64,000 nt of DNA from a virus. The DNA lies in the UHGV virus genome UHGV-0092003. One strand, given 5' to 3'. Numbering within the stretch: the stretch's first letter is position 1; the number at the start of each line of letters is the position of its first letter. The translations under genes were made by a program, and so were the position numbers. Below, piece after piece: positions 1 to 64,000 of the stretch. The notes under the pieces were generated by a model. That model did not search any database and was not told the origin of the DNA. It saw only the letters and a program-made list of their open reading frames with translations.

Positions 1-794
1 GTGATGACCTGTTCGCCATCCTGCCGTTCTTTAAAGTGAACAGCAAAGCATACCTGTACAACCGCGAAGCGACTCTGTCTGAAGCTGGCTTCATCGACGT
101 GAACGAAGTTATCCCGGAAGGCGCGGCGACCTTCACCGAGCATACCGCTAAGCTGCGTATTATGGCCGGTGATGTGGATGTTGATAAATTCCTGGCTACC
201 ACCATGGATGACACCAACAGCCAGCTGGCAATTCAGATCCGTGCGAAAGTTAAGGGTCTGGCTCGCGCATTCCGCCGCAACCTGATCCAGGGTGATGAAA
301 CCGTCAACCCGAAATCCTTTAACGGCATTGCTAAGCTGATGGCTGCTGACCAGAACATCGCGGCTAACGCTTCCATGACCTTCTCCATGCTGGACGAACT
401 CGTCGATGCTGTGAAAGATCTGGGCGCTGACTGTCTGATGGTTCGCTCCGAGCACCTGCGTGCTTACCGTGCGCTGCTTCGTACCGTGAACGCCGGCCCG
501 AGCGAAATCATGGTGGAGAACTTCGGTCGCCCGATGCTGACCCACAACGGCATTCCGTTCATTGTGAACGACTTTATCCCGGTCGCTGACGGTGCGGCTC
601 CGATTTACTGTCTGCACATGTCAGAAGAAAACGGCCTGTCCGGTATCTACGGCGGTGACAATGCCGGTATCGTTGTCGAGTCTATCGGCACCGTTCAGGA
701 TAAAGACGCAACCCGTACCCGCGTTAAGTGGTACACCGGTCTGGTTAACAAACACGATAAAGCTATTGCAGCTCTGAGCGGTGTTAAAATTTAA
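1..794 (+). CDS. major capsid protein-like, C-terminal part (5'-truncated at window edge)
   Basis: Reading frame is open back to position 1, with 252 aa visible. A strong terminator follows directly. It sits upstream of Ig-like and head–tail genes. Confidence 0.45.
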   Translation, partial: DDLFAILPFFKVNSKAYLYNREATLSEAGFIDVNEVIPEGAATFTEHTAKLRIMAGDVDVDKFLATTMDDTNSQLAIQIRAKVKGLARAFRRNLIQGDETVNPKSFNGIAKLMAADQNIAANASMTFSMLDELVDAVKDLGADCLMVRSEHLRAYRALLRTVNAGPSEIMVENFGRPMLTHNGIPFIVNDFIPVADGAAPIYCLHMSEENGLSGIYGGDNAGIVVESIGTVQDKDATRTRVKWYTGLVNKHDKAIAALSGVKI

Positions 795-802
795 CCATAA
801 AG

Positions 803-823
803 ATAAGTAAGAAATTACTTATT
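803..823. promoter_or_regulatory. palindrome ATAAGTAA-GAAA-TTACTTAT (family A operator-like motif)
   Basis: Perfect 8-bp inverted repeat with a 4-bp spacer. Same motif recurs at ≥15 intergenic sites. Confidence 0.5.
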
Positions 824-828
824 AATAA

Positions 829-858
829 GGGTGGGCTTGCGCCCGCCCTTTTTTTTGA
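829..858 (+). terminator. rho-independent terminator
   Basis: Stem GGGTGGGC/GCCCGCCC with loop TTGC, followed by T8. Confidence 0.7.
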
Positions 859-867
859 GGGAAAGAA

Positions 868-1311
868 ATGCCTGAACAAAAAATGAAAATCACGGATGAA
901 CAGTTTTCGGATTTCACAGGGACTATGTTCAACACCCCGTTTACCAAATCCATCTCTGATGTACCAATGACGGTCTATCGACAGAATCGGCTGACAGCCT
1001 GCTTCCAGTCAAAACCTTACCAAGATCCGCCGCCCGTGATCCACGTCCAGTCCGTTACTGTGGCGCCAGCGAAAGCGTCGGTCACTGTTGATGGCACCGT
1101 GCAGCTTGGAGGCTCAATTAAACCGGATAACGCAACCGACCGCTCATTCCATTGGGTGTCGGATAACACAGATATCGCGACCGTTGATTCTTCTGGTCTG
1201 GTGAAAGGCGTTGCCGCTGGCACTGTGAAGATCCGTCTTGTTGCTACCGATGGCTCCGTAACAGGTGAAGCCGTTGTTACTGTCGAAGCTCCGGCAGAAG
1301 CGGTTGTTTAA
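868..1311 (+). CDS. Bacterial Ig-like (Big_2) domain virion protein, possible capsid decoration
   Basis: β-rich ~80-aa Big_2-like segment (VTVAPAKASVTVDGTVQL…GTVKIRLVATDG). RNA hairpin at 1316–1337 downstream. Confidence 0.55.
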   Translation: MPEQKMKITDEQFSDFTGTMFNTPFTKSISDVPMTVYRQNRLTACFQSKPYQDPPPVIHVQSVTVAPAKASVTVDGTVQLGGSIKPDNATDRSFHWVSDNTDIATVDSSGLVKGVAAGTVKIRLVATDGSVTGEAVVTVEAPAEAVV

Positions 1312-1350
1312 TTTAAGGGCGCCAGAGGGCGCCCAATTTAGGGTACGAAA

Positions 1351-1776
1351 ATGAAAAGTGCAAAAGTCAAATTACTGGAATCAACCTTCAAAGGATATAC
1401 CGGTCTCCTGTGCGGTGTTCAGTTTGAAAACGGCGTGTCTGTGAAGGAGTTGCCATTTGTAGATCAGCAGCGTATTTGCGCTTCTATGCGTGCTGAGACT
1501 GTTGACGGTCGCAATGTTTCGGCGGCAGGCGCGTACAGCGAACGTTATGCAGTTACAGCGGACAACGTGAAAGAACATGTCGCTGAGCCGGTCGCTAAGA
1601 TGGAGCGTGGAACTACGGAACCTGGAGTGCAGATTTACACGCGTGAAGAGCTTGAAGCCATTGCTGATAGCGAAGGTATCGCGGGTCTTCGTCTTATCGG
1701 CGGCAATATCGGCGTTAAGGCCAAAGGCATTGTTGAGATGATCGATGGAATTCTGAAAGCACAAGGCGGTGTGTAA
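1351..1776 (+). CDS. hypothetical structural / head–tail joining protein
   Basis: Position between capsid and tail genes; ORF with RBS. Confidence 0.35.
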   Translation: MKSAKVKLLESTFKGYTGLLCGVQFENGVSVKELPFVDQQRICASMRAETVDGRNVSAAGAYSERYAVTADNVKEHVAEPVAKMERGTTEPGVQIYTREELEAIADSEGIAGLRLIGGNIGVKAKGIVEMIDGILKAQGGV

Positions 1777-2609
1777 TGGAGCAGCTTGGCGTTTATAAAG
1801 ACGGGGATGATGTCACGCTTCGCTTTTCTCTCGATGTGATGAGCGCAGTTTCAGCCACTTATTCTGTGAAGGACGCCAGCGGCAAAATCATCACATCCGG
1901 CGTGAATGTCCCGGTGACTGATGGGCAGATGTTTGTTGTAGTCACCATTCCGGGTTCAGTGAATGCACTGGAAGAACGTGAGCGCGATTTGAGACGCGTA
2001 ACGCTGTCTGTTGATGCTGGTGGTGTGTTCATCAACAAAGAACAGCAGTACATCGTTTTACGGAGTTTTGAGCTGTCCGTACCGGGGCAGTCGTTTATTT
2101 CGATTGCTGACGCGCAGCTGCAGGCCATCGATATGCTTAATGGCGGTAGTTTGCTGTCAGGTAGCGAGGGTGATTTGCGGAGACAGTTGATTGAGGCGAC
2201 GAGACGCGTTAAATCGATGTCGTTTTCCGTTCGTCGGATCTTCGGCATTGATTGGGACGATTATGACCGGCCGCAGAACATGCTGGCGACGTCAACTTTG
2301 CCTTTCCGCTGGGCGGGGCAGTATACCTCCGACATTGTCGACTGGAGCAAGCTCTCCGACGAGGACTTTATGGAGTTCCCTGAGAGTTTCCGTAGTGCTC
2401 TGGCACTGGCCGTCGTTAATGAGGCTAGTGAAATAGCTGGTGGGAATGATATCCAGCGAGCACGTGAAGATGGCATTGTTTCAGAGTCAATTGGGGAGAC
2501 AACCATTGCATACCGCCAGGGAAAAAGTGCTGTCTCTACAGTTTCTAGAACGACGTGGCGAATTTTGCTGAAGTACATGGACAATCGCGTCATCGTTCGC
2601 AGACAGTAA
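1776..2609 (+). CDS. hypothetical structural protein (277 aa)
   Basis: ATG overlaps the previous stop (TAATGG), suggesting translational coupling. Confidence 0.35.
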   Translation: MEQLGVYKDGDDVTLRFSLDVMSAVSATYSVKDASGKIITSGVNVPVTDGQMFVVVTIPGSVNALEERERDLRRVTLSVDAGGVFINKEQQYIVLRSFELSVPGQSFISIADAQLQAIDMLNGGSLLSGSEGDLRRQLIEATRRVKSMSFSVRRIFGIDWDDYDRPQNMLATSTLPFRWAGQYTSDIVDWSKLSDEDFMEFPESFRSALALAVVNEASEIAGGNDIQRAREDGIVSESIGETTIAYRQGKSAVSTVSRTTWRILLKYMDNRVIVRRQ

Positions 2610-2619
2610 GGCGGGTTAA

Positions 2620-2964
2620 ATGGATATTTCCTGGCAGGTTGAAGGTAGTCTGTATAAAAAAGTCGGCATGGATCTGTACGGCGAGGCTAAATATGAGTTC
2701 GCCGCGCCGGTAAAGATGGGTGTCGTGTCGTTCATTGACAGTATGGATAAGACGTCTGTTCGCGCGGATAGCGCGGCCAGTCGTGGTAAGGCGGAAATAG
2801 CGCTGTTCGATGCTGTTTTTATCATCCCGATCACTGCGACTGTCGATAAGGAAGATGTGTTGGTAGTCGACGGTAAAAAGCTGCGTATCGTTAGCATACA
2901 CCGACGATGGGGGCTTCGCGGTCGTCCGGGCCACTATGAGGTTGGGGCGAATATATGGGTTTGA
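2620..2964 (+). CDS. head–tail connector/adaptor-like protein
   Basis: Size and position only. Confidence 0.3.
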   Translation: MDISWQVEGSLYKKVGMDLYGEAKYEFAAPVKMGVVSFIDSMDKTSVRADSAASRGKAEIALFDAVFIIPITATVDKEDVLVVDGKKLRIVSIHRRWGLRGRPGHYEVGANIWV

Positions 2965-3449
2965 ATATAAATACGCTGAATCTGAAGAAGGCCCAGAGTC
3001 GACTAAGTAACAGCCAGAAAGCCTATAAACGTGTACTCGTCTCCGAAATGGCTAAGCTCGCGAAGGTGGCCCAGCGTATGGCGCGAGCCATGGCGCCGAT
3101 GGAAACGGGATCACTGGAGAATGCCATCTTTGCTCGTGTGGTAAAGCAGGGTTATGACAGTCTGCATATTGAGTTAAAGGTGGATGAAAGCCGGCCGCGA
3201 GAAAGTAATGGCAGTGTTCATGTCAAGCCTGGTACGACGGTCGGTGATTATGCGCTTTACATGGAGAAGAATAAATACAGGCTCCAGGCTGGTTCCGTGC
3301 TGAAACAGATGACCCAGAGTGGCGTGGATGGCCGTCGGGTTAATGTAGGGCGTCGATATATGGAGAGAGCCGTCGAGTACATCCGAAAGCGCTTTCCTGA
3401 AATAGTGGAAGACTCGGCCAGAAAAGCCGGATTTGTAAGGAGACGATAG
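2955..3449 (+). CDS. head–tail joining protein
   Basis: Start overlaps the upstream gene; position only. Confidence 0.3.
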   Translation: MGLNINTLNLKKAQSRLSNSQKAYKRVLVSEMAKLAKVAQRMARAMAPMETGSLENAIFARVVKQGYDSLHIELKVDESRPRESNGSVHVKPGTTVGDYALYMEKNKYRLQAGSVLKQMTQSGVDGRRVNVGRRYMERAVEYIRKRFPEIVEDSARKAGFVRRR

Positions 3450-3829
3450 TGTTTGTTGAAGGACTGGCAATGTACCTGGCGAAGAAAGGTGTTGGGAAAG
3501 CTGGATCAGATATTTTCATTGATGCTATGCCGCAGAGTGTAAAAACAGCCGTTATGGTGACGTCGGCAACCAGCGGTATTGCTGTCGACGATGAGCTGAG
3601 AGGGTTCTACTTTGACTCTATGCTGATTGTCGTGCGTGACATTTCTTTGGCGTCGGCTCAGAAGAAAATGCAGGTGATAAATGATTTGTTTCCTGTCGAC
3701 AATGTCACGTCAAAGAGTGTTTTTTTTAGGATGCTTCGACCCATGACACTCCCGATTGTGTATCCCCGAAATGATGGTGCTCTGTTCGAGATTGGGCTTC
3801 CTGTGGAATTTGCCGGGTATATGTTGTAA
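3449..3829 (+). CDS. tail completion/terminator-like protein
   Basis: Coupled start; precedes tube gene region. Confidence 0.3.
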   Translation: MFVEGLAMYLAKKGVGKAGSDIFIDAMPQSVKTAVMVTSATSGIAVDDELRGFYFDSMLIVVRDISLASAQKKMQVINDLFPVDNVTSKSVFFRMLRPMTLPIVYPRNDGALFEIGLPVEFAGYML

Positions 3830-3834
3830 CTTTC

Positions 3835-3863
3835 AGGCCGCTTTGCGCGGCCTTTAATTTTTG
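3835..3863 (+). terminator. rho-independent terminator
   Basis: Stem AGGCCGC/GCGGCCT followed by TTAATTTTTG. Confidence 0.55.
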
Positions 3864-3918
3864 TTGTCTGGCCGCTCGAACCAATTGAGTATAAAGAAAA
3901 ATAAATGGAGTGGTTTTA

Positions 3919-4368
3919 ATGAAAAAAACATTCATCGCATTAACACTTTCAGTGACCTTTCTTGTCACCGGCTGCGGCGAAGACAAAATGAAGGATGAGG
4001 CTGTTGAGTTTACGAAAGAAGCGATACTGAAGAAGCTGGCAGACCCGGAGTCGGCGTCCTTTTCTGATATCAAGTTCGTCAACACTAACGCTGAGAAGAC
4101 GCTCCCTATCGGCGAATATATTGTTTGCGGAAAAGTGAAGGGTAAAGATGCTCATGGAGAGGATTTTGAAACCGAGTTTTCTTCGGATTTGATGCTTGAA
4201 GTGTCAAAGTTTAATGACGAAAAAAAGGACTTCATGATCGAAGTTTTGCCTCGGTATAACTTTGACACCGGGATCATTGACCGCAGATACTATGATTATG
4301 AAATAGCCTGTTCAAAGGGTGTTGAAGCCTTCAAAAAGAATCGTGAAGAAAAGTCCTCATCCAAGTAA
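3919..4368 (+). CDS. lipoprotein moron (possible superinfection-exclusion lipoprotein)
   Basis: Signal peptide and lipobox LVTG|C. GGAG RBS 8 nt upstream. AT-rich gene set between two terminators inside the tail module. Confidence 0.5.
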   Translation: MKKTFIALTLSVTFLVTGCGEDKMKDEAVEFTKEAILKKLADPESASFSDIKFVNTNAEKTLPIGEYIVCGKVKGKDAHGEDFETEFSSDLMLEVSKFNDEKKDFMIEVLPRYNFDTGIIDRRYYDYEIACSKGVEAFKKNREEKSSSK

Positions 4369-4434
4369 ATCCTCGTGGGGGAGATATACCCCCACCTCAA
4401 AAAGTCTAAGTTGAATTCAAACTCCATCTCGATG

Positions 4435-4468
4435 TTGTAATATTGAAGTTAGTAAGTATATACTTACT
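4435..4468 (+). promoter_or_regulatory. candidate σ70 promoter (TTGTAA-18-TATACT) overlapping palindrome AGTAAGTATATACTTACT
   Basis: Palindrome at 4451–4468. The −10 lies inside the palindrome, upstream of the tube gene. Confidence 0.4.
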
Positions 4469-4512
4469 TCCTGTCAAGATGACAAAGCAACGGTAAAAGG
4501 AGTTTACCAACA

Positions 4513-5004
4513 ATGGCTAATACCCATGTAAAAAACATCAAATTAGGTGCCTGTGCGGTTTCATTCGCTGGCACCGATCTCGGTTACACCAAGGGCGGCG
4601 TAGAGGTTGAAGTCTCCACCGAAACCCTGAAAGTGACCGTAGACCAGCTGGGACAAACCACGATCTCTGAGTTGATTCAGGGTCGTAACATCAAAGTAAC
4701 CGTGCCACTGGCAGAAAGCGTGCTGGCGAACATGGTTAATCTGATGCCTGGCTCCACCATGTCCACCGACACCAAAACTCTGAGCATCAAATCAGCACAG
4801 GGTGTAAACCTGGTTGATGTGGCGCAGCAGCTGATCCTAACCCCGCAGGACGGCACCGACTTCATTCTGACCCTGCCGAAAGCCGCTACTGGCGGTAACT
4901 TCACCATGGCGTATAAGTCTGATGACGTTCGTGTGTTCTCTGTGGAGTTCAATGCGTACCCAGATGATACCGGCGTTTTGGGAACTCTTTCTGCCCCAAA
5001 GTAG
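4513..5004 (+). CDS. major tail tube protein (V-like)
   Basis: 163 aa. Directly precedes the Ig-like ORF and the G/T chaperone pair, in lambda V-G-T-H order. Confidence 0.55.
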   Translation: MANTHVKNIKLGACAVSFAGTDLGYTKGGVEVEVSTETLKVTVDQLGQTTISELIQGRNIKVTVPLAESVLANMVNLMPGSTMSTDTKTLSIKSAQGVNLVDVAQQLILTPQDGTDFILTLPKAATGGNFTMAYKSDDVRVFSVEFNAYPDDTGVLGTLSAPK

Positions 5005-5006
5005 CA

Positions 5007-5264
5007 GTGACGGGCGTGACCGTGGCGCCGACTTCGGTATCGGTCAAAGTGGGTGCAACAGCTGCGCTGACTAAGACGATTGCCCCGTCAAACGCAGATG
5101 AGCAAGGTGGGACATGGACTTCGAGCAACCCAGCTATCGCAACCGTCGACGCCAATGGCGTTGTGAGGGGCGTAGCGGTAGGTAGTGCGAAGATTACGTT
5201 TACCACTAAGGACGGCTCAATTGTGTCTTCACAAGTGACCGTAACCGTAACCGCTGCTTCTTAA
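5007..5264 (+). CDS. Big_2 Ig-like domain ORF, probably expressed as −1 frameshift extension of the tube protein
   Basis: Lies in the −1 frame relative to the tube gene. Slippery heptamer C_CCA_AAG at 4995–5001 sits two codons before the tube stop. The ORF lacks its own SD. Confidence 0.5.
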   Translation: MTGVTVAPTSVSVKVGATAALTKTIAPSNADEQGGTWTSSNPAIATVDANGVVRGVAVGSAKITFTTKDGSIVSSQVTVTVTAAS

Positions 5265-5275
5265 TAGCAGTCTGT

Positions 5276-5305
5276 AAGAGGGTTCAGGAGAACCCTCAGT
5301 TTAAA
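5276..5305 (+). terminator. hairpin/attenuator-like structure
   Basis: Perfect 8-bp stem GAGGGTTC/GAACCCTC with loop AGGA and a weak U-tract. Confidence 0.35.
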
Positions 5306-5317
5306 AGGATTTTTGAA

Positions 5318-5635
5318 ATGACTAAGTTACTGGATCTGGATTCCATTCTTCCGCCGAAAAAAGAAATCAAAGTGGCTGGAAAAACCTATGCCGTCGCGGA
5401 AATGACTGTCGGTCTGTTCGCCAAAGTTAAAGCCTTTGAAGGCAAAGACATCGAAGCTATGTCAATGCTGGATCAGGTTGAAGCTTATGCCGAACTGGTG
5501 GCCGAAGTCATTCCTGACGTACCAAAGGAAGTGATTAATCGTCTGAGAATCCCGCAGCTGCAGCAGATCTTTTCTTTCGCCATGGAACAGGCAGAGGAAG
5601 AGAACGAAGCCGCGGCCGGAGAAGACGTAAAGTAA
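5318..5635 (+). CDS. tail assembly chaperone (G-like)
   Basis: 105 aa with acidic C-terminus. Immediately upstream of the tape measure gene, with the −1-frame T-like ORF overlapping its end. Confidence 0.6.
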   Translation: MTKLLDLDSILPPKKEIKVAGKTYAVAEMTVGLFAKVKAFEGKDIEAMSMLDQVEAYAELVAEVIPDVPKEVINRLRIPQLQQIFSFAMEQAEEENEAAAGEDVK

Positions 5636-5991
5636 TTTCCCGCGAAGAGGAATCCGGCGTCGTCACTGTCTCGATAGACTTCGGATTCTATTTCAGCCGA
5701 GTTATTGCTTATTACGCCATTCCGCCGCGAGAGATTCTAAAGCTGCCGCTGGCAACCTTCTGGATGCTTAGCCGCAACATAGACCGCCTAAAAGCCGAGG
5801 ATGACCTGAGAGTATTCCAGGTGTCACGGCTTTCTCAGGCGGGGGCGGAAGACGCTACGGCGTTTATGGAGGGTTTGCAATACCGGATAGGAAGACCAGT
5901 CGTAACCGATAAAGTCTACGATCCATCGAAAGCAAAAGCAGACCCTGACGCCAAAGAGCAATTAATGGAAATCTTTGGAAAAATAGGATAA
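5539..5991 (+). CDS. tail assembly chaperone T-like frame (likely G-T −1 frameshift product; first ATG at 5764)
   Basis: −1 frame open from 5539 and overlapping the G end. No SD before ATG 5764. Ends 5 nt before the tape measure start. Confidence 0.5.
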   Translation, partial: SSENPAAAADLFFRHGTGRGRERSRGRRRRKVISREEESGVVTVSIDFGFYFSRVIAYYAIPPREILKLPLATFWMLSRNIDRLKAEDDLRVFQVSRLSQAGAEDATAFMEGLQYRIGRPVVTDKVYDPSKAKADPDAKEQLMEIFGKIG

Positions 5992-5995
5992 GGGA

Positions 5996-8900
5996 ATGTC
6001 CGATATTGTAGATTTTAAATTGACGTTGAATGACAAGGAGTTTTCAACGTCAATTAAAAACGCGGGAAATTTGTTAGAGACATTCGGTAAAACGGCCTCT
6101 AATAACTCCAAAAAAATGTCCTCTCTTGAACGGTCTGTCGTCGCCACAGGCCGTTCGTTTTCAGTTCTAAGCGTCTCCCTTGGTAAAGGCGCGGACAAAA
6201 TGGAAGACTTTGCGGCCGGCACTGAACTAGCCAGCCAAAGTCTTCGAGCCATCCGTGAAAACATCGCCGCCATCAACCGTAGTCTGTCCGTCTTCTCGAC
6301 GAGAGTAGATCAGACCAGCGGTAAAGTTGGTGCGCTGACTTCTGTACTGAAGAAGGCTCAGTCTGAGCTTTTGGATTTCGCTGATTTCGCGGATCACGCC
6401 GGCAAATCTGCCAAAAGCTTCTCAAACCATGCCTCAGACATGGGTAACACCACATCGTCACTGAACCGCCGTTTGTCGAACACCAGCAAAGTATTAGATC
6501 GCTGGAAGGGGACAACTGACAAAGCGGCAGACGGGCTTAAAAACGTTCGTGACCAGATGGATGCCGTCATCGATCGCCAGAAGTCACTGAGTGGGAGAAT
6601 CCTTGGTGGCGGTCGAGTAGGTGGCTCTGGCGGTGGCTCTGGCGGTGGCAGAGGTAATTCGGGTGGCGGTCATGGACGCTCTGAGAACGGTTTGTTCGAA
6701 GGGCTGCGAGGCAATATTTTCCTTCTGGGGGAAATTGGCGACGCTGCTCGAACCGTTAAAGAAATGCTGTTCGGATGGCAACAGCCGCTGATCGAAGCCA
6801 TGAGCAAGATGCAAAACACGCGCATCTTACTGCAGGGTCTGGAGAAGGACGCAAAGAATCCGCAGGATGCTGCCGAGAAAGACATGAACTTCATCATGGG
6901 GCTTTCGGAAAAGGTTCACGTTTCGCTCGATGCAGTATCTGATGCATTCGTGAAACTGAAGTCTGGCGGTATCGATCCAACGACGGGATCGCTAAATGCT
7001 CTGGTTAACTCCGTAGCTCAGTTTGGTGGTGATTCGGAAATCCTGAAGCGCGCGGCGATAGCGATTCAGCAGATGTCGGGCAAAGGCGTTATCTCTATGG
7101 AAGAGTTGCGTCAGCAGTTGGGTGAGGCTGTTCCTACTGCAATGCAGTCGATGGCCGACACTATGGGCGTCAGCATGGCGAAGCTCGTCAAAGACGTTTC
7201 TTTGGGAGCCGTTGAGGCGAAGTCTGCTCTTGATATGCTTTTCCTCGGCATGGAGATTGATAGCGCCGGCGCGGCAGATCGTCTGTCTCATTCGTTTACC
7301 GGCGCATTGGCTCAGATGCAGACGGCATTTATGCGCTTTTCCGATAATATGGCGAAGGGCGGGTATCTCGACGCATTGTCCGATGGCTTAAAGCAGCTAT
7401 CGACTTATCTAAACACAACCGAAGGTCAGTTATTCGCCTACAACTTCGGCCAGGGCATGACTGCTATCGTTAAGACATTGACGGACATGGCCTCGTGGAT
7501 TGGGAAGAATATTGAGCTGGTCAAAACCATTGCTCAAATTGTCGGCTTAGGCATGGGTTTCAAACTTTTGAAAACCATCGTTACCGGTTCACTAGGCACT
7601 GCTCTGGAGATGTTCTCTTCATTGAACAAGTCTCTTGGTCTGGCGACCAAAGGGGTGACGAGTTTCCTCTCGGTAACAGGCAAAATAGTTCAGGATATTC
7701 GTAACTTCGGTTTGTTTGCTGCGGCGGTGATTAACATCACAGAGGCCATTCGCGGCGCAAAAACTGCGTGGTTGGCGTTTACAACAGTTTTGCAATTTAA
7801 CCCTATCATCGTCGGTATCACCGCTGTTGTTGGTGTTGTGGCTCTTCTGGCGTCGACGTTTGAGAGTGTTTCAGAGAAAGCATCTGATGCGCTTGAGAAG
7901 ATTAAAGCCGTCCCGGAAGCGATGGGGAAAAATGAACAGGCTGCTCTTACTGCAAGATTAAACCAGCTCGACCTGGAAGAGGCGGATTATAAGCGCCGTA
8001 AGAGCATTTATATGTCTTCGACGCCAGAGCAGCAAAAAGGGTTGGCGAAGAGCGATAAGTTCAACATTGATAACATTAATGCCGGCCTGAAGGATGTGCA
8101 AAGTCAGCGTCAGGACATCCAGAACGCCATGGGTGGGGCGGTGGTTGCTGTTGCCAGTAAAGAGATTTCTCGCAACCTGCAGTCAGGTCTGAAGAAGATC
8201 GATGACCAGTTCACGAAAGACGCTGCCTCTCTTTCAACATCTGCCAAGGATTATCGTGATCGCTCAGATGCTATCAGTAATGATAAGTCACTAAGCAAAG
8301 ATGAGAAAAACAGCCAACTGGAGAAGTTGAACGCTGACCGTCAAAAGGGACTGATCGACGCGACTCAGAAGCGCTTAGAAGGTTATCAGAATCTGGTAAA
8401 AACGCTTCAAGATCAGAAGGCCAGTGTAGAGAGTCAGCTGAAGAGTGAAAGCTTGACGGCTGAGCAGAAAAAGACGCTCGATACAAAAAATATCGCACTG
8501 TCTAAGCAAATTAACGATCTGAACAACAATCAGGTTCAGATGGCGCAAGCAGATCTCGACCGTGCAAAAAAATCGATGTCTGGTGATACGCCGAAGCTGA
8601 GCACTCAGACGAAGACGGGTGATCGCATAAAGCTTATCACGGACAACGCGGGTAAAAAGGTTGGTGATTTCGTCAATCCAGATACAGGCGAAGCGCTGCG
8701 AGACCTTCTCGGGAATGTGATCACCGGCCAGAACCAGATGAGCGTAAACCAGCGCTATCTCTCGGCTGTAGGCGATAAGAAGTTTGACGACCTGAGTCGA
8801 TCTGAGCAGAACTCGATTAAAAAGGGTCTTGCCGATGCGGCTAAGGCCGACAAAATCGCCGCGGACAAGCGCCTTCAGAGCGCCAATATTGCTGCCTCTA

Positions 8901-10534
8901 AGCAGCAAAGTATTGATGCGATGGTAGCCAAGGCCAATCAGCAGGTCGTTTCCAGCGCGAACGAGTTGGCCGGTCAGTTGGGTCTTACGTCTAAGGCAAG
9001 TGCAAGCTTCGACGAGTCGGTTAAAAAAACACTGAGTCAAATCGATAACGCGTTGAAGGATCAGGACATCAACGGCAAAGCCTTGCCGCCAAACTCTCGA
9101 TTCACCGACGACCAGAAGCGCCAGATGATTCGTGATCGCGATTTCATCAAAGCCAATGCTGCGGACTACTCTCAGCGTCTTGACCGCGATTCTGCCGAAC
9201 AGACAGTGTCGAAATTCACTACGACGACCAGCGGGATTATGTCGTCGGTTGATGGTGCTAATCGACAGGCTGCGATGGCTAAGTGGATGGAAGACTATCA
9301 GCGCGACATCAAGACACTTCAGAGTTATATCGCAACGACTCAGTCGGATGTAATGAAGGATGTGTACCAGCGCAGTCTGAAAGCGATGAGAGAAGGTGGC
9401 AGTCGTGCCTTTATCGAGCAGTTTGGGACTGAAACGCAGAAGATGGCGCTGGAGTACGAAGACGTCGCCGGTCAAATTGAGACCGTGTGGAGTAATGCGT
9501 TCTCCAGTATGACGGACACGATTACCGACTTCATTATGGACGGTAAGGCGAGTTTCAGTGATTTTGCAAGATCGATCGTCAAAGACATAGCCAGCATCAT
9601 TGTTAAATCGCAGATCACTGCACCGCTCATGAATATGATGGGCATGGGAACCAACGGTGCGGGTAATACCGGCAACATTGCTGGGGCTATGCTGAATCAG
9701 GGCGTAAGTCTCGTCAGCTCCGGCGGCGCCGGTGTTAATGTCAATAACGGTGACAAATCCATTGGTCAGTCCGCGAAGGAGACCAGCGCGGGTATTAGCC
9801 AAATGAGTACGGCCACCGAGAATGCTAACAGCGGATTGTCTGGGATGGTTAGTAGCGCCTGGAATTCTACAAAGTCATTCCTTGGTCTTGGTGCGGCTAC
9901 GGGTAATCAGACTAAGGCAATCGGCGCCAACATTCTGACGATGAATAATCTATCTTCAGTGGCAGCAGGTTTGACGGCTGTTTTCGCTTCGATGGGGGCT
10001 AGTTCGACTTCATCGAAGGGGCGTTGGCTGAACTTTGGTATGTCCATGGTATCCGCGGCAACATCGGTCTGGGCTGGTAGCCTCGCGAGTGGAGGTGGTG
10101 GGTCTGGTGGGTCTGGAACAACGCAGGCCAATGGTCAGAACATTCCACCCATTCCTAAATTTGAGAAGGGCGGGATCATGGGGCCAAATGGTGTAATTCC
10201 ACTGAAGACTTACTCCAAAGGCGGGATCGCTACTTCGCCGCAGCTGGCTCTATTTGGCGAAGGGAAAGACAATGAAGCCTATGTCCCTCTGCCTGATGGT
10301 CGTTCGATTCCAGTGACGATGACGGGGAATGTTGGCGGCGGCGGAACGATTGCTCCGGTTGCCATCAACATCAGCGTTAATTCGGACGGTTCCAGTTCAA
10401 CGTCTGGTTCGGACACGGACAGCAAAGGTTGGAACGATGCGGCACAACGCATCAAAAATATCGTTCTTGAAACGATTACTCAGGAAAAGCGCCCTGGTGG
10501 TTCTCTGAACAAAAACACCAACGGCAACAGGTAA
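5996..10534 (+). CDS. tail tape measure protein (1512 aa)
   Basis: Long α-helical protein with Gly-rich segments, placed between chaperones and distal tail genes. Confidence 0.9.
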   Translation: MSDIVDFKLTLNDKEFSTSIKNAGNLLETFGKTASNNSKKMSSLERSVVATGRSFSVLSVSLGKGADKMEDFAAGTELASQSLRAIRENIAAINRSLSVFSTRVDQTSGKVGALTSVLKKAQSELLDFADFADHAGKSAKSFSNHASDMGNTTSSLNRRLSNTSKVLDRWKGTTDKAADGLKNVRDQMDAVIDRQKSLSGRILGGGRVGGSGGGSGGGRGNSGGGHGRSENGLFEGLRGNIFLLGEIGDAARTVKEMLFGWQQPLIEAMSKMQNTRILLQGLEKDAKNPQDAAEKDMNFIMGLSEKVHVSLDAVSDAFVKLKSGGIDPTTGSLNALVNSVAQFGGDSEILKRAAIAIQQMSGKGVISMEELRQQLGEAVPTAMQSMADTMGVSMAKLVKDVSLGAVEAKSALDMLFLGMEIDSAGAADRLSHSFTGALAQMQTAFMRFSDNMAKGGYLDALSDGLKQLSTYLNTTEGQLFAYNFGQGMTAIVKTLTDMASWIGKNIELVKTIAQIVGLGMGFKLLKTIVTGSLGTALEMFSSLNKSLGLATKGVTSFLSVTGKIVQDIRNFGLFAAAVINITEAIRGAKTAWLAFTTVLQFNPIIVGITAVVGVVALLASTFESVSEKASDALEKIKAVPEAMGKNEQAALTARLNQLDLEEADYKRRKSIYMSSTPEQQKGLAKSDKFNIDNINAGLKDVQSQRQDIQNAMGGAVVAVASKEISRNLQSGLKKIDDQFTKDAASLSTSAKDYRDRSDAISNDKSLSKDEKNSQLEKLNADRQKGLIDATQKRLEGYQNLVKTLQDQKASVESQLKSESLTAEQKKTLDTKNIALSKQINDLNNNQVQMAQADLDRAKKSMSGDTPKLSTQTKTGDRIKLITDNAGKKVGDFVNPDTGEALRDLLGNVITGQNQMSVNQRYLSAVGDKKFDDLSRSEQNSIKKGLADAAKADKIAADKRLQSANIAASKQQSIDAMVAKANQQVVSSANELAGQLGLTSKASASFDESVKKTLSQIDNALKDQDINGKALPPNSRFTDDQKRQMIRDRDFIKANAADYSQRLDRDSAEQTVSKFTTTTSGIMSSVDGANRQAAMAKWMEDYQRDIKTLQSYIATTQSDVMKDVYQRSLKAMREGGSRAFIEQFGTETQKMALEYEDVAGQIETVWSNAFSSMTDTITDFIMDGKASFSDFARSIVKDIASIIVKSQITAPLMNMMGMGTNGAGNTGNIAGAMLNQGVSLVSSGGAGVNVNNGDKSIGQSAKETSAGISQMSTATENANSGLSGMVSSAWNSTKSFLGLGAATGNQTKAIGANILTMNNLSSVAAGLTAVFASMGASSTSSKGRWLNFGMSMVSAATSVWAGSLASGGGGSGGSGTTQANGQNIPPIPKFEKGGIMGPNGVIPLKTYSKGGIATSPQLALFGEGKDNEAYVPLPDGRSIPVTMTGNVGGGGTIAPVAINISVNSDGSSSTSGSDTDSKGWNDAAQRIKNIVLETITQEKRPGGSLNKNTNGNR

Positions 10535-10582
10535 AAACAAAGCCGCCTACAGGAAGTGGGCGGCATCTCAAGGAAGAGAAAA
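10532..10582 (+). promoter_or_regulatory. conserved hairpin+RBS element, copy 1 (GCCGCC…GGCGGC + ATCTCAAGGAAGAGA)
   Basis: Near-identical ~48-bp element also at 25965–26011, after the other giant gene. Confidence 0.5.
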
Positions 10583-10918
10583 ATGGCAAGACAAACCTTT
10601 AACTGGTTCCCGGACTTTGAGTCCGAAAAGACGGTAAAGCCAGAAGTGACCATTCTGAAATTTGGCGACGACTACGAGCAACGCCAGTCAGCCGGTCTTA
10701 ACCGCATTAAAGAAGAATGGGCGCTGACGTTTAAAAGACCTTACAGCATCGGTAATGCTATCGACGATTTTCTGACAGCTCGCGGCGCAGTTGAGTCATT
10801 TTACTGGACGACCCCGCGCAATAAGAAAATCATCTGTGTGTGTGATTCTCATACTGTTAAACGCTATCCGGGGTATTTGGAGATCAGTTGTACCTTTAGA
10901 CAAGTTTTTGAATCTTGA
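10583..10918 (+). CDS. minor tail protein M-like
   Basis: 111 aa from the ATG with RBS AAGGAAGAGA; the upstream GTG at 10556 is less likely. Lambda gene order. Confidence 0.55.
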   Translation: MARQTFNWFPDFESEKTVKPEVTILKFGDDYEQRQSAGLNRIKEEWALTFKRPYSIGNAIDDFLTARGAVESFYWTTPRNKKIICVCDSHTVKRYPGYLEISCTFRQVFES

Positions 10919-10937
10919 TAAGTAAGTATTTACTTAT
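10917..10937. promoter_or_regulatory. palindrome ATAAGTAA-GTAT-TTACTTAT (family A)
   Basis: Perfect inverted repeat between the M-like and L-like genes. Confidence 0.5.
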
Positions 10938-10968
10938 TAATATATAAGGTATCGTTTTTAACTCAAGG

Positions 10969-11673
10969 ATGAGTATGAGTATTCGCACGGAAATTCAGGG
11001 GTTGGCACCGTCCTCCATTATCGAGCTTTTTGAGCTTGATATGTCGGTAACAACCTCGGGCGGGAAGCTTTTCTTTCACGCCGGAACGAACAATCTCGGC
11101 ACATCTGTCGTCTGGCAGGGCGTTGAGTACCAGCCATGGCCGATTAAGGCGAGTGGGTTCGATAAAACGGGTTCAGGTTCTTTGCCTCGACCAAAGATTA
11201 CCGTATCTAACTATGGCGGCACAATTTCAGCTGAAGTCGCGGCAAATGACGATCTGGTTGGTTGCACAATCACGCGTCGACGCACGCTGGCTCGCTTCCT
11301 CGACGCATCGAACTTTCCGGCCGGAAACGCGACCGCCGACGCTTCTCAGCACTTCCCTGATGAAATCTGGTTCGTTGAGCAGAAGACGCTGGAGACTAAA
11401 GATAGCGTCGAATTTGAGCTATCCAGTGTATTTGATTTGATGGGTGTTCAGTTGCCCGCACGTCAGATCATCAAAAACAGCTGCCCGTGGAAATACCGCG
11501 GCGCGGAGTGTGGCTTCTCAGGCCCGTACTTCGACAAGAACAACAACCAGGTCACATCGGCCAGCGAAGACTACTGCACCAAGCGTCTCGATGCGTGTAA
11601 GGCAAGGCGGAACTTCTTCGCCAACGGAATCATTGCTTTTGGCGGCTTTCCGGGGGCAACGCGTGTTCAGTGA
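10969..11673 (+). CDS. minor tail protein L-like
   Basis: 234 aa (lambda L is about 232 aa). Cys-rich C-terminus; gene order. Confidence 0.6.
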   Translation: MSMSIRTEIQGLAPSSIIELFELDMSVTTSGGKLFFHAGTNNLGTSVVWQGVEYQPWPIKASGFDKTGSGSLPRPKITVSNYGGTISAEVAANDDLVGCTITRRRTLARFLDASNFPAGNATADASQHFPDEIWFVEQKTLETKDSVEFELSSVFDLMGVQLPARQIIKNSCPWKYRGAECGFSGPYFDKNNNQVTSASEDYCTKRLDACKARRNFFANGIIAFGGFPGATRVQ

Positions 11674-11698
11674 TATTAAATCCATTGCCGGCTCCGCG

Positions 11699-12466
11699 GT
11701 GACGCAGTCGCTATATCAATGCGCTATTGCCCGTTATCCAAATGAGGCGTGCGGGTTCATCGTCCAGACATCGGGGGAGAAATATCGCTTTATTGAGGCG
11801 CGAAACGTCTCTGAAGACCAGACCAATGAGTTTGTCATGCATCACGAAGACGTGATTGCTGCCGAAGACGAGGGCGAGGTTGTGGCTATCTGGCATAGCC
11901 ACACTGATCGCCCTCCAGTGGCCTCTGACGCCGACCGCGCTGGTTGTGAGGCAACGGAGCTACCTTGGCTCATCCTCTCCGTCACGAAAAATCTTAACCC
12001 GGAGATTGATGCCGAGTTTCGTTTAAGCGAGATGGAAGTGATCACGCCCAATGGCTTTGAAATGCCGTACACCGGCCGACCGTATGTCTTTGGCATCTTC
12101 GACTGCTGGATGCTGTGTCGAGACTATCTGAAACGCGAATTCAATATCGAGATCAACGCCAACGCTCACCTGCATATCCCGTCGTGGTATCTGGGCGACG
12201 ACGACATTCTCGACCTGAATTATCGCAATGAAAATCTCGTCCGTCTTGCCCATGGCGAAGAGCCTCAGAAGGGCGACATCTTCTTCATTCAGTACGGGAA
12301 GATGCCAGATCACTGCGCTGTTTACGTTGGTGACAACCGCATCCTGCATCACCAAATCGACAGACTCAGCAGTCACGCCACTTACGGCGGTATGTACCAG
12401 AAAAATACGACGCATCATTTGCGTCATCGGGCGTTATTAACAGGGAAGGAAAAATGTCTGAATTAG
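11699..12466 (+). CDS. tail assembly protein K-like (MPN/JAMM + NlpC/P60)
   Basis: GTG start giving MTQ…. JAMM motif HSHTDRPPVASDAD (HxHx7Sx2D). NlpC/P60 Cys (FDCWMLC) and His (DHCAVYVG…HH). Confidence 0.8.
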   Translation: MTQSLYQCAIARYPNEACGFIVQTSGEKYRFIEARNVSEDQTNEFVMHHEDVIAAEDEGEVVAIWHSHTDRPPVASDADRAGCEATELPWLILSVTKNLNPEIDAEFRLSEMEVITPNGFEMPYTGRPYVFGIFDCWMLCRDYLKREFNIEINANAHLHIPSWYLGDDDILDLNYRNENLVRLAHGEEPQKGDIFFIQYGKMPDHCAVYVGDNRILHHQIDRLSSHATYGGMYQKNTTHHLRHRALLTGKEKCLN

Positions 12467-13065
12467 TTCATGTCCAGCTGGGCGGCGCACTTGCGAACCG
12501 CTTCGGCCGACACTGGCATCTCCGCGCATCAAATGCGGCGCAAGCCATCAATCTGATCGACGCAAACAAACCAGGCTTAAATGCCTGGATTCGTCGTAAT
12601 GCGAAGGTTTACGACCGTTATCACATTCAAATCACAACCAAAAGTGGAGCCACATGGTCGGTTGACGAAACCGAATACATGATGAAAGGCGCCGGTAAGG
12701 ATGTTGAGAAAATACGCATCACGCCAATACCAAAGGGACGTGGCGGGAAGACGCTTGGCTACGTTCAGGTCGCGATTGGCGCCGCGATGGTGGTCATTGG
12801 TGCATTCACAGAAATCTTCACTGCAGGCACATCCTCGGCGCTGGTTGTGGCCGGCATGAGCATGATGATGGGCGGTCTGGCTCAGATCCTATCCCCACAA
12901 GCAAAAAACCCGGAAGTGAGACAAGCGGATAACTCCGACTCGTTTTATTTCGACGGGCCTCAAAACACTACTAATCAGGGAAACCCGGTTCAGCTGAACT
13001 ACGGCGAAGAAATTCTCGTTGGCTCGCAAATCGCAAGTTCCTCTATCACTATTGACCAGATTTAA
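12454..13065 (+). CDS. tail assembly protein I-like
   Basis: 203 aa with N-terminal ubiquitin-like region and hydrophobic C-terminal half. Lies between K and J. Confidence 0.65.
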   Translation: MSELVHVQLGGALANRFGRHWHLRASNAAQAINLIDANKPGLNAWIRRNAKVYDRYHIQITTKSGATWSVDETEYMMKGAGKDVEKIRITPIPKGRGGKTLGYVQVAIGAAMVVIGAFTEIFTAGTSSALVVAGMSMMMGGLAQILSPQAKNPEVRQADNSDSFYFDGPQNTTNQGNPVQLNYGEEILVGSQIASSSITIDQI

Positions 13066-13076
13066 CGGTGGAATAA

Positions 13077-16000
13077 ATGGAAGTTCCAAATTTCAAAAAA
13101 AGCCGTCTCTCGCAATTAGTCGCGCACGGCCTGATTATCTCAGGACGCGGCGGCAGTAAGGGTGGCGGTAGCTCAAGGACGCCGGTGGAGGCTAATGACA
13201 CGGTAAACAGCCGCGCCATGGCTTCTGTATTGGATTTGCTGGGTGAGGGTGTTATCGGTGGTCTGATTGATGGGGCAAAATCCATCTTCCTGAACGACAC
13301 GCCGCTCCAGAATAGCGACAATTCCTACAACTTCAGCGGTGTAACCTGGTGGTTCCGCGACGGTTCTCAGGATCAAAGTGTCATCGATGGTTTTGACTTC
13401 ATTGAAACGCCGAAATCAGTAGGGCGTCAATTGAAGCAAACGAGCCAGGTTAACGTGTCTCTGGATTCTGCGGACAGCGATCGCGTTCGTGTGGTGATGA
13501 AGTTCCCTTCACTTCGCAGCATCGATAAAAAGAGCGGCGATACTAACGGTACGACGGTCCAGTTTAAATTCCAGATCGACGCAGGTAATGGCGGCGGCTT
13601 TGTTGACGTTGTTGCAGAGGGAGAATCCAACGCAACCATTTCTCTGACCGCGAAGAAGACAGGTGTTTATTACCGTAGTTATGTTCTGGACTTACCGAAG
13701 CCGGCAAAGGCATATACTCTGCGTGCCATTCGTCTGACTGAAGATCATACCGATAACAGCTATCTCTACGATGACACCTACATCGATTCGATCGGTGAGA
13801 TTGTCAATACCAGCCTGAACTATCCGAACTCTGCGCTCGTTGGCCTGAAAATCAACTCAGAGCAGTTCGGTTCTTCAATGCCGACTCGTTCATACCTGAT
13901 TAAAGGTTTGAAAATTCGTATCCCGTCAAACTATAACGCTGACACGAACTCCTACGACGGCAATTGGGACGGTACATTTAAGCTGGCATCATCCTCCAAC
14001 CCGGCGTGGATTCTCTTCGACTTGCTGACGAACACTCGTTACGGTCTGGGTCAGTTTGTTCAGGAGTCGATGATTAACATCGGCGAGCTGTATCAGATTG
14101 GTCGCTACTGTGACGCATACGTCGACGATGGCTTCGGCGGCAAAGAGAAACGTTTCTCTATCAATACCCAGATAACCAGTCGCCAAGATGCATATCGCGT
14201 CGTGCAGGACATTGCAGGGGCATTCCGTGGCATGGTTTATTGGGCTGGTGGCATGGTTCACATCACGCAGGATTCTCCAGCAGACCCTGTGATGCTGTTC
14301 TCCAACAGCAACGTGGTAAATGGCTCATTTGCATACAAAGGTTCGGCGCGTAAAGATCGCTATTCCGTTGCTCTTATCACCTACAACAATAAAGAAGACG
14401 GCTACAAGCAGAGCGTCGAGTATGTAGAAGATCAGGAAGCGATTAAACGCTACGGTATCCGCAAAACTGAGTCCGTCGCATTCGGCTGTACTTCGCGGGG
14501 CCAGGCGCATCGCGTTGGTCTCTGGACGCTCTACACCTCTCGCATGGAATCTGACGTCATCACCTTTGCAGTGGGTATGGACTCTGTATTCCTGATGCCT
14601 GGCGACATCGTGCTGATCGCAGATAAATTCCGCGCTGGCCGTCGCAACAGTGGTCGTATTACCGGCTACACCTCCAATAGCATCAAGCTGGACGCTCCGG
14701 TTGATCTGACTTCAGTTGGAAACCATATCACCTTCCTCAGCGCAGAAGGAAAGATGGTTGGGCGTGATATTTTGGAGAATGGGAAGAACATCACCACCGT
14801 CACGTTTAAAACCGCTCTCAGCTCCAATGAGACGCCGGTAAGCGATGCAGTGTGGGTCATTGCTCAACCAGACTTAACTCCGCTACAAGCACGCGTTGTG
14901 AGCGTTGCTGAGGGTGACGATGGTACGTCGTTCAATATCACGGCTATTCAGAACAACCCGACCAAATACGAAGCTATTGATAGCGGCGCACAGCTGATCC
15001 CGCAAAATACCACCGTTCTTGACCCAACGTTCTCAAAGCCGTCAGGTCTGGCGATTACCGAAGGCACTTATCTGTCCTCTCCGGGTAACTTGTCCGTTTC
15101 TCTGACCGCTACATGGCAGGGCAAGTCGGCTCAGTATTACATCAGCTGGCGCCGCTCCGATGCCGGGAATGTTTCAAACTGGAAATCTGAGCGCGTAACT
15201 GAAGAACAGTTCGAACTTCGTGGAGTAGCGGAGAACGGCCAGTACGACTTCCAGGTGTACGCTGTTTCTGTTGGTGGCCGCAAAACTGATCCTATCAGCA
15301 TCACCTACAAAGTTCTGGGAACCATGACGGCGCCTGATGCCCCGACCGGTCTAACTGCGGTAGGCGATTATCGCTCAATTGTTCTGAATTGGGTAAACCC
15401 GGCTTCCGTTGACTTGGATCACATCGAGGTTCTGGCATCCAAGACCAACGATAAGTCTAAAGCGCAGCTGATTGCCAAGGTATCTGGTACAACCTTCAGT
15501 CACAACGGTCTTGAAGACTCTGTCACCTGGTATTATTGGGTACGTGCAGCCAACAAACGTGGAATGCTCAGTGCGTTAAACTCCCCACTGGCAACGACCG
15601 CAACGACGCGCGACGTTCTTTCGTTCCTGCAAAATAAAATCACCGAATCCGAGTTGGGTCAGGCTCTGATTACTGATATTAACAGTAAGGCTGTGGCGAC
15701 AGAGGTGGACGCGGCCATAGACGACGCCAAGAGTCAGGCAACGAATCAGGTGAATAGTGCTCGAGCTGAGGCGGCTAATGCGGTGAGCCAAGCGCAGAAG
15801 ACTCTTGATTCGTTGATTAAGCAGGAGGTGACGGACCGCAAAAGTGCCGTTGCTGATGAAGCGAGACAGCGTGCCAAAGCTATTGCAGATGAAGCTGATG
15901 CACGCACAAAGGCGATTTCTGACGAGGCCACTGCTCGCGCAGATGCAATCTCGAAAGAGGTCACTGCTCGCGACAAGGCTATTGCTGATGAAGCCACTGC

Positions 16001-19000
16001 CCGTGCTAAAGCTGTTGCAGATGAAGCCAGCGCTCGTGCTTCCGCGATTAGCGATTCGATTGCGGTTGAGGCTAATGCTCGCGCTAAGGCGATTTCGGAT
16101 TCCGCATCCACTCTCAGTGCTAAAATTGACAAAGAGGCAAGCGACAGAGCCGCGGCAGTTTCTGCGTTGGATACTAAAACTGCCAATGCTCTCTCTTCCG
16201 AAACATCAAGTCGTATCGCCGCTATTTCTGACGAAGCAAAGACTCGCGCTGACTCGATCCTTCAGGAACAGAATAGCCGCAAGGCTGATATTAGTACGCT
16301 GAAGACCCAAGTTCAGACGTCTACTGACTCTCTGGCTCAGCAAATCTCCCAAGTGGCTGCAGGCACTGGCGAGCAGTTTGATAGTCTTAATATTTGGTAT
16401 TTCGATACCAGCAATGAAGGTTGGACTGAAGACGATAGCGGTAATACGCCAATGAGCGTAACCAGTGATGGGTGGCTGCGTTCGGCCAGCAGTACCGCAT
16501 CGTACCGATCGCCTAACTATATGGCTATTGATGCGGCCGCATACCGGTTTGTTAAATTACGTCTGAAGAAAGTGGGATCACCGGTCTGGGCTGGTAAGTT
16601 ATTTTGGATCGGTACGTCAGAAGGTGGCTGGAGCGACGCTCGCTCATTGACTATCAACGAGCCTGAATATGACGCGAATGGCGTGGCAACGCTGACGATT
16701 CACGACATTGACTGGCGTTCGTCTGAAACTATTCGCCGCTTCCGTTTTGACTTCTTGAAAAATCAGGACAGCACAAACTACGTCCAGATCGACTGGATTG
16801 CTGTTGGACGACCAACGCCGGGCGCTGGTATGGCTGCGCTGCAGGCTGAGCAGACAGCACGTGCAAATGCTGACGCAGCTGAGGCCGCAAATCGAAACAC
16901 GCTCGCCGTGCAGATTCGTGGATCATATGACGGAAACGATCTTTCTAAGGTCAGTTCTGGTCTGATTTTCCAGGAGCAGCAAGCGCGAGTTACCGCAGAC
17001 AAGGCAGAGGCAACGGCACGTCAGTCACTTGAGACGAAGGTGAATGATAGCGTGTCCAGCATCAACAAGTCGCTTGATACCCTGAACACTCAGGATAAAG
17101 CGATGGCGTCTGACATTTCCGGTATCAAATCGTCTCTTGGTAATAAGGCTGACGCGTCGGCGCTGCAAACACTCAAGACGACGGTTGACCAGCAAGGTTC
17201 TAGCATTTCCACACAGGGCCAGTCGATTACCAAGCTTCAGAATGACCTGAACACGACCAACACTAATGTAGGTAAAAAAGCCGATCAGACGGCACTCGTC
17301 TCATTGCAGGGAACCGTGACGCAGCAGGGTAAAGATATCACTTCTGCAAATAGCAGCATCACTAATCTCAAGACCTCTCTGGACGCTACGAATAGCAATT
17401 TAGCGAAGAAAGCGGATGCGTCAGCTGTTGGTGATCTGTCTTCTCGCGTCAGCGCAACCGAGGATAAAGTATCAAGTCAGGGAGATAGCATTGTTCAGCT
17501 GAATAACTCACTGAATAACGCGCTGGCCGACTCTGACGCCTCTTCTAAAACGCCTAACAATCTGATCGTCAACCCGTCATTTGAGCGCGGTACAGATGGC
17601 TATATCGGCGTATCCAGTCTCAGTACGGTCGTTGATATTCAGATACCGCATGTCGGCACAAAAGCACTGAAAATTGACCCAGGTAGCTCCGTATCTCCGG
17701 GCCAGTACATCGATTTTGTCAAAGGCCGTACTTATGAGATCGGCGTCTGGGCTAAACAGGTTTCTGGAACAGCAGATAATGGGCAGAGTAACAACAAACT
17801 GCGAGTGGGTAATAGTGCTGGAGCGCCAGTGTTTGAGGTCCCGTTCGCAAACCTCACCGTTGACTGGACGAAAGTTAGCAAACGATGGAAGGCTACCGAG
17901 ACGGGAAGTCTGCCCGTTACGCTGAGCAACTATCTGACGGCCGGAAACCGTTACTTCGACGATTTTTATGTCATTGATGTAACCGACTCCGTGGCTATTG
18001 ATGCAAATGCTTCCGCACTGTCTTCGCTACAGAATACCGTGACGCAACAGGGTAAAGACATTTCGTCCCAATCCACCAGCATCACCGACCTGAACAACAG
18101 TCTGAAAACGACCAACGACAACGTAGCGAAGAAAGCTGATTCCTCCGCTGTTCAGACTCTTCAGAACACAGTGACTCAGCAGGGTAAGGATATTTCCGCA
18201 GCTACAAGCGATATATCTTCATTGAAGAACGGTCTTGCCACGACCGATGGTAATGTTGCGAAGAAAGCTGATGCGTCTGCATTGCAGTCTCTGCAGAATA
18301 CGGTAACACAGCAGGGTAAAGATCTGACCAGCGTCGGAAGTCGAACTACCGCTCTGGAAAACAATCTCAAAGCGACGAATGACAATGTTGCAACCAAGGC
18401 CGATGCCTCCGCGCTGTCAACGCTTCAGAATACCGTATCACAGCACGGTGACTCCATTGCGTCTCAGAGCGACTCAATAACCAGTCTGAAAAACAGCGTC
18501 GGTTCTATGGTTAACATGGGCGACAATCTGGTTCAGGACTCCAGCTTTGACAACGGCGGGCAAACGTTCAGGACTCAGCAAAATTCTGGAACATCTGGAA
18601 GCATTGTTGCGTTTGGTGCGTTTGGTGAAAACTCGGCCGGTGTGCGTATGGTTAAAGTCAACAGCACGTCGCCTGGTCTGTTCGCTAACGGCAAACTGCC
18701 AGTTCCGGTAAATGGCGCGAGAAAATACCGTTACATTGTTCGCGCGAAGGGTGTTTCCGGGGCAATGAATATGCTGCTGCGCCGCTGGAATTTTAACGGC
18801 AATACGGAAGGGGCGTATGAAGATAAGAACAATACGCTTACTACTGACTGGCAGACTATTACATGGGACACATCCTTCTCGCCGAAAGATGGTGTGAATG
18901 GTCAGTCCTTTGGTATTTACTGCCATCCGGCTAATGCTGAGATCTGGATTGATTCATTCCAGGTGTTCGATATCACCGATGCTTTTAACAATGACACGAC

Positions 19001-22000
19001 AGCAAGCGCGTTGAGCAATCTGTCCACGACAGTTTCTCAGCAGGGAAGCACCGTAACTTCTCAGGGTGCGGCAATCACAAAGCTGCAAAATGATTTAAGC
19101 TCCACAAAAACCGATGTCTCGAAAAAGGCTGACTCGACGGCGTTGCAGACGCTGCAGAACACCGTTACTGATCAGGGTAAAACGCTGACCAGCCAAGGCA
19201 ATGCAATCACGGCTTTGACCGGCACCGTTGACACGGTAAAAGGTGATGTGGCTAAGAAAGCGGATGCGACGGCTTTGAATAACCTTTCTACTCGGGTTAG
19301 CAATGCTGAAGATAAGATCAGCAGCAGCAGTGACGCCATCACTTCGCTGAACAACTCGCTGAATCAGCAGTCTAAGCGCGGCGCAAACATCTTGCCAGAC
19401 GGGACGTTCGAGAGCTATTCGAGCGGGTACAATATCACCAATGGTCGCGTCATCGTGACTACTGACGATTCTCACGGCGGAAACAAATGCATCCGTGTGA
19501 CGCGTCCGAACGACTACAATCCCAATGCAACTGACAACAGTGACAACCACATCTTCAGCGGCTTCCAGGTTCGAGATAATGCGGTGTTTTATGTTGAGTG
19601 CTGGGTTAAGTTGGATGCCAAGAGCACGACGATGGATGGTTCGGTGCAGATTGCGATCGGCATGTCGTTGCAGTATCAGGATAACTCCTGGCAGTGGCCG
19701 GCACTCATTAAGTCGGCAAAAGATCTGTCCGCAGACACCTGGACGAAAGTCAGTGGCTATCTGAAGAGCAGCAAGAGCGGTATCAAACAGGCGATGGTAC
19801 GGATCTCCATGCCAAACGTATCGGCTGTTAAGGCGGGTAACTCCTTCCTCGTCGATGATTTTGTCATTACCGACGTGACAGACGCCTATAATGCCCAGCA
19901 GACGGCTGATGCCACTGCGAGCGCGGTATCAACGCTTCAGACGACTGTGTCCAAGCAGGGCGACAGCATCACCTCGCAGGGCGACAGCATCACAACCCTG
20001 AATAATGGTCTGGCTACGGCGAACAAAGCCATTGGCACCAAGGCTGATGCCTCCGCGCTGTCATCGCTGCAAAACACCGTTACCCAGCAGGGTAAAGACG
20101 TTGCTGCCAACACCAGCAATATCACTGCGCTGTCAAATCAGGTTGTCAACGGCAAGCAGAACACCTGGTCGCGACGTATTTACAAATGTCAGCTATCTAA
20201 CTCTGCCACTGAGCCTACATTTAGCGATATCCAAGGGCTTTCTCCGGTCTTTATGGATGAAGTGGCCGACGCAGCTAAAATGGACTTCTCTGGCGCTGGG
20301 TCGTATGTGGTTGCGCATTATAAGGCAATGGTTCGTGTTGCTGCGGATACCACAATCGCCGTATCACCTGGCTCTCGTGTGTTTGATGACTCCGGTGCGG
20401 TGTATGTGAATGGTGTTCGTCAGGCTGCTGCGTTGGCTGGAACAGCTGTACTCAATTTCACACTGTCCGCCGGCTGGAATACTGTAGAGTTTCTGATTAA
20501 TCAGTGGACCGGTAATGCCTATGTCAATCTGGGCTTCAAGCTGGGCGACAAGGTTGCCGAGCTGTATTCTGGTCTGGGCGTCTCTTCACTGTCTTCGGCG
20601 CTGAACTCGATCACCTCCAACGTCAGCAAGGTGGGTGATCAGGTTTCCAGCAACAGCACGGCGATCACCTCTCTGAAGAACGGTCTGAGCGATACCAACT
20701 CTACCGTTGCGAAGAAAGCAGACGCCACGGCATTGCAGACGCTGCAAAACACCGTCACCCAGCAAGGCAAGGATATCGCAAGCCAGAGCGACAGCGTGAC
20801 GAACCTCAGCAACGCACTCAATAATGTTTCTATTGGCGGTGTCAACCTGATCAAAAACTCAGGCGACATGACCGGCTGGTCTGGTAAAACCAATGAGATC
20901 TTCCGTGGCAATGCGGTGATTAGTGCGACTTCAAAAGCTGGTAGCTCTTACCGAGATCTCAAAGAGATCATTCTCGACGCTCCAGTCGACAATGCAGAGT
21001 ACGTTTACAGTTTCTTTGCAAAAGGCGGTGAGAACGGCCAGAGCATGACCGCTTACTTCTACAATCCTAACTCGACGACATCTAGTGTTAGTAGCCAAGG
21101 TGTGTCAGGCGGTGATGTCGATGGTCGTATGTCATTCACTTTGACAACTGAGTGGGTTCGTTATTGGGTTAAGTGGAAGCAGAAGCCGGGAACTGGATCT
21201 AAGAGACTAATCCTTGCTCGCATCCAGGCATCTTCGACGAAAGATCAGACCGTCTCTATCACCAGCCCTAAGCTGGAAGTTGGCAATATGCCTACAGAGT
21301 GGTCTCCGGCGCCGAGCGATATGGCATCGTCTAACGATCTGTCATCGCTGAAGACTACGGTTGACGCGAATAGCGGCGCTATTCAGTCTGTGACCTCTCG
21401 CGTCCAGACAACTGAAGACAGCATCTCCACGCAGAATACCGCGATCACTAAGCTTCAGAGTGATTTGTCGAGCACCAACAATCTGGTTTCGACAAAGGCT
21501 GATTCAGCTGCGCTTCAGACACTGTCAGGTCGCGTAGATAAGACGGAATCCAGCATCAGCACGCAGAACGATGCAATAACCAAGCTGAACAGCAGCCTTG
21601 ATACCACAAATAAAGCTGTGGCTAAAAAGGCGGAGCAGTCGTCTCTCGATACGCTGAGCGGCCGGGTATCCAGCACTGAAAATGGAATCACGGCGGCGAA
21701 CTCCAGCATCACGTCTCTGAATGCGGCTATTCGCGCAGAGAACGCGAGCAGTGGGGATTTGATTACCAACCCTACATTTGACCCTCAGTACGCTCAGATG
21801 GGATTTACCGTCGTCACAACCGACACTGATGGTGTTCCAGCAAACTGTCCATTCAAATATGCGGCTAAACTTGCGTCCCGTGACCATCATCCAAACTTCA
21901 ACACCATTGTCGCAACGCTGGGCGATGTGTTTGAAATTTCTGTGCTGGTGGCGTGCGGCGCTGGGAATGCTGACTTTAACCTCTATATTGGCACAGCAAA

Positions 22001-25000
22001 CGGCCCAACTGGTGGGATAGGTGGCCCGCTTTATAATGGCGGAAATACCAAAGCTACAAGCACCTGGACTCGCGTAACATGGAAGTTCACTGTTAGCCAG
22101 GCAATGGTTGACAAAGGCTACATTCGTCCGTTCCTGCAAATCAACCAGTCTTCACCGTTCGGCACGATCTGGTATGTGACTGACTGGCATATGCGCAACA
22201 TCACTGCGGCATCTAAGGCGCAGGATACGGCGAATGCCACCTCTAAGGCGGTCGATTCTCTGACGTCCACAGTGAACCAACAGGGCAGCGATATTTCCTC
22301 GATCGGCTCTCGCACAACGTCGCTTGAGAATGGTCTTAGCACTACCAACGCTAACGTCGCGAAGAAGGCTGATGCTTCAGCTCTGCAAACACTCCAGAAC
22401 TCGGTGACGCAGCAGGGTAAAGATATTTCCAGCCAGGGCACTCGTGTGACGTCCATCGAGAATAGCCTGACGTCTGGTGCTAACCTCATCCCTAACGCCA
22501 AGATGCTCAATGGCGCACAGGGATGGGCTGGGGCGGCGACAACTGTCGACGGTTATGCGGCGGCAGAAAGCTCGTCTGCATGGCAACCAAGCTCACCACC
22601 GTTTGAAGTGACACCGGGCGATACGCTGGATTTAAGCCTGATGTGTCTGGCAAATGCGGCAATTACTTTCGCCTGGGGATTGCGTTTTGACGGACCTAGT
22701 CTCAGCAATAAAACCGTCTACACAAACAACTTGAGTTATCAAGCTGGTGAGAAGAAGGCTGTAAGCGGTACGATTGTCGTTCCTGCCGGCGCGACCACAG
22801 CACGGCTGCAACCGAACACCGGCGCTACCGCGAGTCTGACCGTCTATAACGTCGTCGTCACTCGTCGAGACGCAGGAACTATGGCCAACAGCTCCGCTAT
22901 TGACTCGCTGACCAGTACGGTTAAGACGCAGGGTGACACGCTTAGCTCGATCGGAAGTCGCACAACTTCGCTGGAAAATGGGCTGAAGAGCGCTAACAGC
23001 GCTCTCTCACTGAAAGCGGACGCGTCGGCACTGTCATCGCTGACAAATACCGTGACCCAGCAAGGCAAGGATCTGGATGCAGCAGAAGCCAATATAACTG
23101 CGGCGAACACCAGCATCACCTCCATGCAAGCGTCACTGACTCGTCGCACTGTATTTACGGTAACGGCGAAAGGCAACGGTAACAGCGCTAATCACGGTCT
23201 CTTTGATGAGTCAGGTAAAAATCTGTTTACGCCTGGTCGTAGCTATGCGCTGATCACGTTTAAAGCGAATAGCGACGGCTCGACGGTCATTAATACCAGC
23301 AAAACCTATGACGTTTTTGGCTCTGCCAACAACGGGAAGGCGATGTCTGACGATATTGCTGCTCTGGCTAATGGCGTTTACGTTTGCGTGATGACTTATG
23401 ACGAGCCGACGGGTCAGCGTAATTCGATTGCATCTGCCTTAGAGTTGCTCGGTGGCACAACTGAAGTTATTAACTCTCTGCCATATCGCGGCGCGTACAT
23501 TCTCCTTGGCCGTAAAGGCATGAAGGCCGGCGACGGTCTGGAGTTACGCGCACCTACAGGTGGTGACTCCAGCGCATTTATTTCCACGTCCGTTGAGTTT
23601 GTGAACGGGGTAATGATGGGGTTGGGCGCCGCCGGCGGTGTAATGATGAAGGCGGATGCGAACGCCAGTGCAATCACCACTCTGCAAAATACCGTAACGC
23701 AGCAGGGCAAGGATATTACATCGGCCAGTAGTGCGATCACTAACCTACAGAATGGTCTCAATACGGCCAATGGGGATATCAACAAAAAAGCTGATGCGAC
23801 TGCTCTTTCCGCGCTTCAGAATACTGTGACGCAGCAAGGTAAAGATATTTCCTCTCAGGGATCATCTTTAACCCAACTGACTAATAGCCTAAATGCGACT
23901 AACGACAGCATCGACGCGTCTGGTCAGATTCCTGGAAACATGATCACCAACGCCTCATTCGAGCGTGATAACGGTGGATATAGTACCTGGAGTGGCCCTG
24001 CTTCTGTCATGGTGGCACAGTCGCCGCGAACCGGTAGCAAAATACTGAAAATCGCGTCTGGTTCTCCCACTTTGGTTGGTCAGAAAATCACATATGTGAA
24101 GGGACGTACATACAAAATCGGCATGTGGGCGCGTCAGGATTCTAATACGACGATTAATGGTGGAACGAGTAACACAAAATTCAGGGTAGCGGATAGCACC
24201 GGACTTATTGCATCGTTTGGTTACGGCCCATTCACGACGTCTTGGCAGGAAATTTCGTGGGTCTGGAAAGCGACCAAAGACATGGTTGCAGACACACAGA
24301 TCACCGCCTATCTGACCGCCGGTGCGATGTATTTCGACGACTTCTACGTCATCGACATTACTGACCGCGTCGATCTGGATGCCACAACGTCCGCGGTTTC
24401 CGGTCTGACGACGAGAGTGTCCAATGCTGAAGGGGATATTTCAAATATCTCCAACAGCGTTACCAGCCTGAACAATAGTTTGAGCACGTTGAATAAGACA
24501 GTCAGCTCTAAGGCTGATGCCTCGGCACTGTCTTCGCTGCAGAATACCGTTACTCAGCAAGGAAAAGACATCTCATCGGCGAGCGAGAGTGTCACCAACC
24601 TTCAGAGCAGTCTCAACACGCTGAAAGTCCAGACCAACCCTTGGATCGACGGCACGTTTGAAACCTATGACAATAATCAGCAGATTGGCGGCAGCACTGC
24701 GGTTATTACTACGGATTTCAAGAGCAGCGGCAACAAATGTCTGAAGGTGACTCGCCCAGCGAATGCAAGTGGAAACTCCGATAAGACTATAGGTTCTTAC
24801 TCTGTTGTGCGTCAGAGCGCCAAGTACCGCGTTGAGTTCTGGGCAATGATGCCGGCTGCAGAAGCGCCACCGTCTGGTTGGTCTGTGGCCGTAGGTCTTC
24901 ACTCCATCAACAAAGATGGTGGGAATGACTGGCAGGGCATCACGTTCAATGAGGGTAGCCTCGGCGGGCGCGATAAATGGGTGAAATTTACAGGGGTGGT

Positions 25001-25967
25001 AAGCCTGAGTGCATCGGTGACTCGTAGCCATGTGTGGATTTCGACCCGTGGTCAAAGTGGATCTAATACACCTGGTTATAGCGTGTACATTGATGATTTC
25101 GTCATTACAGACGTCACTGACGCTGCAGAGGCGCAGCAAACGGCTAATGCTAATGCGACGGCCATTTCGTCTCTGCAAGCTAAGACGAGTGATCTGGACG
25201 GGAAAATCACGGCGCAGACCAGCCAACTGACGTCGATGCAGTCGAAGGTAGACGCGTCTTCTTCGAAAGTGGATCAGCTGTCTAAGACCATTTCGGACAG
25301 TCAGAGCACTCAGGCATCGTTGAACACCAGTCTTCAGTCTCAGATTGATGCTCAGGCTTCGGCCAACATCAAAAACCAGGCTGATTTGAACTCGGCGACA
25401 ACGAGCATCGCGTCTATCAAATCGACTCAGGCGACTCAGGCGACTCAGATTAGCGCAATGGCAAAAACGCAGACTGACATGACCGCATCATTGAATAGTC
25501 AATCTGCATCTATCCAGACGCTGCAAGAGGCGGTCTCAAACAATGACGCGCTGAACAGTACCTGGATGGTGAAGATGGAAACCAACAACAACGGGCAGAA
25601 GTATGCGGCGGGCATCGCTCTCGGTGTTGATGGCAAAAATATGCAGAGTCAGTTCCTGGTTCAGGCAGATCGATTCGCGCTAATTAACACCTCGAATGGC
25701 AATACGACGACTCCGTTTGTGATTGATAATGGTGTAACCTATATGAACGCGGCCTTCATCAAGGATGGGTCAATAGGTAGCGCCAAGGTCGGTGACTTAA
25801 TGAGTTCTAATTTCCAAGAAAATGTTAGAGGTTGGAGAATCTCTCGCGATGGAACGATGAACATCAATGGCTCTGGGCCGGGTAGTTCCAGAACCGTAAT
25901 CACGAACGGTAGGATCGAAGTTTACGACTCGAATAACCGTCTGCGCGTGAGAATGGGTATTTTCTAA
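13077..25967 (+). CDS. central tail fibre / host specificity protein J-like, giant (4296 aa)
   Basis: N-terminus and C-terminus align with lambda J (…GVTWWFRDG…, NSALVGLKINSEQFGS, WMVKMETNNNGQKYAAGIALG…QFLVQADRFALIN). About 3000 aa of inserted repeat modules. Confidence 0.9.
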   Translation: MEVPNFKKSRLSQLVAHGLIISGRGGSKGGGSSRTPVEANDTVNSRAMASVLDLLGEGVIGGLIDGAKSIFLNDTPLQNSDNSYNFSGVTWWFRDGSQDQSVIDGFDFIETPKSVGRQLKQTSQVNVSLDSADSDRVRVVMKFPSLRSIDKKSGDTNGTTVQFKFQIDAGNGGGFVDVVAEGESNATISLTAKKTGVYYRSYVLDLPKPAKAYTLRAIRLTEDHTDNSYLYDDTYIDSIGEIVNTSLNYPNSALVGLKINSEQFGSSMPTRSYLIKGLKIRIPSNYNADTNSYDGNWDGTFKLASSSNPAWILFDLLTNTRYGLGQFVQESMINIGELYQIGRYCDAYVDDGFGGKEKRFSINTQITSRQDAYRVVQDIAGAFRGMVYWAGGMVHITQDSPADPVMLFSNSNVVNGSFAYKGSARKDRYSVALITYNNKEDGYKQSVEYVEDQEAIKRYGIRKTESVAFGCTSRGQAHRVGLWTLYTSRMESDVITFAVGMDSVFLMPGDIVLIADKFRAGRRNSGRITGYTSNSIKLDAPVDLTSVGNHITFLSAEGKMVGRDILENGKNITTVTFKTALSSNETPVSDAVWVIAQPDLTPLQARVVSVAEGDDGTSFNITAIQNNPTKYEAIDSGAQLIPQNTTVLDPTFSKPSGLAITEGTYLSSPGNLSVSLTATWQGKSAQYYISWRRSDAGNVSNWKSERVTEEQFELRGVAENGQYDFQVYAVSVGGRKTDPISITYKVLGTMTAPDAPTGLTAVGDYRSIVLNWVNPASVDLDHIEVLASKTNDKSKAQLIAKVSGTTFSHNGLEDSVTWYYWVRAANKRGMLSALNSPLATTATTRDVLSFLQNKITESELGQALITDINSKAVATEVDAAIDDAKSQATNQVNSARAEAANAVSQAQKTLDSLIKQEVTDRKSAVADEARQRAKAIADEADARTKAISDEATARADAISKEVTARDKAIADEATARAKAVADEASARASAISDSIAVEANARAKAISDSASTLSAKIDKEASDRAAAVSALDTKTANALSSETSSRIAAISDEAKTRADSILQEQNSRKADISTLKTQVQTSTDSLAQQISQVAAGTGEQFDSLNIWYFDTSNEGWTEDDSGNTPMSVTSDGWLRSASSTASYRSPNYMAIDAAAYRFVKLRLKKVGSPVWAGKLFWIGTSEGGWSDARSLTINEPEYDANGVATLTIHDIDWRSSETIRRFRFDFLKNQDSTNYVQIDWIAVGRPTPGAGMAALQAEQTARANADAAEAANRNTLAVQIRGSYDGNDLSKVSSGLIFQEQQARVTADKAEATARQSLETKVNDSVSSINKSLDTLNTQDKAMASDISGIKSSLGNKADASALQTLKTTVDQQGSSISTQGQSITKLQNDLNTTNTNVGKKADQTALVSLQGTVTQQGKDITSANSSITNLKTSLDATNSNLAKKADASAVGDLSSRVSATEDKVSSQGDSIVQLNNSLNNALADSDASSKTPNNLIVNPSFERGTDGYIGVSSLSTVVDIQIPHVGTKALKIDPGSSVSPGQYIDFVKGRTYEIGVWAKQVSGTADNGQSNNKLRVGNSAGAPVFEVPFANLTVDWTKVSKRWKATETGSLPVTLSNYLTAGNRYFDDFYVIDVTDSVAIDANASALSSLQNTVTQQGKDISSQSTSITDLNNSLKTTNDNVAKKADSSAVQTLQNTVTQQGKDISAATSDISSLKNGLATTDGNVAKKADASALQSLQNTVTQQGKDLTSVGSRTTALENNLKATNDNVATKADASALSTLQNTVSQHGDSIASQSDSITSLKNSVGSMVNMGDNLVQDSSFDNGGQTFRTQQNSGTSGSIVAFGAFGENSAGVRMVKVNSTSPGLFANGKLPVPVNGARKYRYIVRAKGVSGAMNMLLRRWNFNGNTEGAYEDKNNTLTTDWQTITWDTSFSPKDGVNGQSFGIYCHPANAEIWIDSFQVFDITDAFNNDTTASALSNLSTTVSQQGSTVTSQGAAITKLQNDLSSTKTDVSKKADSTALQTLQNTVTDQGKTLTSQGNAITALTGTVDTVKGDVAKKADATALNNLSTRVSNAEDKISSSSDAITSLNNSLNQQSKRGANILPDGTFESYSSGYNITNGRVIVTTDDSHGGNKCIRVTRPNDYNPNATDNSDNHIFSGFQVRDNAVFYVECWVKLDAKSTTMDGSVQIAIGMSLQYQDNSWQWPALIKSAKDLSADTWTKVSGYLKSSKSGIKQAMVRISMPNVSAVKAGNSFLVDDFVITDVTDAYNAQQTADATASAVSTLQTTVSKQGDSITSQGDSITTLNNGLATANKAIGTKADASALSSLQNTVTQQGKDVAANTSNITALSNQVVNGKQNTWSRRIYKCQLSNSATEPTFSDIQGLSPVFMDEVADAAKMDFSGAGSYVVAHYKAMVRVAADTTIAVSPGSRVFDDSGAVYVNGVRQAAALAGTAVLNFTLSAGWNTVEFLINQWTGNAYVNLGFKLGDKVAELYSGLGVSSLSSALNSITSNVSKVGDQVSSNSTAITSLKNGLSDTNSTVAKKADATALQTLQNTVTQQGKDIASQSDSVTNLSNALNNVSIGGVNLIKNSGDMTGWSGKTNEIFRGNAVISATSKAGSSYRDLKEIILDAPVDNAEYVYSFFAKGGENGQSMTAYFYNPNSTTSSVSSQGVSGGDVDGRMSFTLTTEWVRYWVKWKQKPGTGSKRLILARIQASSTKDQTVSITSPKLEVGNMPTEWSPAPSDMASSNDLSSLKTTVDANSGAIQSVTSRVQTTEDSISTQNTAITKLQSDLSSTNNLVSTKADSAALQTLSGRVDKTESSISTQNDAITKLNSSLDTTNKAVAKKAEQSSLDTLSGRVSSTENGITAANSSITSLNAAIRAENASSGDLITNPTFDPQYAQMGFTVVTTDTDGVPANCPFKYAAKLASRDHHPNFNTIVATLGDVFEISVLVACGAGNADFNLYIGTANGPTGGIGGPLYNGGNTKATSTWTRVTWKFTVSQAMVDKGYIRPFLQINQSSPFGTIWYVTDWHMRNITAASKAQDTANATSKAVDSLTSTVNQQGSDISSIGSRTTSLENGLSTTNANVAKKADASALQTLQNSVTQQGKDISSQGTRVTSIENSLTSGANLIPNAKMLNGAQGWAGAATTVDGYAAAESSSAWQPSSPPFEVTPGDTLDLSLMCLANAAITFAWGLRFDGPSLSNKTVYTNNLSYQAGEKKAVSGTIVVPAGATTARLQPNTGATASLTVYNVVVTRRDAGTMANSSAIDSLTSTVKTQGDTLSSIGSRTTSLENGLKSANSALSLKADASALSSLTNTVTQQGKDLDAAEANITAANTSITSMQASLTRRTVFTVTAKGNGNSANHGLFDESGKNLFTPGRSYALITFKANSDGSTVINTSKTYDVFGSANNGKAMSDDIAALANGVYVCVMTYDEPTGQRNSIASALELLGGTTEVINSLPYRGAYILLGRKGMKAGDGLELRAPTGGDSSAFISTSVEFVNGVMMGLGAAGGVMMKADANASAITTLQNTVTQQGKDITSASSAITNLQNGLNTANGDINKKADATALSALQNTVTQQGKDISSQGSSLTQLTNSLNATNDSIDASGQIPGNMITNASFERDNGGYSTWSGPASVMVAQSPRTGSKILKIASGSPTLVGQKITYVKGRTYKIGMWARQDSNTTINGGTSNTKFRVADSTGLIASFGYGPFTTSWQEISWVWKATKDMVADTQITAYLTAGAMYFDDFYVIDITDRVDLDATTSAVSGLTTRVSNAEGDISNISNSVTSLNNSLSTLNKTVSSKADASALSSLQNTVTQQGKDISSASESVTNLQSSLNTLKVQTNPWIDGTFETYDNNQQIGGSTAVITTDFKSSGNKCLKVTRPANASGNSDKTIGSYSVVRQSAKYRVEFWAMMPAAEAPPSGWSVAVGLHSINKDGGNDWQGITFNEGSLGGRDKWVKFTGVVSLSASVTRSHVWISTRGQSGSNTPGYSVYIDDFVITDVTDAAEAQQTANANATAISSLQAKTSDLDGKITAQTSQLTSMQSKVDASSSKVDQLSKTISDSQSTQASLNTSLQSQIDAQASANIKNQADLNSATTSIASIKSTQATQATQISAMAKTQTDMTASLNSQSASIQTLQEAVSNNDALNSTWMVKMETNNNGQKYAAGIALGVDGKNMQSQFLVQADRFALINTSNGNTTTPFVIDNGVTYMNAAFIKDGSIGSAKVGDLMSSNFQENVRGWRISRDGTMNINGSGPGSSRTVITNGRIEVYDSNNRLRVRMGIF

Positions 25968-26011
25968 AACAAACCGCCCGCAAAAGTGGGCGGTATCTCA
26001 AGGAAGAGATA
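25965..26011 (+). promoter_or_regulatory. conserved hairpin+RBS element, copy 2 (CCGCCC…GGGCGG + ATCTCAAGGAAGAGA)
   Basis: Same architecture and identical 15-mer as the copy at 10532–10582. Confidence 0.5.
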
Positions 26012-27553
26012 ATGTCTATGTACGAAGTCGGCACTGTTACTGGTGCTGCAAATCAGGCGAAAGTGACCGGCGCCACAACAAAATGGTCTAACACTGCTCT
26101 GGGTATTCAGCAGGGTTCTATTCTGGTCGTTTATCGTAGCGGCAATGCAGATCTATATGCAATTAAGTCAGTGGATAGCGACACCCAGATAACGCTAAGC
26201 AGAAATATCTCGGCGGCTTTCTCTGGCGCATCTTATGGCATCATCACGTCAGAGACAGCCAGTACGTCAGCTTTCGCTAACCAACTCGCCAGTGCATTCT
26301 CTCTTTGGCGTAGTGTAGTCGAAGGGTGGTCTGCCGCCCTGACATCGACTGGTAACATTACGATGACAGACCCGATCACTGGAACATCAGTCACTGTTCC
26401 TGCGATTAAGGGAATGGCGAAGCTTGCCGGAGGTAATAATTTCACCGGCACACAAAGCCTGGATAGCGACGACTCAGGCTTCATTCTTGGAAAGAACGGC
26501 GATATTGGTCTGGTCAAGAAGAGCGGCACTTATGGGAAAGTCATGGTTGGAAAATCATCTCGATTCTCAGTCGTTCGAAGTGATCAAGACCGGATATCGG
26601 CAACTGATGGGCAGACTGAAATTTTTGGCGTTGAAGCTAACGGTGACGTCAAAGTCACGAATTCACTTTATGCCAAAGGCATTCTGCAAAGTGATTATCA
26701 GGTTAAAGCACAAAGTATCGAGCTTTCATTTTCCTCGCCTTACATCGATTTTCATTATGGGAATAGCGCAGCCGACTATACTCATCGAATTATTGCGGAT
26801 GATCCTGTGGCACTTGGTTTTGAATGCAGTATAAGAGTTTCCAAAAATATAAGAGCGCAAGAAGGTATAAAAGCAGATAAGTATATGCGCGCTGCGGGTA
26901 GAGCTGGTTTCATTGCGCAATATGACAGTGACCCCGGCGGAAATATCGGTGATATTCGAGTTGCCCCGATCTTGTGCAGCCAATTCGCAACTATAGGCTC
27001 TGATGGAAACGGGAACGCTGGCGCGAATTTTTGGTTTGAGGAACACATAGGTAATAACCACCGTTTGGTAACTCAGGTCAAGGGATATGGTGCGGCGGTT
27101 CAGTATTGGCATCATCGCAGCGATGGGATGATTTGGAATAGTCAACGTGGGGATGTGGCATGGGCTGCAACCTCTGATAAAAATCTCAAGCATGATATTA
27201 AGCCCACAGACGGTCGACAGTCATTGCAGAATATCAACGCTATGGATCTGGTTACATTTATCTATAACGACGATGAACGCCAGCGTCTGCGTCGAGGTGT
27301 AATTGCTCAACAAATTCAGAAAATTGACCCATGTTATGTGAAGGTTAGCAAAGGGGTGATAAACCATCCTGCCATCTTGGATGAAAGTGGTAATGAGATT
27401 GAGCCAGAACGTATGGAGACAATTGAAAAACTTGTACTAGACACTAACCCCTTGATGATGGACGCTATTGGCGCTATCCAGGTGCTGTCACGTGAGATGG
27501 AAGAAATCAGACGAGAGAATGCAGAGCTTCGCAATTTACTTACGCTTAAATAG
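26012..27553 (+). CDS. side tail fibre with C-terminal intramolecular chaperone (peptidase S74-type) domain
   Basis: C-terminal SDKNLK (SDxxxK) motif and GVIAQQIQKI segment typical of auto-cleaving chaperone domains of fibres and spikes. Confidence 0.7.
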   Translation: MSMYEVGTVTGAANQAKVTGATTKWSNTALGIQQGSILVVYRSGNADLYAIKSVDSDTQITLSRNISAAFSGASYGIITSETASTSAFANQLASAFSLWRSVVEGWSAALTSTGNITMTDPITGTSVTVPAIKGMAKLAGGNNFTGTQSLDSDDSGFILGKNGDIGLVKKSGTYGKVMVGKSSRFSVVRSDQDRISATDGQTEIFGVEANGDVKVTNSLYAKGILQSDYQVKAQSIELSFSSPYIDFHYGNSAADYTHRIIADDPVALGFECSIRVSKNIRAQEGIKADKYMRAAGRAGFIAQYDSDPGGNIGDIRVAPILCSQFATIGSDGNGNAGANFWFEEHIGNNHRLVTQVKGYGAAVQYWHHRSDGMIWNSQRGDVAWAATSDKNLKHDIKPTDGRQSLQNINAMDLVTFIYNDDERQRLRRGVIAQQIQKIDPCYVKVSKGVINHPAILDESGNEIEPERMETIEKLVLDTNPLMMDAIGAIQVLSREMEEIRRENAELRNLLTLK

Positions 27554-27572
27554 TTAGTAAGCATTTACTTAC
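27553..27572. promoter_or_regulatory. degenerate family-A palindrome (GTTAGTAA-GCAT-TTACTTAC)
   Basis: 14/16 match to the family consensus; upstream of the lysis cassette. Confidence 0.35.
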
Positions 27573-27635
27573 CTTAATCTAAGGAATATGGTATAACCGG
27601 GTGAATTTTGGTTTGACAGTCATGGAGGGTTAACA

Positions 27636-27950
27636 ATGTCAAACGAAACGCCCGGTGTGAGCCACAAGGAGGTGGAGCGCATCGCTCAAATTGTCGCGAG
27701 AGAAGTTCTGCAGGGGCTTCGCGACGAGGTCGGGGAAGAGGTGGATAAACGACTGAAAGCGTATCTGGGGGATATGACCGCGACCCAGCACAGCATTCAG
27801 CACGCCAACCTGGACAAGTTACTAAACCGGATGGACGCAATTTCAAGCGGCTTCTTTGGTGGTGTCGTGTCCAAAGTCACTTCTTTCCTGATCACCGCCT
27901 TGCTGCTGGGACTGGCAGCTTATGGCGTAAAAAGCGGCATTGGAAACTAA
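27636..27950 (+). CDS. putative holin / lysis membrane protein
   Basis: Single C-terminal TM segment. First gene of the cluster with the endolysin-like and spanin genes. Confidence 0.3.
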   Translation: MSNETPGVSHKEVERIAQIVAREVLQGLRDEVGEEVDKRLKAYLGDMTATQHSIQHANLDKLLNRMDAISSGFFGGVVSKVTSFLITALLLGLAAYGVKSGIGN

Positions 27951-27960
27951 GGGGAAAAGG

Positions 27961-28653
27961 ATGACTCCAAGAGGAATACGCAACAACAACCCAGGCAACC
28001 TTGATAACACGAATCCGTGGCAAGGTCTGGTAGCTAACCCGGCAGAGCCTCGCTTTGCCACCTTCAAAGACCCGACGTGGGGTGTTCGAGCGCTGGCCGT
28101 CACGCTCATCACTTACCACGACAAGCGCAAGGCTAAGGACGGCTCTCGAATCGATACGATCCGTGAAGTCATCGAGCGCTGGGCGCCGCCAAGTGAAAAC
28201 AACACTGAGGCGTATGTTCAAGCCGTCTCGAAAGCGGTAGGCGTTTCACCGGATATGGAAATCGACCTGCACCAGTACGAGATTATGCGACCTACCGTTG
28301 AGGCGATTATTCGCCACGAGAACGGCAAAGGCCCACTGCGTACCGAAAACACATGGTACAGCATTGACGTCATTGATGAAGGCTTGCGCCGCGCTGGTGT
28401 GGTGAAGCCGATCAAAACCACGGCTTCCATTCCTGTCACCAAAGAAACCGCTGGCGCAACTGTCACAGCAGGTATCGGTCTGGCGCAGCTGGCTGATGTC
28501 GCGCCGCAGATCAGCGCCGCAATGGATAAGGCTCAGGGGAACATTTCAAGCGGTGACACGGTTCGTATTGTCTTTGGCATTGCGACAATTGCTGTGGCGG
28601 TATTCATCGCTATTGCCCAGGTACGGAAGTATCAGAGAGGTGTTGCGCAATGA
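27961..28653 (+). CDS. putative endolysin-like protein with C-terminal membrane anchor
   Basis: Placed between holin candidate and spanins. RBS AAGGGGAAAAGG. RNNNPGN motif and C-terminal TM; enzymatic class not resolvable by eye. Confidence 0.4.
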   Translation: MTPRGIRNNNPGNLDNTNPWQGLVANPAEPRFATFKDPTWGVRALAVTLITYHDKRKAKDGSRIDTIREVIERWAPPSENNTEAYVQAVSKAVGVSPDMEIDLHQYEIMRPTVEAIIRHENGKGPLRTENTWYSIDVIDEGLRRAGVVKPIKTTASIPVTKETAGATVTAGIGLAQLADVAPQISAAMDKAQGNISSGDTVRIVFGIATIAVAVFIAIAQVRKYQRGVAQ

Positions 28654-28901
28654 TTGAAGGCTTAATTGCCCGTATCAAAGCGTTCGTGATGACGGCTTCG
28701 GCCGTCATTGCGGTACTTGTTGGGGCGTATATCTTGGGTGGCCGCGCAGCTCGTCGTTCGGCAGAGATTAAAAATCAACGTGAAGAGAATAAGCGGCTAA
28801 GCACGACTGTTGAGGTTAAAAATGAAACGACTGTTAAGATCAGGCGCATGGATGACGATGCTGTTGACGATGAGCTTTCTGCTAACTGGATGCGTGATTA
28901 A
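28650..28901 (+). CDS. i-spanin (Rz-like)
   Basis: N-terminal TM with charged coiled periplasmic domain. ATGA overlap with the upstream gene. Confidence 0.6.
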   Translation: MIEGLIARIKAFVMTASAVIAVLVGAYILGGRAARRSAEIKNQREENKRLSTTVEVKNETTVKIRRMDDDAVDDELSANWMRD

Positions 28902-29055
28902 ACAGCCTCAAGGGCTTTTATTCTGCGAGATTGCCAGTCCGATTTACATTTCCCGAGACGATGCGCTGACTCAGGAGACTAAAAGACAGATTCTGGCGCA
29001 TGACATCGTCGGTGAGCGTGTTTGTGGGTGGGGGAGAAGCTATCACACCAGCTAA
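28810..29055 (+). CDS. o-spanin lipoprotein (Rz1-like), embedded in +1 frame of i-spanin
   Basis: Lipobox LTG|C; start lies inside the i-spanin gene. Confidence 0.65.
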   Translation: MRLKMKRLLRSGAWMTMLLTMSFLLTGCVIKQPQGLLFCEIASPIYISRDDALTQETKRQILAHDIVGERVCGWGRSYHTS

Positions 29056-29057
29056 AG

Positions 29058-29092
29058 TAAAAACGCCCCATAATCGCTTAGGGGCGTTTTTT
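29058..29092. terminator. bidirectional rho-independent terminator
   Basis: Stem AACGCCCC/GGGGCGTT flanked by A5 and T6, between convergent gene blocks. Confidence 0.7.
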
Positions 29093-29123
29093 ATGTATTG
29101 AACTAATATAGAAAGTTTAATCT

Positions 29124-29333
29124 TTACTCAATCATGCCATGATAGTGACCGAGAGAAACAACGGACTCAACGAATCTCTTGGCCGTGCTTCTGTCCATTA
29201 TTACGGTTTTGCCATCGACAATCATGTAAATGCTGTCTTCAGGATAGAATGAAGAGCGACCAATTTCTAACTCCATTGACAGGTCGCCTCCCTGATCCAA
29301 GATAGTTTCTTCAAAATACACCGTTGTTGCCAC
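29124..29333 (-). CDS. hypothetical 69-aa protein
   Basis: ORF downstream of the toxin gene on the minus strand. Confidence 0.35.
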   Translation of the reverse strand: MATTVYFEETILDQGGDLSMELEIGRSSFYPEDSIYMIVDGKTVIMDRSTAKRFVESVVSLGHYHGMIE

Positions 29334-29385
29334 AGTTGCCCCCTTTCAGTAACACTTTTAGATAATTTTACTTTCAAAGAAATGC

Positions 29386-29405
29386 ACGTAAATTTGACGT
29401 AAATT
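29386..29405. repeat. direct repeat ACGTAAATT ×2 at 11-bp period
   Basis: gcACGTAAATTtgACGTAAATT in the promoter region of the minus-strand 69-aa gene. Confidence 0.4.
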
Positions 29406-29464
29406 CATTATGTTGTAAAAACTGTGCACTCGTAGCCACCAGAGTCGTCGTAAAGTAAAAGACT

Positions 29465-29983
29465 TTATGGGAGCTGTGCAATTTTGGATGTAGGGTAAAA
29501 GAATAGGTTTTCATTATCACCAATCAACCTAGTAAACCCTAAATTTTCATAAAATTTACAAGCAGATTCATTCTTAGCGTCAACAAACATACCATGAAGA
29601 CCTATCGCGTTAGCTGCTTGAAGAACCACTTTTGCTGCCTCGACCACCAGCATTTCACCAATGCCTTGTCGCTGGACTGTCTTGTCGACAGCCAGTCGGC
29701 CCAGGATTATGCATGGGGTATTGGTATAAGGAATTTTCTTCTGCTGGCTTTTGGATGGAAATCTACTTCGCTCAAACGACCCCCCGGCCAAAGTAAAGAA
29801 GCCAAGCACTTTTGGTAAGCCAGATCCATACTCAAGATATACGTATCCACGCAGAATCTGCTTTTCGTCCTGTCTTTGAAGATGTTCTGACAGGAATAAA
29901 TTTAGCGCCTCGTTACCGCAGTCGAAGGAGCTAATGTCGTATGGAAAATCTTTCTGTATTGGTTCAATATCATACGTGTTCAC
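29465..29983 (-). CDS. GNAT acetyltransferase toxin (TacT/AtaT-like)
   Basis: GNAT acetyl-CoA motif QRQGIGEMLVVEA. 172 aa. Immediately downstream of the DUF1778-type antitoxin, 4 nt apart. Confidence 0.65.
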   Translation of the reverse strand: MNTYDIEPIQKDFPYDISSFDCGNEALNLFLSEHLQRQDEKQILRGYVYLEYGSGLPKVLGFFTLAGGSFERSRFPSKSQQKKIPYTNTPCIILGRLAVDKTVQRQGIGEMLVVEAAKVVLQAANAIGLHGMFVDAKNESACKFYENLGFTRLIGDNENLFFYPTSKIAQLP

Positions 29984-29987
29984 GCTA

Positions 29988-30260
29988 TCAGGTCCTTAAA
30001 TTTTTAAGGCGCTCAGCAGCTCGCTTCATTCTGTCATTCGGTTGATCTGGGTTGTTGATGGCATCCATCACCAATTTCCAGGAATCTTCGCACAAAACGA
30101 TTCTGCGATGCTGCTCAATCACCTCTGTGGCTCTTTCTGCTGCGCTACTTATCACAAACTGGCTCACGCTTAGATTGGACAAGATCGCCGCTTCCTCAAT
30201 GACTGACTTAGCTTCATCGGTCAGTCGTATATCGATACGTTCTTTTTTCAAAGTGGGCAT
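29988..30260 (-). CDS. RHH/DUF1778-type antitoxin (TacA-like)
   Basis: 90 aa in antitoxin-first operon with the GNAT toxin. Confidence 0.6.
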   Translation of the reverse strand: MPTLKKERIDIRLTDEAKSVIEEAAILSNLSVSQFVISSAAERATEVIEQHRRIVLCEDSWKLVMDAINNPDQPNDRMKRAAERLKNLRT

Positions 30261-30523
30261 AACAACCTCGTTACTCGCCGCTTCTAATGCATCTTGGCTA
30301 ACGAGTGGATAATGTTCTGGTTAGGGAATACCTAAAGAAAACAGAATCTTACCAAGCCGACAAGCGCCGACTGGATAAACTCCTTTTGTAGCAAACTCTA
30401 CGGTTTGCACTAGTAAACTGTACGGGAGTTCTCCGTACAAATTTTACTATATACTCGCCACCACTAAAACTCAACATTTGGTTGAATATTTGAGCGGTGA
30501 GCTTTAGGATATAAGGCATATAA

Positions 30524-30540
30524 GAAAACATTTTGTTTTC
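30524..30540. promoter_or_regulatory. dyad GAAAACA-TTT-TGTTTTC (family B)
   Basis: Perfect 7-bp arms, about 28 nt upstream of the parA ATG. Confidence 0.5.
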
Positions 30541-30568
30541 AAAACTAAAAACAGTACAAGGCGAAACA

Positions 30569-31234
30569 ATGGATACCAGACTCATCATAGTTGGTGGGAC
30601 GAAGGGCGGACCGGGTAAGTCCACCATCGCCCAGCAGGTAGCAGCCTGTTTGCAGCTCAAGAAGAAGAAAAAGGTTCACGTTACCGACATCGACATCCAG
30701 CGCACCACGACAACCTGGTGCGAAGATCGGCGTAGTAACAAGAAGCTAGAACTTCTACCTTTTTCCTTCGTGGGTAACGAAATCATCAAGCACCTTCAAT
30801 CGCTCAATGGCCGTTACGAGTATATCGTTGTTGATGCTGGCGGCTTTGACTCCGAAATTCAGCGTGAAGCAATGTTGATCGCCGACGCCATACTGATTCC
30901 TCTTCGACCGAAGCGCAGAGACCTGAAGTCCTTACGAGACATTGACCCTGTTCTGGAAAGCGTCAAGGCAGAGAACCCGGAGGTTAAGATCCGCGTGGTG
31001 ATGAACCAATGTCCATCATTGCCTTCTCAGGTGTCTCGAATACTTGCATCAAAAGAAATCGTTGAGTCATTTGGCATTGAGGCCGTACCAGTTAACATCT
31101 ACAACCGAAATATCTATGACGATGCGGAAGAAGCTGGGCGCTCTGTTTTCGAAATGAAAGGCAAAGAGCGTGACAAAAAGGCTGAAGACGAGATTGAAGA
31201 GTTAGTTGATTATCTTATTAGTTTAGAGGGGTAG
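30569..31234 (+). CDS. parA: ParA-family partition ATPase
   Basis: Deviant Walker A KGGPGKST. Small type-Ib size from ATG 30569; ORF open from 30533. Confidence 0.75.
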   Translation: MDTRLIIVGGTKGGPGKSTIAQQVAACLQLKKKKKVHVTDIDIQRTTTTWCEDRRSNKKLELLPFSFVGNEIIKHLQSLNGRYEYIVVDAGGFDSEIQREAMLIADAILIPLRPKRRDLKSLRDIDPVLESVKAENPEVKIRVVMNQCPSLPSQVSRILASKEIVESFGIEAVPVNIYNRNIYDDAEEAGRSVFEMKGKERDKKAEDEIEELVDYLISLEG

Positions 31235-31239
31235 TATTC

Positions 31240-31614
31240 ATGAAAATGGGAAAAATGGGCGATCTTGCCAAACGTACCGTCGAAGAGACACCAGTTCAGG
31301 ATACTGAAGCAAAAGCGTCTAACTCTCCGATGCGTTCTCCGGTTCGACCACAGGGGAGACCTACCCGCGGGAAGTCCAGCATTAAAAGCCGTACCATGAG
31401 CATCGAGGATGAGTTTATCAGCCTGATCTCAGTCATGGAGAATGTTGACCGCTGGAACAGATTCACACGTTCAGATGTCATTCGTGCCGCTATCATGAAT
31501 CTGGCAAGTGAGTCACCGGAGCGGATCGCAGAGACAATTTCTGTACTGCGAGAAACTCCAGCTTCTGAGGCGGAGATGCGCGGCGAGCAAATTCGTCGTG
31601 AGCTGGAGCAGTAA
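31240..31614 (+). CDS. ParB/ParG-like partition DNA-binding protein (putative)
   Basis: Small basic protein immediately after parA. Confidence 0.4.
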   Translation: MKMGKMGDLAKRTVEETPVQDTEAKASNSPMRSPVRPQGRPTRGKSSIKSRTMSIEDEFISLISVMENVDRWNRFTRSDVIRAAIMNLASESPERIAETISVLRETPASEAEMRGEQIRRELEQ

Positions 31615-31704
31615 CATCGGCGTCTACCCCTTAATATGTTTTAAAAGAAAAAGCTTTAAATACTATACAGAGCCAGGCTTGGTTTAGACTAACCCAGAAA
31701 TCTT

Positions 31705-31739
31705 AAAAGAATGAGGCGCTTTCAGCGCCTTATTCTTTG
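31705..31739. terminator. bidirectional terminator
   Basis: AAAAGAAT-GAGGCGC…GCGCCT-TATTCTTT palindrome between convergent genes. Confidence 0.65.
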
Positions 31740-31815
31740 TATCTGGAGTGTTATCAAAGACCTTGCTCCTATAGTTATTATATTTCTGGTGTTTGTTTTT
31801 AAATATTATGGGTGA

Positions 31816-32292
31816 TCAGAATGTGCATTCCTTTTTAATGATATGAGAAAGAACTTGGAAAGCTGGGCGCTGCCACTCGGTAAGAGTGTTTTTGTTGTAG
31901 ACTCTCACACCATTCATAACCTTCCCATCTATTCCAGTCGCTAGTGTTGAGTTATGTTCCCGATATGCAGAGGCTTCTTTTTCAACTGCGTCCAAAAAGT
32001 TCTTGATCGAAAAGTTCGGGCATTTTTTCTTTGTGGTTTCATAATGACTCTGGATAACGGAGTCCAGATAACCATTGCAGTAACCCCAATCTCTAGCGTT
32101 TTTGGGATCTTCAGCATTTTTGCAGGATTGATACCACTCAGAGATTTTAGGTAAAGAAGGATCTATCATTTTATCGCTAGGGAATGCCTTTGGTATAGAT
32201 AGCGGAGAGTTGTATTGTGTTTGAGCAAAAATAGGGTTAGATAGCAGTGCAAATAATAACGGTGCTGATAGTATATTCTTTGAATTAATCAC
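31816..32292 (-). CDS. secreted protein (signal peptide), AT-rich moron
   Basis: N-terminal signal peptide …SNPIFA|QT; Cys-containing; AT-rich context. Confidence 0.45.
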   Translation of the reverse strand: MINSKNILSAPLLFALLSNPIFAQTQYNSPLSIPKAFPSDKMIDPSLPKISEWYQSCKNAEDPKNARDWGYCNGYLDSVIQSHYETTKKKCPNFSIKNFLDAVEKEASAYREHNSTLATGIDGKVMNGVRVYNKNTLTEWQRPAFQVLSHIIKKECTF

Positions 32293-32450
32293 TGTTATGT
32301 ACTCCGAATATAAGTTATTGATTTTATGATATAGGTATTGCTTAATTTAGCATCTCAATTCTCTATCGTATGACTTTTGCACCGTCGTCAACAACCTTTC
32401 TTTTCCGCTTTCAAAAACCCACGCCAGCGTTTATCATTTGGCGAAAATGG

Positions 32451-32471
32451 TAAGTAAGAACTTATTTAGGT
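32451..32471. promoter_or_regulatory. family-A related element TAAGTAAGAACTTATTTAGGTATGG
   Basis: Shares GTAAG-N-ACTTATTTA…GGTATGG with the sites at 48191 and 61149. Confidence 0.4.
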
Positions 32472-33212
32472 ATGGACAGATTATTAGTGACACCAGACGG
32501 GGCGAAGTACGAGTTCATGCAGGAAATGACTACCGCGGACATGGACAGATGGGTATCCGAGAACATCGGACTCTCTCGCTGTGCCGGCGAGACAGAGCTG
32601 TTTGCAACAAAGTGGTTCGATTATCGCAACATGCATCCGCTGGTTGCCACCTGCCTTTTCTCTGAAATCTACAAAACTGAGTACGCACGAATCATGCTGA
32701 CGCACGGTCGTGACGACTTCCAGCGTGCTCCATACCGCACCGGATTGAAGCGTGTTGCATATCAGGATCAGGGGATGGGTGTAAAAACATCTCTGTGGCG
32801 TGCTCGCCAGTTCGCGGACAGGTATTGCTGTTCGTATGAGTATTACATCTCGACGATTCTAAGCATCGCGGCACAACGTCTTTGGGCCAATCTCCCGCGC
32901 CCCCAGCATCTGTGGCAGGACGATTTGGTCGAAATCTTTGAGCAGAAGCTGGCACGCCGCTCCCAGATCCGCATCGATGACAGTATTTTCAGCTATCACA
33001 ACATGCCCCAGCTGGCAGCGCCCGAAATGCAGAAAGATTACTGCATGTGGGTTATCAGGCACATTGATGCAATGAAGCCCTCATCCCGCGTTAATGGCGT
33101 TCTCTCAGCCGTATATCTCCGCAGACTTATCCCGGAAACAGTGGCCGCTAAGCGATACCCAAAATTGATACATGAAGCGAGAGATCTGTATTTGAGCGCC
33201 TGTGAAGACTAA
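32472..33212 (+). CDS. hypothetical protein (246 aa), possible replication accessory/helicase loader
   Basis: Position directly upstream of the helicase only. Confidence 0.25.
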   Translation: MDRLLVTPDGAKYEFMQEMTTADMDRWVSENIGLSRCAGETELFATKWFDYRNMHPLVATCLFSEIYKTEYARIMLTHGRDDFQRAPYRTGLKRVAYQDQGMGVKTSLWRARQFADRYCCSYEYYISTILSIAAQRLWANLPRPQHLWQDDLVEIFEQKLARRSQIRIDDSIFSYHNMPQLAAPEMQKDYCMWVIRHIDAMKPSSRVNGVLSAVYLRRLIPETVAAKRYPKLIHEARDLYLSACED

Positions 33213-33221
33213 TCATAATTC

Positions 33222-33237
33222 AGAAAACAAGTTGTTT
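33222..33237. promoter_or_regulatory. dyad GAAAACA-AGT-TGTTTA (family B)
   Basis: About 20 nt upstream of the helicase start. Confidence 0.45.
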
Positions 33238-33256
33238 AAAACAATAAGGAAAGCAC

Positions 33257-34618
33257 ATGAGTACCGTCCCTTCCACACTCGAAACACCTGTTCACACAGG
33301 ACGACCGTTATCTGAAGAGTTTGACGCCGGCTTTGAAGATCGACTGGCTGCTTACTACTGCCGCGACCGAGAGTTCCTGATTAGAGCCGGTGACTTGGTT
33401 CTGCCTGAGCAATTCTCAAACAAGGCGAATGGGTATCTGGTCAATATCGTTGCCGGTTACTTCCGCTCGTACAAAAGCTCGCCGTCGAAAGAGTTTATCA
33501 TCGACATGATCAAGGAAGCGAAGAAACGCGGAAAGATTCGCGAAGAGTTCGTACCTGAAGTCGTTGAGGCGATGAAGCGCATTCTGGCCGAAAAGCTGGA
33601 AGACACCGGTTACATGATTGACCGTGTTGTAACGTTCGCACGTTCCGTCGCCTTTGATGACGCGTTTATCAAAGCGGCCGAGCTGAAGGAGAAAGGCGAG
33701 TTTGAACGCGCGATGCAGGTCATGCAGAAGGTCGATCTGGTTGGCGCCTCTGATATGGACGACGTTTACGATTATCTCGCCCGAGCTGGGGAGCGTCACG
33801 AGCGTCGTGAGTATGAGGCGTCAGAAGACTTTATCCCAAACAGCATTACAACCGGCATTCCTCTGCTGGACAAAATGCTTCACCAGAAAGGCTGGGGGCG
33901 TAAAGAACTGGTGCTGTTTATGGGCTTCGCAAAGTCTGGTAAGTCGACGGCCATGGGTGAGTTCGGTATTAACGCCACGCTGAAAGGCTACAACGTCTTG
34001 TATGTCTCTCTGGAGGTTCACAAAGACATTCTTTCAGATCGTTGGGATGCTCGCATTTCTGAAACGGAAATGTCCAAGCTCATCGAACGCCGTGATGATA
34101 TCGCCGACAAACTGCGCTCAATAGGTGCTGGTTCGAAAGTGGGTAGCATGTGGATTGTTGAGCGTCGCGCTAACACGTTCTCACATGCAGATCTCGACCG
34201 TTTGCTCAGCAACATGAAAGCTAACGGGATGATGCCAGACATGGTCATTGTCGACTATGCGGATCTGATGCGTGCCACTACACCAACAAAAGACCCGCGC
34301 AATGATGTGAAAGACATTTACACCGACCTGCGTGCTGTGATGGATAAGCACGACGTGGCAGGTATGACAGCGTCCCAGACCAACCGTGAAGGTGGTGCCT
34401 CTGAAGTGGCAACGATGATGCACGCCGCGGACAACATCGAGAAGGTTCGTATTTGTGATTTGATTATCTCAATCAACAAAACCGAAGAGGAAGAGGCTAA
34501 AGGTGAGGCGCGTCTGTATTTTGCTGGTTCGCGTAACCAGAAAGGCGGGGTCAGTCTGCGCGTACTTCAGGATCTGGAACAAATGCGATTCATTAAGCGA
34601 ATCATTGACGTGATGTAA
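33257..34618 (+). CDS. DnaB-like replicative helicase
   Basis: Walker A GFAKSGKST and Walker B VIVDYADLM, RecA-like C-terminal fold. Confidence 0.7.
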   Translation: MSTVPSTLETPVHTGRPLSEEFDAGFEDRLAAYYCRDREFLIRAGDLVLPEQFSNKANGYLVNIVAGYFRSYKSSPSKEFIIDMIKEAKKRGKIREEFVPEVVEAMKRILAEKLEDTGYMIDRVVTFARSVAFDDAFIKAAELKEKGEFERAMQVMQKVDLVGASDMDDVYDYLARAGERHERREYEASEDFIPNSITTGIPLLDKMLHQKGWGRKELVLFMGFAKSGKSTAMGEFGINATLKGYNVLYVSLEVHKDILSDRWDARISETEMSKLIERRDDIADKLRSIGAGSKVGSMWIVERRANTFSHADLDRLLSNMKANGMMPDMVIVDYADLMRATTPTKDPRNDVKDIYTDLRAVMDKHDVAGMTASQTNREGGASEVATMMHAADNIEKVRICDLIISINKTEEEEAKGEARLYFAGSRNQKGGVSLRVLQDLEQMRFIKRIIDVM

Positions 34619-34704
34619 AAAAAAGGCGTTCCAAAACGGAGCGCCTTCACTTCAATTCAGAAATTCAAGCTTTCTTTTGCTAATAAAACCACAAAAGAAA
34701 ACAC

Positions 34705-34752
34705 ATGTACGGTCATATTAATCAATGGCCGGCTAAATGCAAGGTTTATTAA
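34705..34752 (+). CDS. 15-aa upstream leader ORF
   Basis: Canonical AAGAAAACACATG context. Its stop TAA abuts the primase ATG. Confidence 0.3.
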   Translation: MYGHINQWPAKCKVY

Positions 34753-35868
34753 ATGTCAGAATTAAAAGAATTGTTGGAAGAATTCGACTTTGAGCAATGG
34801 CTAGATACTGAGGGGATCTCATATCGTCGCGGCTCAAGGACTTCGAAGGGGCGTGAAGTTAACATCCGGGAATGTCCGTGTTGCAAAAGCAGTAAGTGGA
34901 AGGTTTACTTCAATCTAACAACGGGCCTGGGCAAGTGCTTCGCTGGCGATCACCCGGAGGAAGTGCAGTTTAACAAGCTGAACTTCATCAAATACCATAC
35001 CGGCGAATCGTGGCGCGGATTGCAGCGTTACATCCGCAACGAGTTGATGCAGCAAGGCTGGCGACCGAAAGAGGAAGAGGTTGAGCTGAAGTCGGATGTT
35101 GAGCTGACGTCTGAAGTTATCCTGCCACCGCATTACCAGCTGCCAATCGAGGGGCAGTTACCAACGTATCTCGTTGATCGTGACATCTCCCCGGAGCTGG
35201 CTACTTACTTCGATCTCCGCTACTGCGTAGAAGGTACGCACGTCTATCTCGATGAACGTAATGGCCGACCCCACATTCAGTCGTTCGACATGCGCATCCT
35301 GATCCCCATTTACGATTTGGACGGCAAGATGCGAACGTTTCAGGGACGTGATATCACCGGGGAATCGGATCGCCGTTATCTCTTCCCAATATCGTTACCA
35401 GCGTCGGGCAAGTTTCTCTATAACGGACATAACGCCATCGGAAAACGCACTGTAATCGTTTCTGAGGGCGCTTTTGACGTTATGGGTATCAAGCGTGCTC
35501 TTTTTGCTGAGGAAACGCTGAGAGAGTATGTGGAGCCGATAGGAACGTTCGGTATGCACTTGTCCGGCACGCTGGATGGTGAGAACGAAGATCAGCTTGG
35601 CGCATTTTTGAAGCTGAAGCAAAAAGGATTAGAGACGGTCGTAATGATGTGGGACTCCGAAAAACAGGCAATACACAACACGTTCGGTGCGGCCAAGCGA
35701 TTAGCCGGCATTGGGTTGCGTGTGAAAATCGCTTGTCTAGGAGAGGAAGGACTAGACCCAGGTGATGCGACAATCGAGCAGGTTCTTAAAGCCTACTATC
35801 GAGCGAAGCCATACACCAAGATGCTCGAAATGATGGCGAAACTACACGGTATTAAAGCACTTCTCTGA
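34753..35868 (+). CDS. DNA primase (DnaG-like: zinc-binding + TOPRIM)
   Basis: CPCCKSS…CFAGDH zinc motif; TOPRIM VIVSEGAFDVMGI. Confidence 0.7.
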   Translation: MSELKELLEEFDFEQWLDTEGISYRRGSRTSKGREVNIRECPCCKSSKWKVYFNLTTGLGKCFAGDHPEEVQFNKLNFIKYHTGESWRGLQRYIRNELMQQGWRPKEEEVELKSDVELTSEVILPPHYQLPIEGQLPTYLVDRDISPELATYFDLRYCVEGTHVYLDERNGRPHIQSFDMRILIPIYDLDGKMRTFQGRDITGESDRRYLFPISLPASGKFLYNGHNAIGKRTVIVSEGAFDVMGIKRALFAEETLREYVEPIGTFGMHLSGTLDGENEDQLGAFLKLKQKGLETVVMMWDSEKQAIHNTFGAAKRLAGIGLRVKIACLGEEGLDPGDATIEQVLKAYYRAKPYTKMLEMMAKLHGIKALL

Positions 35869-35878
35869 CCGCAAAAAA

Positions 35879-35896
35879 GATAAGTATTTACTTATC
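35879..35896. promoter_or_regulatory. palindrome GATAAGTA-TT-TACTTATC (family A)
   Basis: Perfect 8+2+8 inverted repeat upstream of 35934. Confidence 0.5.
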
Positions 35897-35933
35897 ATTT
35901 TGTATAAGATCCACAAAAAACGAAGGAGAGCAC

Positions 35934-36851
35934 ATGTATATCAAAAGCATTGATGAGGCTGTCAGGAAAGCCATTAGTGACGCCTCGCACCTCTTTAAAG
36001 ATCGAGATGTAGAGCAGGTGGTGAAAGAGGCTTGTGAGAAGGCGAATCAGCGAATCTCCATTAAGATGCCAGTCACCATATCCACACCGGATGAGCCTTG
36101 GATTTACATTTCGTCAGCTTTAACGGCTGATCGGAACTTCGAGCTGTTCGTCATCGTCAATCTGACTGACGTCGCCGAGGACTATCTGAAAGCGAAGGTG
36201 TTTCAGGGCGTCTTTTATGCAGGAAGACCGCGGCCAGCGATGTCACTTTACGAGAAGTCGATAATGATAAAAGCCGAAGATTATGAATCTTACGTCGGCC
36301 CTGCAGCGGTAAAAAACTTCGCTAACTATATGTTGGAAAGCGGCGTTCTGCAGGCTCCAGAGTTTGATCATGTCCTGCGCTCACTGAGAGCCACGATGAC
36401 GACGGAAGTTGTTTCAATGCCGGACATCCCTAAAGTTGTAGATGATGTATCAATGACCGGGGCAATGGCTTTGTCTGCCGTGCATTCGAGCGCATTCGAG
36501 GCGCCAGGCTATTCTCGCGCATTTTCGCTTAAAGCACCGAGTGGCATCATCGACGCGATCCTAGACCAGAAGTCGTCTCAGGCAAAAAACCGTTTCAATG
36601 AAAGCATTGAAATGCAGCTCTTCAGCGAATACGACGGCAACATGGAAGATGTTGAGGCTGTAAAGGCGGTATCCAAATGCTTTGGTGGTCTCTTTACTCG
36701 GCCTGGAGACATGATCACTCGCCTTGGTTATGACAAAGCGGCCATGCTCTCGGAAGGCAAAAGCTACGCTCTCGCTCACGTCCGTGAAGCGATAAAACAT
36801 GCAGAAGTACACAGCCTCGTCGCGGAAAACCCTCTTTGGGGTTCTTGGTAA
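35934..36851 (+). CDS. hypothetical protein (305 aa)
   Basis: Canonical RBS context GAAGGAGAGCACATG. Confidence 0.5.
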   Translation: MYIKSIDEAVRKAISDASHLFKDRDVEQVVKEACEKANQRISIKMPVTISTPDEPWIYISSALTADRNFELFVIVNLTDVAEDYLKAKVFQGVFYAGRPRPAMSLYEKSIMIKAEDYESYVGPAAVKNFANYMLESGVLQAPEFDHVLRSLRATMTTEVVSMPDIPKVVDDVSMTGAMALSAVHSSAFEAPGYSRAFSLKAPSGIIDAILDQKSSQAKNRFNESIEMQLFSEYDGNMEDVEAVKAVSKCFGGLFTRPGDMITRLGYDKAAMLSEGKSYALAHVREAIKHAEVHSLVAENPLWGSW

Positions 36852-36907
36852 CAATTCCCTCGTAAAAAATCTTTCAAGCCTGCGCCAGAGCATTAGACTG
36901 GCGCAAT

Positions 36908-36927
36908 GATAAGTAAACATTTACTAT
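36908..36927. promoter_or_regulatory. family-A palindrome variant GATAAGTAA-ACAT-TTACTAT
   Basis: Right half has a 1-nt deletion relative to consensus. Confidence 0.35.
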
Positions 36928-36935
36928 AAGGATCT

Positions 36936-37391
36936 ATGAAAACCGACTTTAGCAAATTTCCGTCAATTAGCGGCAGTAACAGCTATTCGATGCTGTGCGA
37001 GGAACTTCTAATCAACGGATCACCGACGCGCTCTTCCTATACGGTGTGTCAGCACACCGTACTGGCATTTAAAGAGAATCGACTCCCGCCTGGTTCATTC
37101 GATTCGTGCGCGACAGCCATTCGTGCCGGCAAGTGTCGTGCGGTCAAGATGATGTTGGAAGAAGTTAAAACAGGTGAGCGTATTTACTTCATCGATGGCC
37201 TCGAAGAGATGCGTAAGCTGAGAGAGGAGATTGAGAGTCGTTCAGCTGAAAGCGCAACGCGCAACAAGCGTGCCGCGACGTTTGGTTCAAGAATGATGCC
37301 AAAGCCGGAAACCAAAAAACCAACCGTTCTCGTCGACATTTATGCCGAGGCGGTAAACGCAGAAGTTAATAAAACAGAGGAAAACACATGA
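36936..37391 (+). CDS. hypothetical protein (151 aa)
   Basis: ORF in the co-directional operon. Confidence 0.4.
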   Translation: MKTDFSKFPSISGSNSYSMLCEELLINGSPTRSSYTVCQHTVLAFKENRLPPGSFDSCATAIRAGKCRAVKMMLEEVKTGERIYFIDGLEEMRKLREEIESRSAESATRNKRAATFGSRMMPKPETKKPTVLVDIYAEAVNAEVNKTEENT

Positions 37392-37858
37392 GTCAGTTCG
37401 AGCCGCAAGTAGGCCAATTATGCCAGATGATTTACACCAACGCGGACGTTCCGCAATGGGTTAACTGCTTTCCAAAGGCAGTATCGCCACATGGTATTGC
37501 TGTGAGCATTGACGTTGTCAACGAAGGTGAAAGAACACTCTGGTTTGATAGCTTCCAGATTAATCGCAACATCGTTTTCCGCCCGATCGTTCCTGAAAGT
37601 AAGCTGTGGGCCGCTAAGGACTCTGACGATGTCTACGAGATGGTATGCCTTAGCAACGTGCTTACCGCTAAGCCCGGTTTCCCTCTGACTGTCATTTTCA
37701 AAAACAAAGACAATGAGATTTTCTCCATGGATGCCGTCGATTTTCTGGATAACTACGAACCTAAGCCGAGTGATTTACCGATGGCAGAGCAAAGCGATCA
37801 GTGCGACATCCTCGATTCTCAGGATGAGCCTGTTGTTGTTGCGGGAGAGCTTCAATAA
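37388..37858 (+). CDS. hypothetical protein (156 aa)
   Basis: RBS GAGGAAAACACATG. Confidence 0.45.
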   Translation: MSQFEPQVGQLCQMIYTNADVPQWVNCFPKAVSPHGIAVSIDVVNEGERTLWFDSFQINRNIVFRPIVPESKLWAAKDSDDVYEMVCLSNVLTAKPGFPLTVIFKNKDNEIFSMDAVDFLDNYEPKPSDLPMAEQSDQCDILDSQDEPVVVAGELQ

Positions 37859-39186
37859 TGGAAAAGCTGATTGCTCTGCGTGGGAAACTGGACGCCATTA
37901 AAGCGATGGGAACCAATGCCAAAAAGGTCGCTCTGGCTGAACTGGATGCGTTTGAACAGGAAATGGTATCCATGATGCTCAACCCGTTCATCCGATTCGG
38001 CGTGAAGAAGTACAAGGTGGCAGAACCGGCGCTGGAGAATAAAATCTGCGATGAAGATGCTATCCAGATCCTGTGCTCGCTGGCCGACCGTCGAATTTCC
38101 GGTGGCGCCGCTGTCGCAACGGTAGAACAGGCGATATCTGACATGACGGCGGAAGGTCAAGACGTCTTCCGTCGCTTCCTGATTAAAGACCCAAAGGCCG
38201 GCATCGGCATTAGCCTGTGCAATAAGATTTTCGACAATCCAATCCCGGTGTTCGAGGTCCAGCTGGCTACGTCGTACAAAGAAAAAGGCGACAAATTCCC
38301 GTTCAAGGAAAACCCGAAAGCCAAATTCCCGATGATTGCCAGTCTCAAGCTGGACGGAATGCGCGTCATTGCCGAAGTCATCGTTGACGAGGAAGAGGTT
38401 AACTTCCTGTCCCGTACCGGCAACCCGGTAACGTCTCTCGACCATCTGAAGCCAGCAATGTTGGATCTGGCCCGACAGACGCCGCATAACCATATCTTCT
38501 TTGATGGTGAAGCGACGGCCGGCTCTTTTAATGACTCCATCTCAGCGCTGCGCAAAAAGGGAGTTTCAGCCATTGGGGCGGTGTTCCATATCTTCGATTA
38601 CTTCTTGCCGGAATGGAAAGCCATTGCCAAAACGAAGGAGTACAAAAAGACCGGCCGCATCCTGAAAGATCGCCATATCGATTTGTGCAGCTGGACTAAC
38701 TGGAAACGTCGACCGGACAACCAATACAAAGGCGACGTGCGACTTCATGACTTCCAGCTGGTACATAGTCATAAAGAGTTCATCGATTTATTTATGGCGG
38801 CGCTGGACGCTAACGAAGAGGGTTATATGGCAAAAGACCCCTTCTCCGTTTACGAGTTTAAGCGCACCAAAAGCTGGTGGAAGATGAAGGACGAGATCGA
38901 AGCTGACGGCGAGATTATCGGCTTCAAGCCCGGTAAGGAAGATTCGGCATTCGCTCATACGCTCGGCTCAGTGACTATCCGTCTGGAGAACGGCGTGGAA
39001 GTTGAAGCGTCCGGCATAAAGCACATGTACCTGGATGAAATCTGGAACAATCAGGACAAGTATATGGGACGTATCGTGAAGATTAATGCTCACGAAGAGA
39101 CTCCAGACGGCAGTTTGCGTCACCCACGCCTCAAATGGCCATCCTGTCTGCGCGACACTGAAGACCGCATCGGGGATAAGGAATGA
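37858..39186 (+). CDS. ATP-dependent DNA ligase
   Basis: Adenylation motif I KLDGMR (KxDG). Confidence 0.8.
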   Translation: MEKLIALRGKLDAIKAMGTNAKKVALAELDAFEQEMVSMMLNPFIRFGVKKYKVAEPALENKICDEDAIQILCSLADRRISGGAAVATVEQAISDMTAEGQDVFRRFLIKDPKAGIGISLCNKIFDNPIPVFEVQLATSYKEKGDKFPFKENPKAKFPMIASLKLDGMRVIAEVIVDEEEVNFLSRTGNPVTSLDHLKPAMLDLARQTPHNHIFFDGEATAGSFNDSISALRKKGVSAIGAVFHIFDYFLPEWKAIAKTKEYKKTGRILKDRHIDLCSWTNWKRRPDNQYKGDVRLHDFQLVHSHKEFIDLFMAALDANEEGYMAKDPFSVYEFKRTKSWWKMKDEIEADGEIIGFKPGKEDSAFAHTLGSVTIRLENGVEVEASGIKHMYLDEIWNNQDKYMGRIVKINAHEETPDGSLRHPRLKWPSCLRDTEDRIGDKE

Positions 39187-39374
39187 TAAGTGACCTGGTT
39201 GGTTTTGGTTTGTCGACCTTTTTGTTAGGTTTCATTCTGGGTGGAATGTTGTTCGTATCAATAAAGAAGGACAATGTTAAGGCCGGAGTCATGGAGTTCA
39301 GAGGGCGGATTTACAAAATTGTTGATGTGACTTCTGAAGCGAAGGGAATTTACAGCAAGGAGATTGAAGAGTGA
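39183..39374 (+). CDS. small membrane protein
   Basis: N-terminal TM; paralogous to the ORF at 39601. Confidence 0.35.
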   Translation: MISDLVGFGLSTFLLGFILGGMLFVSIKKDNVKAGVMEFRGRIYKIVDVTSEAKGIYSKEIEE

Positions 39375-39586
39375 TCCAATTAAACAAATTGGAAAAGAGC
39401 ACGCTTCGAGAGATAAGCCAGTGGGAGAATTTTTACGAACACTGGCGCCCGAAGACTCGTGCAAAACTGGAGCGGATGGGGTTCGTTGAAAATATCGCCC
39501 CTGAAGGGAAACAAAAGAATTTTCAGCTGACGACCAGAGGTAAGACTGTTCTGGCTGAACTTGTCAACGCAGGAGCTTTTAGTTGA
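39371..39586 (+). CDS. hypothetical 71-aa protein
   Basis: ORF with coupled start. Confidence 0.3.
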   Translation: MIQLNKLEKSTLREISQWENFYEHWRPKTRAKLERMGFVENIAPEGKQKNFQLTTRGKTVLAELVNAGAFS

Positions 39587-39600
39587 TCCCATATCTTTTG

Positions 39601-39741
39601 ATGGGAGCTATCGCCGGGTTTTTACTCGGCGTAGTTGTTACCCACGATTTGATTAAGCAGGAAATTAAAACTGGCGTCATTTGCTTTGGGCGCCGTGTAT
39701 ATCGAGTGGTTCACTCGACTGACATAAGGAATAAAAAATGA
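39601..39741 (+). CDS. small membrane protein (46 aa), paralog of 39183 ORF
   Basis: Shared pattern IK…GV.EF.GR.Y+.V. Below the ORF-track size cut-off. Confidence 0.3.
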   Translation: MGAIAGFLLGVVVTHDLIKQEIKTGVICFGRRVYRVVHSTDIRNKK

Positions 39742-39980
39742 ACGATCATATCTTGGCAGTATTTATTTTGGCGTGTGTCTTTTTTTCAACCGGTAAGGTG
39801 GTGAGCTGGGTCATCGATGTCGTTATGGCAAAATTCGTATCTGGCAACAAACAGTTATCTAGTGCGGTTTCGAAGTTAATCAGTGTTGCCTCGCTTCATT
39901 TTGGTAGCATTGAGAAAGATAAAGAGTATTCAGTAAAAACAAGCGGTTACACCATAACCATTCAAAAAAACAAAAAATAA
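39738..39980 (+). CDS. small membrane protein (80 aa)
   Basis: N-terminal TM segment. Confidence 0.35.
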   Translation: MNDHILAVFILACVFFSTGKVVSWVIDVVMAKFVSGNKQLSSAVSKLISVASLHFGSIEKDKEYSVKTSGYTITIQKNKK

Positions 39981-39985
39981 GATAA

Positions 39986-40001
39986 ATAAGTGTTTACTTA
40001 T
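39986..40001. promoter_or_regulatory. family-A palindrome ATAAGT-GTTT-ACTTAT
   Basis: Perfect 6-bp half-sites with a 4-bp spacer. Confidence 0.4.
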
Positions 40002-40343
40002 CTATAAGTTTTCACTAAGATTAACTCGTTTTCGACGTTAAGCGACTTTGCGGTTTTTTAGAAACTGACCAACAAAGTAAATGCAAACGATGATGTAGTT
40101 CTGATGGCGGCTTAACAGCCTATAAGTCAGTGAGGTCTTCCGATTCCTCATTAACAAATTCGGCGCATTGTGGGTACCGAGATGTGATTAATAAATCGGA
40201 ATCTTAAAGAAGTGTTTTGGGTGATGGCCTTTTAGTTTGTCGATTAGCTGTGCATAGCGTCGGCGAGCAAAGTCTGGTGACTTAAAGGTTTATTCCGATG
40301 CCTGGTATGTGAAATGCAAATAGCATATTTGAGGCAGAGGATT

Positions 40344-40371
40344 GCGGGTTCGATTCCCGCGTCACTCTCCC
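40344..40371 (+). other. tRNA 3' fragment (T-arm GCGGG-TTCGATT-CCCGC + acceptor 3' strand), no 5' half
   Basis: Canonical T-arm. No 7-mer within 130 nt upstream can pair with GTCACTC. Confidence 0.4.
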
Positions 40372-40377
40372 ACGTTT

Positions 40378-40454
40378 CAGCTGTTTGGGTGGTTAGGAGT
40401 ATTTTCATTAACCATGTCCCGGTTTCAGTAAGCAACTGACCGCCCAAACAGCTG
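40378..40454 (+). other. long stem-loop (15-bp stem CAGCTGTTTGGGTGG/CCGCCCAAACAGCTG, ~47-nt loop)
   Basis: 14/15 complementary arms inside the 1.1-kb non-coding region. Confidence 0.45.
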
Positions 40455-40774
40455 CGTCGTGTGTGATTACTTAATGTCTCATTTCATCTTGGGTTAATTT
40501 GAAATTGCGACGCAGCGCCTTTCTCAAAGCGTGCAGAAGGTTTTGAGAAAGTGCGTGCTAACGATCGGACTTTCTTCTGCCATTGATAGACTCGTTTAGA
40601 GCTTGATATGTAGGCCATAGCCCAGCCGGAGGTGGCGAACACCGGCAGACTGAGATGTTAGTCGATTGAAGAGGTTTTATCATCGCCTCGATCTTAACTC
40701 CAGACCATCAAATATGCCTCCGCTGTTTGATGACAGGCTCAGTCCGTTTCCTCTTAACGATAAAAGAGGTGCAA

Positions 40775-40857
40775 GCAAACAAAGCAGTCTGGTTGACTGC
40801 GGCCGAGGAAGACGTCTTATCCGGCAGAGAGTGGTTCGATTCCGCTTGTTTGCGCCA
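40775..40857 (+). tRNA. tRNA-like gene with aberrant anticodon arm
   Basis: Perfect acceptor GCAAACA/TGTTTGC. D-stem GCAG/CTGC with GG in the loop. T-arm AGTGG-TTCGATT-CCGCT. Discriminator G plus encoded CCA. The 29-nt region in the anticodon-arm position gives no canonical 5-bp stem with a 7-nt loop. Confidence 0.45.
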
Positions 40858-41118
40858 ACCTAAAGGGTTTTTTCGAGAGTCCTTCAGATTGGATACCCAA
40901 TGCGACCTTGGGTAACTTATCTAAGATGATGTGATTCCATACATCACTTAGTGTCGAGGTCTAAATGGTGCGGCCATCAACCGCATAAACAGCCATTAGA
41001 CCCGAGCCACAAGCCTCGTCTGGCACTAACGTAAAGTGCAAGTGACGTGAAATTCAGGTTGTACGGCCAGAAGAGTAGCGTTGCGAACCATATAAATTAA
41101 ACTACAAAGAGAAAACAC

Positions 41119-41730
41119 ATGTCTGAAGTCAAAAAAGTTATTACCGTAGCTGAGCGTTCCACTAAAGCACTGGTTAAAGTTGTTGCTGACGGCCAAAAGC
41201 TGTTCGCTGATCTGGCCGCTCTGTCTCAGTCAACCGTAACTCTGACTGAAGAAATTGAATTCAAACAAGGTCAGCTGGCCGATATCGAAAACCAGATCGC
41301 CGCATCCGAGCGCGAATCCAAAGCCCAGCTGCGTCTGCGTGTAATCGAAAACGAAGACAAAGTTCTGGCCGAACTGATGAAAGCACGCGGTTATGCTGTT
41401 ATCACTCACGCTGATCTGGATGCACTAAACTCTGAACTGGTCGCGGCCAAAACCGATAACGAGTACGCAGTATCCGAAGCGCGTGAAGCTGGTTATCAGG
41501 CTGCTGCTGCTAAATTTGGCGCTGAAAATCGTGATCTGGTTTCCCAGCACAAAGTTGAGCTGGCAGAGCACAAGGCCCAGGCCACTGCTAAAAACCAACG
41601 CATTTCCGATCTGGAAGCGCAGGTTGCAGAGCTTCGCGGCCAGATCACTGCTGAACGTGAAACCCGTCTCGAAATCGCCAAAGCTGATGCCGGTCGAGCA
41701 GGTGTTGTAGTTAACGCCGGCAAGAACTAA
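41119..41730 (+). CDS. coiled-coil protein, highly expressed codon usage (203 aa)
   Basis: RBS GAGAAAACACATG. Strong bias to major codons. Followed by two terminators. Confidence 0.55.
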   Translation: MSEVKKVITVAERSTKALVKVVADGQKLFADLAALSQSTVTLTEEIEFKQGQLADIENQIAASERESKAQLRLRVIENEDKVLAELMKARGYAVITHADLDALNSELVAAKTDNEYAVSEAREAGYQAAAAKFGAENRDLVSQHKVELAEHKAQATAKNQRISDLEAQVAELRGQITAERETRLEIAKADAGRAGVVVNAGKN

Positions 41731-41856
41731 TTGTGGCCGTAGCCTCTTCGGAGGCTACAGTTTAAAGACTAATGGCGACATTGGCCTTTAAGCTGTACTT
41801 CGACCCACAGCAACCATTGAGCATCACGATAGACACTTTTTAGCGCAAATAATTAA

Positions 41857-41880
41857 AGGAGCCTCGCGGCTCCTTTTTGC
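41857..41880 (+). terminator. rho-independent terminator
   Basis: Stem GGAGCC/GGCTCC with loop TCGC, followed by T5. Confidence 0.65.
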
Positions 41881-41890
41881 TATTTTAAAA

Positions 41891-41910
41891 ATAAGTAATG
41901 ATTTACTTAT
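41891..41910. promoter_or_regulatory. palindrome ATAAGTAA-TGAT-TTACTTAT (family A)
   Basis: Perfect; upstream of phoH. Confidence 0.5.
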
Positions 41911-41960
41911 CTAATGCAGTTATATTTATTGCTACACCTAACCATTTGAAAGGAATCAAA

Positions 41961-42728
41961 ATGGGTACATCACGCAAACATGCGCGTAAGGTAGCGCGTA
42001 AAGCAGTAAAAGAGAATCGTGCGCTCCGTGGCCGTCGTGTTGATTACGTTATTGTCGATGAGCTGACCGACGCTCAGACCCCACGACCAAAGCGAGACAA
42101 TACGCCAGTTGAGGCCCGTAACGAGGCTCAGGCGCATTATCTTATCAGCATCGAAAACAAGCCTCTGACGTTCGCCACCGGTGAAGCCGGCTGCGGCAAA
42201 ACGTTCCTTGCCACGGCTGTCGCCGCACAGAAGCTGTTGGATAAAGACGTCCGCAAAATCATCGTCACTCGCCCCGTATTACAAGCTGACGAAGATCTGG
42301 GCTTCCTTCCGGGCGATGTGGGTGAGAAGTTCGCCCCATACTTCCGCCCCGTCTATGACGTTCTCCAGAAGCGTCTGGGCGCATCCTTCCTCGAATACTG
42401 TCTCAAGCCAGAGATTGCCAAAGTAGAAATCGCCCCGTTCGCTTACATGCGTGGTCGGACGTTCGAAAACGCAGTGGTTATTCTGGATGAAGCGCAAAAC
42501 GTTACACCGTCACAGATGAAGATGTTCCTGACCCGCATGGGTGAGAACGTTACGGTTATCGTGAACGGCGATGTGACGCAGTGTGACCTGCCTGGTAATA
42601 AAGAGTCCGGGCTATCCGACGCACTGCGCCGCTTTAAACCAAACGCGCACGTTGGGTTGATTGAGTTTGAAGCCGACGATTGCGTCCGCTCTGAACTCTG
42701 CAAAGTGGCTTTAAATGCCTATCAATAG
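41961..42728 (+). CDS. phoH: PhoH-like ATPase
   Basis: Walker A GEAGCGKTF and ILDEAQN. Start taken at the ATG with RBS AAAGGAATCAAA. Confidence 0.75.
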   Translation: MGTSRKHARKVARKAVKENRALRGRRVDYVIVDELTDAQTPRPKRDNTPVEARNEAQAHYLISIENKPLTFATGEAGCGKTFLATAVAAQKLLDKDVRKIIVTRPVLQADEDLGFLPGDVGEKFAPYFRPVYDVLQKRLGASFLEYCLKPEIAKVEIAPFAYMRGRTFENAVVILDEAQNVTPSQMKMFLTRMGENVTVIVNGDVTQCDLPGNKESGLSDALRRFKPNAHVGLIEFEADDCVRSELCKVALNAYQ

Positions 42729-42738
42729 GGATATTGAA

Positions 42739-43260
42739 ATGACAAAAGTAAAATTACCGAAATACCAAAGCATCAAAATCGTGGAAGCGGCTAAGATTGC
42801 GAAAATCGAGGGACAGGTAATGCTGTTATCCTTCCGCAAGCATGGAACAAAAGTCGAAGTAGATCAGACTTATCTCGACAAGCACCAGCCTCAAGTTGGC
42901 GGTTATTTCGTCCGCTATGAAAACGGTTATGAGTCCTACTCACCAAAAGAGCCGTTTGAGTCGGGCTATTTATCAGTCGAAACCACTATCCACGCCGCCA
43001 AGACAGGTGCATCTTTTGGCATCGCAATCGAGATGCTGAAAGACGGCCATCGCGTCGCTCGCAAAGGCTGGAACGGCAAAGGTATGTTCTTGCGCATGGT
43101 GTCAGGCAAACAGTACGACGTCGCTTGCGGCATTGCTCGTGATCTGGAGCTGGCGCCCTGGATTGGCATGAAAACAGCTGACGGGAAATTTGTACCATGG
43201 CTGGCGTCCCAAACCGACATGTTGGCTGAGGATTGGGTGATTGTGGAGGTTGCACAGTGA
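42739..43260 (+). CDS. hypothetical protein
   Basis: ATG with RBS AGGGATATTGAA. Confidence 0.4.
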   Translation: MTKVKLPKYQSIKIVEAAKIAKIEGQVMLLSFRKHGTKVEVDQTYLDKHQPQVGGYFVRYENGYESYSPKEPFESGYLSVETTIHAAKTGASFGIAIEMLKDGHRVARKGWNGKGMFLRMVSGKQYDVACGIARDLELAPWIGMKTADGKFVPWLASQTDMLAEDWVIVEVAQ

Positions 43261-43502
43261 AAGACCAACATACCAAAATTAAAGGCTATCGCGATCTTTC
43301 GGCAGAAGAAATCGCGCTGATGAACGAAGGCAAAGAGCTGGCCCAGAAAGTGGGCGAATTTGTCGAGAAACTGGAGCGTGCTGAGTTTGCCAGAAACTCA
43401 CTTCAGTTACCGGATAAACGCTGGCTCGCTATCGGAAAAACCGACCTGCAGAAAGGCTTTATGGCCGTGATCCGCAGCATCGCAAAACCGACCACTTTTT
43501 GA
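43233..43502 (+). CDS. hypothetical 89-aa protein
   Basis: ORF only. Confidence 0.3.
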   Translation: MGDCGGCTVKDQHTKIKGYRDLSAEEIALMNEGKELAQKVGEFVEKLERAEFARNSLQLPDKRWLAIGKTDLQKGFMAVIRSIAKPTTF

Positions 43503-43509
43503 GGCTGAC

Positions 43510-43728
43510 ATGACACCAGAACAGTTTGCATATTGGCTTCAGGGATTCGTTGAGCTTGGCGGCGAGCGTCCAACGGAGGCGCAGTGGGGTAGCATCAAAG
43601 AGCATCTACAAACCGTCTTCAATAAAGTGACGCCACCGGTGCATGTGTCGAATATTGGCATGGCGTTACACAAGCTGGAAGAAGACATCACCAGCCGCGG
43701 TAAAAATATCACATCTTTATCTTGCTAA
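43510..43728 (+). CDS. hypothetical 72-aa protein
   Basis: ORF only. Confidence 0.3.
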   Translation: MTPEQFAYWLQGFVELGGERPTEAQWGSIKEHLQTVFNKVTPPVHVSNIGMALHKLEEDITSRGKNITSLSC

Positions 43729-43982
43729 GGGAAAGCATGAAAATCGTAATTTATGGAAAAGACAGCTGCTCTTACTGCAAACGTGCGGTAGAGTTGGCTA
43801 AGCAGTTAAAATCTCAGGGTCATGGTGACTACGAGTATATCGACATTGTCGAAGCCGGCATTGACGCCGTCGCTCTGGGTGAGTTGGTTGGGAAACCGGT
43901 TCGAACGGTTCCTCAAATCTTCGTTGAGGATGAGCCGATTGGCGGATACACTGATCTAGTCGCATTAATGACTTACCAATAA
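43722..43982 (+). CDS. glutaredoxin (NrdH-like)
   Basis: MKIVIYGKDSCSYCKRA CxxC active site. Confidence 0.75.
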   Translation: MLRESMKIVIYGKDSCSYCKRAVELAKQLKSQGHGDYEYIDIVEAGIDAVALGELVGKPVRTVPQIFVEDEPIGGYTDLVALMTYQ

Positions 43983-43985
43983 CGC

Positions 43986-44018
43986 GAGGCTCCTGAAGGA
44001 GCCTCGTTGCTAATTTTT
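43986..44018 (+). terminator. rho-independent terminator
   Basis: Stem GAGGCTCC/GGAGCCTC with loop TGAA, then a T-run. Confidence 0.6.
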
Positions 44019-44212
44019 CTTAAAATTTCTTCAACTATCAATAATCATAGTTGACACGAAAAATAAACAAAAAACAACGAATTAGACAACATAATCAAGT
44101 TAAAAAAACCTAGAAACAAAATACCAAAATGCATTATTGTATCTATGTGTAATTGAATAATCTCAGATATAAGCGCTTGTTATTATAGAATCACTCAAGG
44201 AGAGGCAAGGAA

Positions 44213-44743
44213 ATGCATACGCACAGCAAACAATCTAAACATTGCGGCTTAAAGTTAGTTAGTCAAAGTGCCCTACTTTCTTTATTAATTCTATCAACTC
44301 AAACATTTGCAGCTGGCACAGCTGATCCCGTAACAATGGCGAACAAAGCTGGCTTTACCAACTGTAATTCTCTAATTAGAGATGTGTTTAGATTTTCCAA
44401 AGATGCTCAGGAAATGAGAACAAACACCAGATATAATAACGAAACAGTAAAGGAAACCATTGATATAGATATGTCCTTTGGAAAAACTGGAGACACCATT
44501 GTTCAATCGACTCATTTTGAACGGAGAGGTGGGATGTGTTATGCATATTCTAGCATATCGTTCAATCAGCAAGGTAGTTGCGTCGGTATCATGAGTAAAG
44601 ATGGAAACGAGTATGTTGATGAGAGCGCTGGAACTATTTGGGCCAAGAACAAGCTAGGCGCAATGAGAATTATGACGCAAACAGGAGACGTCTGTACCTC
44701 TAACTTTTTTGCTGCTAATCAGATGAAACAGGATCGTTATTAA
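44213..44743 (+). CDS. secreted protein, AT-rich moron
   Basis: Signal peptide …TFA|AG. Markedly lower GC than neighbours; own AT-rich upstream region and terminator. Confidence 0.5.
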   Translation: MHTHSKQSKHCGLKLVSQSALLSLLILSTQTFAAGTADPVTMANKAGFTNCNSLIRDVFRFSKDAQEMRTNTRYNNETVKETIDIDMSFGKTGDTIVQSTHFERRGGMCYAYSSISFNQQGSCVGIMSKDGNEYVDESAGTIWAKNKLGAMRIMTQTGDVCTSNFFAANQMKQDRY

Positions 44744-44793
44744 ATGCCAGTTCTTATTTAGCAGCTAACATTACATCACTTTATTAATTAAAA

Positions 44794-44816
44794 TGGGGCG
44801 CGAGCCCCTTTTTAAT
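44794..44816 (+). terminator. rho-independent terminator
   Basis: GGGGC-GCGA-GCCCC followed by T5. Confidence 0.65.
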
Positions 44817-44890
44817 TTCATGGACTTCATAAATCCCAATCTATATGATCTATGTCTATCGCAGATAGAAAATATGAGATTTAAATAAAT

Positions 44891-45199
44891 ATGGATAAAA
44901 ATGAAATGCGCAATTTCCTTCTACAGCAAGGTTTTTTGAGAGTGCGGCAGCTGGCCGACGATAGCTGGATAGGTGTGCTTAGGCTGGCATTCACGACATC
45001 AGTTTGCATGGATATTGACGAAGTAACCCCCTTCCGTTATCGCTGGTGTTTCGCCGATCCAGCTGAAGCAAATCACTTTTTCGAGACGGCCGTAGACTAT
45101 GATGAAGTGCCAACTAAGCGCGATTCGTTGAAAGGACATCGGTATGTTGGCGAGCCACTGCTGCGCGAAAAGGATGAGTTCGGGTATGATAAATGGTAA
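44891..45199 (+). CDS. hypothetical 102-aa protein
   Basis: ORF; convergent hairpin downstream. Confidence 0.35.
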   Translation: MDKNEMRNFLLQQGFLRVRQLADDSWIGVLRLAFTTSVCMDIDEVTPFRYRWCFADPAEANHFFETAVDYDEVPTKRDSLKGHRYVGEPLLREKDEFGYDKW

Positions 45200-45215
45200 A
45201 GCCCCGTTAGGGGCT

Positions 45216-45635
45216 TTACTTGACTTTCGGCTCGCATACCTGCCAATGACTTGATACTAATGATATACCAAGATCTAACTCTTTTGGGTCAAATGGATTT
45301 TCATTTCTGAGGCCAGCATTTACCAAAACTAATTCAGTATCACTTTCGGCGTTATACTTAATTCTGCCACCTTTTACAACGGAGTATCTTGCGGCAGCAT
45401 GTGGGTTATTGAATTTGTGACCACTAGACAGTTTAGCTGTCACTGGCCCGACAACACTCAGCTTTCTCATTTCTTTAAGAATGGCGAGGCTTGCATCTAC
45501 ATCTTGCTTAGTGGCGTCAACTGTCTTGCCTTCTAGACGGGCTTCGCGAGCACGGAGCATACGAGCTGCACGTCTATCCAACGCAACCTGCATTGAAGCA
45601 GTGCGTTTAGTAGCATTTTGGCGTTCGTAAGACAT
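45216..45635 (-). CDS. hypothetical protein B of SOS-box-associated two-gene operon
   Basis: Overlaps the upstream ORF by 29 nt. Confidence 0.4.
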   Translation of the reverse strand: MSYERQNATKRTASMQVALDRRAARMLRAREARLEGKTVDATKQDVDASLAILKEMRKLSVVGPVTAKLSSGHKFNNPHAAARYSVVKGGRIKYNAESDTELVLVNAGLRNENPFDPKELDLGISLVSSHWQVCEPKVK

Positions 45636-46071
45636 AACCCCTCCTGTCCGGATCCAGTCCTGTTTCTATCGTGAAGCCGCGTCCTAAATGTCTTGCGACA
45701 AGTCGTTTGTACACAGCTTCTAATTTGTCATTGTCAGGCAAAAAAACGTACATTCCTGCCTTGTATTCATTATAGTGGTCACGAATCGCTCTTTCAACCG
45801 TCCTCATGACGCTGATAGCGCTGACCGTACCTAATTCAGGGCGATCAAAATAGGTTCCATTTGCCAGGTTTTCAGCCAGGTCAAATGAGATCTCCCAGCA
45901 CCCATTAGGGCTAAAAATATACCCTTCAGGGAAAATCACTGAAGAATCAACAAGATTAAATTCTGAAATGCTCTGAAGGTTCAGCTCATACTCATGACCA
46001 TTTGAGAAAAAAATAGCTGTATGGACACGAGAGTAAGCCGAGAACCTCATGGTTGTAAACTGTGTAACCAT
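45607..46071 (-). CDS. hypothetical protein A of SOS-box-associated two-gene operon
   Basis: Divergent from the integrase across the LexA-box-like site. Confidence 0.4.
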   Translation of the reverse strand: MVTQFTTMRFSAYSRVHTAIFFSNGHEYELNLQSISEFNLVDSSVIFPEGYIFSPNGCWEISFDLAENLANGTYFDRPELGTVSAISVMRTVERAIRDHYNEYKAGMYVFLPDNDKLEAVYKRLVARHLGRGFTIETGLDPDRRGYVLRTPKCY

Positions 46072-46196
46072 CTAAACAATTTCCTTTTTTACATAGTTTA
46101 AACCGGAACCGCGGTATTTTTCGACCGAAATTAGCAAAAAAAATGAGGCGCCAATGACCCTGGCAGGATGTCTGTTTTTTGAAAAATCGGCATTTT

Positions 46197-46227
46197 GTGA
46201 TTCCATACTTCTTAGGTATGGAATCAC
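46197..46227. repeat. perfect 12-bp inverted repeat GTGATTCCATAC-N6-GTATGGAATCAC
   Basis: Read directly from the sequence. Confidence 0.6.
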
Positions 46228-46278
46228 TCCAAAAAAACGGTTACTCTGGGTTGACCTTACAGATAAAATACCGTTAAA

Positions 46279-55996: not shown

Positions 55997-56435
55997 GGAC
56001 AAGGCGATCATCAAAGAAGTGATGGATGACATCAGGCTTGATACGCATGATTTGGACGCGGTCTGGCGTCGTCAGCCGGAGCTTGTCGCCATTTATGGTT
56101 TTAAACAGGTTGAGGCTGAAAGCGCTGCGAATGCTGCGAAGCGGGATTTGGAATCTATCGAGGCGCGACTCTATTCGACGACGCGTGCCGGTCTGAGTTT
56201 CGACGGTGTGAAGATCAGCGAATCGACCATTGAAGCCAAAATAAAGTCGGCTCCGGCGTATCTTTCGGCTCGCCAAAAGTACGATGACGCGAAGTACCTC
56301 GCTGAGTTTTACAAGCAGGTTGTTAACGCGCTCGGACACCGTCGAGACATGATCGTTCAGGCGTCTAAAAAGGCAATTTCCGAATACGAAAGAACAGGTG
56401 TTGAACGATTCAACGCCCCTAAAAATGTATCTTGA
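55995..56435 (+). CDS. hypothetical protein (146 aa), possible recombination mediator
   Basis: Position adjacent to the SSB, FEN and RecA-family genes only. Confidence 0.25.
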   Translation: MDKAIIKEVMDDIRLDTHDLDAVWRRQPELVAIYGFKQVEAESAANAAKRDLESIEARLYSTTRAGLSFDGVKISESTIEAKIKSAPAYLSARQKYDDAKYLAEFYKQVVNALGHRRDMIVQASKKAISEYERTGVERFNAPKNVS

Positions 56436-56455
56436 TAATAAGTGATCGCTTATCT
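56436..56455. promoter_or_regulatory. family-A related palindrome GATAATAAG-TGATCG-CTTATCTATC
   Basis: ATAAG/CTTAT arms; upstream of the SSB gene. Confidence 0.35.
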
Positions 56456-56501
56456 ATCATAACCAAGTGCAATAAAAGCCATTAACAATAAAGGAAAACA
56501 C

Positions 56502-57479
56502 ATGTCCGCTTTAATGAACCTTCTGAAGAAAAGCCAAGAAGTTGCGAAAAACGCACGCGGCAATCGCGGAAACGATCTGCAAAAGATGCAACCAGGCGAA
56601 AACTACGTTCGTATCATCCTGAACAAAGACGACCCTGACAATATTCCATTCTCTCACAAGTACGGCATTCACTATGCCAAAACTAAAGGCGAAGATGGGA
56701 AGGACGTATACAGCGCTCACCTGTGCTTCCAGCATACCCATGATAAGCCGTGCGAAATGTGCGAAATGGTTATGGAAGCTAAAGCGAAGTACAAAGGCAA
56801 CAAAGCCATGGAAAAAGTCATCGACGATATGCGCGCCTCTCCGCGTATGGCTGTTGTCGGCATGTGGTCTCAGAAAGAAGACTTCAGCGACACCGATAAG
56901 ACTTCTCTCATCGATATGCCTATGTCCGTGTTTGACGACCTGATGGACGCCATTATGCAGGATATGAACGATGAGATCGGCGAACCGCTGAGCCGCGAAA
57001 AAGGTTACGCGTATCAAATTACTCGTACCGGCTCTGGTCTGGATACTGACTACAAAATCAAGCCGATGCGTAAAAACAAAACAGCAGTTCCGGCTAAGTT
57101 CTGGGATAACCAACCGTCTCTGGAACAGTTTGTAAACCAGACCGATCCGACAAAACTGATGGCGACCTCCAAAATGATTGCTCGCGCGACCGGTATCGCA
57201 CTGCCAGCGTCAATGGGTTCAAGCGCCGGTGCTCTGCCAACCCCAACCGGCAAAGCAGCTGCATCTCTTCCGGGCATGTCCATTACCGGCGTAGATGATT
57301 CAACTGTTGAAGCCTCTTTGCTGGATAAAGAAGTTGAATACGCAAAAGAAGCCGTATTCGAGCCAGAAGAGAAAGAAGTGAAAGAGGTAAAAGAAGCGCC
57401 AGCAAGCGAGCCAGTAGCTGAGCCGGAAAACGAAGATCTGGATGACATTTACGCGCAACTTAACGCGCTTTCTATGTAA
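56502..57479 (+). CDS. ssDNA-binding protein (gp32-like, Zn-binding)
   Basis: HLCFQHTHDKPCEMCEM Cys/His cluster. Acidic C-terminal tail EDLDDIYAQL. Confidence 0.5.
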   Translation: MSALMNLLKKSQEVAKNARGNRGNDLQKMQPGENYVRIILNKDDPDNIPFSHKYGIHYAKTKGEDGKDVYSAHLCFQHTHDKPCEMCEMVMEAKAKYKGNKAMEKVIDDMRASPRMAVVGMWSQKEDFSDTDKTSLIDMPMSVFDDLMDAIMQDMNDEIGEPLSREKGYAYQITRTGSGLDTDYKIKPMRKNKTAVPAKFWDNQPSLEQFVNQTDPTKLMATSKMIARATGIALPASMGSSAGALPTPTGKAAASLPGMSITGVDDSTVEASLLDKEVEYAKEAVFEPEEKEVKEVKEAPASEPVAEPENEDLDDIYAQLNALSM

Positions 57480-57524
57480 GCCAGCCGTTGATTTTAAAGG
57501 CGTCTTCGGACGCCTTATTTATTC

Positions 57525-58502
57525 GTGGAGAACAATGCCGTGAACATTTTAATAATCGACGGAAATAGCCTCGGTTACTACCACCAGCAGCAACCCAAAA
57601 AACTTCATAGCGGCGATATGGAGACTCAGGCAGTGTTTGGTTTTATCACCAATATGCGCCGCTATGCTTCGCTTCTGAAGGCTCGCCCTATCGTCCTGTG
57701 GGATGGCTTCAGTGACAAGCGTCGCGCGTTTTACCCGGACTACAAAGCCAACCGTGACGACAACGCAGAAATGAAGCAGATGAAAGAAGGTTTTGCCACA
57801 CAAAAGCCTTTCATCAAAAAAGCAATCACCGCGCTTGGCGTCGACCAGATCACCGCAATCGACGGCGAAGCTGACGATTTGGCCGGCATTCTGAAGAAGC
57901 GCTATGTTGCGTCGAAAGACGTCGAACATATCTATCTGTTAACCGCGGACTCCGACTGGATTCAGCTGGTTGACGAAAAGGTAACGTGGGTCAGTCTGCG
58001 CGAGGACGCTAAGAATAAGCGCATCAATATCGAGGCGTTTTCCGAGTTAACCGGCTACCCAACACCACGCGGCTATCTGGAAGGCAAAGCGCTGCAGGGT
58101 GATAAGTCGGACAACATTCAGCAAGTCGGCGGTATTGGCGATAAAGGCGCGATGGATCTGATTAACGAGTATGGCTCCATTGTTACGCTGGTTAAGGGGA
58201 TTTGCGATGGCTCTATTGTCATGGACAAAGGTCGCAACAAAACGGCAGTGAATAACCTGGCGAAGAACGCTTTCAATGAGAAAACCGGCTGTCGGATGCT
58301 GGAGGCGTTTATGCGGAATATTAAGTTGATGGATCTCATCGACACCAAATTCGCCCCGGAGAAGCTGGAAATTATTCGCGGTGAGCAAAGTCTGGAAGCA
58401 TTTAAGCAAATCTGTATGCAGTTAAATTTCCAGTCAATCCTCAGCGATCTGGATGTTTTTGTCGTGCCGTTCGTTAAGCGCTGCGGGTTGGTGGCTGAAT
58501 GA
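57525..58502 (+). CDS. 5'–3' flap endonuclease / exonuclease (FEN, T5 D15-like)
   Basis: N-terminal ILIIDGNSL and YKANRD motifs. Confidence 0.7.
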   Translation: MENNAVNILIIDGNSLGYYHQQQPKKLHSGDMETQAVFGFITNMRRYASLLKARPIVLWDGFSDKRRAFYPDYKANRDDNAEMKQMKEGFATQKPFIKKAITALGVDQITAIDGEADDLAGILKKRYVASKDVEHIYLLTADSDWIQLVDEKVTWVSLREDAKNKRINIEAFSELTGYPTPRGYLEGKALQGDKSDNIQQVGGIGDKGAMDLINEYGSIVTLVKGICDGSIVMDKGRNKTAVNNLAKNAFNEKTGCRMLEAFMRNIKLMDLIDTKFAPEKLEIIRGEQSLEAFKQICMQLNFQSILSDLDVFVVPFVKRCGLVAE

Positions 58503-58759
58503 TTGCGTCAATTATTACTGGAAAATCCACTACGCCGACCGCGCTGGCGAAGGAGTTAGTCTTCACCTATGGCGAGTATGTTGTGTCTGATTTTAACGCG
58601 TGCATCATCGGTCACAAAATCGCTCTGACAGCGCGTGAAGTAGATATCGTGAAAGGCCATATTCTCACCATCATTGAGCGATCCGCAAAAATGATGAACT
58701 GCGACACCATCACATTTAACCGTGAACAAGCCGAAAAAGAAATCGGCTTAACTAAATAA
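58499..58759 (+). CDS. hypothetical 86-aa protein
   Basis: Coupled ORF. Confidence 0.3.
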   Translation: MIASIITGKSTTPTALAKELVFTYGEYVVSDFNACIIGHKIALTAREVDIVKGHILTIIERSAKMMNCDTITFNREQAEKEIGLTK

Positions 58760-58775
58760 AACCAAAGGAAAACAC

Positions 58776-59843
58776 ATGAAAAAGTCACCATTAGCAGTAG
58801 CCATGAAAAAGCGTATCGGCGGAAATGATGAGATCCAAAAAGTCGAGCAATGGCTGGATACCGGTTTCCCCCCGTTAAACGAAGCCGTTTCTGGTGATCT
58901 GGAAGGCGGGCTTCCTTGTGGGCGTATTGTGGAGATTTTTGGGCCTCCGTCTGCAGGCAAAACTTTCCTCGCAACCCGCGCGATGATTGCTGCGCAGAAA
59001 GTTGGTGGTATTGCGGTATTCCTCGATCATGAAAACAGTTTTGACGTTGGTCTGGCAGAAGTTATGGGACTTCAGTCTGATGAAGATGAAGGTAATTGGG
59101 TTTACAAGCAGCCAGACACCTTTGAGGATGCTATCGACTTGACCGGGCAAATCCTGTCTCTGGTTCGCAAGGAGAATCTGATCCCAGCTGAAGCGCCCAT
59201 CGTCATTGTTTATGACTCACTGGCCTCCATGGTTCCGCGCCAGAAGTTCGAAAAGTTCGAGAAGATGGCAGATGGCACGGCCAAAGAGAAAGACGAGCTG
59301 AATATGAACGACAATACGGCACTGGCTCGCGCGACTTCGGCAAATCTCCCAACGCTGGCTAAGTGGGCGCAGAAGTACAATGCCTGCCTCATTTTCCTGA
59401 ACCAAGTGCGTACAAAAATGGGCGTCATGTTCGGAGACCCTACCACTTCCCCAGGCGGCGACTCCCCAAAATTCTACGCTTCCGTCCGCATCAAGCTGGG
59501 TGGCGGTCAGTTGAAAGAAGGTGGCGATCGCGTTGGTCAGCTGGTTAAAGCAGAGTGCGTAAAAAACAAGGTGGCGCCACCGTTCCAGAAATGCGAGTGG
59601 AACTTCTACTTCGACCCTGCGCGTGGTCTGGACGTCGTAGAATCGCTTGTAGAGTACATGCTTGAAAAGGGCTACATTCCGAAGACGTCCACAGGCCGCA
59701 TCGAGATTGGCGACAAGAAGTACACCAAGTCGCAGATCGTCGATATGTACCGCGAGAAGGAATTAAGCGAAATCGTGAAGGCGATTAAGTCGATTCAGGC
59801 GAAGATGAAGTCGAAAGATGAACCTGAAGTCGCTGAAGCCTGA
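58776..59843 (+). CDS. RecA-family recombinase
   Basis: GGLPCGRIVEIFGPPSAGKTFLA Walker A in a RecA-like context. Confidence 0.7.
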   Translation: MKKSPLAVAMKKRIGGNDEIQKVEQWLDTGFPPLNEAVSGDLEGGLPCGRIVEIFGPPSAGKTFLATRAMIAAQKVGGIAVFLDHENSFDVGLAEVMGLQSDEDEGNWVYKQPDTFEDAIDLTGQILSLVRKENLIPAEAPIVIVYDSLASMVPRQKFEKFEKMADGTAKEKDELNMNDNTALARATSANLPTLAKWAQKYNACLIFLNQVRTKMGVMFGDPTTSPGGDSPKFYASVRIKLGGGQLKEGGDRVGQLVKAECVKNKVAPPFQKCEWNFYFDPARGLDVVESLVEYMLEKGYIPKTSTGRIEIGDKKYTKSQIVDMYREKELSEIVKAIKSIQAKMKSKDEPEVAEA

Positions 59844-59998
59844 TCCAGTCATCTAGCCCAAACTTGAATTAGCAATCTCCCGGCGCAGAGCTTAACGTCA
59901 TGCACCAGTCAGCTCTGTGCCGAAACGGGACTCCTGATATGATAAACTAACCAGGCGCGTCTCGCTTCGTTGCGCAATCAGAATCACCTACTTTTCAC

Positions 59999-60022
59999 CC
60001 GCTCATACGAGCGGTTTTTTTT
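59999..60022 (+). terminator. rho-independent terminator
   Basis: CCGCTC-ATAC-GAGCGG followed by T8. Confidence 0.75.
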
Positions 60023-60092
60023 ATGCAAAGATTCGGTCTTGACGAACACAGCGAAGAAGACATCATTTGATACCTTCATGCTATGCCATATA

Positions 60093-60121
60093 TTGACTCT
60101 GCCAATGACTTCATCATAGAT
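60093..60121 (+). promoter_or_regulatory. candidate σ70 promoter TTGACT-17-ATAGAT
   Basis: Placed between the two terminators with no ORF downstream. Confidence 0.35.
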
Positions 60122-60127
60122 TGTCAA

Positions 60128-60339
60128 GGTGGTGAATCCCCCTGAGCGGTGGGGCGACCAGTCAGTTACAGTGATCTGTAAATGCAGCGCGAGCCATGTC
60201 GGCTGGGACATGCTCACCGGGAGGCACCCGGCACCACAAGCGTTACTAAGCAAATTCGTAGCAGAATTAACCCCTTGTTAACCCTGTTATGTTTAACAAA
60301 TCCAATTTCAACCCGCCCCCCCTTGTGCGGGTTTTTTTT
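60128..60339 (+). ncRNA. candidate ~210-nt small RNA (promoter to terminator)
   Basis: Bounded by the candidate promoter and the strong terminator at 60312–60339. Contains several internal inverted repeats. The only plus-strand ORF here is antisense to the minus-strand gene. Confidence 0.3.
60312..60339 (+). terminator. rho-independent terminator
   Basis: CCCGC-CCCCCTTGT-GCGGG followed by T9. Confidence 0.7.
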
Positions 60340-60352
60340 TAACTCAAACTGC

Positions 60353-61078
60353 TTAGCGGTCTTCCTTGCTCCCCTTTCTGACGCCAACTTTAGAGAAATG
60401 GCCATACATTGCGCCAAGGCTGGCAAATGGAAATTTTTCGCCCATTTGTGCCCGAATATCCTTACCTGTATATTCGCCAGATGCCCACATATCAGTACAT
60501 GCAGCTTTAAGTTGAACACGGGGATCTACCGGTTTCGGTTTAAGGGGCTTCTTACGAGGTTTTCTCGGATGCTCAGGTATGATGCCATTTTTCTTAAACC
60601 AGCGTCTAAGTGCGCCGACGTTTTTCATACCTAACTCGGGAGAGAGTTCATCAAAGATTTGTCGGGTTGTGTGCTGGCCGGCTTTCCTTAACTCCACGGC
60701 TCTTTCTCTCAAAATTGCTCGCGGATTATTCGGAGCGTCGGGCGACTCGGAGTTTCTTATGTATCCATTTTGCCGGAACCAGAAAAGAAGAGATCCCTTG
60801 CGCTGTATACCCAGACGGCCTTTAAACATTTCAAGTAATTCGGGAGCGCTATACAGACCTGAAATCCATAGCGCGGCAGCTTCATGCCTGTTTTCATTGA
60901 TTTTTTCTTTGGACTTGGAGCCTCGGATCTTGCCTTGTGATGAAAGCCAATGAACGAGTTCAGCTGAAGAACTCATGCCCATTCGTTTTCCTAACACCAT
61001 AAGGATCATGTCAGCATCAAAGGCCCCACTCTCCCATAGCTCAATGGCTTTTAACCCAGCCAACTCTCTGTCTGTCAT
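60353..61078 (-). CDS. DNA-binding protein with three tandem ~45-aa HTH-like repeats
   Basis: Repeats LGKRMGMSSSAELVHWLSSQGKIR, FKGRLGIQRKGSLLFWFRQNGYIR and LSPELGMKNVGALRRWFKKNGIIP. Only minus-strand gene in this block. Confidence 0.5.
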   Translation of the reverse strand: MTDRELAGLKAIELWESGAFDADMILMVLGKRMGMSSSAELVHWLSSQGKIRGSKSKEKINENRHEAAALWISGLYSAPELLEMFKGRLGIQRKGSLLFWFRQNGYIRNSESPDAPNNPRAILRERAVELRKAGQHTTRQIFDELSPELGMKNVGALRRWFKKNGIIPEHPRKPRKKPLKPKPVDPRVQLKAACTDMWASGEYTGKDIRAQMGEKFPFASLGAMYGHFSKVGVRKGSKEDR

Positions 61079-61148
61079 TCGTCTTCCAGGCCGCTAAAAA
61101 GAACATGTTATGCAGGATAAAAGCAGGGTTCAATATGTTTCGCTTGAT

Positions 61149-61169
61149 GATAAGTAAGCACTTATTTAT
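61149..61169. promoter_or_regulatory. palindrome GATAAGTAAGCACTTATTTAT (family A)
   Basis: 16-mer GTAAGCACTTATTTAT shared with the site at 48191. Confidence 0.5.
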
Positions 61170-61200
61170 TATGTATAAGCTTTTCAACAAGAGAAAACAC

Positions 61201-61404
61201 ATGACCACAAAACTGTATTTAAAAATCTGCGCACTGATCTCGTTTGCGATGTCGATGGCAGGGTTAGTCATCCCCTATCTCGTGTCTCAAAAGAGCGACG
61301 TTGCTGTCCTGATTGGCTTCGTGCTGATGTTCACAACCCCCTTCGCTTCCTATAAAGCGGCTAAAAGCATTATCCATCAACTAATTACAGGAAAAACAAA
61401 ATGA
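61201..61404 (+). CDS. small 2-TM membrane protein (NfeD-like partner candidate)
   Basis: Two hydrophobic helices; coupled to the SPFH gene. Confidence 0.4.
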   Translation: MTTKLYLKICALISFAMSMAGLVIPYLVSQKSDVAVLIGFVLMFTTPFASYKAAKSIIHQLITGKTK

Positions 61405-62228
61405 AAAAGGGAATTATCGCACTGGCTGTCGTAGCGGCCATGACCATGTTAACAGGCTGCGAGTACGTTAAGCCTGGTGAAGTGGGTATCAAGGTCAACA
61501 AATTAGGTGACGACAAAGGTGTTGGGGAAGTTGTTGGCGTTGGCCGTCAATGGATTGGCTGGAATACCACTCTGTACACCTTCCCTACCTTCAAGCAGAT
61601 GAAGTCGTATGAAGACGCCTTCAACTTCCAAATGAGCGATGGTACAGCGATCGGCTATCACATTGGTGTAACTTACAAAGTAGACCCGACCAAAGTCACC
61701 ACCATCTTCCAGACCTACCGTAAAGGCGTCGACGATATCACCGAAACCGATCTGAAACAGAAGATCGCAGACGTACTGATTAAACAGGCCAGTCACATGA
61801 CCACTGACCGCTTTATCGACGGCGGCAAAACTGAACTTTTGGATAATTCACTGAAAGCTATTCAGACCGAAATGGGGCCGGTTGGAATTCAGGTTCTCAG
61901 TCTGTCTTGGATGGGTAAACCGGAGTACCCGCCGAGCGTTATCGAGTCCATTAACGCCAAAGTAACGGCAAACCAGACCACGCTGCAACGTGAGCAGCAG
62001 GTTAAGCAAAAAGAAGCTGAAGCAAACATGGTTCGCGCCCAGGCAGCGGGTGAAGCTGACGCCAAGGAAACTCTGGCTAAGGCTGATGCTGAATCTATCC
62101 GCATCCGCGGTGATGCTCTCCGCCAGAACCCGGAGGTTATGCAGCTGGAAGCCATCAACAAATGGAACGGCACACTGCCGCAGTACATGACCAACGGCGC
62201 GAATACCCCATTCATTACCGTTAAGTAA
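61401..62228 (+). CDS. SPFH/band-7 domain lipoprotein
   Basis: Lipobox LTG|C. Band-7-like core followed by an Ala/Glu-rich coiled-coil. Confidence 0.55.
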   Translation: MKKGIIALAVVAAMTMLTGCEYVKPGEVGIKVNKLGDDKGVGEVVGVGRQWIGWNTTLYTFPTFKQMKSYEDAFNFQMSDGTAIGYHIGVTYKVDPTKVTTIFQTYRKGVDDITETDLKQKIADVLIKQASHMTTDRFIDGGKTELLDNSLKAIQTEMGPVGIQVLSLSWMGKPEYPPSVIESINAKVTANQTTLQREQQVKQKEAEANMVRAQAAGEADAKETLAKADAESIRIRGDALRQNPEVMQLEAINKWNGTLPQYMTNGANTPFITVK

Positions 62229-62290
62229 TTCAGTAATCAAAAGGCGTCATTTTTGGCGCCTTTCTCTTCTCAGTAAAATATCAAACATAA

Positions 62291-62307
62291 GAAAACAACT
62301 TGTTTAA
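62291..62307. promoter_or_regulatory. dyad GAAAACA-ACT-TGTTTAA (family B)
   Basis: Directly upstream of the AAGGAG RBS of 62317. Confidence 0.45.
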
Positions 62308-62316
62308 GGAGTGAAA

Positions 62317-62574
62317 ATGGATAATTCCTGGGTCGATAAAAATCTAACCTCTATCTCGGTTTCAGATATCACAAAGCCGCTAACCGGCCGCATCGCTCGC
62401 GTCGATTACTGGTGGCTTGAGAAAGATGGCCAAGTCTTCAAAACGAAACACAGCAATGCCTTCCAGTGCAACAAAGACCGCCGTGTCATTGATACGGTTT
62501 ATGCACAAATGATTCGCGACGATGGGTTTTCAGTAATCAATATCCCTGTTGCTTACGTGGAGCCAAGACTATGA
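62317..62574 (+). CDS. hypothetical protein
   Basis: ATG with AAGGAG RBS; the ORF-track GTG at 62311 is less likely. Confidence 0.4.
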   Translation: MDNSWVDKNLTSISVSDITKPLTGRIARVDYWWLEKDGQVFKTKHSNAFQCNKDRRVIDTVYAQMIRDDGFSVINIPVAYVEPRL

Positions 62575-63311
62575 CGGTAACTAGACAAAAGCCTGAAGTG
62601 AGCAGCGGCACAGCGTTCAAAAATCGAGACATGGTAACGCATCCGGCATTTGGTCTGGTTCGAGTTGGTCGTGTCAATTCATCCGGCACCAATCTGTTCG
62701 ACTCTGACATCGATCACCGCGAGTTAATTGAATTAACGTTCCATACAGCGGCCATTGAGCAGGATGGATACAGCAATCGCGTCACTAAAGGAGAAGACCG
62801 CAGCCCTCTTCTGGTAGCTCGACTCAGCGCGGCGCAGTGGGCAGCGATGGTATCCAGCTTCGGCGTTGGCGAGGGTGTTCCATGCACTCTGTCTAAGATC
62901 CGCGATGGAAAGCTCGTTCACCTTCCTGAAATAGAGAAGTCTGAAACGATGCACGAGCGTTTCTCTAATGATATCGCGGCGCGAGTACGCAAAGACATCA
63001 CCAGGATCGAAGCAATTACCGACAAACTCGGTTCACTGATCGCCAGCGGGAAAATTGGCAAACGCGATTTGCGCGACATCTACGACTCCCTATCCAGCGC
63101 AGTCAACAACCTGCCAGGCAACATGGCATTCGGCGCTGAGCTAACCCAAGAAGCGGTCGACAAAATAGTGGCTTCCGGGAAAGCGGAAGTTGAAGCGTAT
63201 ATCGCCGGCGCTGCGATGCGTCTGGGACTTGAGCAAATGGTCACAACCGGCCCAGAACTCAACATCAACGAGGATATTTTGAAAATGCTGGAGAGTAAGA
63301 ATGGCGCCTAA
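62571..63311 (+). CDS. hypothetical protein (246 aa)
   Basis: Coupled ORF. Confidence 0.4.
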   Translation: MTVTRQKPEVSSGTAFKNRDMVTHPAFGLVRVGRVNSSGTNLFDSDIDHRELIELTFHTAAIEQDGYSNRVTKGEDRSPLLVARLSAAQWAAMVSSFGVGEGVPCTLSKIRDGKLVHLPEIEKSETMHERFSNDIAARVRKDITRIEAITDKLGSLIASGKIGKRDLRDIYDSLSSAVNNLPGNMAFGAELTQEAVDKIVASGKAEVEAYIAGAAMRLGLEQMVTTGPELNINEDILKMLESKNGA

Positions 63312-63612
63312 TTACGGACAAATTTTTGAATGTCTGAAGTCTATGTATGAGGTTGAAAGCGACGATTCGGTCTGGGAAATCCTCAATCAAAGCGATGACC
63401 CTGTTGAAGAGATCGCGAAGGCTCTGAAGCTATTGGGGAATCCGAACGTCGGGCTGGAGTGGGATGCTGATGGTGAGCCTAACTTTTACACCCTACTCCG
63501 AAACGGAAAATGGTTCGCCAAGGTTCAGCTCAACGGCGAGATGAGTACCAGCCAGCAAGAAGCCTTTTTAAGCACGTTTGCCACTAAACACGAGAGGAAG
63601 CCAAATGCGTAA
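63301..63612 (+). CDS. hypothetical protein (103 aa)
   Basis: Coupled ORF. Confidence 0.35.
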   Translation: MAPNYGQIFECLKSMYEVESDDSVWEILNQSDDPVEEIAKALKLLGNPNVGLEWDADGEPNFYTLLRNGKWFAKVQLNGEMSTSQQEAFLSTFATKHERKPNA

Positions 63613-63760
63613 CAAATACCCAGGCTGCTGCTACTACTGCAAGAATTGGGTCGCCAAAGGTGAAGGTCATTTTGAGCGCTTCGCTGGTCGATTCCGCGTT
63701 ATTCACGCCGATTGTGTGCTGAAACAACGCCAGGCGAAATCCGCGGCCGCTGCGTGATGC
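63605..63760 (+). CDS. small Cys/His-containing protein (51 aa, zinc-ribbon-like)
   Basis: CCYYC…HADC. Start overlaps the previous stop (AATGCGTAA). Confidence 0.3.
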
Positions 63761-63802
63761 AGCTCTTACCTAAAAGAATGTTGTAACTATATAAGGCAAA
63801 AC

Positions 63803-64000
63803 ATGATCACTATCGAATGCACAGGTACACGTCCGGGCATCAACTGGTTCACTCCGGGCAAAAAATACTCTGGATATGCTGACGCAGACGGACAAGCCAT
63901 CCATACGAAAGACGACTTCGGTCGCGATACGTTCGTCTTTTTTGCTGCGTCCCTTCATGGCACATTCATAGAGGTAAAAAACAGTGACATTACAGCGTAA
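63803..64000 (+). CDS. hypothetical protein, 3'-truncated at window edge
   Basis: RBS context TAAGGCAAAACATG; ORF open to the window end. Confidence 0.35.
   Translation: MITIECTGTRPGINWFTPGKKYSGYADADGQAIHTKDDFGRDTFVFFAASLHGTFIEVKNSDITA

Follow-up and report, generated by a model that had tools for sequence, protein, structure and literature searches.

Dispersed palindromic operator-like sites in an SSU5-like Klebsiella phage-plasmid and a candidate XRE-family repressor

Introduction

The 64,000-nucleotide stretch of DNA analysed here (UHGV virus genome UHGV-0092003; hereafter the window) is part of a Klebsiella pneumoniae SSU5-like phage-plasmid (99.5% identity to pMB7868_2), and a palindromic sequence recurs in the spacers between its genes. 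If these repeats are operators, then which protein binds them, and what does it control? A reading made earlier from the sequence alone had proposed at least 15 operator-like copies of the palindrome and an XRE-family helix-turn-helix protein as candidate binder, and this interpretation is partly supported by the results described below. No published description of the operator set was found in the literature.

Number, consensus and placement of the sites

A search of the window for ATAAGTAA-N4-TTACTTAT (search pattern ATAAGTAANNNNTTACTTAT, at most 3 mismatches) gave 15 matches versus 0.17 expected, since dinucleotide shuffles averaged 0.17 matches, with never more than 2. A position weight matrix (PWM), refined iteratively on the sequences of the full Klebsiella plasmid and phage Cyrano, likewise identified exactly 15 sites in the window, scoring 17.3-31.4 bits (Table 1), and the scores are cleanly bimodal, with no site in the window between 10 and 17 bits. 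A real copy is present at 15 of the 16 coordinates listed in the sequence-only reading. The remaining one, a supposed half-site at 54136-54145, consists only of TAAGTAAAAT, and as it is partnerless and below threshold it was not counted. Three of the sites (803, 10918 and 41891) are perfect 8-4-8 palindromes, and a perfect ATAAGT-N4-ACTTAT is found at 35880, 39986, 50258 and 61150.

The recognised unit is better described as a single 20-bp palindrome with the consensus ATAAGTAAGT-ACTTACTTAT, within which conservation is strongest at positions 2-8 and 13-19, so that the half-site centres are ~11 bp apart. Among the 52 sites of the Klebsiella plasmid and Cyrano, the best-fit length is 20 bp in 39 and 16 bp in 7. 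The two spacing classes noted earlier are therefore true as a sequence pattern; however, the 4-bp class, a minority (7/52), results largely from the tandem TAAG-TAAG within each half-site, due to which a 4-bp shift still matches, and not from a second binding geometry. At several sites the length class also swaps (16 vs 20 bp) between the two genomes upstream of apparent orthologues (35876/Cyrano 34730; 803/Cyrano 5443). A rigid dimer should not tolerate half-sites that are 4 bp closer, unless these seven are read in the 20-bp frame.

Although coding sequence makes up 90.5% of the window and intergenic sequence 9.5%, all 15 sites are intergenic, as had been claimed. A stop codon is overlapped by two sites (10918 and 27553) and a start codon by one (55814-55833; start at 55831). 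Sites are present in 12 of the 25 co-directional gaps of at least 40 bp and in 3 of the 5 divergent gaps, and they are absent from all 30 co-directional gaps below 40 bp and all 8 convergent or minus-minus gaps. The placement 10-40 nt upstream of a start codon, suggested previously, is roughly right, but the interval between the end of a site and the following start codon ranges from -3 to 63 nt, and for two sites it exceeds 200 nt. Four sites end at most 9 nt before a start codon or overlap one.

Table 1. Palindromic sites and associated features of the window
Feature	Coordinates	Strand	Sequence	PWM (bits)	Cyrano orthologous site	Context and predicted promoter
Site	803..822		ATAAGTAAGAAATTACTTAT, perfect 8-4-8	26.9	5443	Between major-capsid gene stop (794) and intrinsic terminator; upstream of gene 868; no sense-strand promoter found
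Site	4448..4468		GTTAGTAAGTATATACTTACT; perfect core AGTAAGTAT-ATACTTACT at 4451-4468	21.5	9022	Upstream of tail gene 4513; predicted TTGTAA-18-TATACT, -10 on palindrome centre
Site	10918..10937		ATAAGTAAGTATTTACTTAT	31.4 (window's best)	15529	Over stop codon of gene 10556-10918; upstream of gene 10969; occupies 17-bp spacer of TTGATA-17-TAATAT
Site	27553..27572		GTTAGTAAGCATTTACTTAC	22.8	26657	Over stop codon of gene 26012-27553; upstream of gene 27636 (Cyrano counterpart annotated holin); right arm is -35 of weak promoter TTTACT-17-TATGGT
Site	32450..32469		GTAAGTAAGAACTTATTTAG	20.9	31296	Ends 2 nt before start of gene 32472 (helicase operon); tool-called TTCAAA-16-TATCAT ends at 32437, so site spans roughly +6 to +25
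Site	35876..35896		Perfect GATAAGTA-TT-TACTTATC at 35879-35896; 16-bp class	25.1	34730 (counterpart, 20-bp class)	Upstream of gene 35934
Site	36909..36928		ATAAGTAAACATTTACTATA	19.9		7 nt short of start of gene 36936
Site	39982..40001		ATAAATAAGTGTTTACTTAT	28.1		After gene 39738-39980; heads non-coding stretch with tmRNA-like element and tRNA-Phe; TTTACT-17-TAAGAT, present at Cyrano 38252 too
Site	41891..41910		ATAAGTAATGATTTACTTAT, perfect 8-4-8	25.7		After terminator (41855-41876); 50 nt upstream of phoH (41961)
Site	47677..47700		GTAAGTAAGTAACTACATATTTAT, weaker copy	22.2		Divergent region; 33-56 bp upstream of XRE start codon; ~+5 to +24 of predicted XRE promoter
Site	48191..48217		CCATAAATAGTAAGCACTTATTTATGG	23.0		Ends 8 nt before start of CobT-like gene (48225); tool-called promoters, with ends at 48182 and 48188, place start of site ~10 bp past -10 hexamers, around expected transcription start
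Site	50258..50277		ATAAGTAAATACTTAT(TTCT), 16-bp class	24.5		After T-run; upstream of CobS-like gene (50335)
Site	55814..55833		ATAAGTAAGGATTTACTATG	17.3		Over ribosome-binding site and start codon of gene 55831
Site	56438..56457		ATAAGTGATCGCTTATCTAT	18.7	52659	Upstream of gene 56502 (Cyrano and SSU5 counterparts annotated single-strand DNA-binding protein); within tool-called TTGATA-17-TATCAT at 56432-56460
Site	61150..61169		ATAAGTAAGCACTTATTTAT	29.0	57446	Upstream of gene 61201; within tool-called TTGATG-17-TATTAT at 61144-61172
LexA-box-like element	46279..46298	plus	TACTGTACATACATACAGTT			Over -10 of recombinase promoter (TTGACC...TAAATA)
Tyrosine recombinase gene	46315..47349	plus				PHROG phrog_1 integrase, E = 3.9e-42
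XRE-family helix-turn-helix protein (101 aa)	47339..47644	minus				Candidate repressor
Predicted XRE promoter	47711..47739	minus	TTTACA-17-TAGTCT			

Conservation among SSU5-like elements

The whole Klebsiella plasmid contains ~27 sites and the E. coli phage Cyrano ~30, at orthologous gene junctions, and the DnaE proteins of these two elements are only 67% identical. The consensus is kept by related elements of ten further genera. The motif is found in pUCLAOXA232-4, SSU5, and Y. pestis pMT1-type, Kluyvera and Buttiauxella loci, as well as in Xenorhabdus, Morganella, Oxalobacter and Halomonas loci and weakly in Photobacterium, and the Acinetobacter relatives carry the variant TCAGTCAGT-ACTGACTGA. 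In the cobT-cobS spacer of 13 lineages, the conserved island is the palindrome (window copy 50258), followed by a conserved TATAAG. The palindrome is not specific to the phage of the window, but characterises the SSU5 supercommunity as a whole, together with its relatives.

The candidate binder and the deletion in SSU5

It is probable, in our assessment, that the palindromes are the dispersed operators of a repressor encoded by the phage-plasmid, for which the XRE protein is the leading candidate. Circumstantial evidence points to this protein as the best candidate binder. It matches Pfam HTH_3 at 23.3 bits (cut-off 23) and PHROG phrog_8, and in a scan of 17 small or unannotated open reading frames of the window its gene was the sole recognisable DNA-binding gene. 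The protein shows 49% identity to CYRAN_45 ("putative repressor"), which is expressed in the lysogen 10-fold above background (PMC9928086). Syntenic homologues were identified in 871 plasmid records and 11 genome loci. Twelve loci had sufficient flanking sequence, and in 11 of these the gene lies, in synteny, ~3 kb upstream of cobS. The Cyrano lysogen expresses 14 genes (PMC9928086), 11 of which have no upstream site.

The counterpart of the XRE promoter, TTTACA-17-TAATAT followed directly by GGTAAG(C/T)ACTTACC, is conserved across E. coli, Kluyvera, Buttiauxella, Yersinia and pUCLAOXA232-4 (Klebsiella), the form following it in Kluyvera, Buttiauxella and Yersinia being AGTAAGCACTTACC. At this promoter, most of the other lineages examined carry a motif variant of their own, e.g. 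TCAGTCAGTTCTGA in Acinetobacter. The site at 47677..47700 is a candidate autoregulatory operator. However, the same covariation with the motif would be expected of every conserved DNA-binding protein in the family. Further, the operator is conserved though the XRE proteins are only 41-49% identical across lineages, which is unusual, as immunity determinants normally diversify. Also against the candidate, the protein of the window lacks the C-terminal 25-30 residues that most homologues have.

The recombinase and XRE genes are convergent, as their 3' ends overlap by 11 bp. Cyrano and pUCLAOXA232-4 have an equivalent of the LexA box ahead of the recombinase gene; in Kluyvera and Y. pestis a LexA box is found at the matching position, ~1.1 kb from the XRE gene. 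This element is a possible SOS input to the switch. Ciprofloxacin induces Cyrano 39-fold (PMC9928086).

SSU5, described as virulent (PMC5427195), has only 165 bp in place of the int-XRE module of its relatives. No XRE match was found in it, and it retains 13 sites in 42 kb. This 165-bp junction is covered contiguously in none of 822 related plasmid records, and in the closest records its flanks are 98-99% identical and match as two separate places. SSU5 is a recent deletion derivative that has retained the sites. It counts against the XRE reading, however, that the deletion has taken out the recombinase and cargo genes as well.

An unlikely alternative is that the sites are operators or silencing sites of another protein of the phage-plasmid, either a KorB-like ParB or a lytic-cycle regulator with XRE as only one of its targets. 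Palindromes scattered across a replicon are bound by ParB and KorB proteins, and two ParB-family proteins are encoded here, with a site ahead of their own operon (plasmid coordinate 103561, Cyrano 105107). XRE as a target would account equally well for the site at its promoter, and SSU5 retains sites without XRE. However, the deletion in SSU5 is recent, its flanks sharing 98-99% identity with plasmids that carry XRE, so that the retained sites are no argument for another binder. Further, the Cyrano lysogen expresses the XRE orthologue but not the ParB-like genes (PMC9928086), and the site upstream of the latter suggests that they are repressed in this state.

Promoter context and the function of the sites

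About half of the sites lie inside or directly after sigma-70-like promoters facing the downstream genes. The best such promoter around symmetric sites scores a median of 8.6 bits in the gene sense versus 5.6 antisense (Wilcoxon p = 7e-6), and promoters of at least 9 bits are found at 24 of 49 sites in the gene sense versus 3 of 49 antisense. The -35 starts recur at the registers -5, -2, +12, ~-16, ~-25 and ~-40 relative to the palindrome, so that the latter occupies the spacer, covers the -35 or the -10, or falls at +1 to +25. The overlap with a -10 box claimed for 4451 is supported, with TATACT of TTGTAA-18-TATACT at the palindrome centre. The position of a site relative to the promoter is variable in this manner, which fits a repressor operator, and fits poorly an activator site, a terminator or an RNA hairpin. 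In a scan with an independent tool, promoters enclosing sites were called at 56432-56460 and 61144-61172, and promoters ending 8-13 nt before a site at 32450 and 48196, although promoter-like sites overall were fewer than in shuffles (19 vs 26.5; 14 vs 20.5). A convincing sigma-70 promoter is missing at about half of the sites, which counts against the operator reading, and a promoter operator makes little sense at 803/Cyrano 5443, between a capsid gene and a terminator. The palindrome fits an operator-like site for a dimeric regulator, as had been proposed: it is intergenic, conserved at orthologous junctions in distant relatives and variable in promoter register, and its two halves vary independently, as in protein half-sites.

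It is rather improbable that the palindrome is a promoter-specificity or activator element of the lytic genes, either of the P1 Lpa type (palindrome near -22) or a class II activator site. The palindrome centre lies at ~-20 to -23 in 11 of the 24 strong-promoter sites, TATAAG or TAAGAT-like -10 elements follow many sites, and the only genes preceded by sites are lytic ones. However, the centre is not fixed, but varies from ~-37 to +15, and beyond the palindrome and the three bases immediately before it no flanking column exceeds 0.41 bits. Good -35 hexamers (TTGATA, TTGAAA) are present at a spacing of 17 bp, so that an activator is not needed, the four sites at or over start codons are against this reading, and as SSU5 grows lytically without XRE, the latter is at least not a required activator.

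Action of the repeats in RNA, as short AU-rich hairpins of polycistronic transcripts for processing, stability, attenuation or translational control, is very improbable. In its favour, all sites belong to transcribed spacers that separate co-directional genes, some overlap a ribosome-binding site or start codon (55814, 36909, 32450, 48196), and site 803 immediately precedes a terminator. However, it is the arm sequence itself that is conserved, beyond mere complementarity, and mismatched arm positions show no G-U bias on the sense transcript (30 vs 23, p = 0.41). Unpairable arm pairs number 43 of 400, and a perfect 8-bp palindrome is found at only 5 of 50 sites. The arms thus speak for a site in double-stranded DNA. 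With stems of 6-8 A-U-rich pairs and no T-run, these are not intrinsic terminators, and the tool scan called none of them as one. Least probable of all is a host transcription factor or nucleoid protein exploited by the element, for although the motif has persisted in elements with diverged XRE proteins (41-49% identity), it tracks the element and not the host (the same TAAGT form in Enterobacterales and Oxalobacter elements, its core recognisable in a Castellaniella locus, and at the orthologous sites of Acinetobacter elements a coherent TCAGT variant), and we know of no enterobacterial regulator with this consensus.

For the favoured reading, control by a phage-plasmid repressor, we infer the following course of events. 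In the plasmid-prophage state, a repressor dimer would occupy the 20-bp palindrome, whose half-site centres are roughly one helical turn apart. Many of the ~27 sites of the genome lie in, or shortly after, a sigma-70-type promoter that serves a lytic operon, with genes for structure, lysis, replication, recombination or nucleotide metabolism. There the bound repressor would block binding or escape of RNA polymerase, and at promoterless sites it may block elongation. The weaker copy at the repressor's own promoter would provide negative autoregulation, and plasmid-maintenance and cargo genes, having no site, would stay on. Induction is probably SOS-linked; speculatively, the LexA-box promoter would drive the recombinase gene, from which transcription would run convergently into the repressor gene.

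Comparison with known dispersed operator systems

The proposed system resembles that of P1 C1 in several respects: both are found in enterobacterial phage-plasmids, with one master repressor (here proposed) and many sites (~27 here, 22 in P1), located at promoters of lytic functions and of the gene for the repressor (here a candidate). However, the P1 operator is an asymmetric 17-mer, ATTGCTCTAATAAATTT, and not a 20-bp palindrome. Further, the morphogenesis and lysis genes of P1 have late promoters activated by Lpa, itself under C1 control (PMC8546580), whereas here sites directly precede head, tail and lysis genes too. The candidate binder here is a small XRE protein.

Many stoperators of the cluster A mycobacteriophages lie in short spacers between co-directional genes, structural genes included. 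Repressor sites in these phages (L5 gp71 type) are numerous and genome-wide (PMC9283540), and the sites described here are also widely spread, the several promoterless ones being potential roadblocks. However, stoperators are asymmetric, transcription-oriented and monomer-bound, whereas the present sites are palindromic, with half of them over promoters, and the hosts are Proteobacteria. The lytic phage D29, a deletion derivative of a temperate parent (PMC5712189), parallels SSU5.

Two other systems differ more in their components. Repressor c of the Streptomyces phage phiC31 binds a conserved palindrome at many intergenic loci, but its sequence, repressor family and host are all unrelated to those here. 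In the IncP plasmid RK2, palindromic operators of KorA/KorB, dispersed over the replicon, coordinate many operons; however, KorB is a ParB-family protein which can act at a distance, whereas here XRE is favoured and sites lie within promoters.

By analogy with the P1 C1 operators and the stoperators, the palindrome set may represent a further case of dispersed repressor sites. If this interpretation is true, then one small repressor silences the lytic genes during the plasmid life of the virus.

Identification of the element and distribution of the palindromic motif

Based upon its sequence relationships, the 64-kb window can be assigned to a Klebsiella pneumoniae SSU5-like phage-plasmid. The region 44000-64000 shows 99.5% identity to plasmid pMB7868_2 (NZ_CP103584.1, 111.6 kb) and 93-96% identity to many further K. 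pneumoniae plasmids of 108-112 kb, the DnaE-like polymerase shares 67% protein identity with those of Salmonella phage SSU5 and E. coli phage Cyrano, and the gene order is that of Cyrano (viz. head, tail and lysis genes, followed by a toxin-antitoxin pair and parA, and then by replication genes, tRNA, recombinase, XRE, cobT/cobS-like genes and dnaE), with nearly all genes carried on the plus strand.

The sequence-only reading had described a palindromic motif at 15 or more intergenic sites, and both parts of this description are borne out by the counts. The palindrome ATAAGTAANNNNTTACTTAT (with up to 3 mismatches) is found 15 times in the window, whereas dinucleotide shuffles give 0.17 on average and 2 at most. 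All 15 sites are intergenic although 90.5% of the window is coding, and a similar frequency inside coding regions is not seen. Real copies are present at 15 of the 16 positions that had been listed, whereas the supposed half-site at 54136 is only TAAGTAAAAT. For ATAAGT-N4-ACTTAT and ATAAGT-N8-ACTTAT (up to 2 mismatches), 100% of the window matches are intergenic; matches at other half-site spacings are few, chance-like and mostly located in coding DNA. A position weight matrix (PWM) was iterated on two genomes, viz. Cyrano and the complete Klebsiella plasmid, the latter pieced together from the window, the end of locus L001 and locus L004 in reverse complement. Its consensus is palindromic (ATAAGTAAGT-ACTTACTTAT), with most of the information at positions 2-8 and 13-19, and its scores in the window are bimodal, exactly 15 sites scoring 17-31 bits and none falling between 10 and 17. 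By this measure there are 27 sites in the full plasmid and about 30 in Cyrano, compared with roughly 2 in shuffled sequence. The sites occupy 12 of 25 co-directional gaps of at least 40 bp and 3 of 5 divergent gaps, but none of the 30 co-directional gaps shorter than 40 bp and none of the 8 convergent or minus-minus gaps. In the window, minus-strand and maintenance genes, among them the toxin-antitoxin pair, parA and the recombinase gene, have no site ahead of them, and 11 of the 14 Cyrano genes that are expressed in the lysogen likewise have none upstream.

The earlier suggestion of two half-site spacing classes holds as a description of patterns, four window sites being perfect ATAAGT-N4-ACTTAT. 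However, the 16-bp class is only a minority: for the best pair of 8-bp half-sites, a length of 20 bp is preferred at 39 of 52 sites and one of 16 bp at 7. Each half-site is an internal tandem, (A)TAAG-TAAG(T), and due to this a shift of 4 bp still gives a match. Further, the class switches between genomes upstream of apparently orthologous genes, and it does so in both directions (site 35876, 16 bp, versus Cyrano 34730, 20 bp; site 803, 20 bp, versus Cyrano 5443, 16 bp). If both spacing classes were genuine, with the outer and inner TAAGT registers compensating for each other, this should be seen among the half-sites, but no such compensation was detected (Fisher test, 100 half-sites, p = 0.64). 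Read as 20 bp, the palindrome has its half-site centres about 11 bp from each other, a separation that would suit a helix-turn-helix dimer, and because of this spacing the short class may be read as a tolerated 4-bp central deletion and not as a second binding geometry.

A second palindrome family, GAAAACAAnTTGTTTTC, is present in 5 copies in the window (0.46 expected), typically 10-30 nt 5' of a start codon (parA, helicase and others), and also occurs in SSU5 and in the Klebsiella plasmid pUCLAOXA232-4. It may be the site of another regulator.

Positions of features discussed in the text (window coordinates unless another sequence is named; "plasmid", complete Klebsiella plasmid; L-numbers, retrieved loci of relatives)
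Feature	Window	Other sequences
-35 TTGATA overlapping first three palindrome bases, -10 immediately after, palindrome as 17-bp spacer	10918	plasmid 72083, 77094; Cyrano 67883
-35 three bases further upstream, -10 from last TAT of palindrome	56438, 61150	plasmid 110809; Cyrano 3527, 57446
-35 formed by TTTACT of right arm	39982; more weakly 27553	plasmid 84864; more weakly plasmid 86017
-10 TATACT at palindrome centre	4448	Cyrano 9022
-10 just upstream of site		
Promoter ending 8-13 nt before site	32450, 48196	
Second palindrome family	30524-30540, 33223-33239, 54148-54164, 54173-54189, 62291-62307	
Acinetobacter variant spacers (examples)		L007 (NZ_CP140436.1) 2908-2968, 9301-9450, 16807-16945, 19004-19162
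xre (minus strand)	47339-47644	
Site at xre promoter	47677-47700	
Tyrosine recombinase gene	46315-47349	
LexA-box-like sequence	46279-46298	L002 41046-41061; L006 18666-18681; L008 5396-5411; L010 5397-5412
Inverted repeat upstream of recombinase promoter	46198-46228	
tRNA-Asn/cobT-like junction of SSU5		L023 (NC_018843.1) 15978-16141
dnaE ORFs	51763-54135, 54146-55366	
4296-aa ORF	13077-25967	
STnc100 match	60098-60294	
Promoter-like sites near STnc100	60039-60122	
tmRNA-like element	39966-40360	

Conservation of the motif in related phage-plasmids

Exact inverted-repeat counting missed the motif in the relatives, where the sites are imperfect, and it was by PWM scanning that it was detected. 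In Cyrano the sites are found at matching junctions, viz. after the capsid gene and before the tail, holin, helicase-operon, cobS, ssb and nrdA genes, among others. The motif is also present in pUCLAOXA232-4, which represents a Klebsiella lineage whose XRE is only 41.5% identical, in SSU5 itself (13 sites in 42 kb), and in species-representative genomes from Kluyvera, Buttiauxella, Yersinia pestis, Xenorhabdus, Morganella, Oxalobacter, Halomonas and, weakly, Photobacterium. When the cobT-cobS spacer is aligned for 13 lineages, the conserved island consists of the palindrome followed by a conserved TATAAG-type element. In Acinetobacter baumannii phage-plasmids the orthologous junctions carry TCAGTCAGT-ACTGACTGA, which keeps the tandem-tetranucleotide architecture of the enterobacterial consensus but has TCAG in place of TAAG, a change of one base per unit, and at the cobS junction of a Magnetospirillum locus (L016) the form is mixed, GGTAAGTCAGC-GCTGACTA. 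Scanning viral contigs for the exact pattern gave many single, chance-like matches and several multi-match contigs of 90-120 kb. The palindrome is a real and highly non-random feature that is conserved across a large, clinically relevant family, and it is a characteristic of the family as a whole and not of this plasmid alone.

Relationship of the palindromes to promoters

The best sigma-70-like promoter around the symmetric sites has a median score of 8.6 bits on the gene-sense strand versus 5.6 bits on the antisense strand (Wilcoxon p = 7e-6). A promoter-like sequence of at least 9 bits overlaps or abuts 24 of 49 sites in the sense orientation, compared with 3 of 49 in the antisense, the other half of the sites having no convincing one. 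Among the sites without a promoter are 803, 36909 and 55814, the first of which lies between the capsid gene and a terminator. The registers observed are listed in the Table; the predicted promoters at 10914-10943, 56432-56460 and 61144-61172 enclose sites 10918, 56438 and 61150, respectively. Four of the promoter-site placements are supported by an independent tool scan, in which promoter-like sequences in the window are not in overall excess over shuffles. About half of the palindromes are associated with predicted promoters, at variable registers from about -37 to +25, and since this is not one fixed position, it fits a repressor and not an activator or a promoter-specificity element.

Other functions for the palindrome fit these data less well. 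In a late promoter of the P1 type (Lpa-dependent) the palindrome is centred at about -22 and replaces the -35 element. Relative to the palindrome, the -35 here starts at anything from -40 to +12. Canonical -35 hexamers occur and a fixed flanking element is not seen, the columns carrying less than 0.45 bits everywhere outside the palindrome and the three bases just upstream. The sequence TATAAG is often found 3' of the palindrome, but at varying distances, so that it is not a fixed promoter element; its strand bias in the window (18 copies on the plus strand and 0 on the minus) is explained by ordinary coding-strand asymmetry, the Markov expectation being 12.1 and 3.0. If the palindrome acted as an RNA hairpin, changes compatible with G-U pairing on the sense transcript should be favoured, but these number 30 versus 23 of the opposite kind (p = 0.41); 43 of 400 arm pairs (50 sites) are unable to pair, 5 of the 50 sites are perfect, and what is kept at the arms is the sequence itself and not merely complementarity. 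An intrinsic (rho-independent) terminator is dismissed, as the stems are A-T rich and lack a T-run, and 0 sites were called as terminators.

XRE as the candidate repressor

The XRE protein (101 aa) is encoded by one of the few minus-strand genes of the window and is the only recognisable DNA-binding protein among the products of 17 small or unannotated ORFs that were scanned. Its placement in the XRE/HTH_3 family rests on a borderline match to Pfam PF01381 HTH_3 (23.3 bits versus a cut-off of 23), along with a match to PHROG phrog_8 ("transcriptional regulator", E = 2e-8); no match with E < 0.2 was found among the solved structures searched. Homologues are present in 871 plasmid records, and in 11 of 12 genome loci with enough flank the homologue is located about 3 kb upstream of cobS on the opposite strand. 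The Cyrano orthologue, CYRAN_45 (49% identity), is annotated as a "putative repressor" and is expressed in the lysogen 10-fold above the local background (PMC9928086); induction of Cyrano by ciprofloxacin is 39-fold (PMC9928086).

A palindrome is also found at the promoter of xre itself. In the window this copy is a weak one and lies at about +5 to +24 of the predicted promoter. The core palindrome GGTAAG(C/T)ACTTACC comes one base after the promoter TTTACA-17-TAATAT in E. coli and Klebsiella pUCLAOXA232-4. In Kluyvera, Buttiauxella and Yersinia, AGTAAGCACTTACC directly follows the -10, and this promoter region contains TAAGT-type copies in Xenorhabdus and Morganella and the TCAGT variant in Acinetobacter. 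An arrangement of this kind, at a predicted promoter, is the usual signature of autoregulation.

In terms of what binds the palindromes, two ParB-like proteins provide a KorB-like alternative to XRE. Their operon also carries a palindrome site; however, the ParB-like genes are not among the lysogen-expressed genes in Cyrano. CYRAN_43, a highly expressed Cyrano gene, was rejected as a source of the binder, as it is not conserved in the window. The support for XRE is correlative throughout, and it should be noted that most XRE homologues have a C-terminal segment that the window protein lacks, and that the operator is unusually conserved for an immunity determinant, both of which count against XRE as the binder. 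Overall, we regard it as an even call whether XRE is the protein that binds the palindromes. In contrast to the identity of the binder, the nature of the sites can be stated with somewhat more assurance. A specific sequence is repeated far above chance and confined to non-coding DNA, a site is present at the candidate repressor gene's own predicted promoter, and the maintenance genes of the window and 11 of the 14 lysogen-expressed genes of Cyrano are without a site. The best explanation of the palindromes is probably that they are the operators at which the lysogeny repressor of the element acts.

A possible SOS input at the recombinase locus

XRE is not a self-cleaving repressor of the LexA/CI type, as its 101 aa comprise an HTH domain only and no C-terminal S24 peptidase domain, and due to this, induction must go by another route, for which SOS-driven convergent transcription is a possibility. 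The promoter of the tyrosine recombinase gene has a LexA-box-like sequence, TACTGTACATACATACAGTT, that overlaps its -10, and the 3' ends of this gene and of xre overlap convergently by 11 bp. Cyrano and pUCLAOXA232-4 share the LexA-box-like arrangement, and Kluyvera and Y. pestis have a box at the matching position. We speculate that convergent or antisense transcription, driven by SOS from the recombinase promoter into xre, could lead to induction.

Upstream of the recombinase promoter there is also an inverted repeat, GATTCCATAC-N9-GTATGGAATC, which is likewise present in pUCLAOXA232-4, and whose right arm is visible in the Cyrano stretch that was read. It may be a target of the recombinase (a dimer-resolution site).

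SSU5 as a probable deletion derivative

Phage SSU5 has been described as virulent (PMC5427195). In its genome, only 165 bp separate tRNA-Asn from the cobT-like gene, a junction at which the relatives carry cargo genes, the recombinase and XRE, and a tblastn search with CYRAN_45 found no match in either SSU5 record. The SSU5 junction is covered contiguously in 0 of 822 related plasmid records. The closest sequences are Enterobacter plasmids, in which the flanks are 98-99% identical but match as two separate places, and at least one of these plasmids (NZ_CP031722.1) also has the XRE gene. Because of the short junction, its absence from the related records and the near-identity of the flanks, SSU5 looks like a recent deletion derivative that has lost the repressor and kept the operators. 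A parallel is provided by the lytic mycobacteriophage D29 (PMC5712189). However, as evidence for XRE this deletion is supportive and not decisive, since it also removes other genes.

Other features of the window

The DnaE-like polymerase is split in the window into two ORFs, for the second of which the ATG at 54207 is the more likely start; the spacer of about 70 bp between them contains two palindromes of the second family. In Cyrano, SSU5 and pUCLAOXA232-4, dnaE is one gene of about 3.5 kb, and it is absent from the PLSDB feature table of pMB7868_2, a table that omits pseudogenes. A single ORF of 4296 aa takes the position of two separate Cyrano genes, one for host-specificity J (1575 aa) and one for a tail fibre (1341 aa). 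The hexamers CGTACG, GAGCTC, CTTAAG, GCATGC, AGTACT, CCCGGG and AGGCCT have zero copies on either strand of the whole window (4-10 expected), and the non-palindromic ACTGGG/CCCAGT is likewise missing from both strands (4-10 expected), a pattern that looks like restriction-site avoidance.

A match to the STnc100 sRNA (Rfam; 74.8 bits, exceeding the gathering score) lies within a stretch of about 360 bp that the otherwise 99.5% identical pMB7868_2 lacks, with several promoter-like sites just upstream. Directly 3' of operator site 39982 there is a tmRNA-like element with sub-threshold Rfam matches to permuted tmRNA (34.1 bits; gathering score 47) and to a tmRNA 3' end. Its tag-like reading frame, GCAAACGATGATGTAGTTCTGATGGCGGCTTAA, encodes ANDDVVLMAA-stop, and the orthologous place in pUCLAOXA232-4 encodes ANDNQYLAVA-stop; ARAGORN called no tmRNA in this element. 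The segment 40042-40197 matches unannotated DNA from large phages of Klebsiella, E. coli and Salmonella at 86-94% identity.

Comparison with known systems and significance

The closest working likeness of the palindrome set is the C1 system of phage P1, in which 22 operators are dispersed on a phage-plasmid (PMC8546580), and where a promoter is lacking, the palindromes may have a role like that of cluster A mycobacteriophage stoperators (PMC9283540). However, they are not members of the latter group, as the site there is asymmetric, transcription-oriented and bound by a monomer, whereas the consensus here is a symmetric 20-bp palindrome. Unlike both the P1 C1 operators and the stoperators, the palindromes described here are symmetric and 20 bp in length, and unlike the two-domain monomer that binds stoperators, the candidate binder is a small XRE protein. 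The palindromes also lie directly ahead of structural and lysis genes. Due to these differences in symmetry, binder and gene placement, the set is placed in neither family. Further functional analogues are the phiC31 repeats and the RK2 Kor regulons. No account of this motif, or of a repressor regulon in SSU5-like elements, was found in the searchable literature, which excludes most subscription journals.

In the most far-reaching reading, the palindromes would be the genome-wide operators of an ancient single-repressor silencing system, common to the entire SSU5 supercommunity and to related phage-plasmids of gamma-, beta- and alpha-proteobacteria, and early and late promoters alike would be its direct targets. 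A single base exchange in each tetranucleotide would have shifted its specificity (Enterobacterales, TAAG-TAAG; Acinetobacter, TCAG-TCAG; Magnetospirillum, a mixed TAAG-TCAG), induction would result not from repressor cleavage but from SOS-driven convergent transcription from the LexA-controlled recombinase gene into the repressor gene, and SSU5, the namesake of the family, would be a recent repressor-deletion mutant. In this complete form we consider the proposal unlikely to be correct in every part, and it is put forward tentatively.

Phage-plasmids of the SSU5 type are frequent in clinical Klebsiella, E. coli, Salmonella, Enterobacter and Yersinia pestis (pMT1), and their silencing and induction are essentially undescribed. 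Given a defined operator consensus, along with a named candidate for the repressor and another for the SOS input, the question can be reduced to a few simple experiments, and the consensus also serves as a sequence signature for spotting lytic promoters in these elements. In addition, the candidate repressor model offers an explanation of the virulent behaviour of SSU5, and the TAAG-to-TCAG switch provides a natural system for the study of how repressor specificity changes.

Follow-up and report, generated by a model that had tools for sequence, protein, structure and literature searches.

The window analysed here is the whole 64,000-nucleotide stretch of DNA from the viral genome UHGV-0092003, in which an ORF of 163 amino acids is closely followed by a second, 85-aa ORF (Table 1). 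The 163-aa ORF is flanked by a tail terminator gene (PF12691, 3449-3829) on one side, and by the genes for the tail assembly chaperone G/GT and the tape measure protein on the other. Its product matches phrog_1280 with an E-value of 8e-90 and covers positions 1-163 of this 248-position profile; Pfam gave no match for the 163-aa protein. An AlphaFold model (50 homologues, pLDDT 79) finds its best Foldseek matches in the PDB among the tail tube proteins of siphophages, including 9jgh, 8zdj, 6xgr and 7t2e, and the tubes of YSD1, lambda (V) and mycobacteriophages are also among the PDB matches of the model. Based on the phrog_1280 profile, the gene order and the predicted fold, the 163-aa ORF is assigned as the major tail tube protein.

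The last codons of the tube ORF read tct gcc cca aag TAG. The sequence-only reading of this DNA had proposed that some ribosomes slip back by one nucleotide on a C_CCA_AAG heptamer in these codons and thereby fuse an Ig-like Big_2 domain to the tube protein. The ORF end, the heptamer and its X_XXY_YYZ phase are all present as described. Following a slip, the -1 frame reads CCC AAA GTA GCA GTG ACG..., would be translated into ...LSAPKVAVTGVTVAPT... and ends with the TAA at 5262-5264. The predicted fusion comprises 250 aa with the junction ...LSAPK-VAVTGVTVAPT..., and the tryptic peptide predicted for the region of the junction SAPK/VAVTGV is VAVTGVTVAPTSVSVK. In the window the -1 frame is open from position 4968, the overlap between the 0 and -1 frames amounts to 34 nt, and the heptamer lies inside this overlap. 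The Big_2 extension is open solely in the -1 frame with respect to the tube ORF.

The 85-aa ORF starts with the GTG at 5007, 2 nt past the tube stop, and matches Pfam Big_2 (PF02368) with an E-value of 2e-19, which bears out the reading frame by which a -1 slip was said to lead into a Big_2 domain. The ORF also matches positions 167-247 of phrog_1280, and thus a single profile spans tube and Big_2. As claimed from the sequence, the Big_2 ORF has no Shine-Dalgarno (SD) sequence of its own: none of the motifs GGAG, AGGA or GAGG occurs in the 20 nt before GTG 5007 (ctttctgccccaaagtagca). The SD sequences at the tube and G starts are AAGGAG and AAGGA, respectively.

Table 1. Features of the tube-Big_2 junction and the adjacent chaperone locus in the window
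Feature	Position	Strand	Description
Major tail tube protein ORF (assigned)	4513-5004	+	163 aa, 0-frame product; ORF translation
Putative slippery heptamer C_CCA_AAG	4995-5001	+	X_XXY_YYZ phase, correct for the upstream frame
0-frame stop TAG	5002-5004	+	abuts the 3' end of the heptamer; likely "shifty stop" stimulator
-1-frame extension	5001-5264	+	87 codons and TAA; linker VAV, then Big_2 Ig-like domain
GTG, Val166 of the predicted fusion	5007-5009	+	possible reinitiation codon (rival model)
GC-rich hairpin, 8 bp	5278-5297	+	marks the likely end of the tube and Big_2 expression unit
Tail assembly chaperone G ORF	5318-5635	+	ends gtA AAG TAA (A_AAG 5629-5632, stop 5633-5635); phrog_893
T extension, -1 frame	5629-5991	+	includes the 75-aa ORF 5764-5991; phrog_1131

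The window derives from an SSU5-like phage-plasmid of Klebsiella pneumoniae. The region is 99.8% identical to plasmid pB-KP1118-1 (109.6 kb), and 33 related Klebsiella plasmids were found. Matches of 98% or more were obtained for at least 20 independent assemblies of Klebsiella plasmids, and the junction is common to both of those inspected (L004 and L005), which argues against a sequencing error. A megablast search against a phage collection yielded no match; it contains no characterised phage of the lineages with a split gene. The structural module is collinear with that of SSU5, and the gene studied here shares 67-70% amino-acid identity with the SSU5 type.

In SSU5, as well as in Klebsiella ST13-OXA48phi12.3 and E. 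coli PhiR41_1, tube and Big_2 are encoded by a single in-frame ORF of 245-253 aa. Most IMG/VR relatives also carry a single ORF of this kind, and a scan of GTDB species representatives added only in-frame relatives, relatives with a run of A residues and relatives lacking the Ig domain. The in-frame junction reads ...ggC CCA AAG CCG GTT.... Compared with the in-frame relatives, the window contains 2 additional nt precisely at the domain junction, and its Big_2 extension aligns colinearly with their C-terminal domain. Since the relatives are fused in frame and the window is longer by 2 nt, the question arises whether the locus represents a broken fusion gene or a recoded gene. A hairpin follows the Big_2 stop in six loci, namely in the window, in the four other split lineages examined and in the in-frame SSU5, and its arms vary among these loci with complementarity kept. 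The presence of the hairpin after Big_2 in both architectures suggests that the expression unit ends there.

Among the loci gathered from plasmids, IMG/VR and SRA assemblies, a tube ORF of 163 aa occurs in eight distinct lineages. In every one of them the C_CCA_AAG heptamer is directly followed by a stop codon, the position of which is fixed and the identity of which varies between TAG, TAA and TGA. The tube ORF ends with gcC CCA AAG TAG in the window, gcC CCA AAG TAA in L006/L016 and L083, agC CCA AAG TAA in L008, aaC CCA AAG TAA in L086 and L093, aaC CCA AAG TAG in L088 and aaC CCA AAG TGA in L090. The -1 codon overlapping the stop invariably encodes Val (GTA or GTG; 8/8), and the -1-frame junction conforms to the consensus PKV[A/K/S/N]V[T/A][G/S]... 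in each split lineage. In L008 the overlap between the two frames is only 16 nt long, which restricts the shift to the five final codons.

The split lineages are considerably diverged. Their tube proteins range from 96% down to 75% identity with that of the window, the Big_2 domains share 86% down to 41% amino-acid identity among each other, and divergence at synonymous sites approaches saturation (pS 0.5-0.9). All eight retain an intact Big_2 ORF in the -1 frame, with no stops or indels, and its dN/dS of 0.11-0.34 indicates that it is under purifying selection. An SD sequence before the GTG is found in none of the eight lineages, and an independent Big_2 gene initiated by an SD and ATG was found in no homologue.

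Within the tube gene, the heptamer stands out at the nucleotide level. Only five of the 97 degenerate codons with an invariant amino acid are also codon-invariant, and two of these five are the CCA and AAG of the heptamer. Invariant third bases occur in 10 of the 163 tube codons, including three consecutive ones at the heptamer. Over the tube gene and 33 nt downstream, the longest nucleotide run that is invariant in the eight lineages is CCCAAAGT (8 nt), followed by a run of 5 nt. As a control, we considered nine in-frame lineages, where the heptamer is conserved only at background level and is broken in two. These patterns indicate that the heptamer is under nucleotide-level constraint only where the frame changes. 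Constraint of this kind rules out a sequencing error as well as the decay of a pseudogene, and a simple two-gene model fails to explain it. The sequence-only reading had suggested asking whether heptamer and -1 ORF co-vary among homologous phages, and they do: eight lineages retain the heptamer, the stop and a selected Big_2 domain together. The alignment adds to that reading the directly abutting stop codon, which appears as a conserved part of the putative signal.

The motif as such is not enriched, as the window contains six copies of CCCAAAG on both strands with seven expected, and therefore the argument from the single sequence lies solely in the exact placement of the heptamer within the 34-nt overlap. 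The chance that CCCAAAG occurs there in phase is estimated at ~6e-4 (12 in-phase positions times ~5e-5 per position, as derived from the motif count in the window), and for any X_XXY_YYZ motif in the overlap it is ~5% (12 positions times 1/256). The comparative data provide much stronger evidence than this estimate.

Taken together, the conserved heptamer and stop, the selected -1 ORF and the in-frame homologues support the proposal of programmed -1 frameshifting. We put the probability at roughly 0.8 that the tube gene is recoded at a "shifty stop" and yields a minor tube-Ig fusion. A different outcome would result if a 2-nt insertion or an assembly error had broken an SSU5-type fusion gene, leaving Big_2 as a decaying remnant. 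The single in-frame ORF of the relatives would fit such a history, the locus tags of PGAP-annotated plasmids show a gap here, as expected for a flagged pseudogene, and true breakage is seen in other cases (L063 and the truncated E. coli proteins P0012, P0013, P0015 and P0025). However, the split is kept in eight lineages despite their near-saturated synonymous divergence, Big_2 has accumulated neither further stops nor indels and evolves at the low dN/dS given above, the stop changes its identity but never its position, the insertion is not a change in homopolymer length, and the arrangement recurs in dozens of independent assemblies. We therefore regard an inactivated gene as very improbable. 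A sequencing or assembly error as such was rejected in view of the many independent assemblies and the diverged lineages. Slippage of RNA polymerase on the C4A3 run, by which some transcripts would lose a nucleotide, would have an identical protein outcome, and the A-run relatives L068 and L070, with nine As before the stop, have a tract that is long enough for it. Productive transcriptional slippage generally needs about eight or more identical bases, but the runs here comprise only 3-4 C and 3 A, and several lineages have just CCC (aaC CCA AAG), such that this explanation is the least probable of all.

The rival that deserves most attention is termination-reinitiation, whereby ribosomes stop at the TAG and restart at GTG 5007 to produce a free 85-aa Big_2 protein and no fusion. 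The GTG is located just 2 nt past the stop, which favours coupling, and gene callers report Big_2 as a separate ORF. Moreover, the GTG is invariant in all eight split lineages, whereas none of the 11 invariant Val codons of the tube is codon-invariant, and the in-frame L019, in which the linker is 7 aa longer, has GTC at the equivalent Val. Yet one invariant codon in about 11 downstream codons is not significant after multiple looks, and the SD is absent throughout the split lineages. Reinitiation also leaves unexplained why the heptamer is the most conserved stretch of the gene and special only where the frame changes. Finally, it would produce a lone Ig domain with no obvious attachment to the virion, while the in-frame relatives all have the domain fused to the tube. 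As the sole route to Big_2, reinitiation is in our view unlikely, although clearly less so than the two explanations discussed above. It may also occur alongside frameshifting, and given the invariant GTG, some reinitiation is compatible with the data.

Under programmed frameshifting, the 163-aa tube protein would be set free by the majority of ribosomes, which would terminate at the TAG (5002-5004). A minority would slip by -1 on C_CCA_AAG, where tRNA-Pro would exchange CCA for CCC and tRNA-Lys would exchange AAG for AAA. Slow decoding of the stop codon would give the P-site Lys-tRNA on AAG the opportunity to re-pair with AAA. The slipped ribosomes would then continue with GUA GCA GUG... and produce the 250-aa tube protein with its C-terminal Big_2 domain. 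The short and the long products are expected to co-assemble in the tail tube, with the Ig domain facing outward on some subunits only, as is the case for gp17.1/gp17.1* of phage SPP1. The Ig domain may play an adhesion-type role. The occurrence of slippage is deduced from the sequence comparison, and the yield of the tube-Ig protein is probably low, presumably in the percent range.

Common stimulators of frameshifting were sought in the sequences flanking the heptamer. Single-sequence folds of 49-100 nt of downstream RNA gave z-scores between -1.4 and +0.5, and none was unusually stable. The RNAalifold consensus of the eight lineages reached -3.6 kcal/mol with little covariation, and a conserved downstream structure was not detected. 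The sole candidate for an upstream SD-like stimulator, a Gly codon (GGN) ~12 nt upstream, was unconvincing and was dropped. The adjacent stop codon is the only conserved flanking feature and thus the candidate stimulator of the predicted shift. Its conservation is in keeping with the classical "shifty stop" effect (Weiss et al. 1987, as cited in PMC5009743). C_CC.A_AA.G ranks first in efficiency among the -1 heptamers in E. coli, as does A_AA.G among the tetramers (PMC4066793; PMC5009743). The best heptamers reach an efficiency of ~0.3% without a stimulator, ~3.7% in a good 3' context and 54% with a pseudoknot (PMC4066793; PMC5009743). As an RNA stimulator is not detectable in the folds, the fusion is likely a minor product, and in view of the low published efficiency without a stimulator, it may even be rare.

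A second site of the same kind appears to be used in the tail module, ~630 nt downstream of the tube site. The gene for the tail assembly chaperone G ends with A_AAG and a stop codon, and the T extension lies in the -1 frame (Table 1), which suggests that this phage family uses such a site for the canonical G/GT frameshift. According to Xu et al. (2004), as cited in later literature, the G/GT frameshift is conserved in long-tailed phages. We searched for G in 20 loci covering frameshift, in-frame and outgroup lineages and found the gene in 19, 18 of which end with gyA AAG followed by TAA or TAG. In the window the -1 frame at G/T is open from about 5572 to 5991. In other lineages just 2-3 codons separate the beginning of the open T frame from the G stop, and the frame extends over ~118 conserved codons. 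On the basis of these frames, the only possible G/GT shift site in the SSU5-like relatives is A_AAG plus stop, the same design as in the tube gene.

The distribution of the junction types was analysed with tube-domain trees computed by neighbour joining (200 bootstraps). A single clade of the eight frameshift lineages appears in 0/200 replicates. Instead, L093 joins the in-frame clade of the SSU5 type in 189/200, and the in-frame L019 joins the other frameshift lineages in 143/200 replicates. The frameshift junction is present on both sides of the deepest split of the tube tree. Since the split lineages are not monophyletic, the junction type has apparently changed or been transferred on more than one occasion. 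L093 is placed with the frameshift group in the Big_2 tree, and its different position in the two trees suggests modular exchange at the junction.

These observations can be combined into a joint reading, which we put forward as tentative and rather doubtful: the stop codon would stimulate both A_AAG-stop sites (tube and G), the junction type would regulate how densely the tail is decorated with Ig domains, and the frameshift junction would be either ancient or mobile. If true, the kinetics of termination would determine what proportion of tube subunits carries the Ig domain as well as the ratio of G to GT. An in-frame junction would result in ~100% decorated subunits, and a frameshift junction in a few percent. 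The in-frame relatives, in turn, may use the same heptamer to generate a tube-only form. Their -1 frame stops after 1-3 codons, which speaks for such a form; against it count the lack of special conservation and the heptamers broken in 2/9 lineages.

The locus can be viewed as a well-supported further example of a known phage mechanism, which in the literature found is not reported for SSU5-like phage-plasmids; our literature search returned no paper linking SSU5-like elements with a tube frameshift. At present, annotations give a 163-aa ORF and a separate orphan Big_2 ORF, or PGAP probably marks a frameshifted pseudogene. Tube and Big_2 should instead be entered as a single gene that uses ribosomal slippage. 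As the Klebsiella phage-plasmid group is widespread, this annotation bears on the assessment of individual elements as intact phages. For the SSU5-like Klebsiella plasmid p2 of Kp1604, phage particles could not be induced (PMC8969562); this related, non-inducible plasmid was counted as a point against the frameshift reading. The comparative support is unusually clean, with in-frame and frameshift junctions in relatives and a heptamer that is constrained only where it is needed. The family would be suited for measuring stop-codon-stimulated -1 frameshifting in the absence of RNA structure, and it would allow a comparison of low and full Ig density on the tail in adsorption.

Several well-characterised systems share features with the junction described here. 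The sequence-only reading had likened the heptamer to the lambda site G_GGA_AAG, and the comparison is apt: lambda G/GT (G_GGA_AAG), E. coli dnaX (A_AAA_AAG) and the tube heptamer all belong to the X_XXA_AAG type of -1 tandem slippage sites. Sites of this type rely on the shift-prone bacterial tRNA-Lys (PMC5009743; PMC4066793). The dnaX site has an SD upstream and a hairpin downstream, and the shift leads to early termination. At the tube gene, in contrast, neither such a structure nor an SD is detectable, the stop codon lies directly next to the motif, and the predicted shift lengthens the protein.

With regard to the protein, the tube proteins gpV of lambda and pb6 of T5 consist of a tube core and a C-terminal Big_2 domain (PMC9022992), like the predicted long product. 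In these phages, however, the domain is encoded in frame and hence carried by every subunit, whereas in the split lineages only the frameshift products are predicted to bear it.

The closest known system is the gp17.1/gp17.1* pair of SPP1 (Auzat et al. 2008, as summarised in PMC6316719 and PMC9022992). In both cases recoding takes place, or is predicted to take place, at the stop codon of the tube ORF and gives rise to two tube proteins from one gene. The long form carries a C-terminal domain of the Ig superfamily, comprising ~87 aa. According to the same summaries, the SPP1 domain is displayed outside the tube and is dispensable for tube formation (PMC6316719; PMC9022992), and the neighbouring chaperone gene of SPP1 likewise frameshifts. 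The systems differ in that SPP1 shifts by +1 on CCC UAA, compared to -1 on C_CCA_AAG UAG here, and in that the SPP1 domain is FN3 rather than Big_2. For SPP1 the summaries give a measured ratio of ~3:1; the ratio at the tube gene studied here is probably lower. The tube proteins of SPP1 and of the window have no detectable sequence relationship.

More generally, Fraser et al. (2006), in the account given by PMC5009743 and PMC9022992, described Ig-like domains that are joined to phage structural proteins by programmed frameshifting, with examples including the T3 capsid, Lactobacillus phage A2 and the major tail protein of the Listeria phages A118, A500 and PSA. The cases covered there belong to other phage groups, and those of the Listeria tail proteins involve +1 shifts. 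The logic is nevertheless shared: some phages encode the Ig domain in frame, and their relatives have it out of frame and reach it by +1 or -1 slippage. Switching of the junction type more than once, as the trees suggest, is the pattern that these accounts attribute to Fraser et al. for phage Ig-like domains. In agreement with this scheme, the SSU5-like relatives harbour both junction states side by side.

The heptamer C_CCA_AAG is also present at the tube/Big_2 junction of most relatives that encode the tail tube protein and the Ig-like Big_2 domain in one ORF (L001, L002, L019, L042, L056 and L073 are listed). At these in-frame junctions the -1 frame closes within 1-3 codons (PKAG-stop, PKA-stop), and a slip at the heptamer would yield a tube-only protein. 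Since the in-frame lineages reveal no special conservation of the heptamer, its presence there may be a coincidence.

The Ig domain is absent in more distant relatives, i.e., the loci L068, L070, L080, L102 (Xenorhabdus szentirmaii), all four in the region around 1970-2070, and L071 and L103 (Morganella), as well as the proteins P0042, P0043 and P0046. The 163-aa tube gene of most of these relatives terminates in A_AAA_AAG (a 9-A run), directly followed by the stop codon, and L071 and L103 harbour one extra codon, GTG, between heptamer and stop. The -1 frame encodes a low-complexity, charged extension of 25-50 aa, which could be a remnant or, alternatively, a recoded tail of another kind. Because the A run is so long, it would also allow transcriptional slippage.

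Several E. coli proteins and loci of the SSU5 type have truly broken tube-Ig genes (locus L063, around 1960-2160; proteins P0012, P0013, P0015, P0025 and P0033). These genes carry deletions or frameshifts within Big_2 and odd C-terminal tails, with no slippery site at the break point, and provide a picture of real decay in the SSU5-type tube-Ig family. In the distributed gene tables of the RefSeq/PGAP plasmid records L004, L006, L007 and L009, one or two locus tags are missing exactly at the tube gene (e.g., ABDC16_RS00065), which suggests that PGAP labels this gene a frameshifted pseudogene.

Each of the six loci inspected (see table) has a GC-rich hairpin of 7-8 bp at the same position 3' of the Big_2 stop; its arms vary in sequence between the loci, and their complementarity is kept. 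In the frameshift lineage L006 the hairpin is followed by a T-run, and the element, which lies downstream of the major tail gene, probably acts as a leaky terminator or stabilises the RNA. Further downstream, the -1 frame continues past the stop of the tail assembly chaperone gene G to position 5991, and hence the separately listed 75-aa ORF (5764-5991) probably constitutes the C-terminal part of the -1 frameshift product GT. Among the 19 related loci with an identified G gene, 18 keep A_AAG plus stop at the G end; the -1 frame of some related loci opens just two codons upstream of the G stop.

Features around the tube gene and hairpins in related loci
Feature	Locus	Coordinates	Remarks
Second Big_2 protein, 147 aa	window	868-1311	just 3' of major capsid gene
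152-aa ORF, lipoprotein-type signal (MKKTFIALTLSVTFLVTGC...)	window	3910-4368	inserted between tail terminator and tube gene
Promoter-like site	window	4435-4464	
Tail chaperone G plus -1 extension	window	5318-5991	G 3' end gtA AAG TAA, stop 5633-5635
Hairpin after Big_2 stop	window	5278-5297	
Hairpin after Big_2 stop	L006	2318-2338	
Hairpin after Big_2 stop	L008	2279-2296	
Hairpin after Big_2 stop	L083	2253-2271	
Hairpin after Big_2 stop	L090	2250-2270	
Hairpin after Big_2 stop	L001	3765-3785	

The 152-aa ORF upstream of the tube gene has no counterpart at that position in SSU5 or L006, and all its PHROG matches are to families without an assigned function. The ORF resembles a moron, the product of which is possibly a surface or exclusion lipoprotein.

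The second Big_2 gene of the window possesses an ATG and an SD of its own, which rules out an origin of its protein by frameshifting. The SSU5 counterpart, SSU5_006, comprises 307 aa versus 147 aa in the window, and judged by these lengths, the Ig-domain content of the head is also variable among SSU5-like phage-plasmids.

Follow-up and report, generated by a model that had tools for sequence, protein, structure and literature searches.

A giant lambda-J-like tail protein with putative carbohydrate-binding modules on a predicted helical shaft in an SSU5-like Klebsiella phage-plasmid

The stretch of DNA analysed here (64,000 nt, referred to as the window) carries on its plus strand, at 13077–25967, a single unbroken ORF with an ATG start whose 4296-aa product is a further member of a known family of giant J proteins. 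We consider it fairly probable that this protein (giant J) is the J-type tip or central fibre protein of an SSU5-like Klebsiella pneumoniae phage-plasmid, a trimeric coiled-coil shaft with lectin knobs that bind and span the capsule or O-antigen. With such a fibre the virus could probably attach to the thick capsule of Klebsiella and extend through it. The family is experimentally unstudied and is already catalogued (phiKO2 gp21, PHROG 2589), and thus the value of the finding lies in functional follow-up rather than in discovery.

The K. pneumoniae plasmid pMB7868_2 (NZ_CP103584.1), an SSU5-like phage-plasmid, matches the window at 100% identity. Temperate Klebsiella phage-plasmids can carry resistance genes. 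The giant J gene occupies the position of a lambda-type J gene in the order TMP–M–L–K–I–J–side fibre, as given by PHROG matches for the five upstream ORFs and by RefSeq annotation. No depolymerase was found among the annotated genes of the plasmid, and a promoter and terminator scan within the giant J gene detected nothing beyond chance level. Megablast of this gene against the phage collection gave no match; protein-level and plasmid searches were informative. The genes of the locus, all on the plus strand, are as follows (five upstream genes by PHROG and RefSeq annotation):

5996..10534, +, tape measure protein, 1512 aa
10583..10918, +, gpM-like minor tail protein
10975..11673, +, gpL-like minor tail protein
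11663..12466, +, gpK-like C40 peptidase
12454..13065, +, gpI-like tail assembly protein
13077..25967, +, whole giant J gene, J-type tail tip / central fibre protein (RefSeq WP_163583724.1, 'phage tail protein')
26012..27553, +, side tail fibre, 513 aa, with Peptidase_S74 intramolecular chaperone domain (domain search and RefSeq annotation)

As the first-pass annotation had proposed, both ends of giant J resemble lambda J (1132 aa; PDB 8IYK, 8K35, 8XCG). A phmmer search of PDB pairs aa 28–868 with lambda J 3–835 (8iyk_J, E 1.1e-130), Pfam detects Phage-tail_3 (PF13550, E 9e-31) and fn3 (670–739) in this part, and aa 4146–4272 form a Phage_Tail_Tip segment (PF09327, E 5e-37, 127 bits, cutoff 22). 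The two proteins thus have in common the N-terminal hub, the FN3 domains that follow it, the Phage_Tail_Tip segment and the gene position. In a search of PDB sequences, aa 4153–4231 matched C-terminal lambda J fragments; the match stops at positions 141–221 of these 420-aa fragments, 65 aa remain in giant J, and no alignment to the last ~200 lambda J residues (the LamB-binding domain) was found. Because its score of 544.9 bits is under the cutoff of 1950 for NCBIfam NF049904 (lambda_TipJ), giant J is a homologue of lambda J and not an equivalog. It is also 3.8 times longer, with ~3000 aa of units and lectin-like modules before the tip domain. The closest backbone relative is J of Salmonella phage SSU5 (gp20, 1385 aa), which aligns to aa 3–1099 of giant J (59% identity, including hendecad repeats) and to its last 272 aa (4025–4296, 39% identity), and is without the entire array of 44-aa units and modules. 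By this alignment ~2925 aa are inserted, in agreement with the ~3000 aa estimated previously. The parts of giant J are listed below (clusters u1 to u10 by unit search).

13077..15686, +, lambda-J-like hub, aa 1–870, with Phage-tail_3 (367–530) and FN3 domains (670–833) (Pfam, phmmer against PDB)
15717..16376, +, Ala-rich hendecad (11-aa) coiled-coil region, aa 881–1100 (TRF, periodicity, SSU5 J alignment)
16377..16862, +, module M0, aa 1101–1262, homologue of the roseophage R4C megatron carbohydrate-binding domain (482–629; 8gtc_M, E 5.5e-7)
16863..17150, +, helical linker cc1, aa 1263–1358 (sequence, periodicity)
17151..17540, +, cluster u1, 3 units, aa 1359–1488
17541..18005, +, module B1, aa 1489–1643, CBM_4_9 43.5 bits, CBM16 structure 2zew matched
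18006..18509, +, cluster u2, 4 units, aa 1644–1811
18510..18998, +, module B2, aa 1812–1974, divergent CBM_4_9 relative, 15.2 bits, under cutoff
18999..19379, +, cluster u3, 3 units, aa 1975–2101
19380..19913, +, module B3, aa 2102–2279, CBM_4_9 27.9 bits
19914..20177, +, cluster u4, 2 units, aa 2280–2367
20178..20588, +, module C, all-β, aa 2368–2504, possibly PA14-like (low confidence), no sequence family found
20589..20831, +, cluster u5, 2 units, aa 2505–2585
20832..21368, +, module D, all-β, aa 2586–2764, C-terminal end LEVGNMPTEWSPAPSD, weak profile link to the B family
21369..21755, +, cluster u6, 3 units, aa 2765–2893
21756..22238, +, module E, aa 2894–3054, remote CBM_4_9-family relative (hhalign probability 86%, E 5e-6)
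22239..22487, +, cluster u7, 2 units, aa 3055–3137
22488..22886, +, module F, aa 3138–3270, predicted β-sandwich without family match
22887..23150, +, cluster u8, 2 units, aa 3271–3358
23151..23660, +, module G, aa 3359–3528, ILEI / GG-lectin-type domain, PF15711
23661..23918, +, cluster u9, 2 units, aa 3529–3614
23919..24383, +, module B4, aa 3615–3769, CBM_4_9 29.9 bits, 47% identity to B1
24384..24647, +, cluster u10, 2 units, aa 3770–3857
24648..25151, +, module B5, aa 3858–4025, 38.5% identity to B3
25152..25511, +, final unit and coiled coil cc2, aa 4026–4145 (unit search, periodicity)
25512..25964, +, Phage_Tail_Tip (DUF1983) distal domain, aa 4146–4296 (Pfam, PDB match, SSU5 J alignment)

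The hendecads seen in the first-pass annotation were recovered, with about 11 in register at aa 881–1001 and further out-of-phase copies to about aa 1100; they form the sole array found by TRF (33-nt period, 68% match) and have a hydrophobic period of 3.67. They had been placed in the insert, but their region is common to SSU5 J. The insert contains a 44-aa helical unit, whose 26 copies occur in clusters of 1–4 and alternate with β modules. This number agrees with the more than 25 tandem units counted earlier, whereas the length of ~35 aa assigned to them does not hold, the LQNTVTQQGKD cores being spaced exactly 44 residues apart. Similarly, a block measures 0.65–0.97 kb and not ~3 kb. Hydrophobic periodicity in the helical parts peaked at 3.67 and 3.39, power at 3.5 being absent, and the cc2 region is heptad-like (period about 3.5). 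In an AF2 model of giant J (monomer, mean pLDDT 63, which is low confidence), helices that run unbroken for 81–134 aa fall on the unit clusters and separate the all-β modules. A weak match to the trimeric needle P22 gp26 was also observed.

Between these helical parts, and once upstream of the insert, lie globular modules, 11 in total (10 in the insert, and M0), which belong to at least six sequence families and not to one repeated β module type as initially suggested. The end signature ascribed to at least five of them fits three modules in its strict form and five in the looser form DDF..D.TD. In the AF2 model the modules are β-sandwiches of 133–179 aa. CBM-like β-sandwiches can serve purely structural roles. 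Carbohydrate-binding-type folds, for which a domain search had been proposed, were indeed detected: three modules (B1, B3 and B4) exceed the Pfam gathering threshold for CBM_4_9 (PF02018, 25.9 bits), and module G does so for ILEI (45.3 bits, E 1.3e-11, gathering cutoff 27). B5 had no Pfam CBM_4_9 match at E ≤ 0.1, and both B2 and B5 are tied to this family solely via paralogy. Foldseek searches with the AF2 model returned CBM22, CBM4, CBM16 and PA14 domains, of which the PA14 and CBM22 matches were not placed on single modules.

Profile searches of C, D, E and F against PDB sequences yielded no significant match, the best scores being those of a sialidase N-terminal region (E 0.03) and a 'hypothetical sugar binding protein' (E 0.026). 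No link of C and F to the CBM_4_9-like modules was found by hhalign, and there was no significant sequence-level family assignment for C, D and F. When modeled alone (7-sequence alignment), module C gave a pLDDT of 47 and the model was discarded, and a homologue search with module D recovered 19 fragments, all from Klebsiella. For the modules other than B1, B3, B4, G and M0, a CBM- or PA14-like fold is a low-confidence prediction of the model only. Judged by sequence and model, the modules appear to be members of carbohydrate-binding families or similar to them, with glycan binding as a putative function.

With its hub, 44-aa units alternating with β modules, and tip domain, giant J has the same architecture as gp21 (3433 aa, annotated as 'similar to lambda J protein') of phiKO2, a linear plasmid-prophage of Klebsiella oxytoca. 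This protein contains the J hub, 21 copies of the 44-aa unit, module types D, B3/B5, B1/B4 and E, and the tip domain. However, it has 6 modules compared with 10 in giant J when scored likewise (11 with M0), identity is ~35%, its C-terminus is different, and the phiKO2 backbone is N15-like and linear whereas that of the present element is SSU5-like and circular. Homologues of ~4200 aa in Klebsiella prophages were noted by De Sousa et al. 2020 (PMC7784688). CBMs grafted on tail-tip proteins, which mediate adhesion to cell-surface polysaccharides, are known from evolved Dit and Tal of lactococcal and streptococcal siphophages and from the R4C megatron (PMC7291167, PMC7533335, PMC10276861), and the carbohydrate-binding domain of the latter is a sequence homologue of M0. 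These proteins carry one or a few modules in loops, whereas giant J has 11 on what would be a long helical shaft, and its host is Gram-negative. Long helices alternating with β-sandwiches also occur in the Acinetobacter phage XC38 tail protein, Streptococcus phage PblB and the Acinetobacter phage ME3 F5/8-type-C protein (Foldseek BFVD, E 3e-29 to 1e-20 with the low-confidence model, identity 12–22%), of which the XC38 protein was also matched by sequence; unlike in giant J, fusion to a J hub was not shown for these three.

PHROG 2589 matches giant J in 16 stretches (E=0), and 142 clusters were found at E≤1e-30, mostly of 2000–4800 aa. Most matches came from Klebsiella, both for insert DNA (112 of 117 were Klebsiella plasmids) and for phage records in the protein search (54 of 88 were Klebsiella phages); J is short in SSU5 and in the E. 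coli relatives. An architecture map of 10 relatives revealed shared module types in differing orders, with 6–12 modules and total lengths of 3433–5171 aa, so the predicted variation of fibre length among related phages does exist, and the order of the last three modules and the tip is conserved in all SSU5-like relatives. Relatives differ by whole modules, with junctions within 44-aa units; the L005 junction, for example, lies inside the LQNTVTQQGKD core. Unit clusters contained 40 of 47 colinearity breakpoints, a statistic that is biased since conserved linkers let alignments run into them. Searches of plasmids with insert DNA showed that unrelated families of phage-plasmids exchange the same modules. 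Between adjoining segments dS leaps from 0.01 to above 2.6, which points to a recombination mosaic. dN/dS is mostly 0.02–0.2 over all segments, and purifying selection is strong along the whole 12.9 kb.

It had been suggested that near-identical DNA stretches within the gene offer substrates for recombination, which would make it a contingency locus with fast variation of repeat number and specificity in populations. The protein is indeed highly repetitive, and module and unit numbers differ in relatives with junctions in units. However, the long near-identical tandem repeats expected of such a locus are absent: the longest stretch repeated exactly within the gene measures 23 nt (codon-shuffled controls reach 12–16 nt), the 26-mer quoted as an example occurs exactly just once (and once with 2 mismatches), and unit copies are 34–64% identical at the DNA level. 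Codon identity at identical amino acids among units is 38%, compared with 36% under random synonymous choice, and synonymous sites between unit copies are fully randomised. Length and unit count are unchanged in a 99.9%-identical gene, and a 97.8%-identical gene, 7 aa shorter overall (8 gapped codons in u8), also keeps the unit count. In addition, the exact 4296-aa protein recurs on 8 independent contigs. A contingency locus is therefore very unlikely. Given that near-identical DNA is lacking and close relatives retain the unit count, module gain, loss and reshuffling is a process on an evolutionary timescale, with joints in the conserved unit core, and not a rapid repeat-number switch. The recurrence on 8 contigs, one source of the intact gene being a 111-kb short-read metagenome contig, also speaks against an assembly that was wrongly collapsed or expanded, and against gene decay on a domesticated plasmid. 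Among the database homologues many are incomplete pieces at contig ends, the gene of one relative is split by a frameshift, and one SSU5-like K. pneumoniae plasmid released no virions on an induction attempt (PMC8969562); yet intact ORFs, identical or near-identical, are present in several complete plasmids and strong purifying selection acts on the gene, so that the giant ORF reported earlier is real and an artefact or relic is hardly credible.

Depolymerases are common in Klebsiella phages, and the modules might degrade the capsule enzymatically. This is extremely improbable, as Pfam, NCBIfam and PHROG searches found no glycoside hydrolase, lyase or β-helix family; a depolymerase tailspike was likewise rejected, no right-handed β-helix, pectate-lyase or hydrolase domain being found and the AF2 model having small β-sandwiches between helices. 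Thus, assembly collapse, depolymerase function and rapid repeat-number variation were all considered and rejected. Another explanation is that the insert is mainly a passive spacer or ruler, the β modules being structural beads that stabilise the long shaft, and that the host is recognised by the Tail_Tip domain and side fibre alone. The fixed order of the last three modules and tip in SSU5-like relatives, the uniformly low dN/dS, with most modules free of signs of positive selection, and the several modules with no detectable lectin family are consistent with such a role. On the other hand, at least five modules have a curated or significant match (three to CBM_4_9, one to ILEI, and M0 to the R4C domain), the repertoire varies and reshuffles among relatives well beyond the needs of a spacer, and the modules are swapped between unrelated phage-plasmid families. 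We regard a mainly passive role of the insert as unlikely.

Our preferred reading remains a capsule-spanning fibre with lectin knobs. By analogy to lambda J, giant J would trimerise, its helical clusters forming a coiled-coil shaft and module triplets forming knobs, which would give 33 lectin-type domains per virion. Some 1500 helical residues at ~0.15 nm each, plus the knobs, would extend to ~220–270 nm, which equals the tail length expected from the 1512-aa tape measure. We infer the trimer, the extended (not folded-back) shape and the fibre length alongside a low-confidence monomer AF2 model. The knobs might make weak, multivalent contacts with sugars of the capsule or O-antigen, and the fibre could carry the distal Tail_Tip domain across the polysaccharides as far as the outer membrane. 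Over evolution, gain, loss and swapping of whole modules at the 44-aa unit core may retune specificity and length. It should be noted, however, that SSU5 infects rough Salmonella via the LPS core and that this binding is assigned to the side fibre gp22 and not to J (PMC12312913), which argues against J as the receptor binder. Infectivity of the pMB7868_2-type element is unproven, because the related SSU5-like plasmid mentioned above was not inducible (PMC8969562).

Temperate Klebsiella phages and phage-plasmids show capsule-type-restricted infection, usually without recognisable depolymerases (PMC7784688). We can tentatively imagine a broader role, though we doubt it, in which giant J provides depolymerase-free passage through the capsule as a key-ring, each knob fitting a different Klebsiella K- or O-polysaccharide and fibre length, set by how many units and modules there are, matching capsule depth, and in which temperate Klebsiella phages shift their capsule-type host range chiefly through swaps of whole modules among SSU5-like, N15-like and lytic siphophages. 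Independent of this, a ~450-kDa fibre with 33 predicted lectin-type domains is a concrete candidate for capsule-type specificity. Its defined modules could be expressed, swapped and used as capsule probes, and the exact module boundaries together with the 44-aa natural swap joint make experiments and engineering directly designable.

At 100% identity, the window matches pMB7868_2 (NZ_CP103584.1), an SSU5-like phage-plasmid of 111,561 bp carried by a K. pneumoniae blood isolate. The gene under study, annotated there as 'phage tail protein', was confirmed as the giant ORF reported in the first-pass annotation:

13077–25967, + strand: J-type gene, single uninterrupted ORF with ATG start, 4296 aa

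Upstream lie the tape measure gene (1512 aa) and then M-, L-, K- and I-like genes, and downstream a gene for a side fibre of 513 aa with a Peptidase_S74 chaperone domain. The possibility of an assembly artefact was rejected, as 8 independent contigs, each between 50 and 200 kb, carry the exact protein (one of them a 111 kb short-read metagenome contig), and other complete plasmids have intact, near-identical genes (99.9% and 97.8% identity). The giant J-type fibre is a real feature, mostly as first described. A GC-rich hairpin (25973–25994; 7 pairs, 6 GC) is located between this gene and the side-fibre gene, beginning 6 nt past the J stop codon, with a terminator-like score on the minus strand.

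The expected lambda J-like ends were detected. Residues 28–868 matched lambda J 3–835 (PDB 8iyk_J, E 1e-130), as well as an F2-pyocin fibre and further tip proteins of J-like type, and Pfam matches comprised Phage-tail_3, fn3 and, at the C-terminal end, Phage_Tail_Tip (4146–4272). The nearest backbone relative, SSU5 J (1385 aa), aligned only to residues 3–1099 (59% identity) and 4025–4296 (39%); therefore, the insert is ~2925 aa, close to the ~3000 aa proposed. With 545 bits against the lambda J equivalog model (cutoff 1950), the protein is a lambda J homologue and not an equivalog. No counterpart of the last ~200 residues of lambda J (LamB-binding domain) was found in it.

The insert alternates helical and globular parts. 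A 44-residue unit (consensus DASALQTLQNTVTQQGKDITSQGSSITSLKNSLSTTNANVAKKA) occurs in 26 copies between aa 1359 and 4067 (HMM), in clusters of 3, 4, 3, 2, 2, 3, 2, 2, 2, 2 and 1; between the clusters are ten globular modules, each 133–179 aa long. More than 25 tandem units had indeed been predicted, but their length had been put at ~35 aa, whereas the invariant LQNTVTQQGKD cores are 44 residues apart. Hydrophobic periodicity of the units was observed at 44/12 = 3.67 and 44/13 = 3.39 and not at 3.5, which points to a non-heptad coiled coil; lambda J is a trimer, and such a coiled coil fits this. An AF2 model of aa 2360–3275, with a mean pLDDT of only 63, has unbroken helices of 81, 134 and 94 residues that separate all-β modules and match the positions of unit clusters. 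The Ala-rich hendecads (~aa 881–1100; TRF period 33 nt, hydrophobic period 3.67) also exist, with ~11 repeats in register and others out of phase, but this region is common to SSU5 J and is therefore outside the insert in which it had been placed.

Many of the modules resemble carbohydrate-binding domains. From the N- to the C-terminus the order is M0, B1, B2, B3, C, D, E, F, G, B4, B5:

M0 (aa 1101–1262): match to roseophage R4C megatron protein (PMC10276861), carbohydrate-binding domain at 482–629, E 5.5e-7
B1: Pfam CBM_4_9, 43.5 bits (cutoff 25.9), plus hits to crystal structures of CBM16
B2: B-family relative, weaker
B3: Pfam CBM_4_9, 27.9 bits
E: placed in the B family when profiles were compared (86%, E 5e-6)
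G: Pfam ILEI / GG-lectin, 45.3 bits (cutoff 27)
B4: Pfam CBM_4_9, 29.9 bits; 47% identity to B1
B5: 38.5% identity to B3
C, D, F: nothing significant at the sequence level

Foldseek with the AF2 model, which covers four modules, yielded CBM22, CBM4, CBM16 and PA14 carbohydrate-binding domains (TM ~0.5 on target) and a mycobacteriophage central fibre; as this model is weak and the matching module is not given in the output, C, D and F are treated only as 'β-sandwich', probably lectin-like. The terminal signature assigned to at least 5 β modules fits 5 loosely and only 3 strictly. Pfam, PHROG and NCBIfam scans of the whole protein detected no hydrolase, lyase or β-helix families, and no depolymerase was present among the annotated genes of the plasmid.

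How this insert varies was a separate question. Recombination between near-identical DNA repeats had been suggested, but only one exact copy of the 26-mer quoted in its favor exists, and a second copy differs at two positions. No exact direct repeat within the gene is longer than 23 nt; in codon-shuffled controls the maximum is 12–16 nt. Among 17 full units mean identity is 44% at the amino-acid and 50% at the nucleotide level, and identical amino acids share the same codon in 38% of cases, where random synonymous choice predicts 36%; therefore, the repeats are conserved only as protein. Unit number is the same in the genes of 99.9% and 97.8% identity. The gene does not have the look of a locus whose length changes rapidly, and the suggested DNA-repeat mechanism finds no support.

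Relatives differ instead by whole modules. Among ten homologues the shortest has 3433 aa (phiKO2 gp21) and the longest 5171 aa (pINF102.5), compared with 1385 aa for SSU5 J; they have 6–12 modules in differing order, some types being duplicated and some absent (the protein studied has 10, counting modules between unit clusters only, without M0). SSU5-like elements keep the distal order G–B1/B4–B3/B5–tip. In L005, a relative from K. oxytoca, aa 1750–2542 (B2, B3 and C) are missing, with the junction within the LQNTVTQQGKD core of one unit. Unit clusters account for 39% of the insert and contain 40 of 47 colinearity breakpoints, a count biased upward because conserved linkers allow alignments to run into them. 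In comparison with a colinear relative, dS varied from 0.01 to >2.6 across adjacent segments with dN/dS mostly 0.02–0.2, which indicates that the gene is a mosaic made by recombination and is under purifying selection. The segment F–u8–G (22269–23695) has 81–87% nucleotide identity in Klebsiella plasmids NZ_CP146173.1, OW848837.1 and OW959916.1, suggesting exchange of modules F to G between unrelated phage-plasmid families; at ~52–54 kb, these plasmids are as large as linear prophages of the N15/phiKO2 type. Two relatives (L007, CP110757.1 2214–17729; L009, pJN2-26 8007–20144) continue for 408 and 360 aa past the last unit, where the protein studied has 229 aa, and they end in sequences unrelated to its own; exchange therefore extends to the distal tip.

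Insert DNA in plasmids was from Klebsiella in 112 of 117 cases, and 54 of 88 phage records in the protein search were Klebsiella phages, the others mostly Acinetobacter and Stenotrophomonas. Homologues in the protein collection (P0002–P0139) are mostly 'partial' fragments from contig ends, the named ones all but one Klebsiella. Short-read assemblies often break within the J-type gene, probably because several prophages per genome carry related copies. In plasmid pVH1-2-1 (L003, NZ_CP027801.1, 1104–13974), the colinear homologue is annotated as two overlapping ORFs (1824 and 2476 aa), so that it is a pseudogene with a frameshift or else contains a sequencing error.

The record of giant J homologues goes back to phiKO2 gp21, annotated 'similar to lambda J protein', and ~4200-aa versions in Klebsiella prophages were mentioned in passing (de Sousa et al. 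2020, PMC7784688). PHROG 2589 (profile length 3686) includes this family. When 1.84 billion cluster representatives were searched, 604 clusters reached E≤1e-3 and 142 reached E≤1e-30; their lengths were mostly 2000–4800 aa, with many matched stretches. Tail-tip proteins with CBMs are well known in Gram-positive siphophages and roseophage R4C (PMC7291167, PMC7533335, PMC10276861), and structure search found similar helix-and-bead fibres, for example the tail protein of Acinetobacter phage XC38 and PblB. The anatomy of 44-aa units and modules, or functional tests of a giant J, were not found in the searchable literature.

Some other features of the window were noticed in its annotation and PHROG matches. 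Residues 261–525 of the tape measure (5996–10534, 1512 aa) matched PHROG 1768 'endolysin' (E 7e-45) and may be a muralytic or related domain. An ORF at 27940–28653, annotated as a hypothetical or membrane protein, matched PHROGs of transglycosylase type and also PHROG 873 ('endolysin', E 8e-84). Since a holin-like small ORF precedes it, this is likely the lysis cassette. On the minus strand, a GNAT family N-acetyltransferase adjoins a DUF1778 protein (29465–29983 and 29988–30260), a layout typical of TacT/TacA-type toxin–antitoxin pairs, probably with a role in plasmid maintenance.

We are highly confident that the protein is of J type, from the tail tip or central fibre, and that its insert is modular, with lectin and coiled-coil parts. 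In SSU5, receptor binding was attributed to the side fibre (PMC12312913), and induction of one related Klebsiella plasmid failed (PMC8969562). We regard as evenly balanced a four-part functional model, whose structural basis is a low-confidence prediction of the monomer only. The protein would form a trimer that has a coiled-coil shaft with 11 triple knobs, i.e., 33 lectin-type domains; if extended, it would be roughly 220–270 nm long (~1500 helical residues at ~0.15 nm, plus knobs). The knobs would bind capsule or O-antigen multivalently, and the distal Tail_Tip domain would be brought to the outer membrane through a capsule that is not removed enzymatically.

What the first reader, a model, noticed from the sequence alone, without database searches (positions are those of the whole stretch)
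30524..62307. Second dyad family GAAAACA-N3-TGTTTT(C) upstream of parA, helicase, dnaE-C and 62317 ORF
Five copies are present: 30524–30540, 33222–33237, 54148–54163, 54173–54188 and 62291–62307. Each lies 15–35 nt upstream of a start codon.

The two copies at 54148–54188 face each other and form a 15-bp stem-loop exactly in the gap between the split dnaE ORFs.

This is a distinct operator class from family A. Its presence at parA suggests the partition protein (ParB/ParG-like, 31240–31614) or a replication-control regulator as binder.
Basis: seen in the sequence. Interest (0 to 1): 0.65.

Follow-up and report, generated by a model that had tools for sequence, protein, structure and literature searches.

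The report
Conserved operator of phage-plasmid early promoters
The five short inverted repeats are real and belong to a family of about twenty nearly identical 13-base palindromes placed at fixed positions on the promoters of a Klebsiella phage-plasmid, most likely docking sites for a repressor, possibly the plasmid's own partition protein, that keeps the viral genes silent while the element lives as a plasmid.

Summary
All five dyads exist, are intergenic, and are far above chance (7 pattern hits against 0.17 expected).

The window is an SSU5-like phage-plasmid of Klebsiella. The true core is the 13-bp palindrome AAACAA-N-TTGTTT, extended on one side to AGAAAACAA. A near-identical full plasmid has 0 in 30 kb of structural genes and 15 in the 40 kb beyond the window.

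The arms are invariant and the centre base is free in 80 relatives whose helicase is only 69–72% identical, and in E. coli phage Cyrano (19 sites).

Sites sit at three positions relative to -10 elements:
- exactly 19 nt upstream of TGnGATAAT (centre about -38);
- 4–6 nt downstream;
- 13–14 nt downstream.

These are roughly in helical phase, which points to DNA-level operators. Single sites do not fold as RNA.

In published Cyrano lysogen RNA-seq, dyad-linked genes are at or near background (5.7–25.5 against 9.8) except the parA operon.

The gene after parA (31240–31614) appears to be a ribbon-helix-helix protein with an invariant putative DNA-reading strand. It is my best candidate binder (about 0.45), but this is unproven. 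The operator function itself I rate at about 0.8.

The parts
30524..30540 (+). Dyad B site upstream of parA: GAAAACATTTTGTTTTC. It is a perfect 7-3-7 palindrome with 1 mismatch to the 13-bp core, and ends 28 nt before ATG 30569.
   Evidence: A dyad is present about 50 nt before parA in relatives whose fetched DNA reaches parA.
33223..33238 (+). Dyad B site upstream of the DnaB-like helicase. The core at 33225–33237 starts 5 nt after CATAAT (TTGAGC-16-CATAAT), which is class IIb.
   Evidence: The site is conserved upstream of the helicase in nearly all of the 80 relatives, with a variable centre base.
54148..54163 (+). Dyad B site, first of a pair in the gap between the dnaE halves. The core starts 4 nt after TAAAAT.
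54173..54188 (+). Dyad B site, second of the pair, ending 17 nt before ATG 54206. Its centre base is complementary to that of the first copy.
54150..54187 (+). A 15-bp stem-loop that the two adjacent dyads can form in a transcript.
   Evidence: -16.9 kcal/mol, z = -4.0.
62291..62307 (+). Dyad B site upstream of the 85-aa ORF. The core starts 13 nt after TAAAAT (class IIa). It follows a terminator-like hairpin and ends 9 nt before ATG 62317.
   Evidence: An orthologous site follows the SPFH/stomatin gene in Cyrano at 58595.
30569..31234 (+). parA: a small Walker-type partition ATPase of 221 aa.
   Evidence: Pfam AAA_31, MipZ, VirC1, CbiA and ParA.
31240..31614 (+). P124: the candidate binder. 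It has a putative ribbon-helix-helix centromere-binding or repressor domain and a disordered Arg-rich N-terminal tail.
   Evidence: Alignments A1 and A2 show invariant RPQGRPxRGK..I.SRTMS.EDE and TRSDVIRAA. Remote homologues hit RHH_8 at 1.5e-5 and RHH_1. The AF2 monomer has helices at 55–67 and 77–89. The Cyrano orthologue is expressed in lysogens.
33257..34618 (+). DnaB-like helicase, the first gene of a dyad-controlled replication operon.
   Evidence: Pfam DnaB_C.
51763..54135 (+). dnaE N-terminal part, carrying the PHP, polymerase and finger domains.
   Evidence: It aligns to Cyrano DnaE residues 1–785.
54206..55366 (+). dnaE C-terminal part (HhH domain onward), with its own dyad pair, Shine-Dalgarno sequence and ATG.
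   Evidence: HHH_6. It aligns to Cyrano DnaE residues 784–1167.
62317..62574 (+). 85-aa ORF of unknown function, downstream of the last dyad.
   Evidence: phrog_13902, unknown function.

Best explanation
**What the dyads are.** They are DNA operators of a genome-wide regulon in an SSU5-like phage-plasmid. About 20 copies of AGAAAACAA-N-TTGTTT overlap sigma-70 promoters, many of the extended -10 type TGnGATAAT. These promoters drive partition, replication, nucleotide-metabolism, small 'early' genes and the terminase operon.

**Where they sit.** Each site occupies one of three positions on roughly the same face of the helix:
- centred near -38;
- centred near +5;
- centred near +14.

A protein oligomer bound at any of these would exclude RNA polymerase or block its escape, keeping the genes off while the element is carried as a plasmid.

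**Who binds.** The most likely binder is the small protein encoded right after parA (31240–31614). It looks like a ribbon-helix-helix protein of the ParG/omega type. Two dimers would each read one arm. It would repress its own parA operon only partially (autoregulation) and the other promoters fully. That would couple plasmid partition to silencing of the lytic programme.

**Shown:** the sites, their number, conservation and promoter-relative positions; the silence of linked genes in a related lysogen; and the family relationship of P124 to RHH proteins.

**Inferred:** that the sites act on DNA, that they repress, and that P124 is the binder.
For: **Enrichment and placement.**
- Window: 7 pattern hits against 0.17 expected.
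- Segment beyond the window: 15 sites against 0.16 expected. The structural 30 kb has none.
- All five window sites lie in the 10% of the window that is non-coding.

**Purifying selection of the kind expected for a symmetric DNA-binding protein.**
- Both arms are invariant while the centre base takes A, C, G or T.
- This holds across 80 IMG/VR relatives whose helicase is only 69–72% identical.
- It also holds in Cyrano (19 sites) and in a relative whose P124 is only 29% identical.

**Fixed promoter geometry.**
- Ten of ten upstream-type sites end exactly 19 nt before a TGn-extended -10, although the spacer sequences differ.
- Downstream-type sites start 4–6 or 13–14 nt after a -10.
- Upstream and downstream pairs are 51 bp apart in both genomes.

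**RNA structure.** Single sites do not fold: -1.3 to -2.1 kcal/mol, no better than shuffles.

**Lysogen RNA-seq of Cyrano** (PMC9928086, supplementary file 2).
- Dyad-linked genes are at or near the background of 9.8. Most read 5.7–12.9; the helicase reads 21 and CYRAN_111 reads 25.5.
- The exceptions are ParA at 50 and the P124 orthologue at 89. That is the pattern expected of an autoregulated repressor operon.

**P124 itself.**
- It is syntenic with parA in all relatives whose fetched DNA reaches that far.
- SRTMS and TRSDVIRAA are invariant in alignment A1, and the wider IKSRTMS stretch is nearly so (Q for K in some members), at 48–96% overall identity.
- Profile hits include proteins that reach Pfam RHH_8 (1.5e-5, above cutoff) and RHH_1 over the same segment.
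- ParA is a small Walker ATPase of the type Ib kind.

**Precedent.** RHH ParB proteins bind sites overlapping promoters, and two dimers bind an inverted pair of 7-bp repeats with high affinity (PMC9499535).
Against: - No binding data exist for any protein.
- The RHH assignment of P124 is indirect. P124 itself has no Pfam hit. Only 1 of 19 close homologues touches RHH_1, at E = 0.3. The AF2 monomer is of low confidence (pLDDT 61) and has no fold match. hhalign against ParG, omega, Arc and CopG is not significant.
- P124 is only about 51% identical between lineages, and down to 29%, while the site is invariant.
- Y. pestis pMT1 has lost the small ParA and P124 yet keeps six dyads.
- Type Ib centromeres are normally arrays of repeats next to parA. 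Here there is one dyad at parA, and no other repeat array was found beside the operon.
- The motif is asymmetric: AGA is conserved on one flank only. A simple symmetric dimer does not explain this.
- Transcription start sites are predicted, not measured. The generic promoter scan found only one of the five window promoters.
Confidence: 0.45

Rival explanations
1. The sites are operators of the XRE-family (CI-like) lysogeny repressor encoded next to the integrase (47339–47644, minus strand). On this reading it acts as a P1 C1-style master repressor with scattered operators.
For: - It is an HTH_3 protein.
- Its Cyrano orthologue is annotated as a putative repressor and is expressed in lysogens at 96 against a background of 9.8.
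- Its recognition-helix region is conserved at 49% overall identity.
- It is retained in pMT1, which keeps six dyads.
- Dyad-linked genes are silent in lysogens.
Against: - No dyad lies within 5 kb of its gene in the window.
- Its own upstream region carries different palindromes of the GTAAG/CTTAC type. These are GGTAAGTGCTTACC in Cyrano and GTAGTAAGTAAGTAACTAC in the window. They resemble family A, not family B.
- Repressors of this kind normally autoregulate through their own operators.
Confidence: 0.12
2. The sites are bound by a small winged-helix protein made during lytic growth. It would switch early promoters off, or time the terminase operon. One candidate is the 88-aa LexA-DBD-like protein just upstream of terS (outside the window). 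Another is the 71-aa protein at 39371–39586.
For: - The 88-aa protein is the best conserved candidate: 78% identity with Cyrano and 75% with pMT1.
- It has a weak LexA_DNA_bind match at 3e-4.
- One or two dyads sit directly between it and terS in all three genomes.
- The 71-aa protein has a weak wHTH match and a Cyrano orthologue annotated as a regulator.
Against: - Both are at background in Cyrano lysogens, at 7.8 and 6.4. They cannot explain silencing of strong sigma-70 promoters during plasmid carriage.
- The Pfam matches are below the curated cutoffs.
- No dyad lies upstream of their own operons.
Confidence: 0.12
3. The element acts in RNA. It would be a translational operator in 5' UTRs, bound by the FljA-family protein of the phage-plasmid (encoded outside the window), in the way FljA blocks fliC translation.
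For: - Every SSU5-like genome examined encodes a PF03614 protein, including those of non-flagellated Klebsiella.
- Its AF2 model (pLDDT 89.5) is two Hfq/Sm-like domains, so it is an RNA binder.
- FljA is reported to prevent fliC mRNA translation (PMC2652032).
- The real fliC 5' UTR contains CAAGTTGT followed by ATAAGGAAA, as does the helicase site.
- Downstream-type dyads lie between the predicted start of transcription and the Shine-Dalgarno sequence. They offer an A-rich arm and a U-rich arm.
Against: - Upstream-type sites lie exactly 19 nt before a -10 element and 53–64 nt before the start codon. That is a promoter constraint, not a translational one.
- The exact reverse complementarity of the arms is unexplained for single-strand RNA recognition.
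- Single sites do not form hairpins.
- The FljA-like protein is only 34–38% identical between lineages that share an identical site.
- It is barely expressed in Cyrano lysogens, at 18.
Confidence: 0.08
4. The dyad is a positive promoter element. It would be the binding site of an activator, or a substitute for the missing -35, that turns on extended -10 promoters in the manner of class II activation.
For: - Upstream-type sites replace the -35 region of promoters that have only TGnGATAAT.
- Their position is strictly fixed.
- The right arm, TTGTTT, begins with the TTG of a -35 hexamer.
Against: - The centre at about -38 is 3–4 bp off the usual -41.5 position.
- The TTGTTT-to--10 spacing of 19 nt is too long for a -35 element.
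- More than half of the sites lie downstream of the -10, at about +5 or +14, where binding represses.
- Extended -10 promoters do not need activation.
Confidence: 0.08
5. A host transcription factor shared by Klebsiella, Escherichia, Salmonella and Yersinia binds the site.
For: The site is invariant across elements living in different enterobacterial genera, while every candidate phage-plasmid regulator has diverged.
Against: - I know of no enterobacterial regulator with this consensus. That rests on memory, not on a test.
- The nearest, IHF (WATCAANNNNTTR), misses at 2 of 9 specified positions.
- The motif could not be scanned in host chromosomes with the tools available.
Confidence: 0.05

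Closest known systems
Omega (RHH ParB) of pSM19035 and its heptad sites
   Same: - A small ribbon-helix-helix protein encoded with a Walker ParA.
- Its sites overlap several promoters, including that of its own operon, so it is both partition protein and global repressor.
- Two dimers bind an inverted pair of 7-bp repeats with high affinity (PMC9499535).
   Different: - Omega sites are arrays of 7–10 WATCACW heptads at three promoter regions of a Firmicute plasmid.
- Here there are single inverted pairs (AAAACAA / TTGTTTT) at about 20 promoters of an enterobacterial phage-plasmid.
- A two-repeat site is a poor ParA-ATPase cofactor for omega. The dyads may therefore be operators rather than full centromeres.
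ParG / parH of TP228 (type Ib partition)
   Same: - A small ParA-type ATPase followed by an RHH protein with a flexible N-terminal tail.
- The protein binds upstream of the operon (PMC3130281 abstract).
- The Arg-rich tail of P124 resembles the ParG arginine-finger tail. This comparison rests on my own knowledge and was not tested.
   Different: - parH is a roughly 100-bp array of tetramer boxes next to the operon.
- No such array was found next to parA here.
- There is no significant sequence similarity to ParG.
KorB and its OB operators on RK2
   Same: - A partition protein doubles as a global repressor.
- Its operator core is a 13-bp palindrome, TTTAGCSGCTAAA (OB oligonucleotide in PMC11790492).
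- About a dozen copies are spread over the plasmid, some just upstream of promoters and some at a distance. The number and the site classes are from my own knowledge.
   Different: KorB is a ParB-family HTH CTPase clamp that slides and cooperates with KorA. P124 is not of the ParB family. The two ParB_N proteins of this element are silent in the Cyrano lysogen.
P1 C1 repressor with scattered operators
   Same: A phage-plasmid whose lytic genes, including a DnaB-like helicase, are held off by one repressor acting at many operators dispersed round the genome. This description is from my own knowledge.
   Different: C1 operators are asymmetric 17-mers, and c1 has its own operator. No C1 homologue was looked for here. 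The site sequence and the candidate proteins are unrelated.
Dispersed sopC centromeres of phage-plasmid N15
   Same: Partition-protein binding sites are scattered in a phage-plasmid genome and affect phage gene expression. The source is Ravin, Rech and Lane 2008 (J Bacteriol 190:3538), cited in PMC11652158.
   Different: N15 uses a type Ia SopAB system with four sites, and the reported effect is to facilitate late expression. Here the system is type Ib-like, with about 20 sites and inferred repression.

Membership tests
Type Ib partition locus (small ParA + RHH centromere-binding protein + sites) | A Walker-type ParA of about 200–230 aa without an N-terminal DNA-binding domain. | tested here: met
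   The protein is 221 aa, and Pfam AAA_31, MipZ, VirC1, CbiA and ParA matches start at residue 4.
Type Ib partition locus (small ParA + RHH centromere-binding protein + sites) | The downstream gene encodes a small ribbon-helix-helix DNA-binding protein. | tested here: inconclusive
   The sequence signature is present, and remote homologues reach RHH_8 and RHH_1. P124 itself has no Pfam hit, the AF2 model is poor and there is no structural match.
Type Ib partition locus (small ParA + RHH centromere-binding protein + sites) | An array of repeated binding sites (the centromere) adjacent to the operon. | tested here: not met
   Only one dyad lies upstream of parA, and no repeat array was found in 30200–30600 or 31560–32500. 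The sites are dispersed instead.
Type Ib partition locus (small ParA + RHH centromere-binding protein + sites) | The protein binds the sites, stimulates ParA and stabilises the plasmid. | not testable with these tools
   This needs EMSA, ATPase assays and plasmid stability assays.
Repressor operator at sigma-70 promoters | The site overlaps the region occupied by RNA polymerase (about -55 to +20). | tested here: met
   For 24 sites in the two genomes the centres fall at about -38, +5 or +14 relative to -10-like hexamers. The remaining sites have no -10 meeting the ≥5-of-6 cut-off within reach. The promoters are predicted, not mapped.
Repressor operator at sigma-70 promoters | Linked genes are off when the presumed repressor is present. 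| tested here: met
   In Cyrano lysogen RNA-seq, dyad-linked genes are at or near background except the parA operon. This is correlation in a related element, not in this plasmid.
Repressor operator at sigma-70 promoters | A specific protein binds the site, and site mutations derepress. | not testable with these tools
   No binding or genetic data are available.
KorB/OB-type (ParB-family) global regulon | The binder is a ParB-family HTH protein with a CTP-binding N-terminal domain, expressed in the plasmid state. | tested here: not met
   The two ParB_N proteins (record positions 105754–107125) read 5 and 9.5 in Cyrano lysogens against a background of 9.8. P124 has no ParB domain.
FljA-type translational operator | The site lies in the 5' UTR close to the ribosome-binding site of the regulated mRNA. 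| tested here: inconclusive
   This is true for the downstream-type sites, at 9–42 nt before the start codon. It is not true for the 10 upstream-type sites, which lie 19 nt before a -10.
Intrinsic terminator or structured RNA element | A stable hairpin in the transcript. | tested here: not met
   Most single sites fold at -1.3 to -2.1 kcal/mol, no better than shuffles; the parA site reaches -5.0 kcal/mol (z = -2.7). Only the dnaE-gap pair forms a strong stem, and no U-tract follows it.

The most novel reading that the evidence does not exclude
The partition adaptor of SSU5-like phage-plasmids may be the master switch of the lysogenic state. On this reading one small RHH protein, made from the parA operon, uses about 20 dispersed dyads for two jobs. 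They serve as a distributed centromere and as operators that silence every early sigma-70 promoter, so that plasmid segregation and the lysis-lysogeny decision run through the same protein-DNA contacts. The same cassette (dyad plus leader plus start codon) would be mobile enough to have split dnaE into two separately controlled genes.
Probability: 0.25. Interest if true: 0.75.

Novelty: new member of a known kind. Interest (0 to 1): 0.5.

Why it matters
SSU5-like phage-plasmids are very common in clinical Klebsiella, E. coli, Salmonella and Enterobacter, and they include the ancestor of Y. pestis pMT1. 816 PLSDB plasmids carry this dnaE.

The full-text searches I ran found nothing on how these elements control the choice between plasmid carriage and lytic growth.

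A single invariant 13-bp site at about 20 promoters, with a short list of candidate binders, turns that question into a handful of direct experiments. It also gives a sequence signature for annotating early promoters in hundreds of such plasmids.

If the binder is the partition protein, the element would be a new example of partition-coupled global gene control. That would sit alongside KorB and omega, but in a virus.

Tried and rejected
**Identity of the window.** Megablast of the parA–helicase region against the phage collection found nothing. The plasmid collection identified the element.

**Generic scans.** The promoter and terminator scan was no better than shuffles and caught only the helicase promoter.

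**'Regulator' at 56502–57479.** It is a gp32-like SSB, not a regulator.

**The 241-aa 'HTH-repeat' protein.** It has no Pfam or PHROG match and is absent from Cyrano, so I rejected it as a general binder.

**FljA-like protein as a DNA-binding repressor.** I rejected this after AF2 and Foldseek showed tandem Hfq-like domains. It is kept only as an RNA-level rival.
- My remembered 'fliC leader' did not match the real one. The real leader came from metagenome contigs.
- The key FljA papers were not held.

**Fold of P124.** It could not be confirmed by structure.
- The AF2 monomer was poor.
- Foldseek against PDB returned nothing meaningful.
- HMM searches against PDB sequences were empty.

**Search for the FljA-like gene in viral contigs.** A single-sequence query found only 4 loci.

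**Exact-pattern scan of IMG/VR for AGAAAACAANTTGTTT.** It returned a mix of single chance hits and multi-hit SSU5-like contigs. No second phage group was evident.

**Distant P124 homologues.** One (L333) has two direct AAAACAA repeats before parA. Another (L334) has none. This is suggestive only.

**pMT1 as a natural knock-out of ParA and P124.** It keeps six dyads. Because it is a recently decayed element, this is uninformative.

Full report
**1. What the window is**

Bases 29000–36000 of the window are 100% identical to plasmid pB-KP1118-1 of Klebsiella pneumoniae (NZ_CP155713.1, 109.6 kb). They are 99.9% identical to NZ_CP103584.1.

The record carries terminase, portal, capsid, tape-measure and tail genes. 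It also carries parA, a DnaB-like helicase, primase, ligase, dnaE, nrdAB and an integrase. This is an SSU5-like phage-plasmid.

I fetched the whole of NZ_CP155713.1 as L003, L001 and L002. I also fetched the whole of the related E. coli phage-plasmid Cyrano (OV696614; L167–L169), for which lysogen RNA-seq has been published.

**2. The observation**

The pattern GAAAACANNNTGTTTT with up to one mismatch finds five sites. They are at 30524, 33223, 54148, 54173 and 62291, all on the + strand. Shuffles give 0.17 expected. Relaxing to AACA-N3-TGTT adds no more.

All five sites fall in the 10% of the window not covered by long ORFs.

The distances to the next start codon are 28, 18, 42, 17 and 9 nt, not 15–35.

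The two copies in the dnaE gap have complementary centre bases. In a transcript they can form a 15-bp stem of -16.9 kcal/mol with z = -4.0.

**3. The family is larger and the core is different**

Scanning the full plasmid shows that the conserved unit is the 13-bp palindrome AAACAA-N-TTGTTT. With up to one mismatch the counts are:

| Region of NZ_CP155713.1 | Sites | Note |
|---|---|---|
| 1–30 kb (structural genes) | 0 | |
| 30–70 kb | 6 | |
| 70–110 kb | 15 | 0.16 expected |

Cyrano has 19 sites.

A matrix of the 39 sites from both genomes gives the following:
- Positions -7 to -1 and +1 to +6 are nearly invariant.
- The centre base is free: A 8, C 11, G 11, T 9.
- There is an extension, A-G-A, on one flank only.

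**4. Conservation**

I fetched 80 IMG/VR relatives through the helicase protein. Helicase identity falls to 69–72% in most of them.

Nearly all still carry a perfect or near-perfect core just upstream of the helicase, and those whose fetched DNA reaches parA carry another about 50 nt upstream of it. The centre base varies freely.

A further relative, whose parA-adjacent protein is only 29% identical, keeps both sites.

Invariant arms with a free centre, and no compensatory changes, are what sequence-specific recognition of duplex DNA by a symmetric oligomer predicts.

**5. Position relative to promoters**

Printing the context of every site and tabulating -10-like hexamers shows three classes.

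| Class | Sites and where | Position of the 13-bp core | Estimated centre |
|---|---|---|---|
| I | 10 sites in the two genomes, none in the window | ends exactly 19 nt before an extended -10 (TGnGATAAT, TGCTAATAT or TGTGAAAAT); spacers differ in sequence but never in length | about -38 |
| IIa | window 62293 and eight others | starts 13–14 nt after a -10 | about +14 |
| IIb | window 33225 and 54150, and one or two more | starts 4–6 nt after a -10 | about +5 |

The centres assume the hexamer occupies -12 to -7.

The three positions are 42–43, 51 and 9–10 bp apart, so they lie roughly on one face of the helix. Where a promoter has both a class I and a class IIa site, the two are 51 bp apart in both genomes.

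The conserved AGA flank always faces the -10.

These regularities are tied to promoter elements, not to start codons. That is the main reason I place the function on DNA.

Most single sites do not form RNA hairpins better than shuffled sequence; only the parA site folds modestly better than shuffles (-5.0 kcal/mol).

**6. Expression in a lysogen**

Supplementary file 2 of PMC9928086 gives normalised read counts for Cyrano in an LF82 lysogen, with a background of 9.8.

Genes immediately downstream of dyads are at or near background:

| Gene | Reads |
|---|---|
| terS | 7.1 |
| helicase | 21 |
| CYRAN_47 | 7.8 |
| CYRAN_58 | 5.7 |
| nrdB | 12.9 |
| TciA | 7.0 |
| CYRAN_87 | 7.1 |
| CYRAN_93 | 6.3 |
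| CYRAN_101 | 7.5 |
| CYRAN_105 | 12.8 |
| CYRAN_106 | 12.2 |
| CYRAN_108 | 5.7 |
| CYRAN_110 | 6.7 |
| CYRAN_111 | 25.5 |

The exception is the parA operon: ParA reads 50, the next gene 89 and the third 55.

Many of these promoters have near-consensus extended -10 elements, so their silence implies repression. An operon that is preceded by the operator yet is partly on is what a negatively autoregulated repressor operon looks like.

This is correlation in a relative, not in this plasmid.

**7. Candidate binders**

*P124 (31240–31614), the gene after parA.*
- It is syntenic in all relatives whose fetched DNA reaches that far: ParA is about 75% identical and P124 about 51%.
- Alignments A1 and A2 show a variable N-terminus. 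This is followed by invariant RPQGRPxRGK, then the nearly invariant I-[K/Q]-SRTMS-x-EDE, a loop, and TRSDVIRAA.
- From established knowledge of Arc, CopG, ParG and omega proteins, this is the strand, helix A and helix B pattern of ribbon-helix-helix proteins. The strand reads the DNA.
- A profile search of 1.84 billion representatives found only 22 relatives. Among them, P0069 reaches Pfam RHH_8 (1.5e-5, above cutoff) and RHH_1 (4e-4). P0056, P0064 and P0071 touch RHH_1 over the equivalent segment.
- Direct tests on P124 itself were weak or empty.
- ParA is a small Walker ATPase.
- A distant homologue's parA has two direct AAAACAA repeats upstream. Another has none.

*XRE repressor (47339–47644, minus strand).*
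- It is expressed in lysogens and has a conserved helix-turn-helix.
- There is no family B dyad near its gene. GTAAG/CTTAC palindromes, which resemble family A, sit at its own promoter in both genomes.

*FljA-family protein (record positions 103105–103653, outside the window).*
- It matches PF03614 at 3e-26.
- It is present in all SSU5-likes but is only 34–38% identical between lineages.
- Its AF2 model (pLDDT 89.5) is two helix-plus-five-strand repeats. Each matches Hfq with probability 1.0 and TM about 0.8. It is therefore an RNA-binding protein.
- The real fliC leader shares CAAGTTGT and ATAAGGAAA with the helicase site. This keeps an RNA-level role for downstream-type sites alive, but it cannot explain class I.

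*Small winged-helix proteins.*
- There is one of 88 aa (just before terS) and one of 71 aa (39371–39586). Both are conserved but silent in lysogens.

*The 241-aa repeat protein (60353–61078) and the Rha protein.*
- Both lack Cyrano homologues.

*pMT1.*
- It lacks the small ParA and P124 but keeps six dyads, the XRE protein and the 88-aa protein. As a recently decayed element, it does not decide the matter.

**8. Mechanism proposed**

A phage-plasmid-encoded protein binds AGAAAACAA-N-TTGTTT as a dimer of dimers. One dimer reads each arm, as omega does on an inverted pair of heptads (PMC9499535).

Bound at -38, +5 or +14, it occludes RNA polymerase. I put the operator-repressor reading at about 0.8.

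That the protein is P124, so that partition and silencing share one protein, I put at about 0.45. The rivals are listed with their tests.

**9. Comparison with known systems**

It works like the global regulons of omega (pSM19035), KorB (RK2) and C1 (P1). It also recalls the dispersed centromeres of phage-plasmid N15 (reference in PMC11652158).

It is not a member of the KorB family. It fails the 'adjacent repeat array' criterion of a classical type Ib centromere.

The full-text searches I ran found no description of this motif or of SSU5-group regulation.

I therefore file it as a new member of a known kind, namely a multi-operator repressor regulon. A more novel reading is possible if the partition protein is the binder.

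**10. The dnaE gap**

In Cyrano and pMT1, dnaE is one ORF. In the window lineage it is split at residue about 785 with no loss of sequence. The split is made by about 70 nt carrying a stop codon, two dyads, a Shine-Dalgarno sequence and an ATG.

Only 35 of 816 PLSDB plasmids with this dnaE cover the junction. One other Klebsiella plasmid has an HNH endonuclease annotated at the point where its match to the query begins, just after the junction.

The dyad-leader-start cassette is closely similar at several genes. The split may reflect insertion of such a cassette, or the scar of a homing-endonuclease insertion.

Noticed in passing
window 803, 10918, 35880, 39986, 41891, 50258, 61150 (perfect); 4453, 32450, 48193, 56438 (1 mismatch or variant): A second dyad family, (G)ATAAGT-N4 or N8-ACTTAT, is usually followed about 10 nt later by TATAAG. 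It has roughly 15–17 sites per genome in both the Klebsiella plasmid and Cyrano, and these include structural-gene promoters.
   Followed up: partly
window 47645-47720; Cyrano (L168) 2604-2617: The XRE repressor's own upstream region carries GTAAG/CTTAC-type palindromes: GTAGTAAGTAAGTAACTAC in the window and GGTAAGTGCTTACC in Cyrano. These resemble family A half-sites, which suggests the XRE protein goes with family A rather than family B.
   Followed up: partly
window 51763-55366: dnaE is split at residue about 785 into two intact ORFs by a roughly 70-nt insert carrying a stop codon, two dyads, a Shine-Dalgarno sequence and an ATG. It is one ORF in Cyrano and pMT1. Only 35 of 816 PLSDB plasmids with this dnaE cover the junction. 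Another Klebsiella plasmid has a NUMOD4 HNH endonuclease annotated where its match begins, just after the junction.
   Followed up: partly
L002 33105-33653 (-), = NZ_CP155713.1 103105-103653 (outside the window): The FljA-family protein (PF03614, 'repressor of phase-1 flagellin') is predicted with high confidence (pLDDT 89.5) to be two tandem Hfq/Sm-like domains. That fits an RNA-binding translational repressor. It is conserved in position in all SSU5-likes, including those of non-flagellated Klebsiella, so it probably has targets on the element itself.
   Followed up: partly
L170 and related metagenome loci (fliC upstream): The Salmonella/Citrobacter-type fliC 5' UTR contains CAAGTTGT followed by ATAAGGAAA. 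It shares the central eight bases of the dyad and a leader layout similar to the helicase site at window 33223.
   Followed up: no
L002 27100-28635, = NZ_CP155713.1 97100-98635 (outside the window): A stretch of about 1.5 kb has no annotated gene yet carries two family B dyads (97243 and 97776) and A/C-rich repeats. It may be a non-coding RNA or an origin region.
   Followed up: no
L002 39203-39469 and the following intergenic stretch; Cyrano 57 and 82: An 88-aa protein with a weak LexA-DNA-binding-domain match is 75–78% identical across Klebsiella, E. coli and Y. pestis elements. It sits just before one or two family B dyads and the small terminase gene.
   Followed up: partly
L338/L339 (Y. 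pestis pMT1): pMT1 has lost the small ParA and P124 and uses a ParB-family system instead. It keeps six family B dyads, the XRE protein and the 88-aa protein.
   Followed up: partly
window 60353-61078 (-): A 241-aa minus-strand protein is built of four internal repeats of about 55 aa. It has no Pfam or PHROG match and no homologue in Cyrano, so it is a lineage-specific insertion among + strand genes.
   Followed up: partly
window 40775-40857: A tRNA-Phe (GAA) gene lies in an ORF-poor stretch. Cyrano has tRNA-Asn, tRNA-Thr and tRNA-Ser at the corresponding place.
   Followed up: no
window 13077-25967: A single 4296-aa ORF is annotated as a phage tail protein in the matching plasmid. That is far longer than the 1575-aa Cyrano host-specificity protein.
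   Followed up: no
window 29465-30260 (-): A GNAT toxin and DUF1778 antitoxin pair (KacAT-like) lies immediately upstream of, and divergent from, the parA promoter. The Cyrano orthologues are strongly expressed in lysogens.
   Followed up: no
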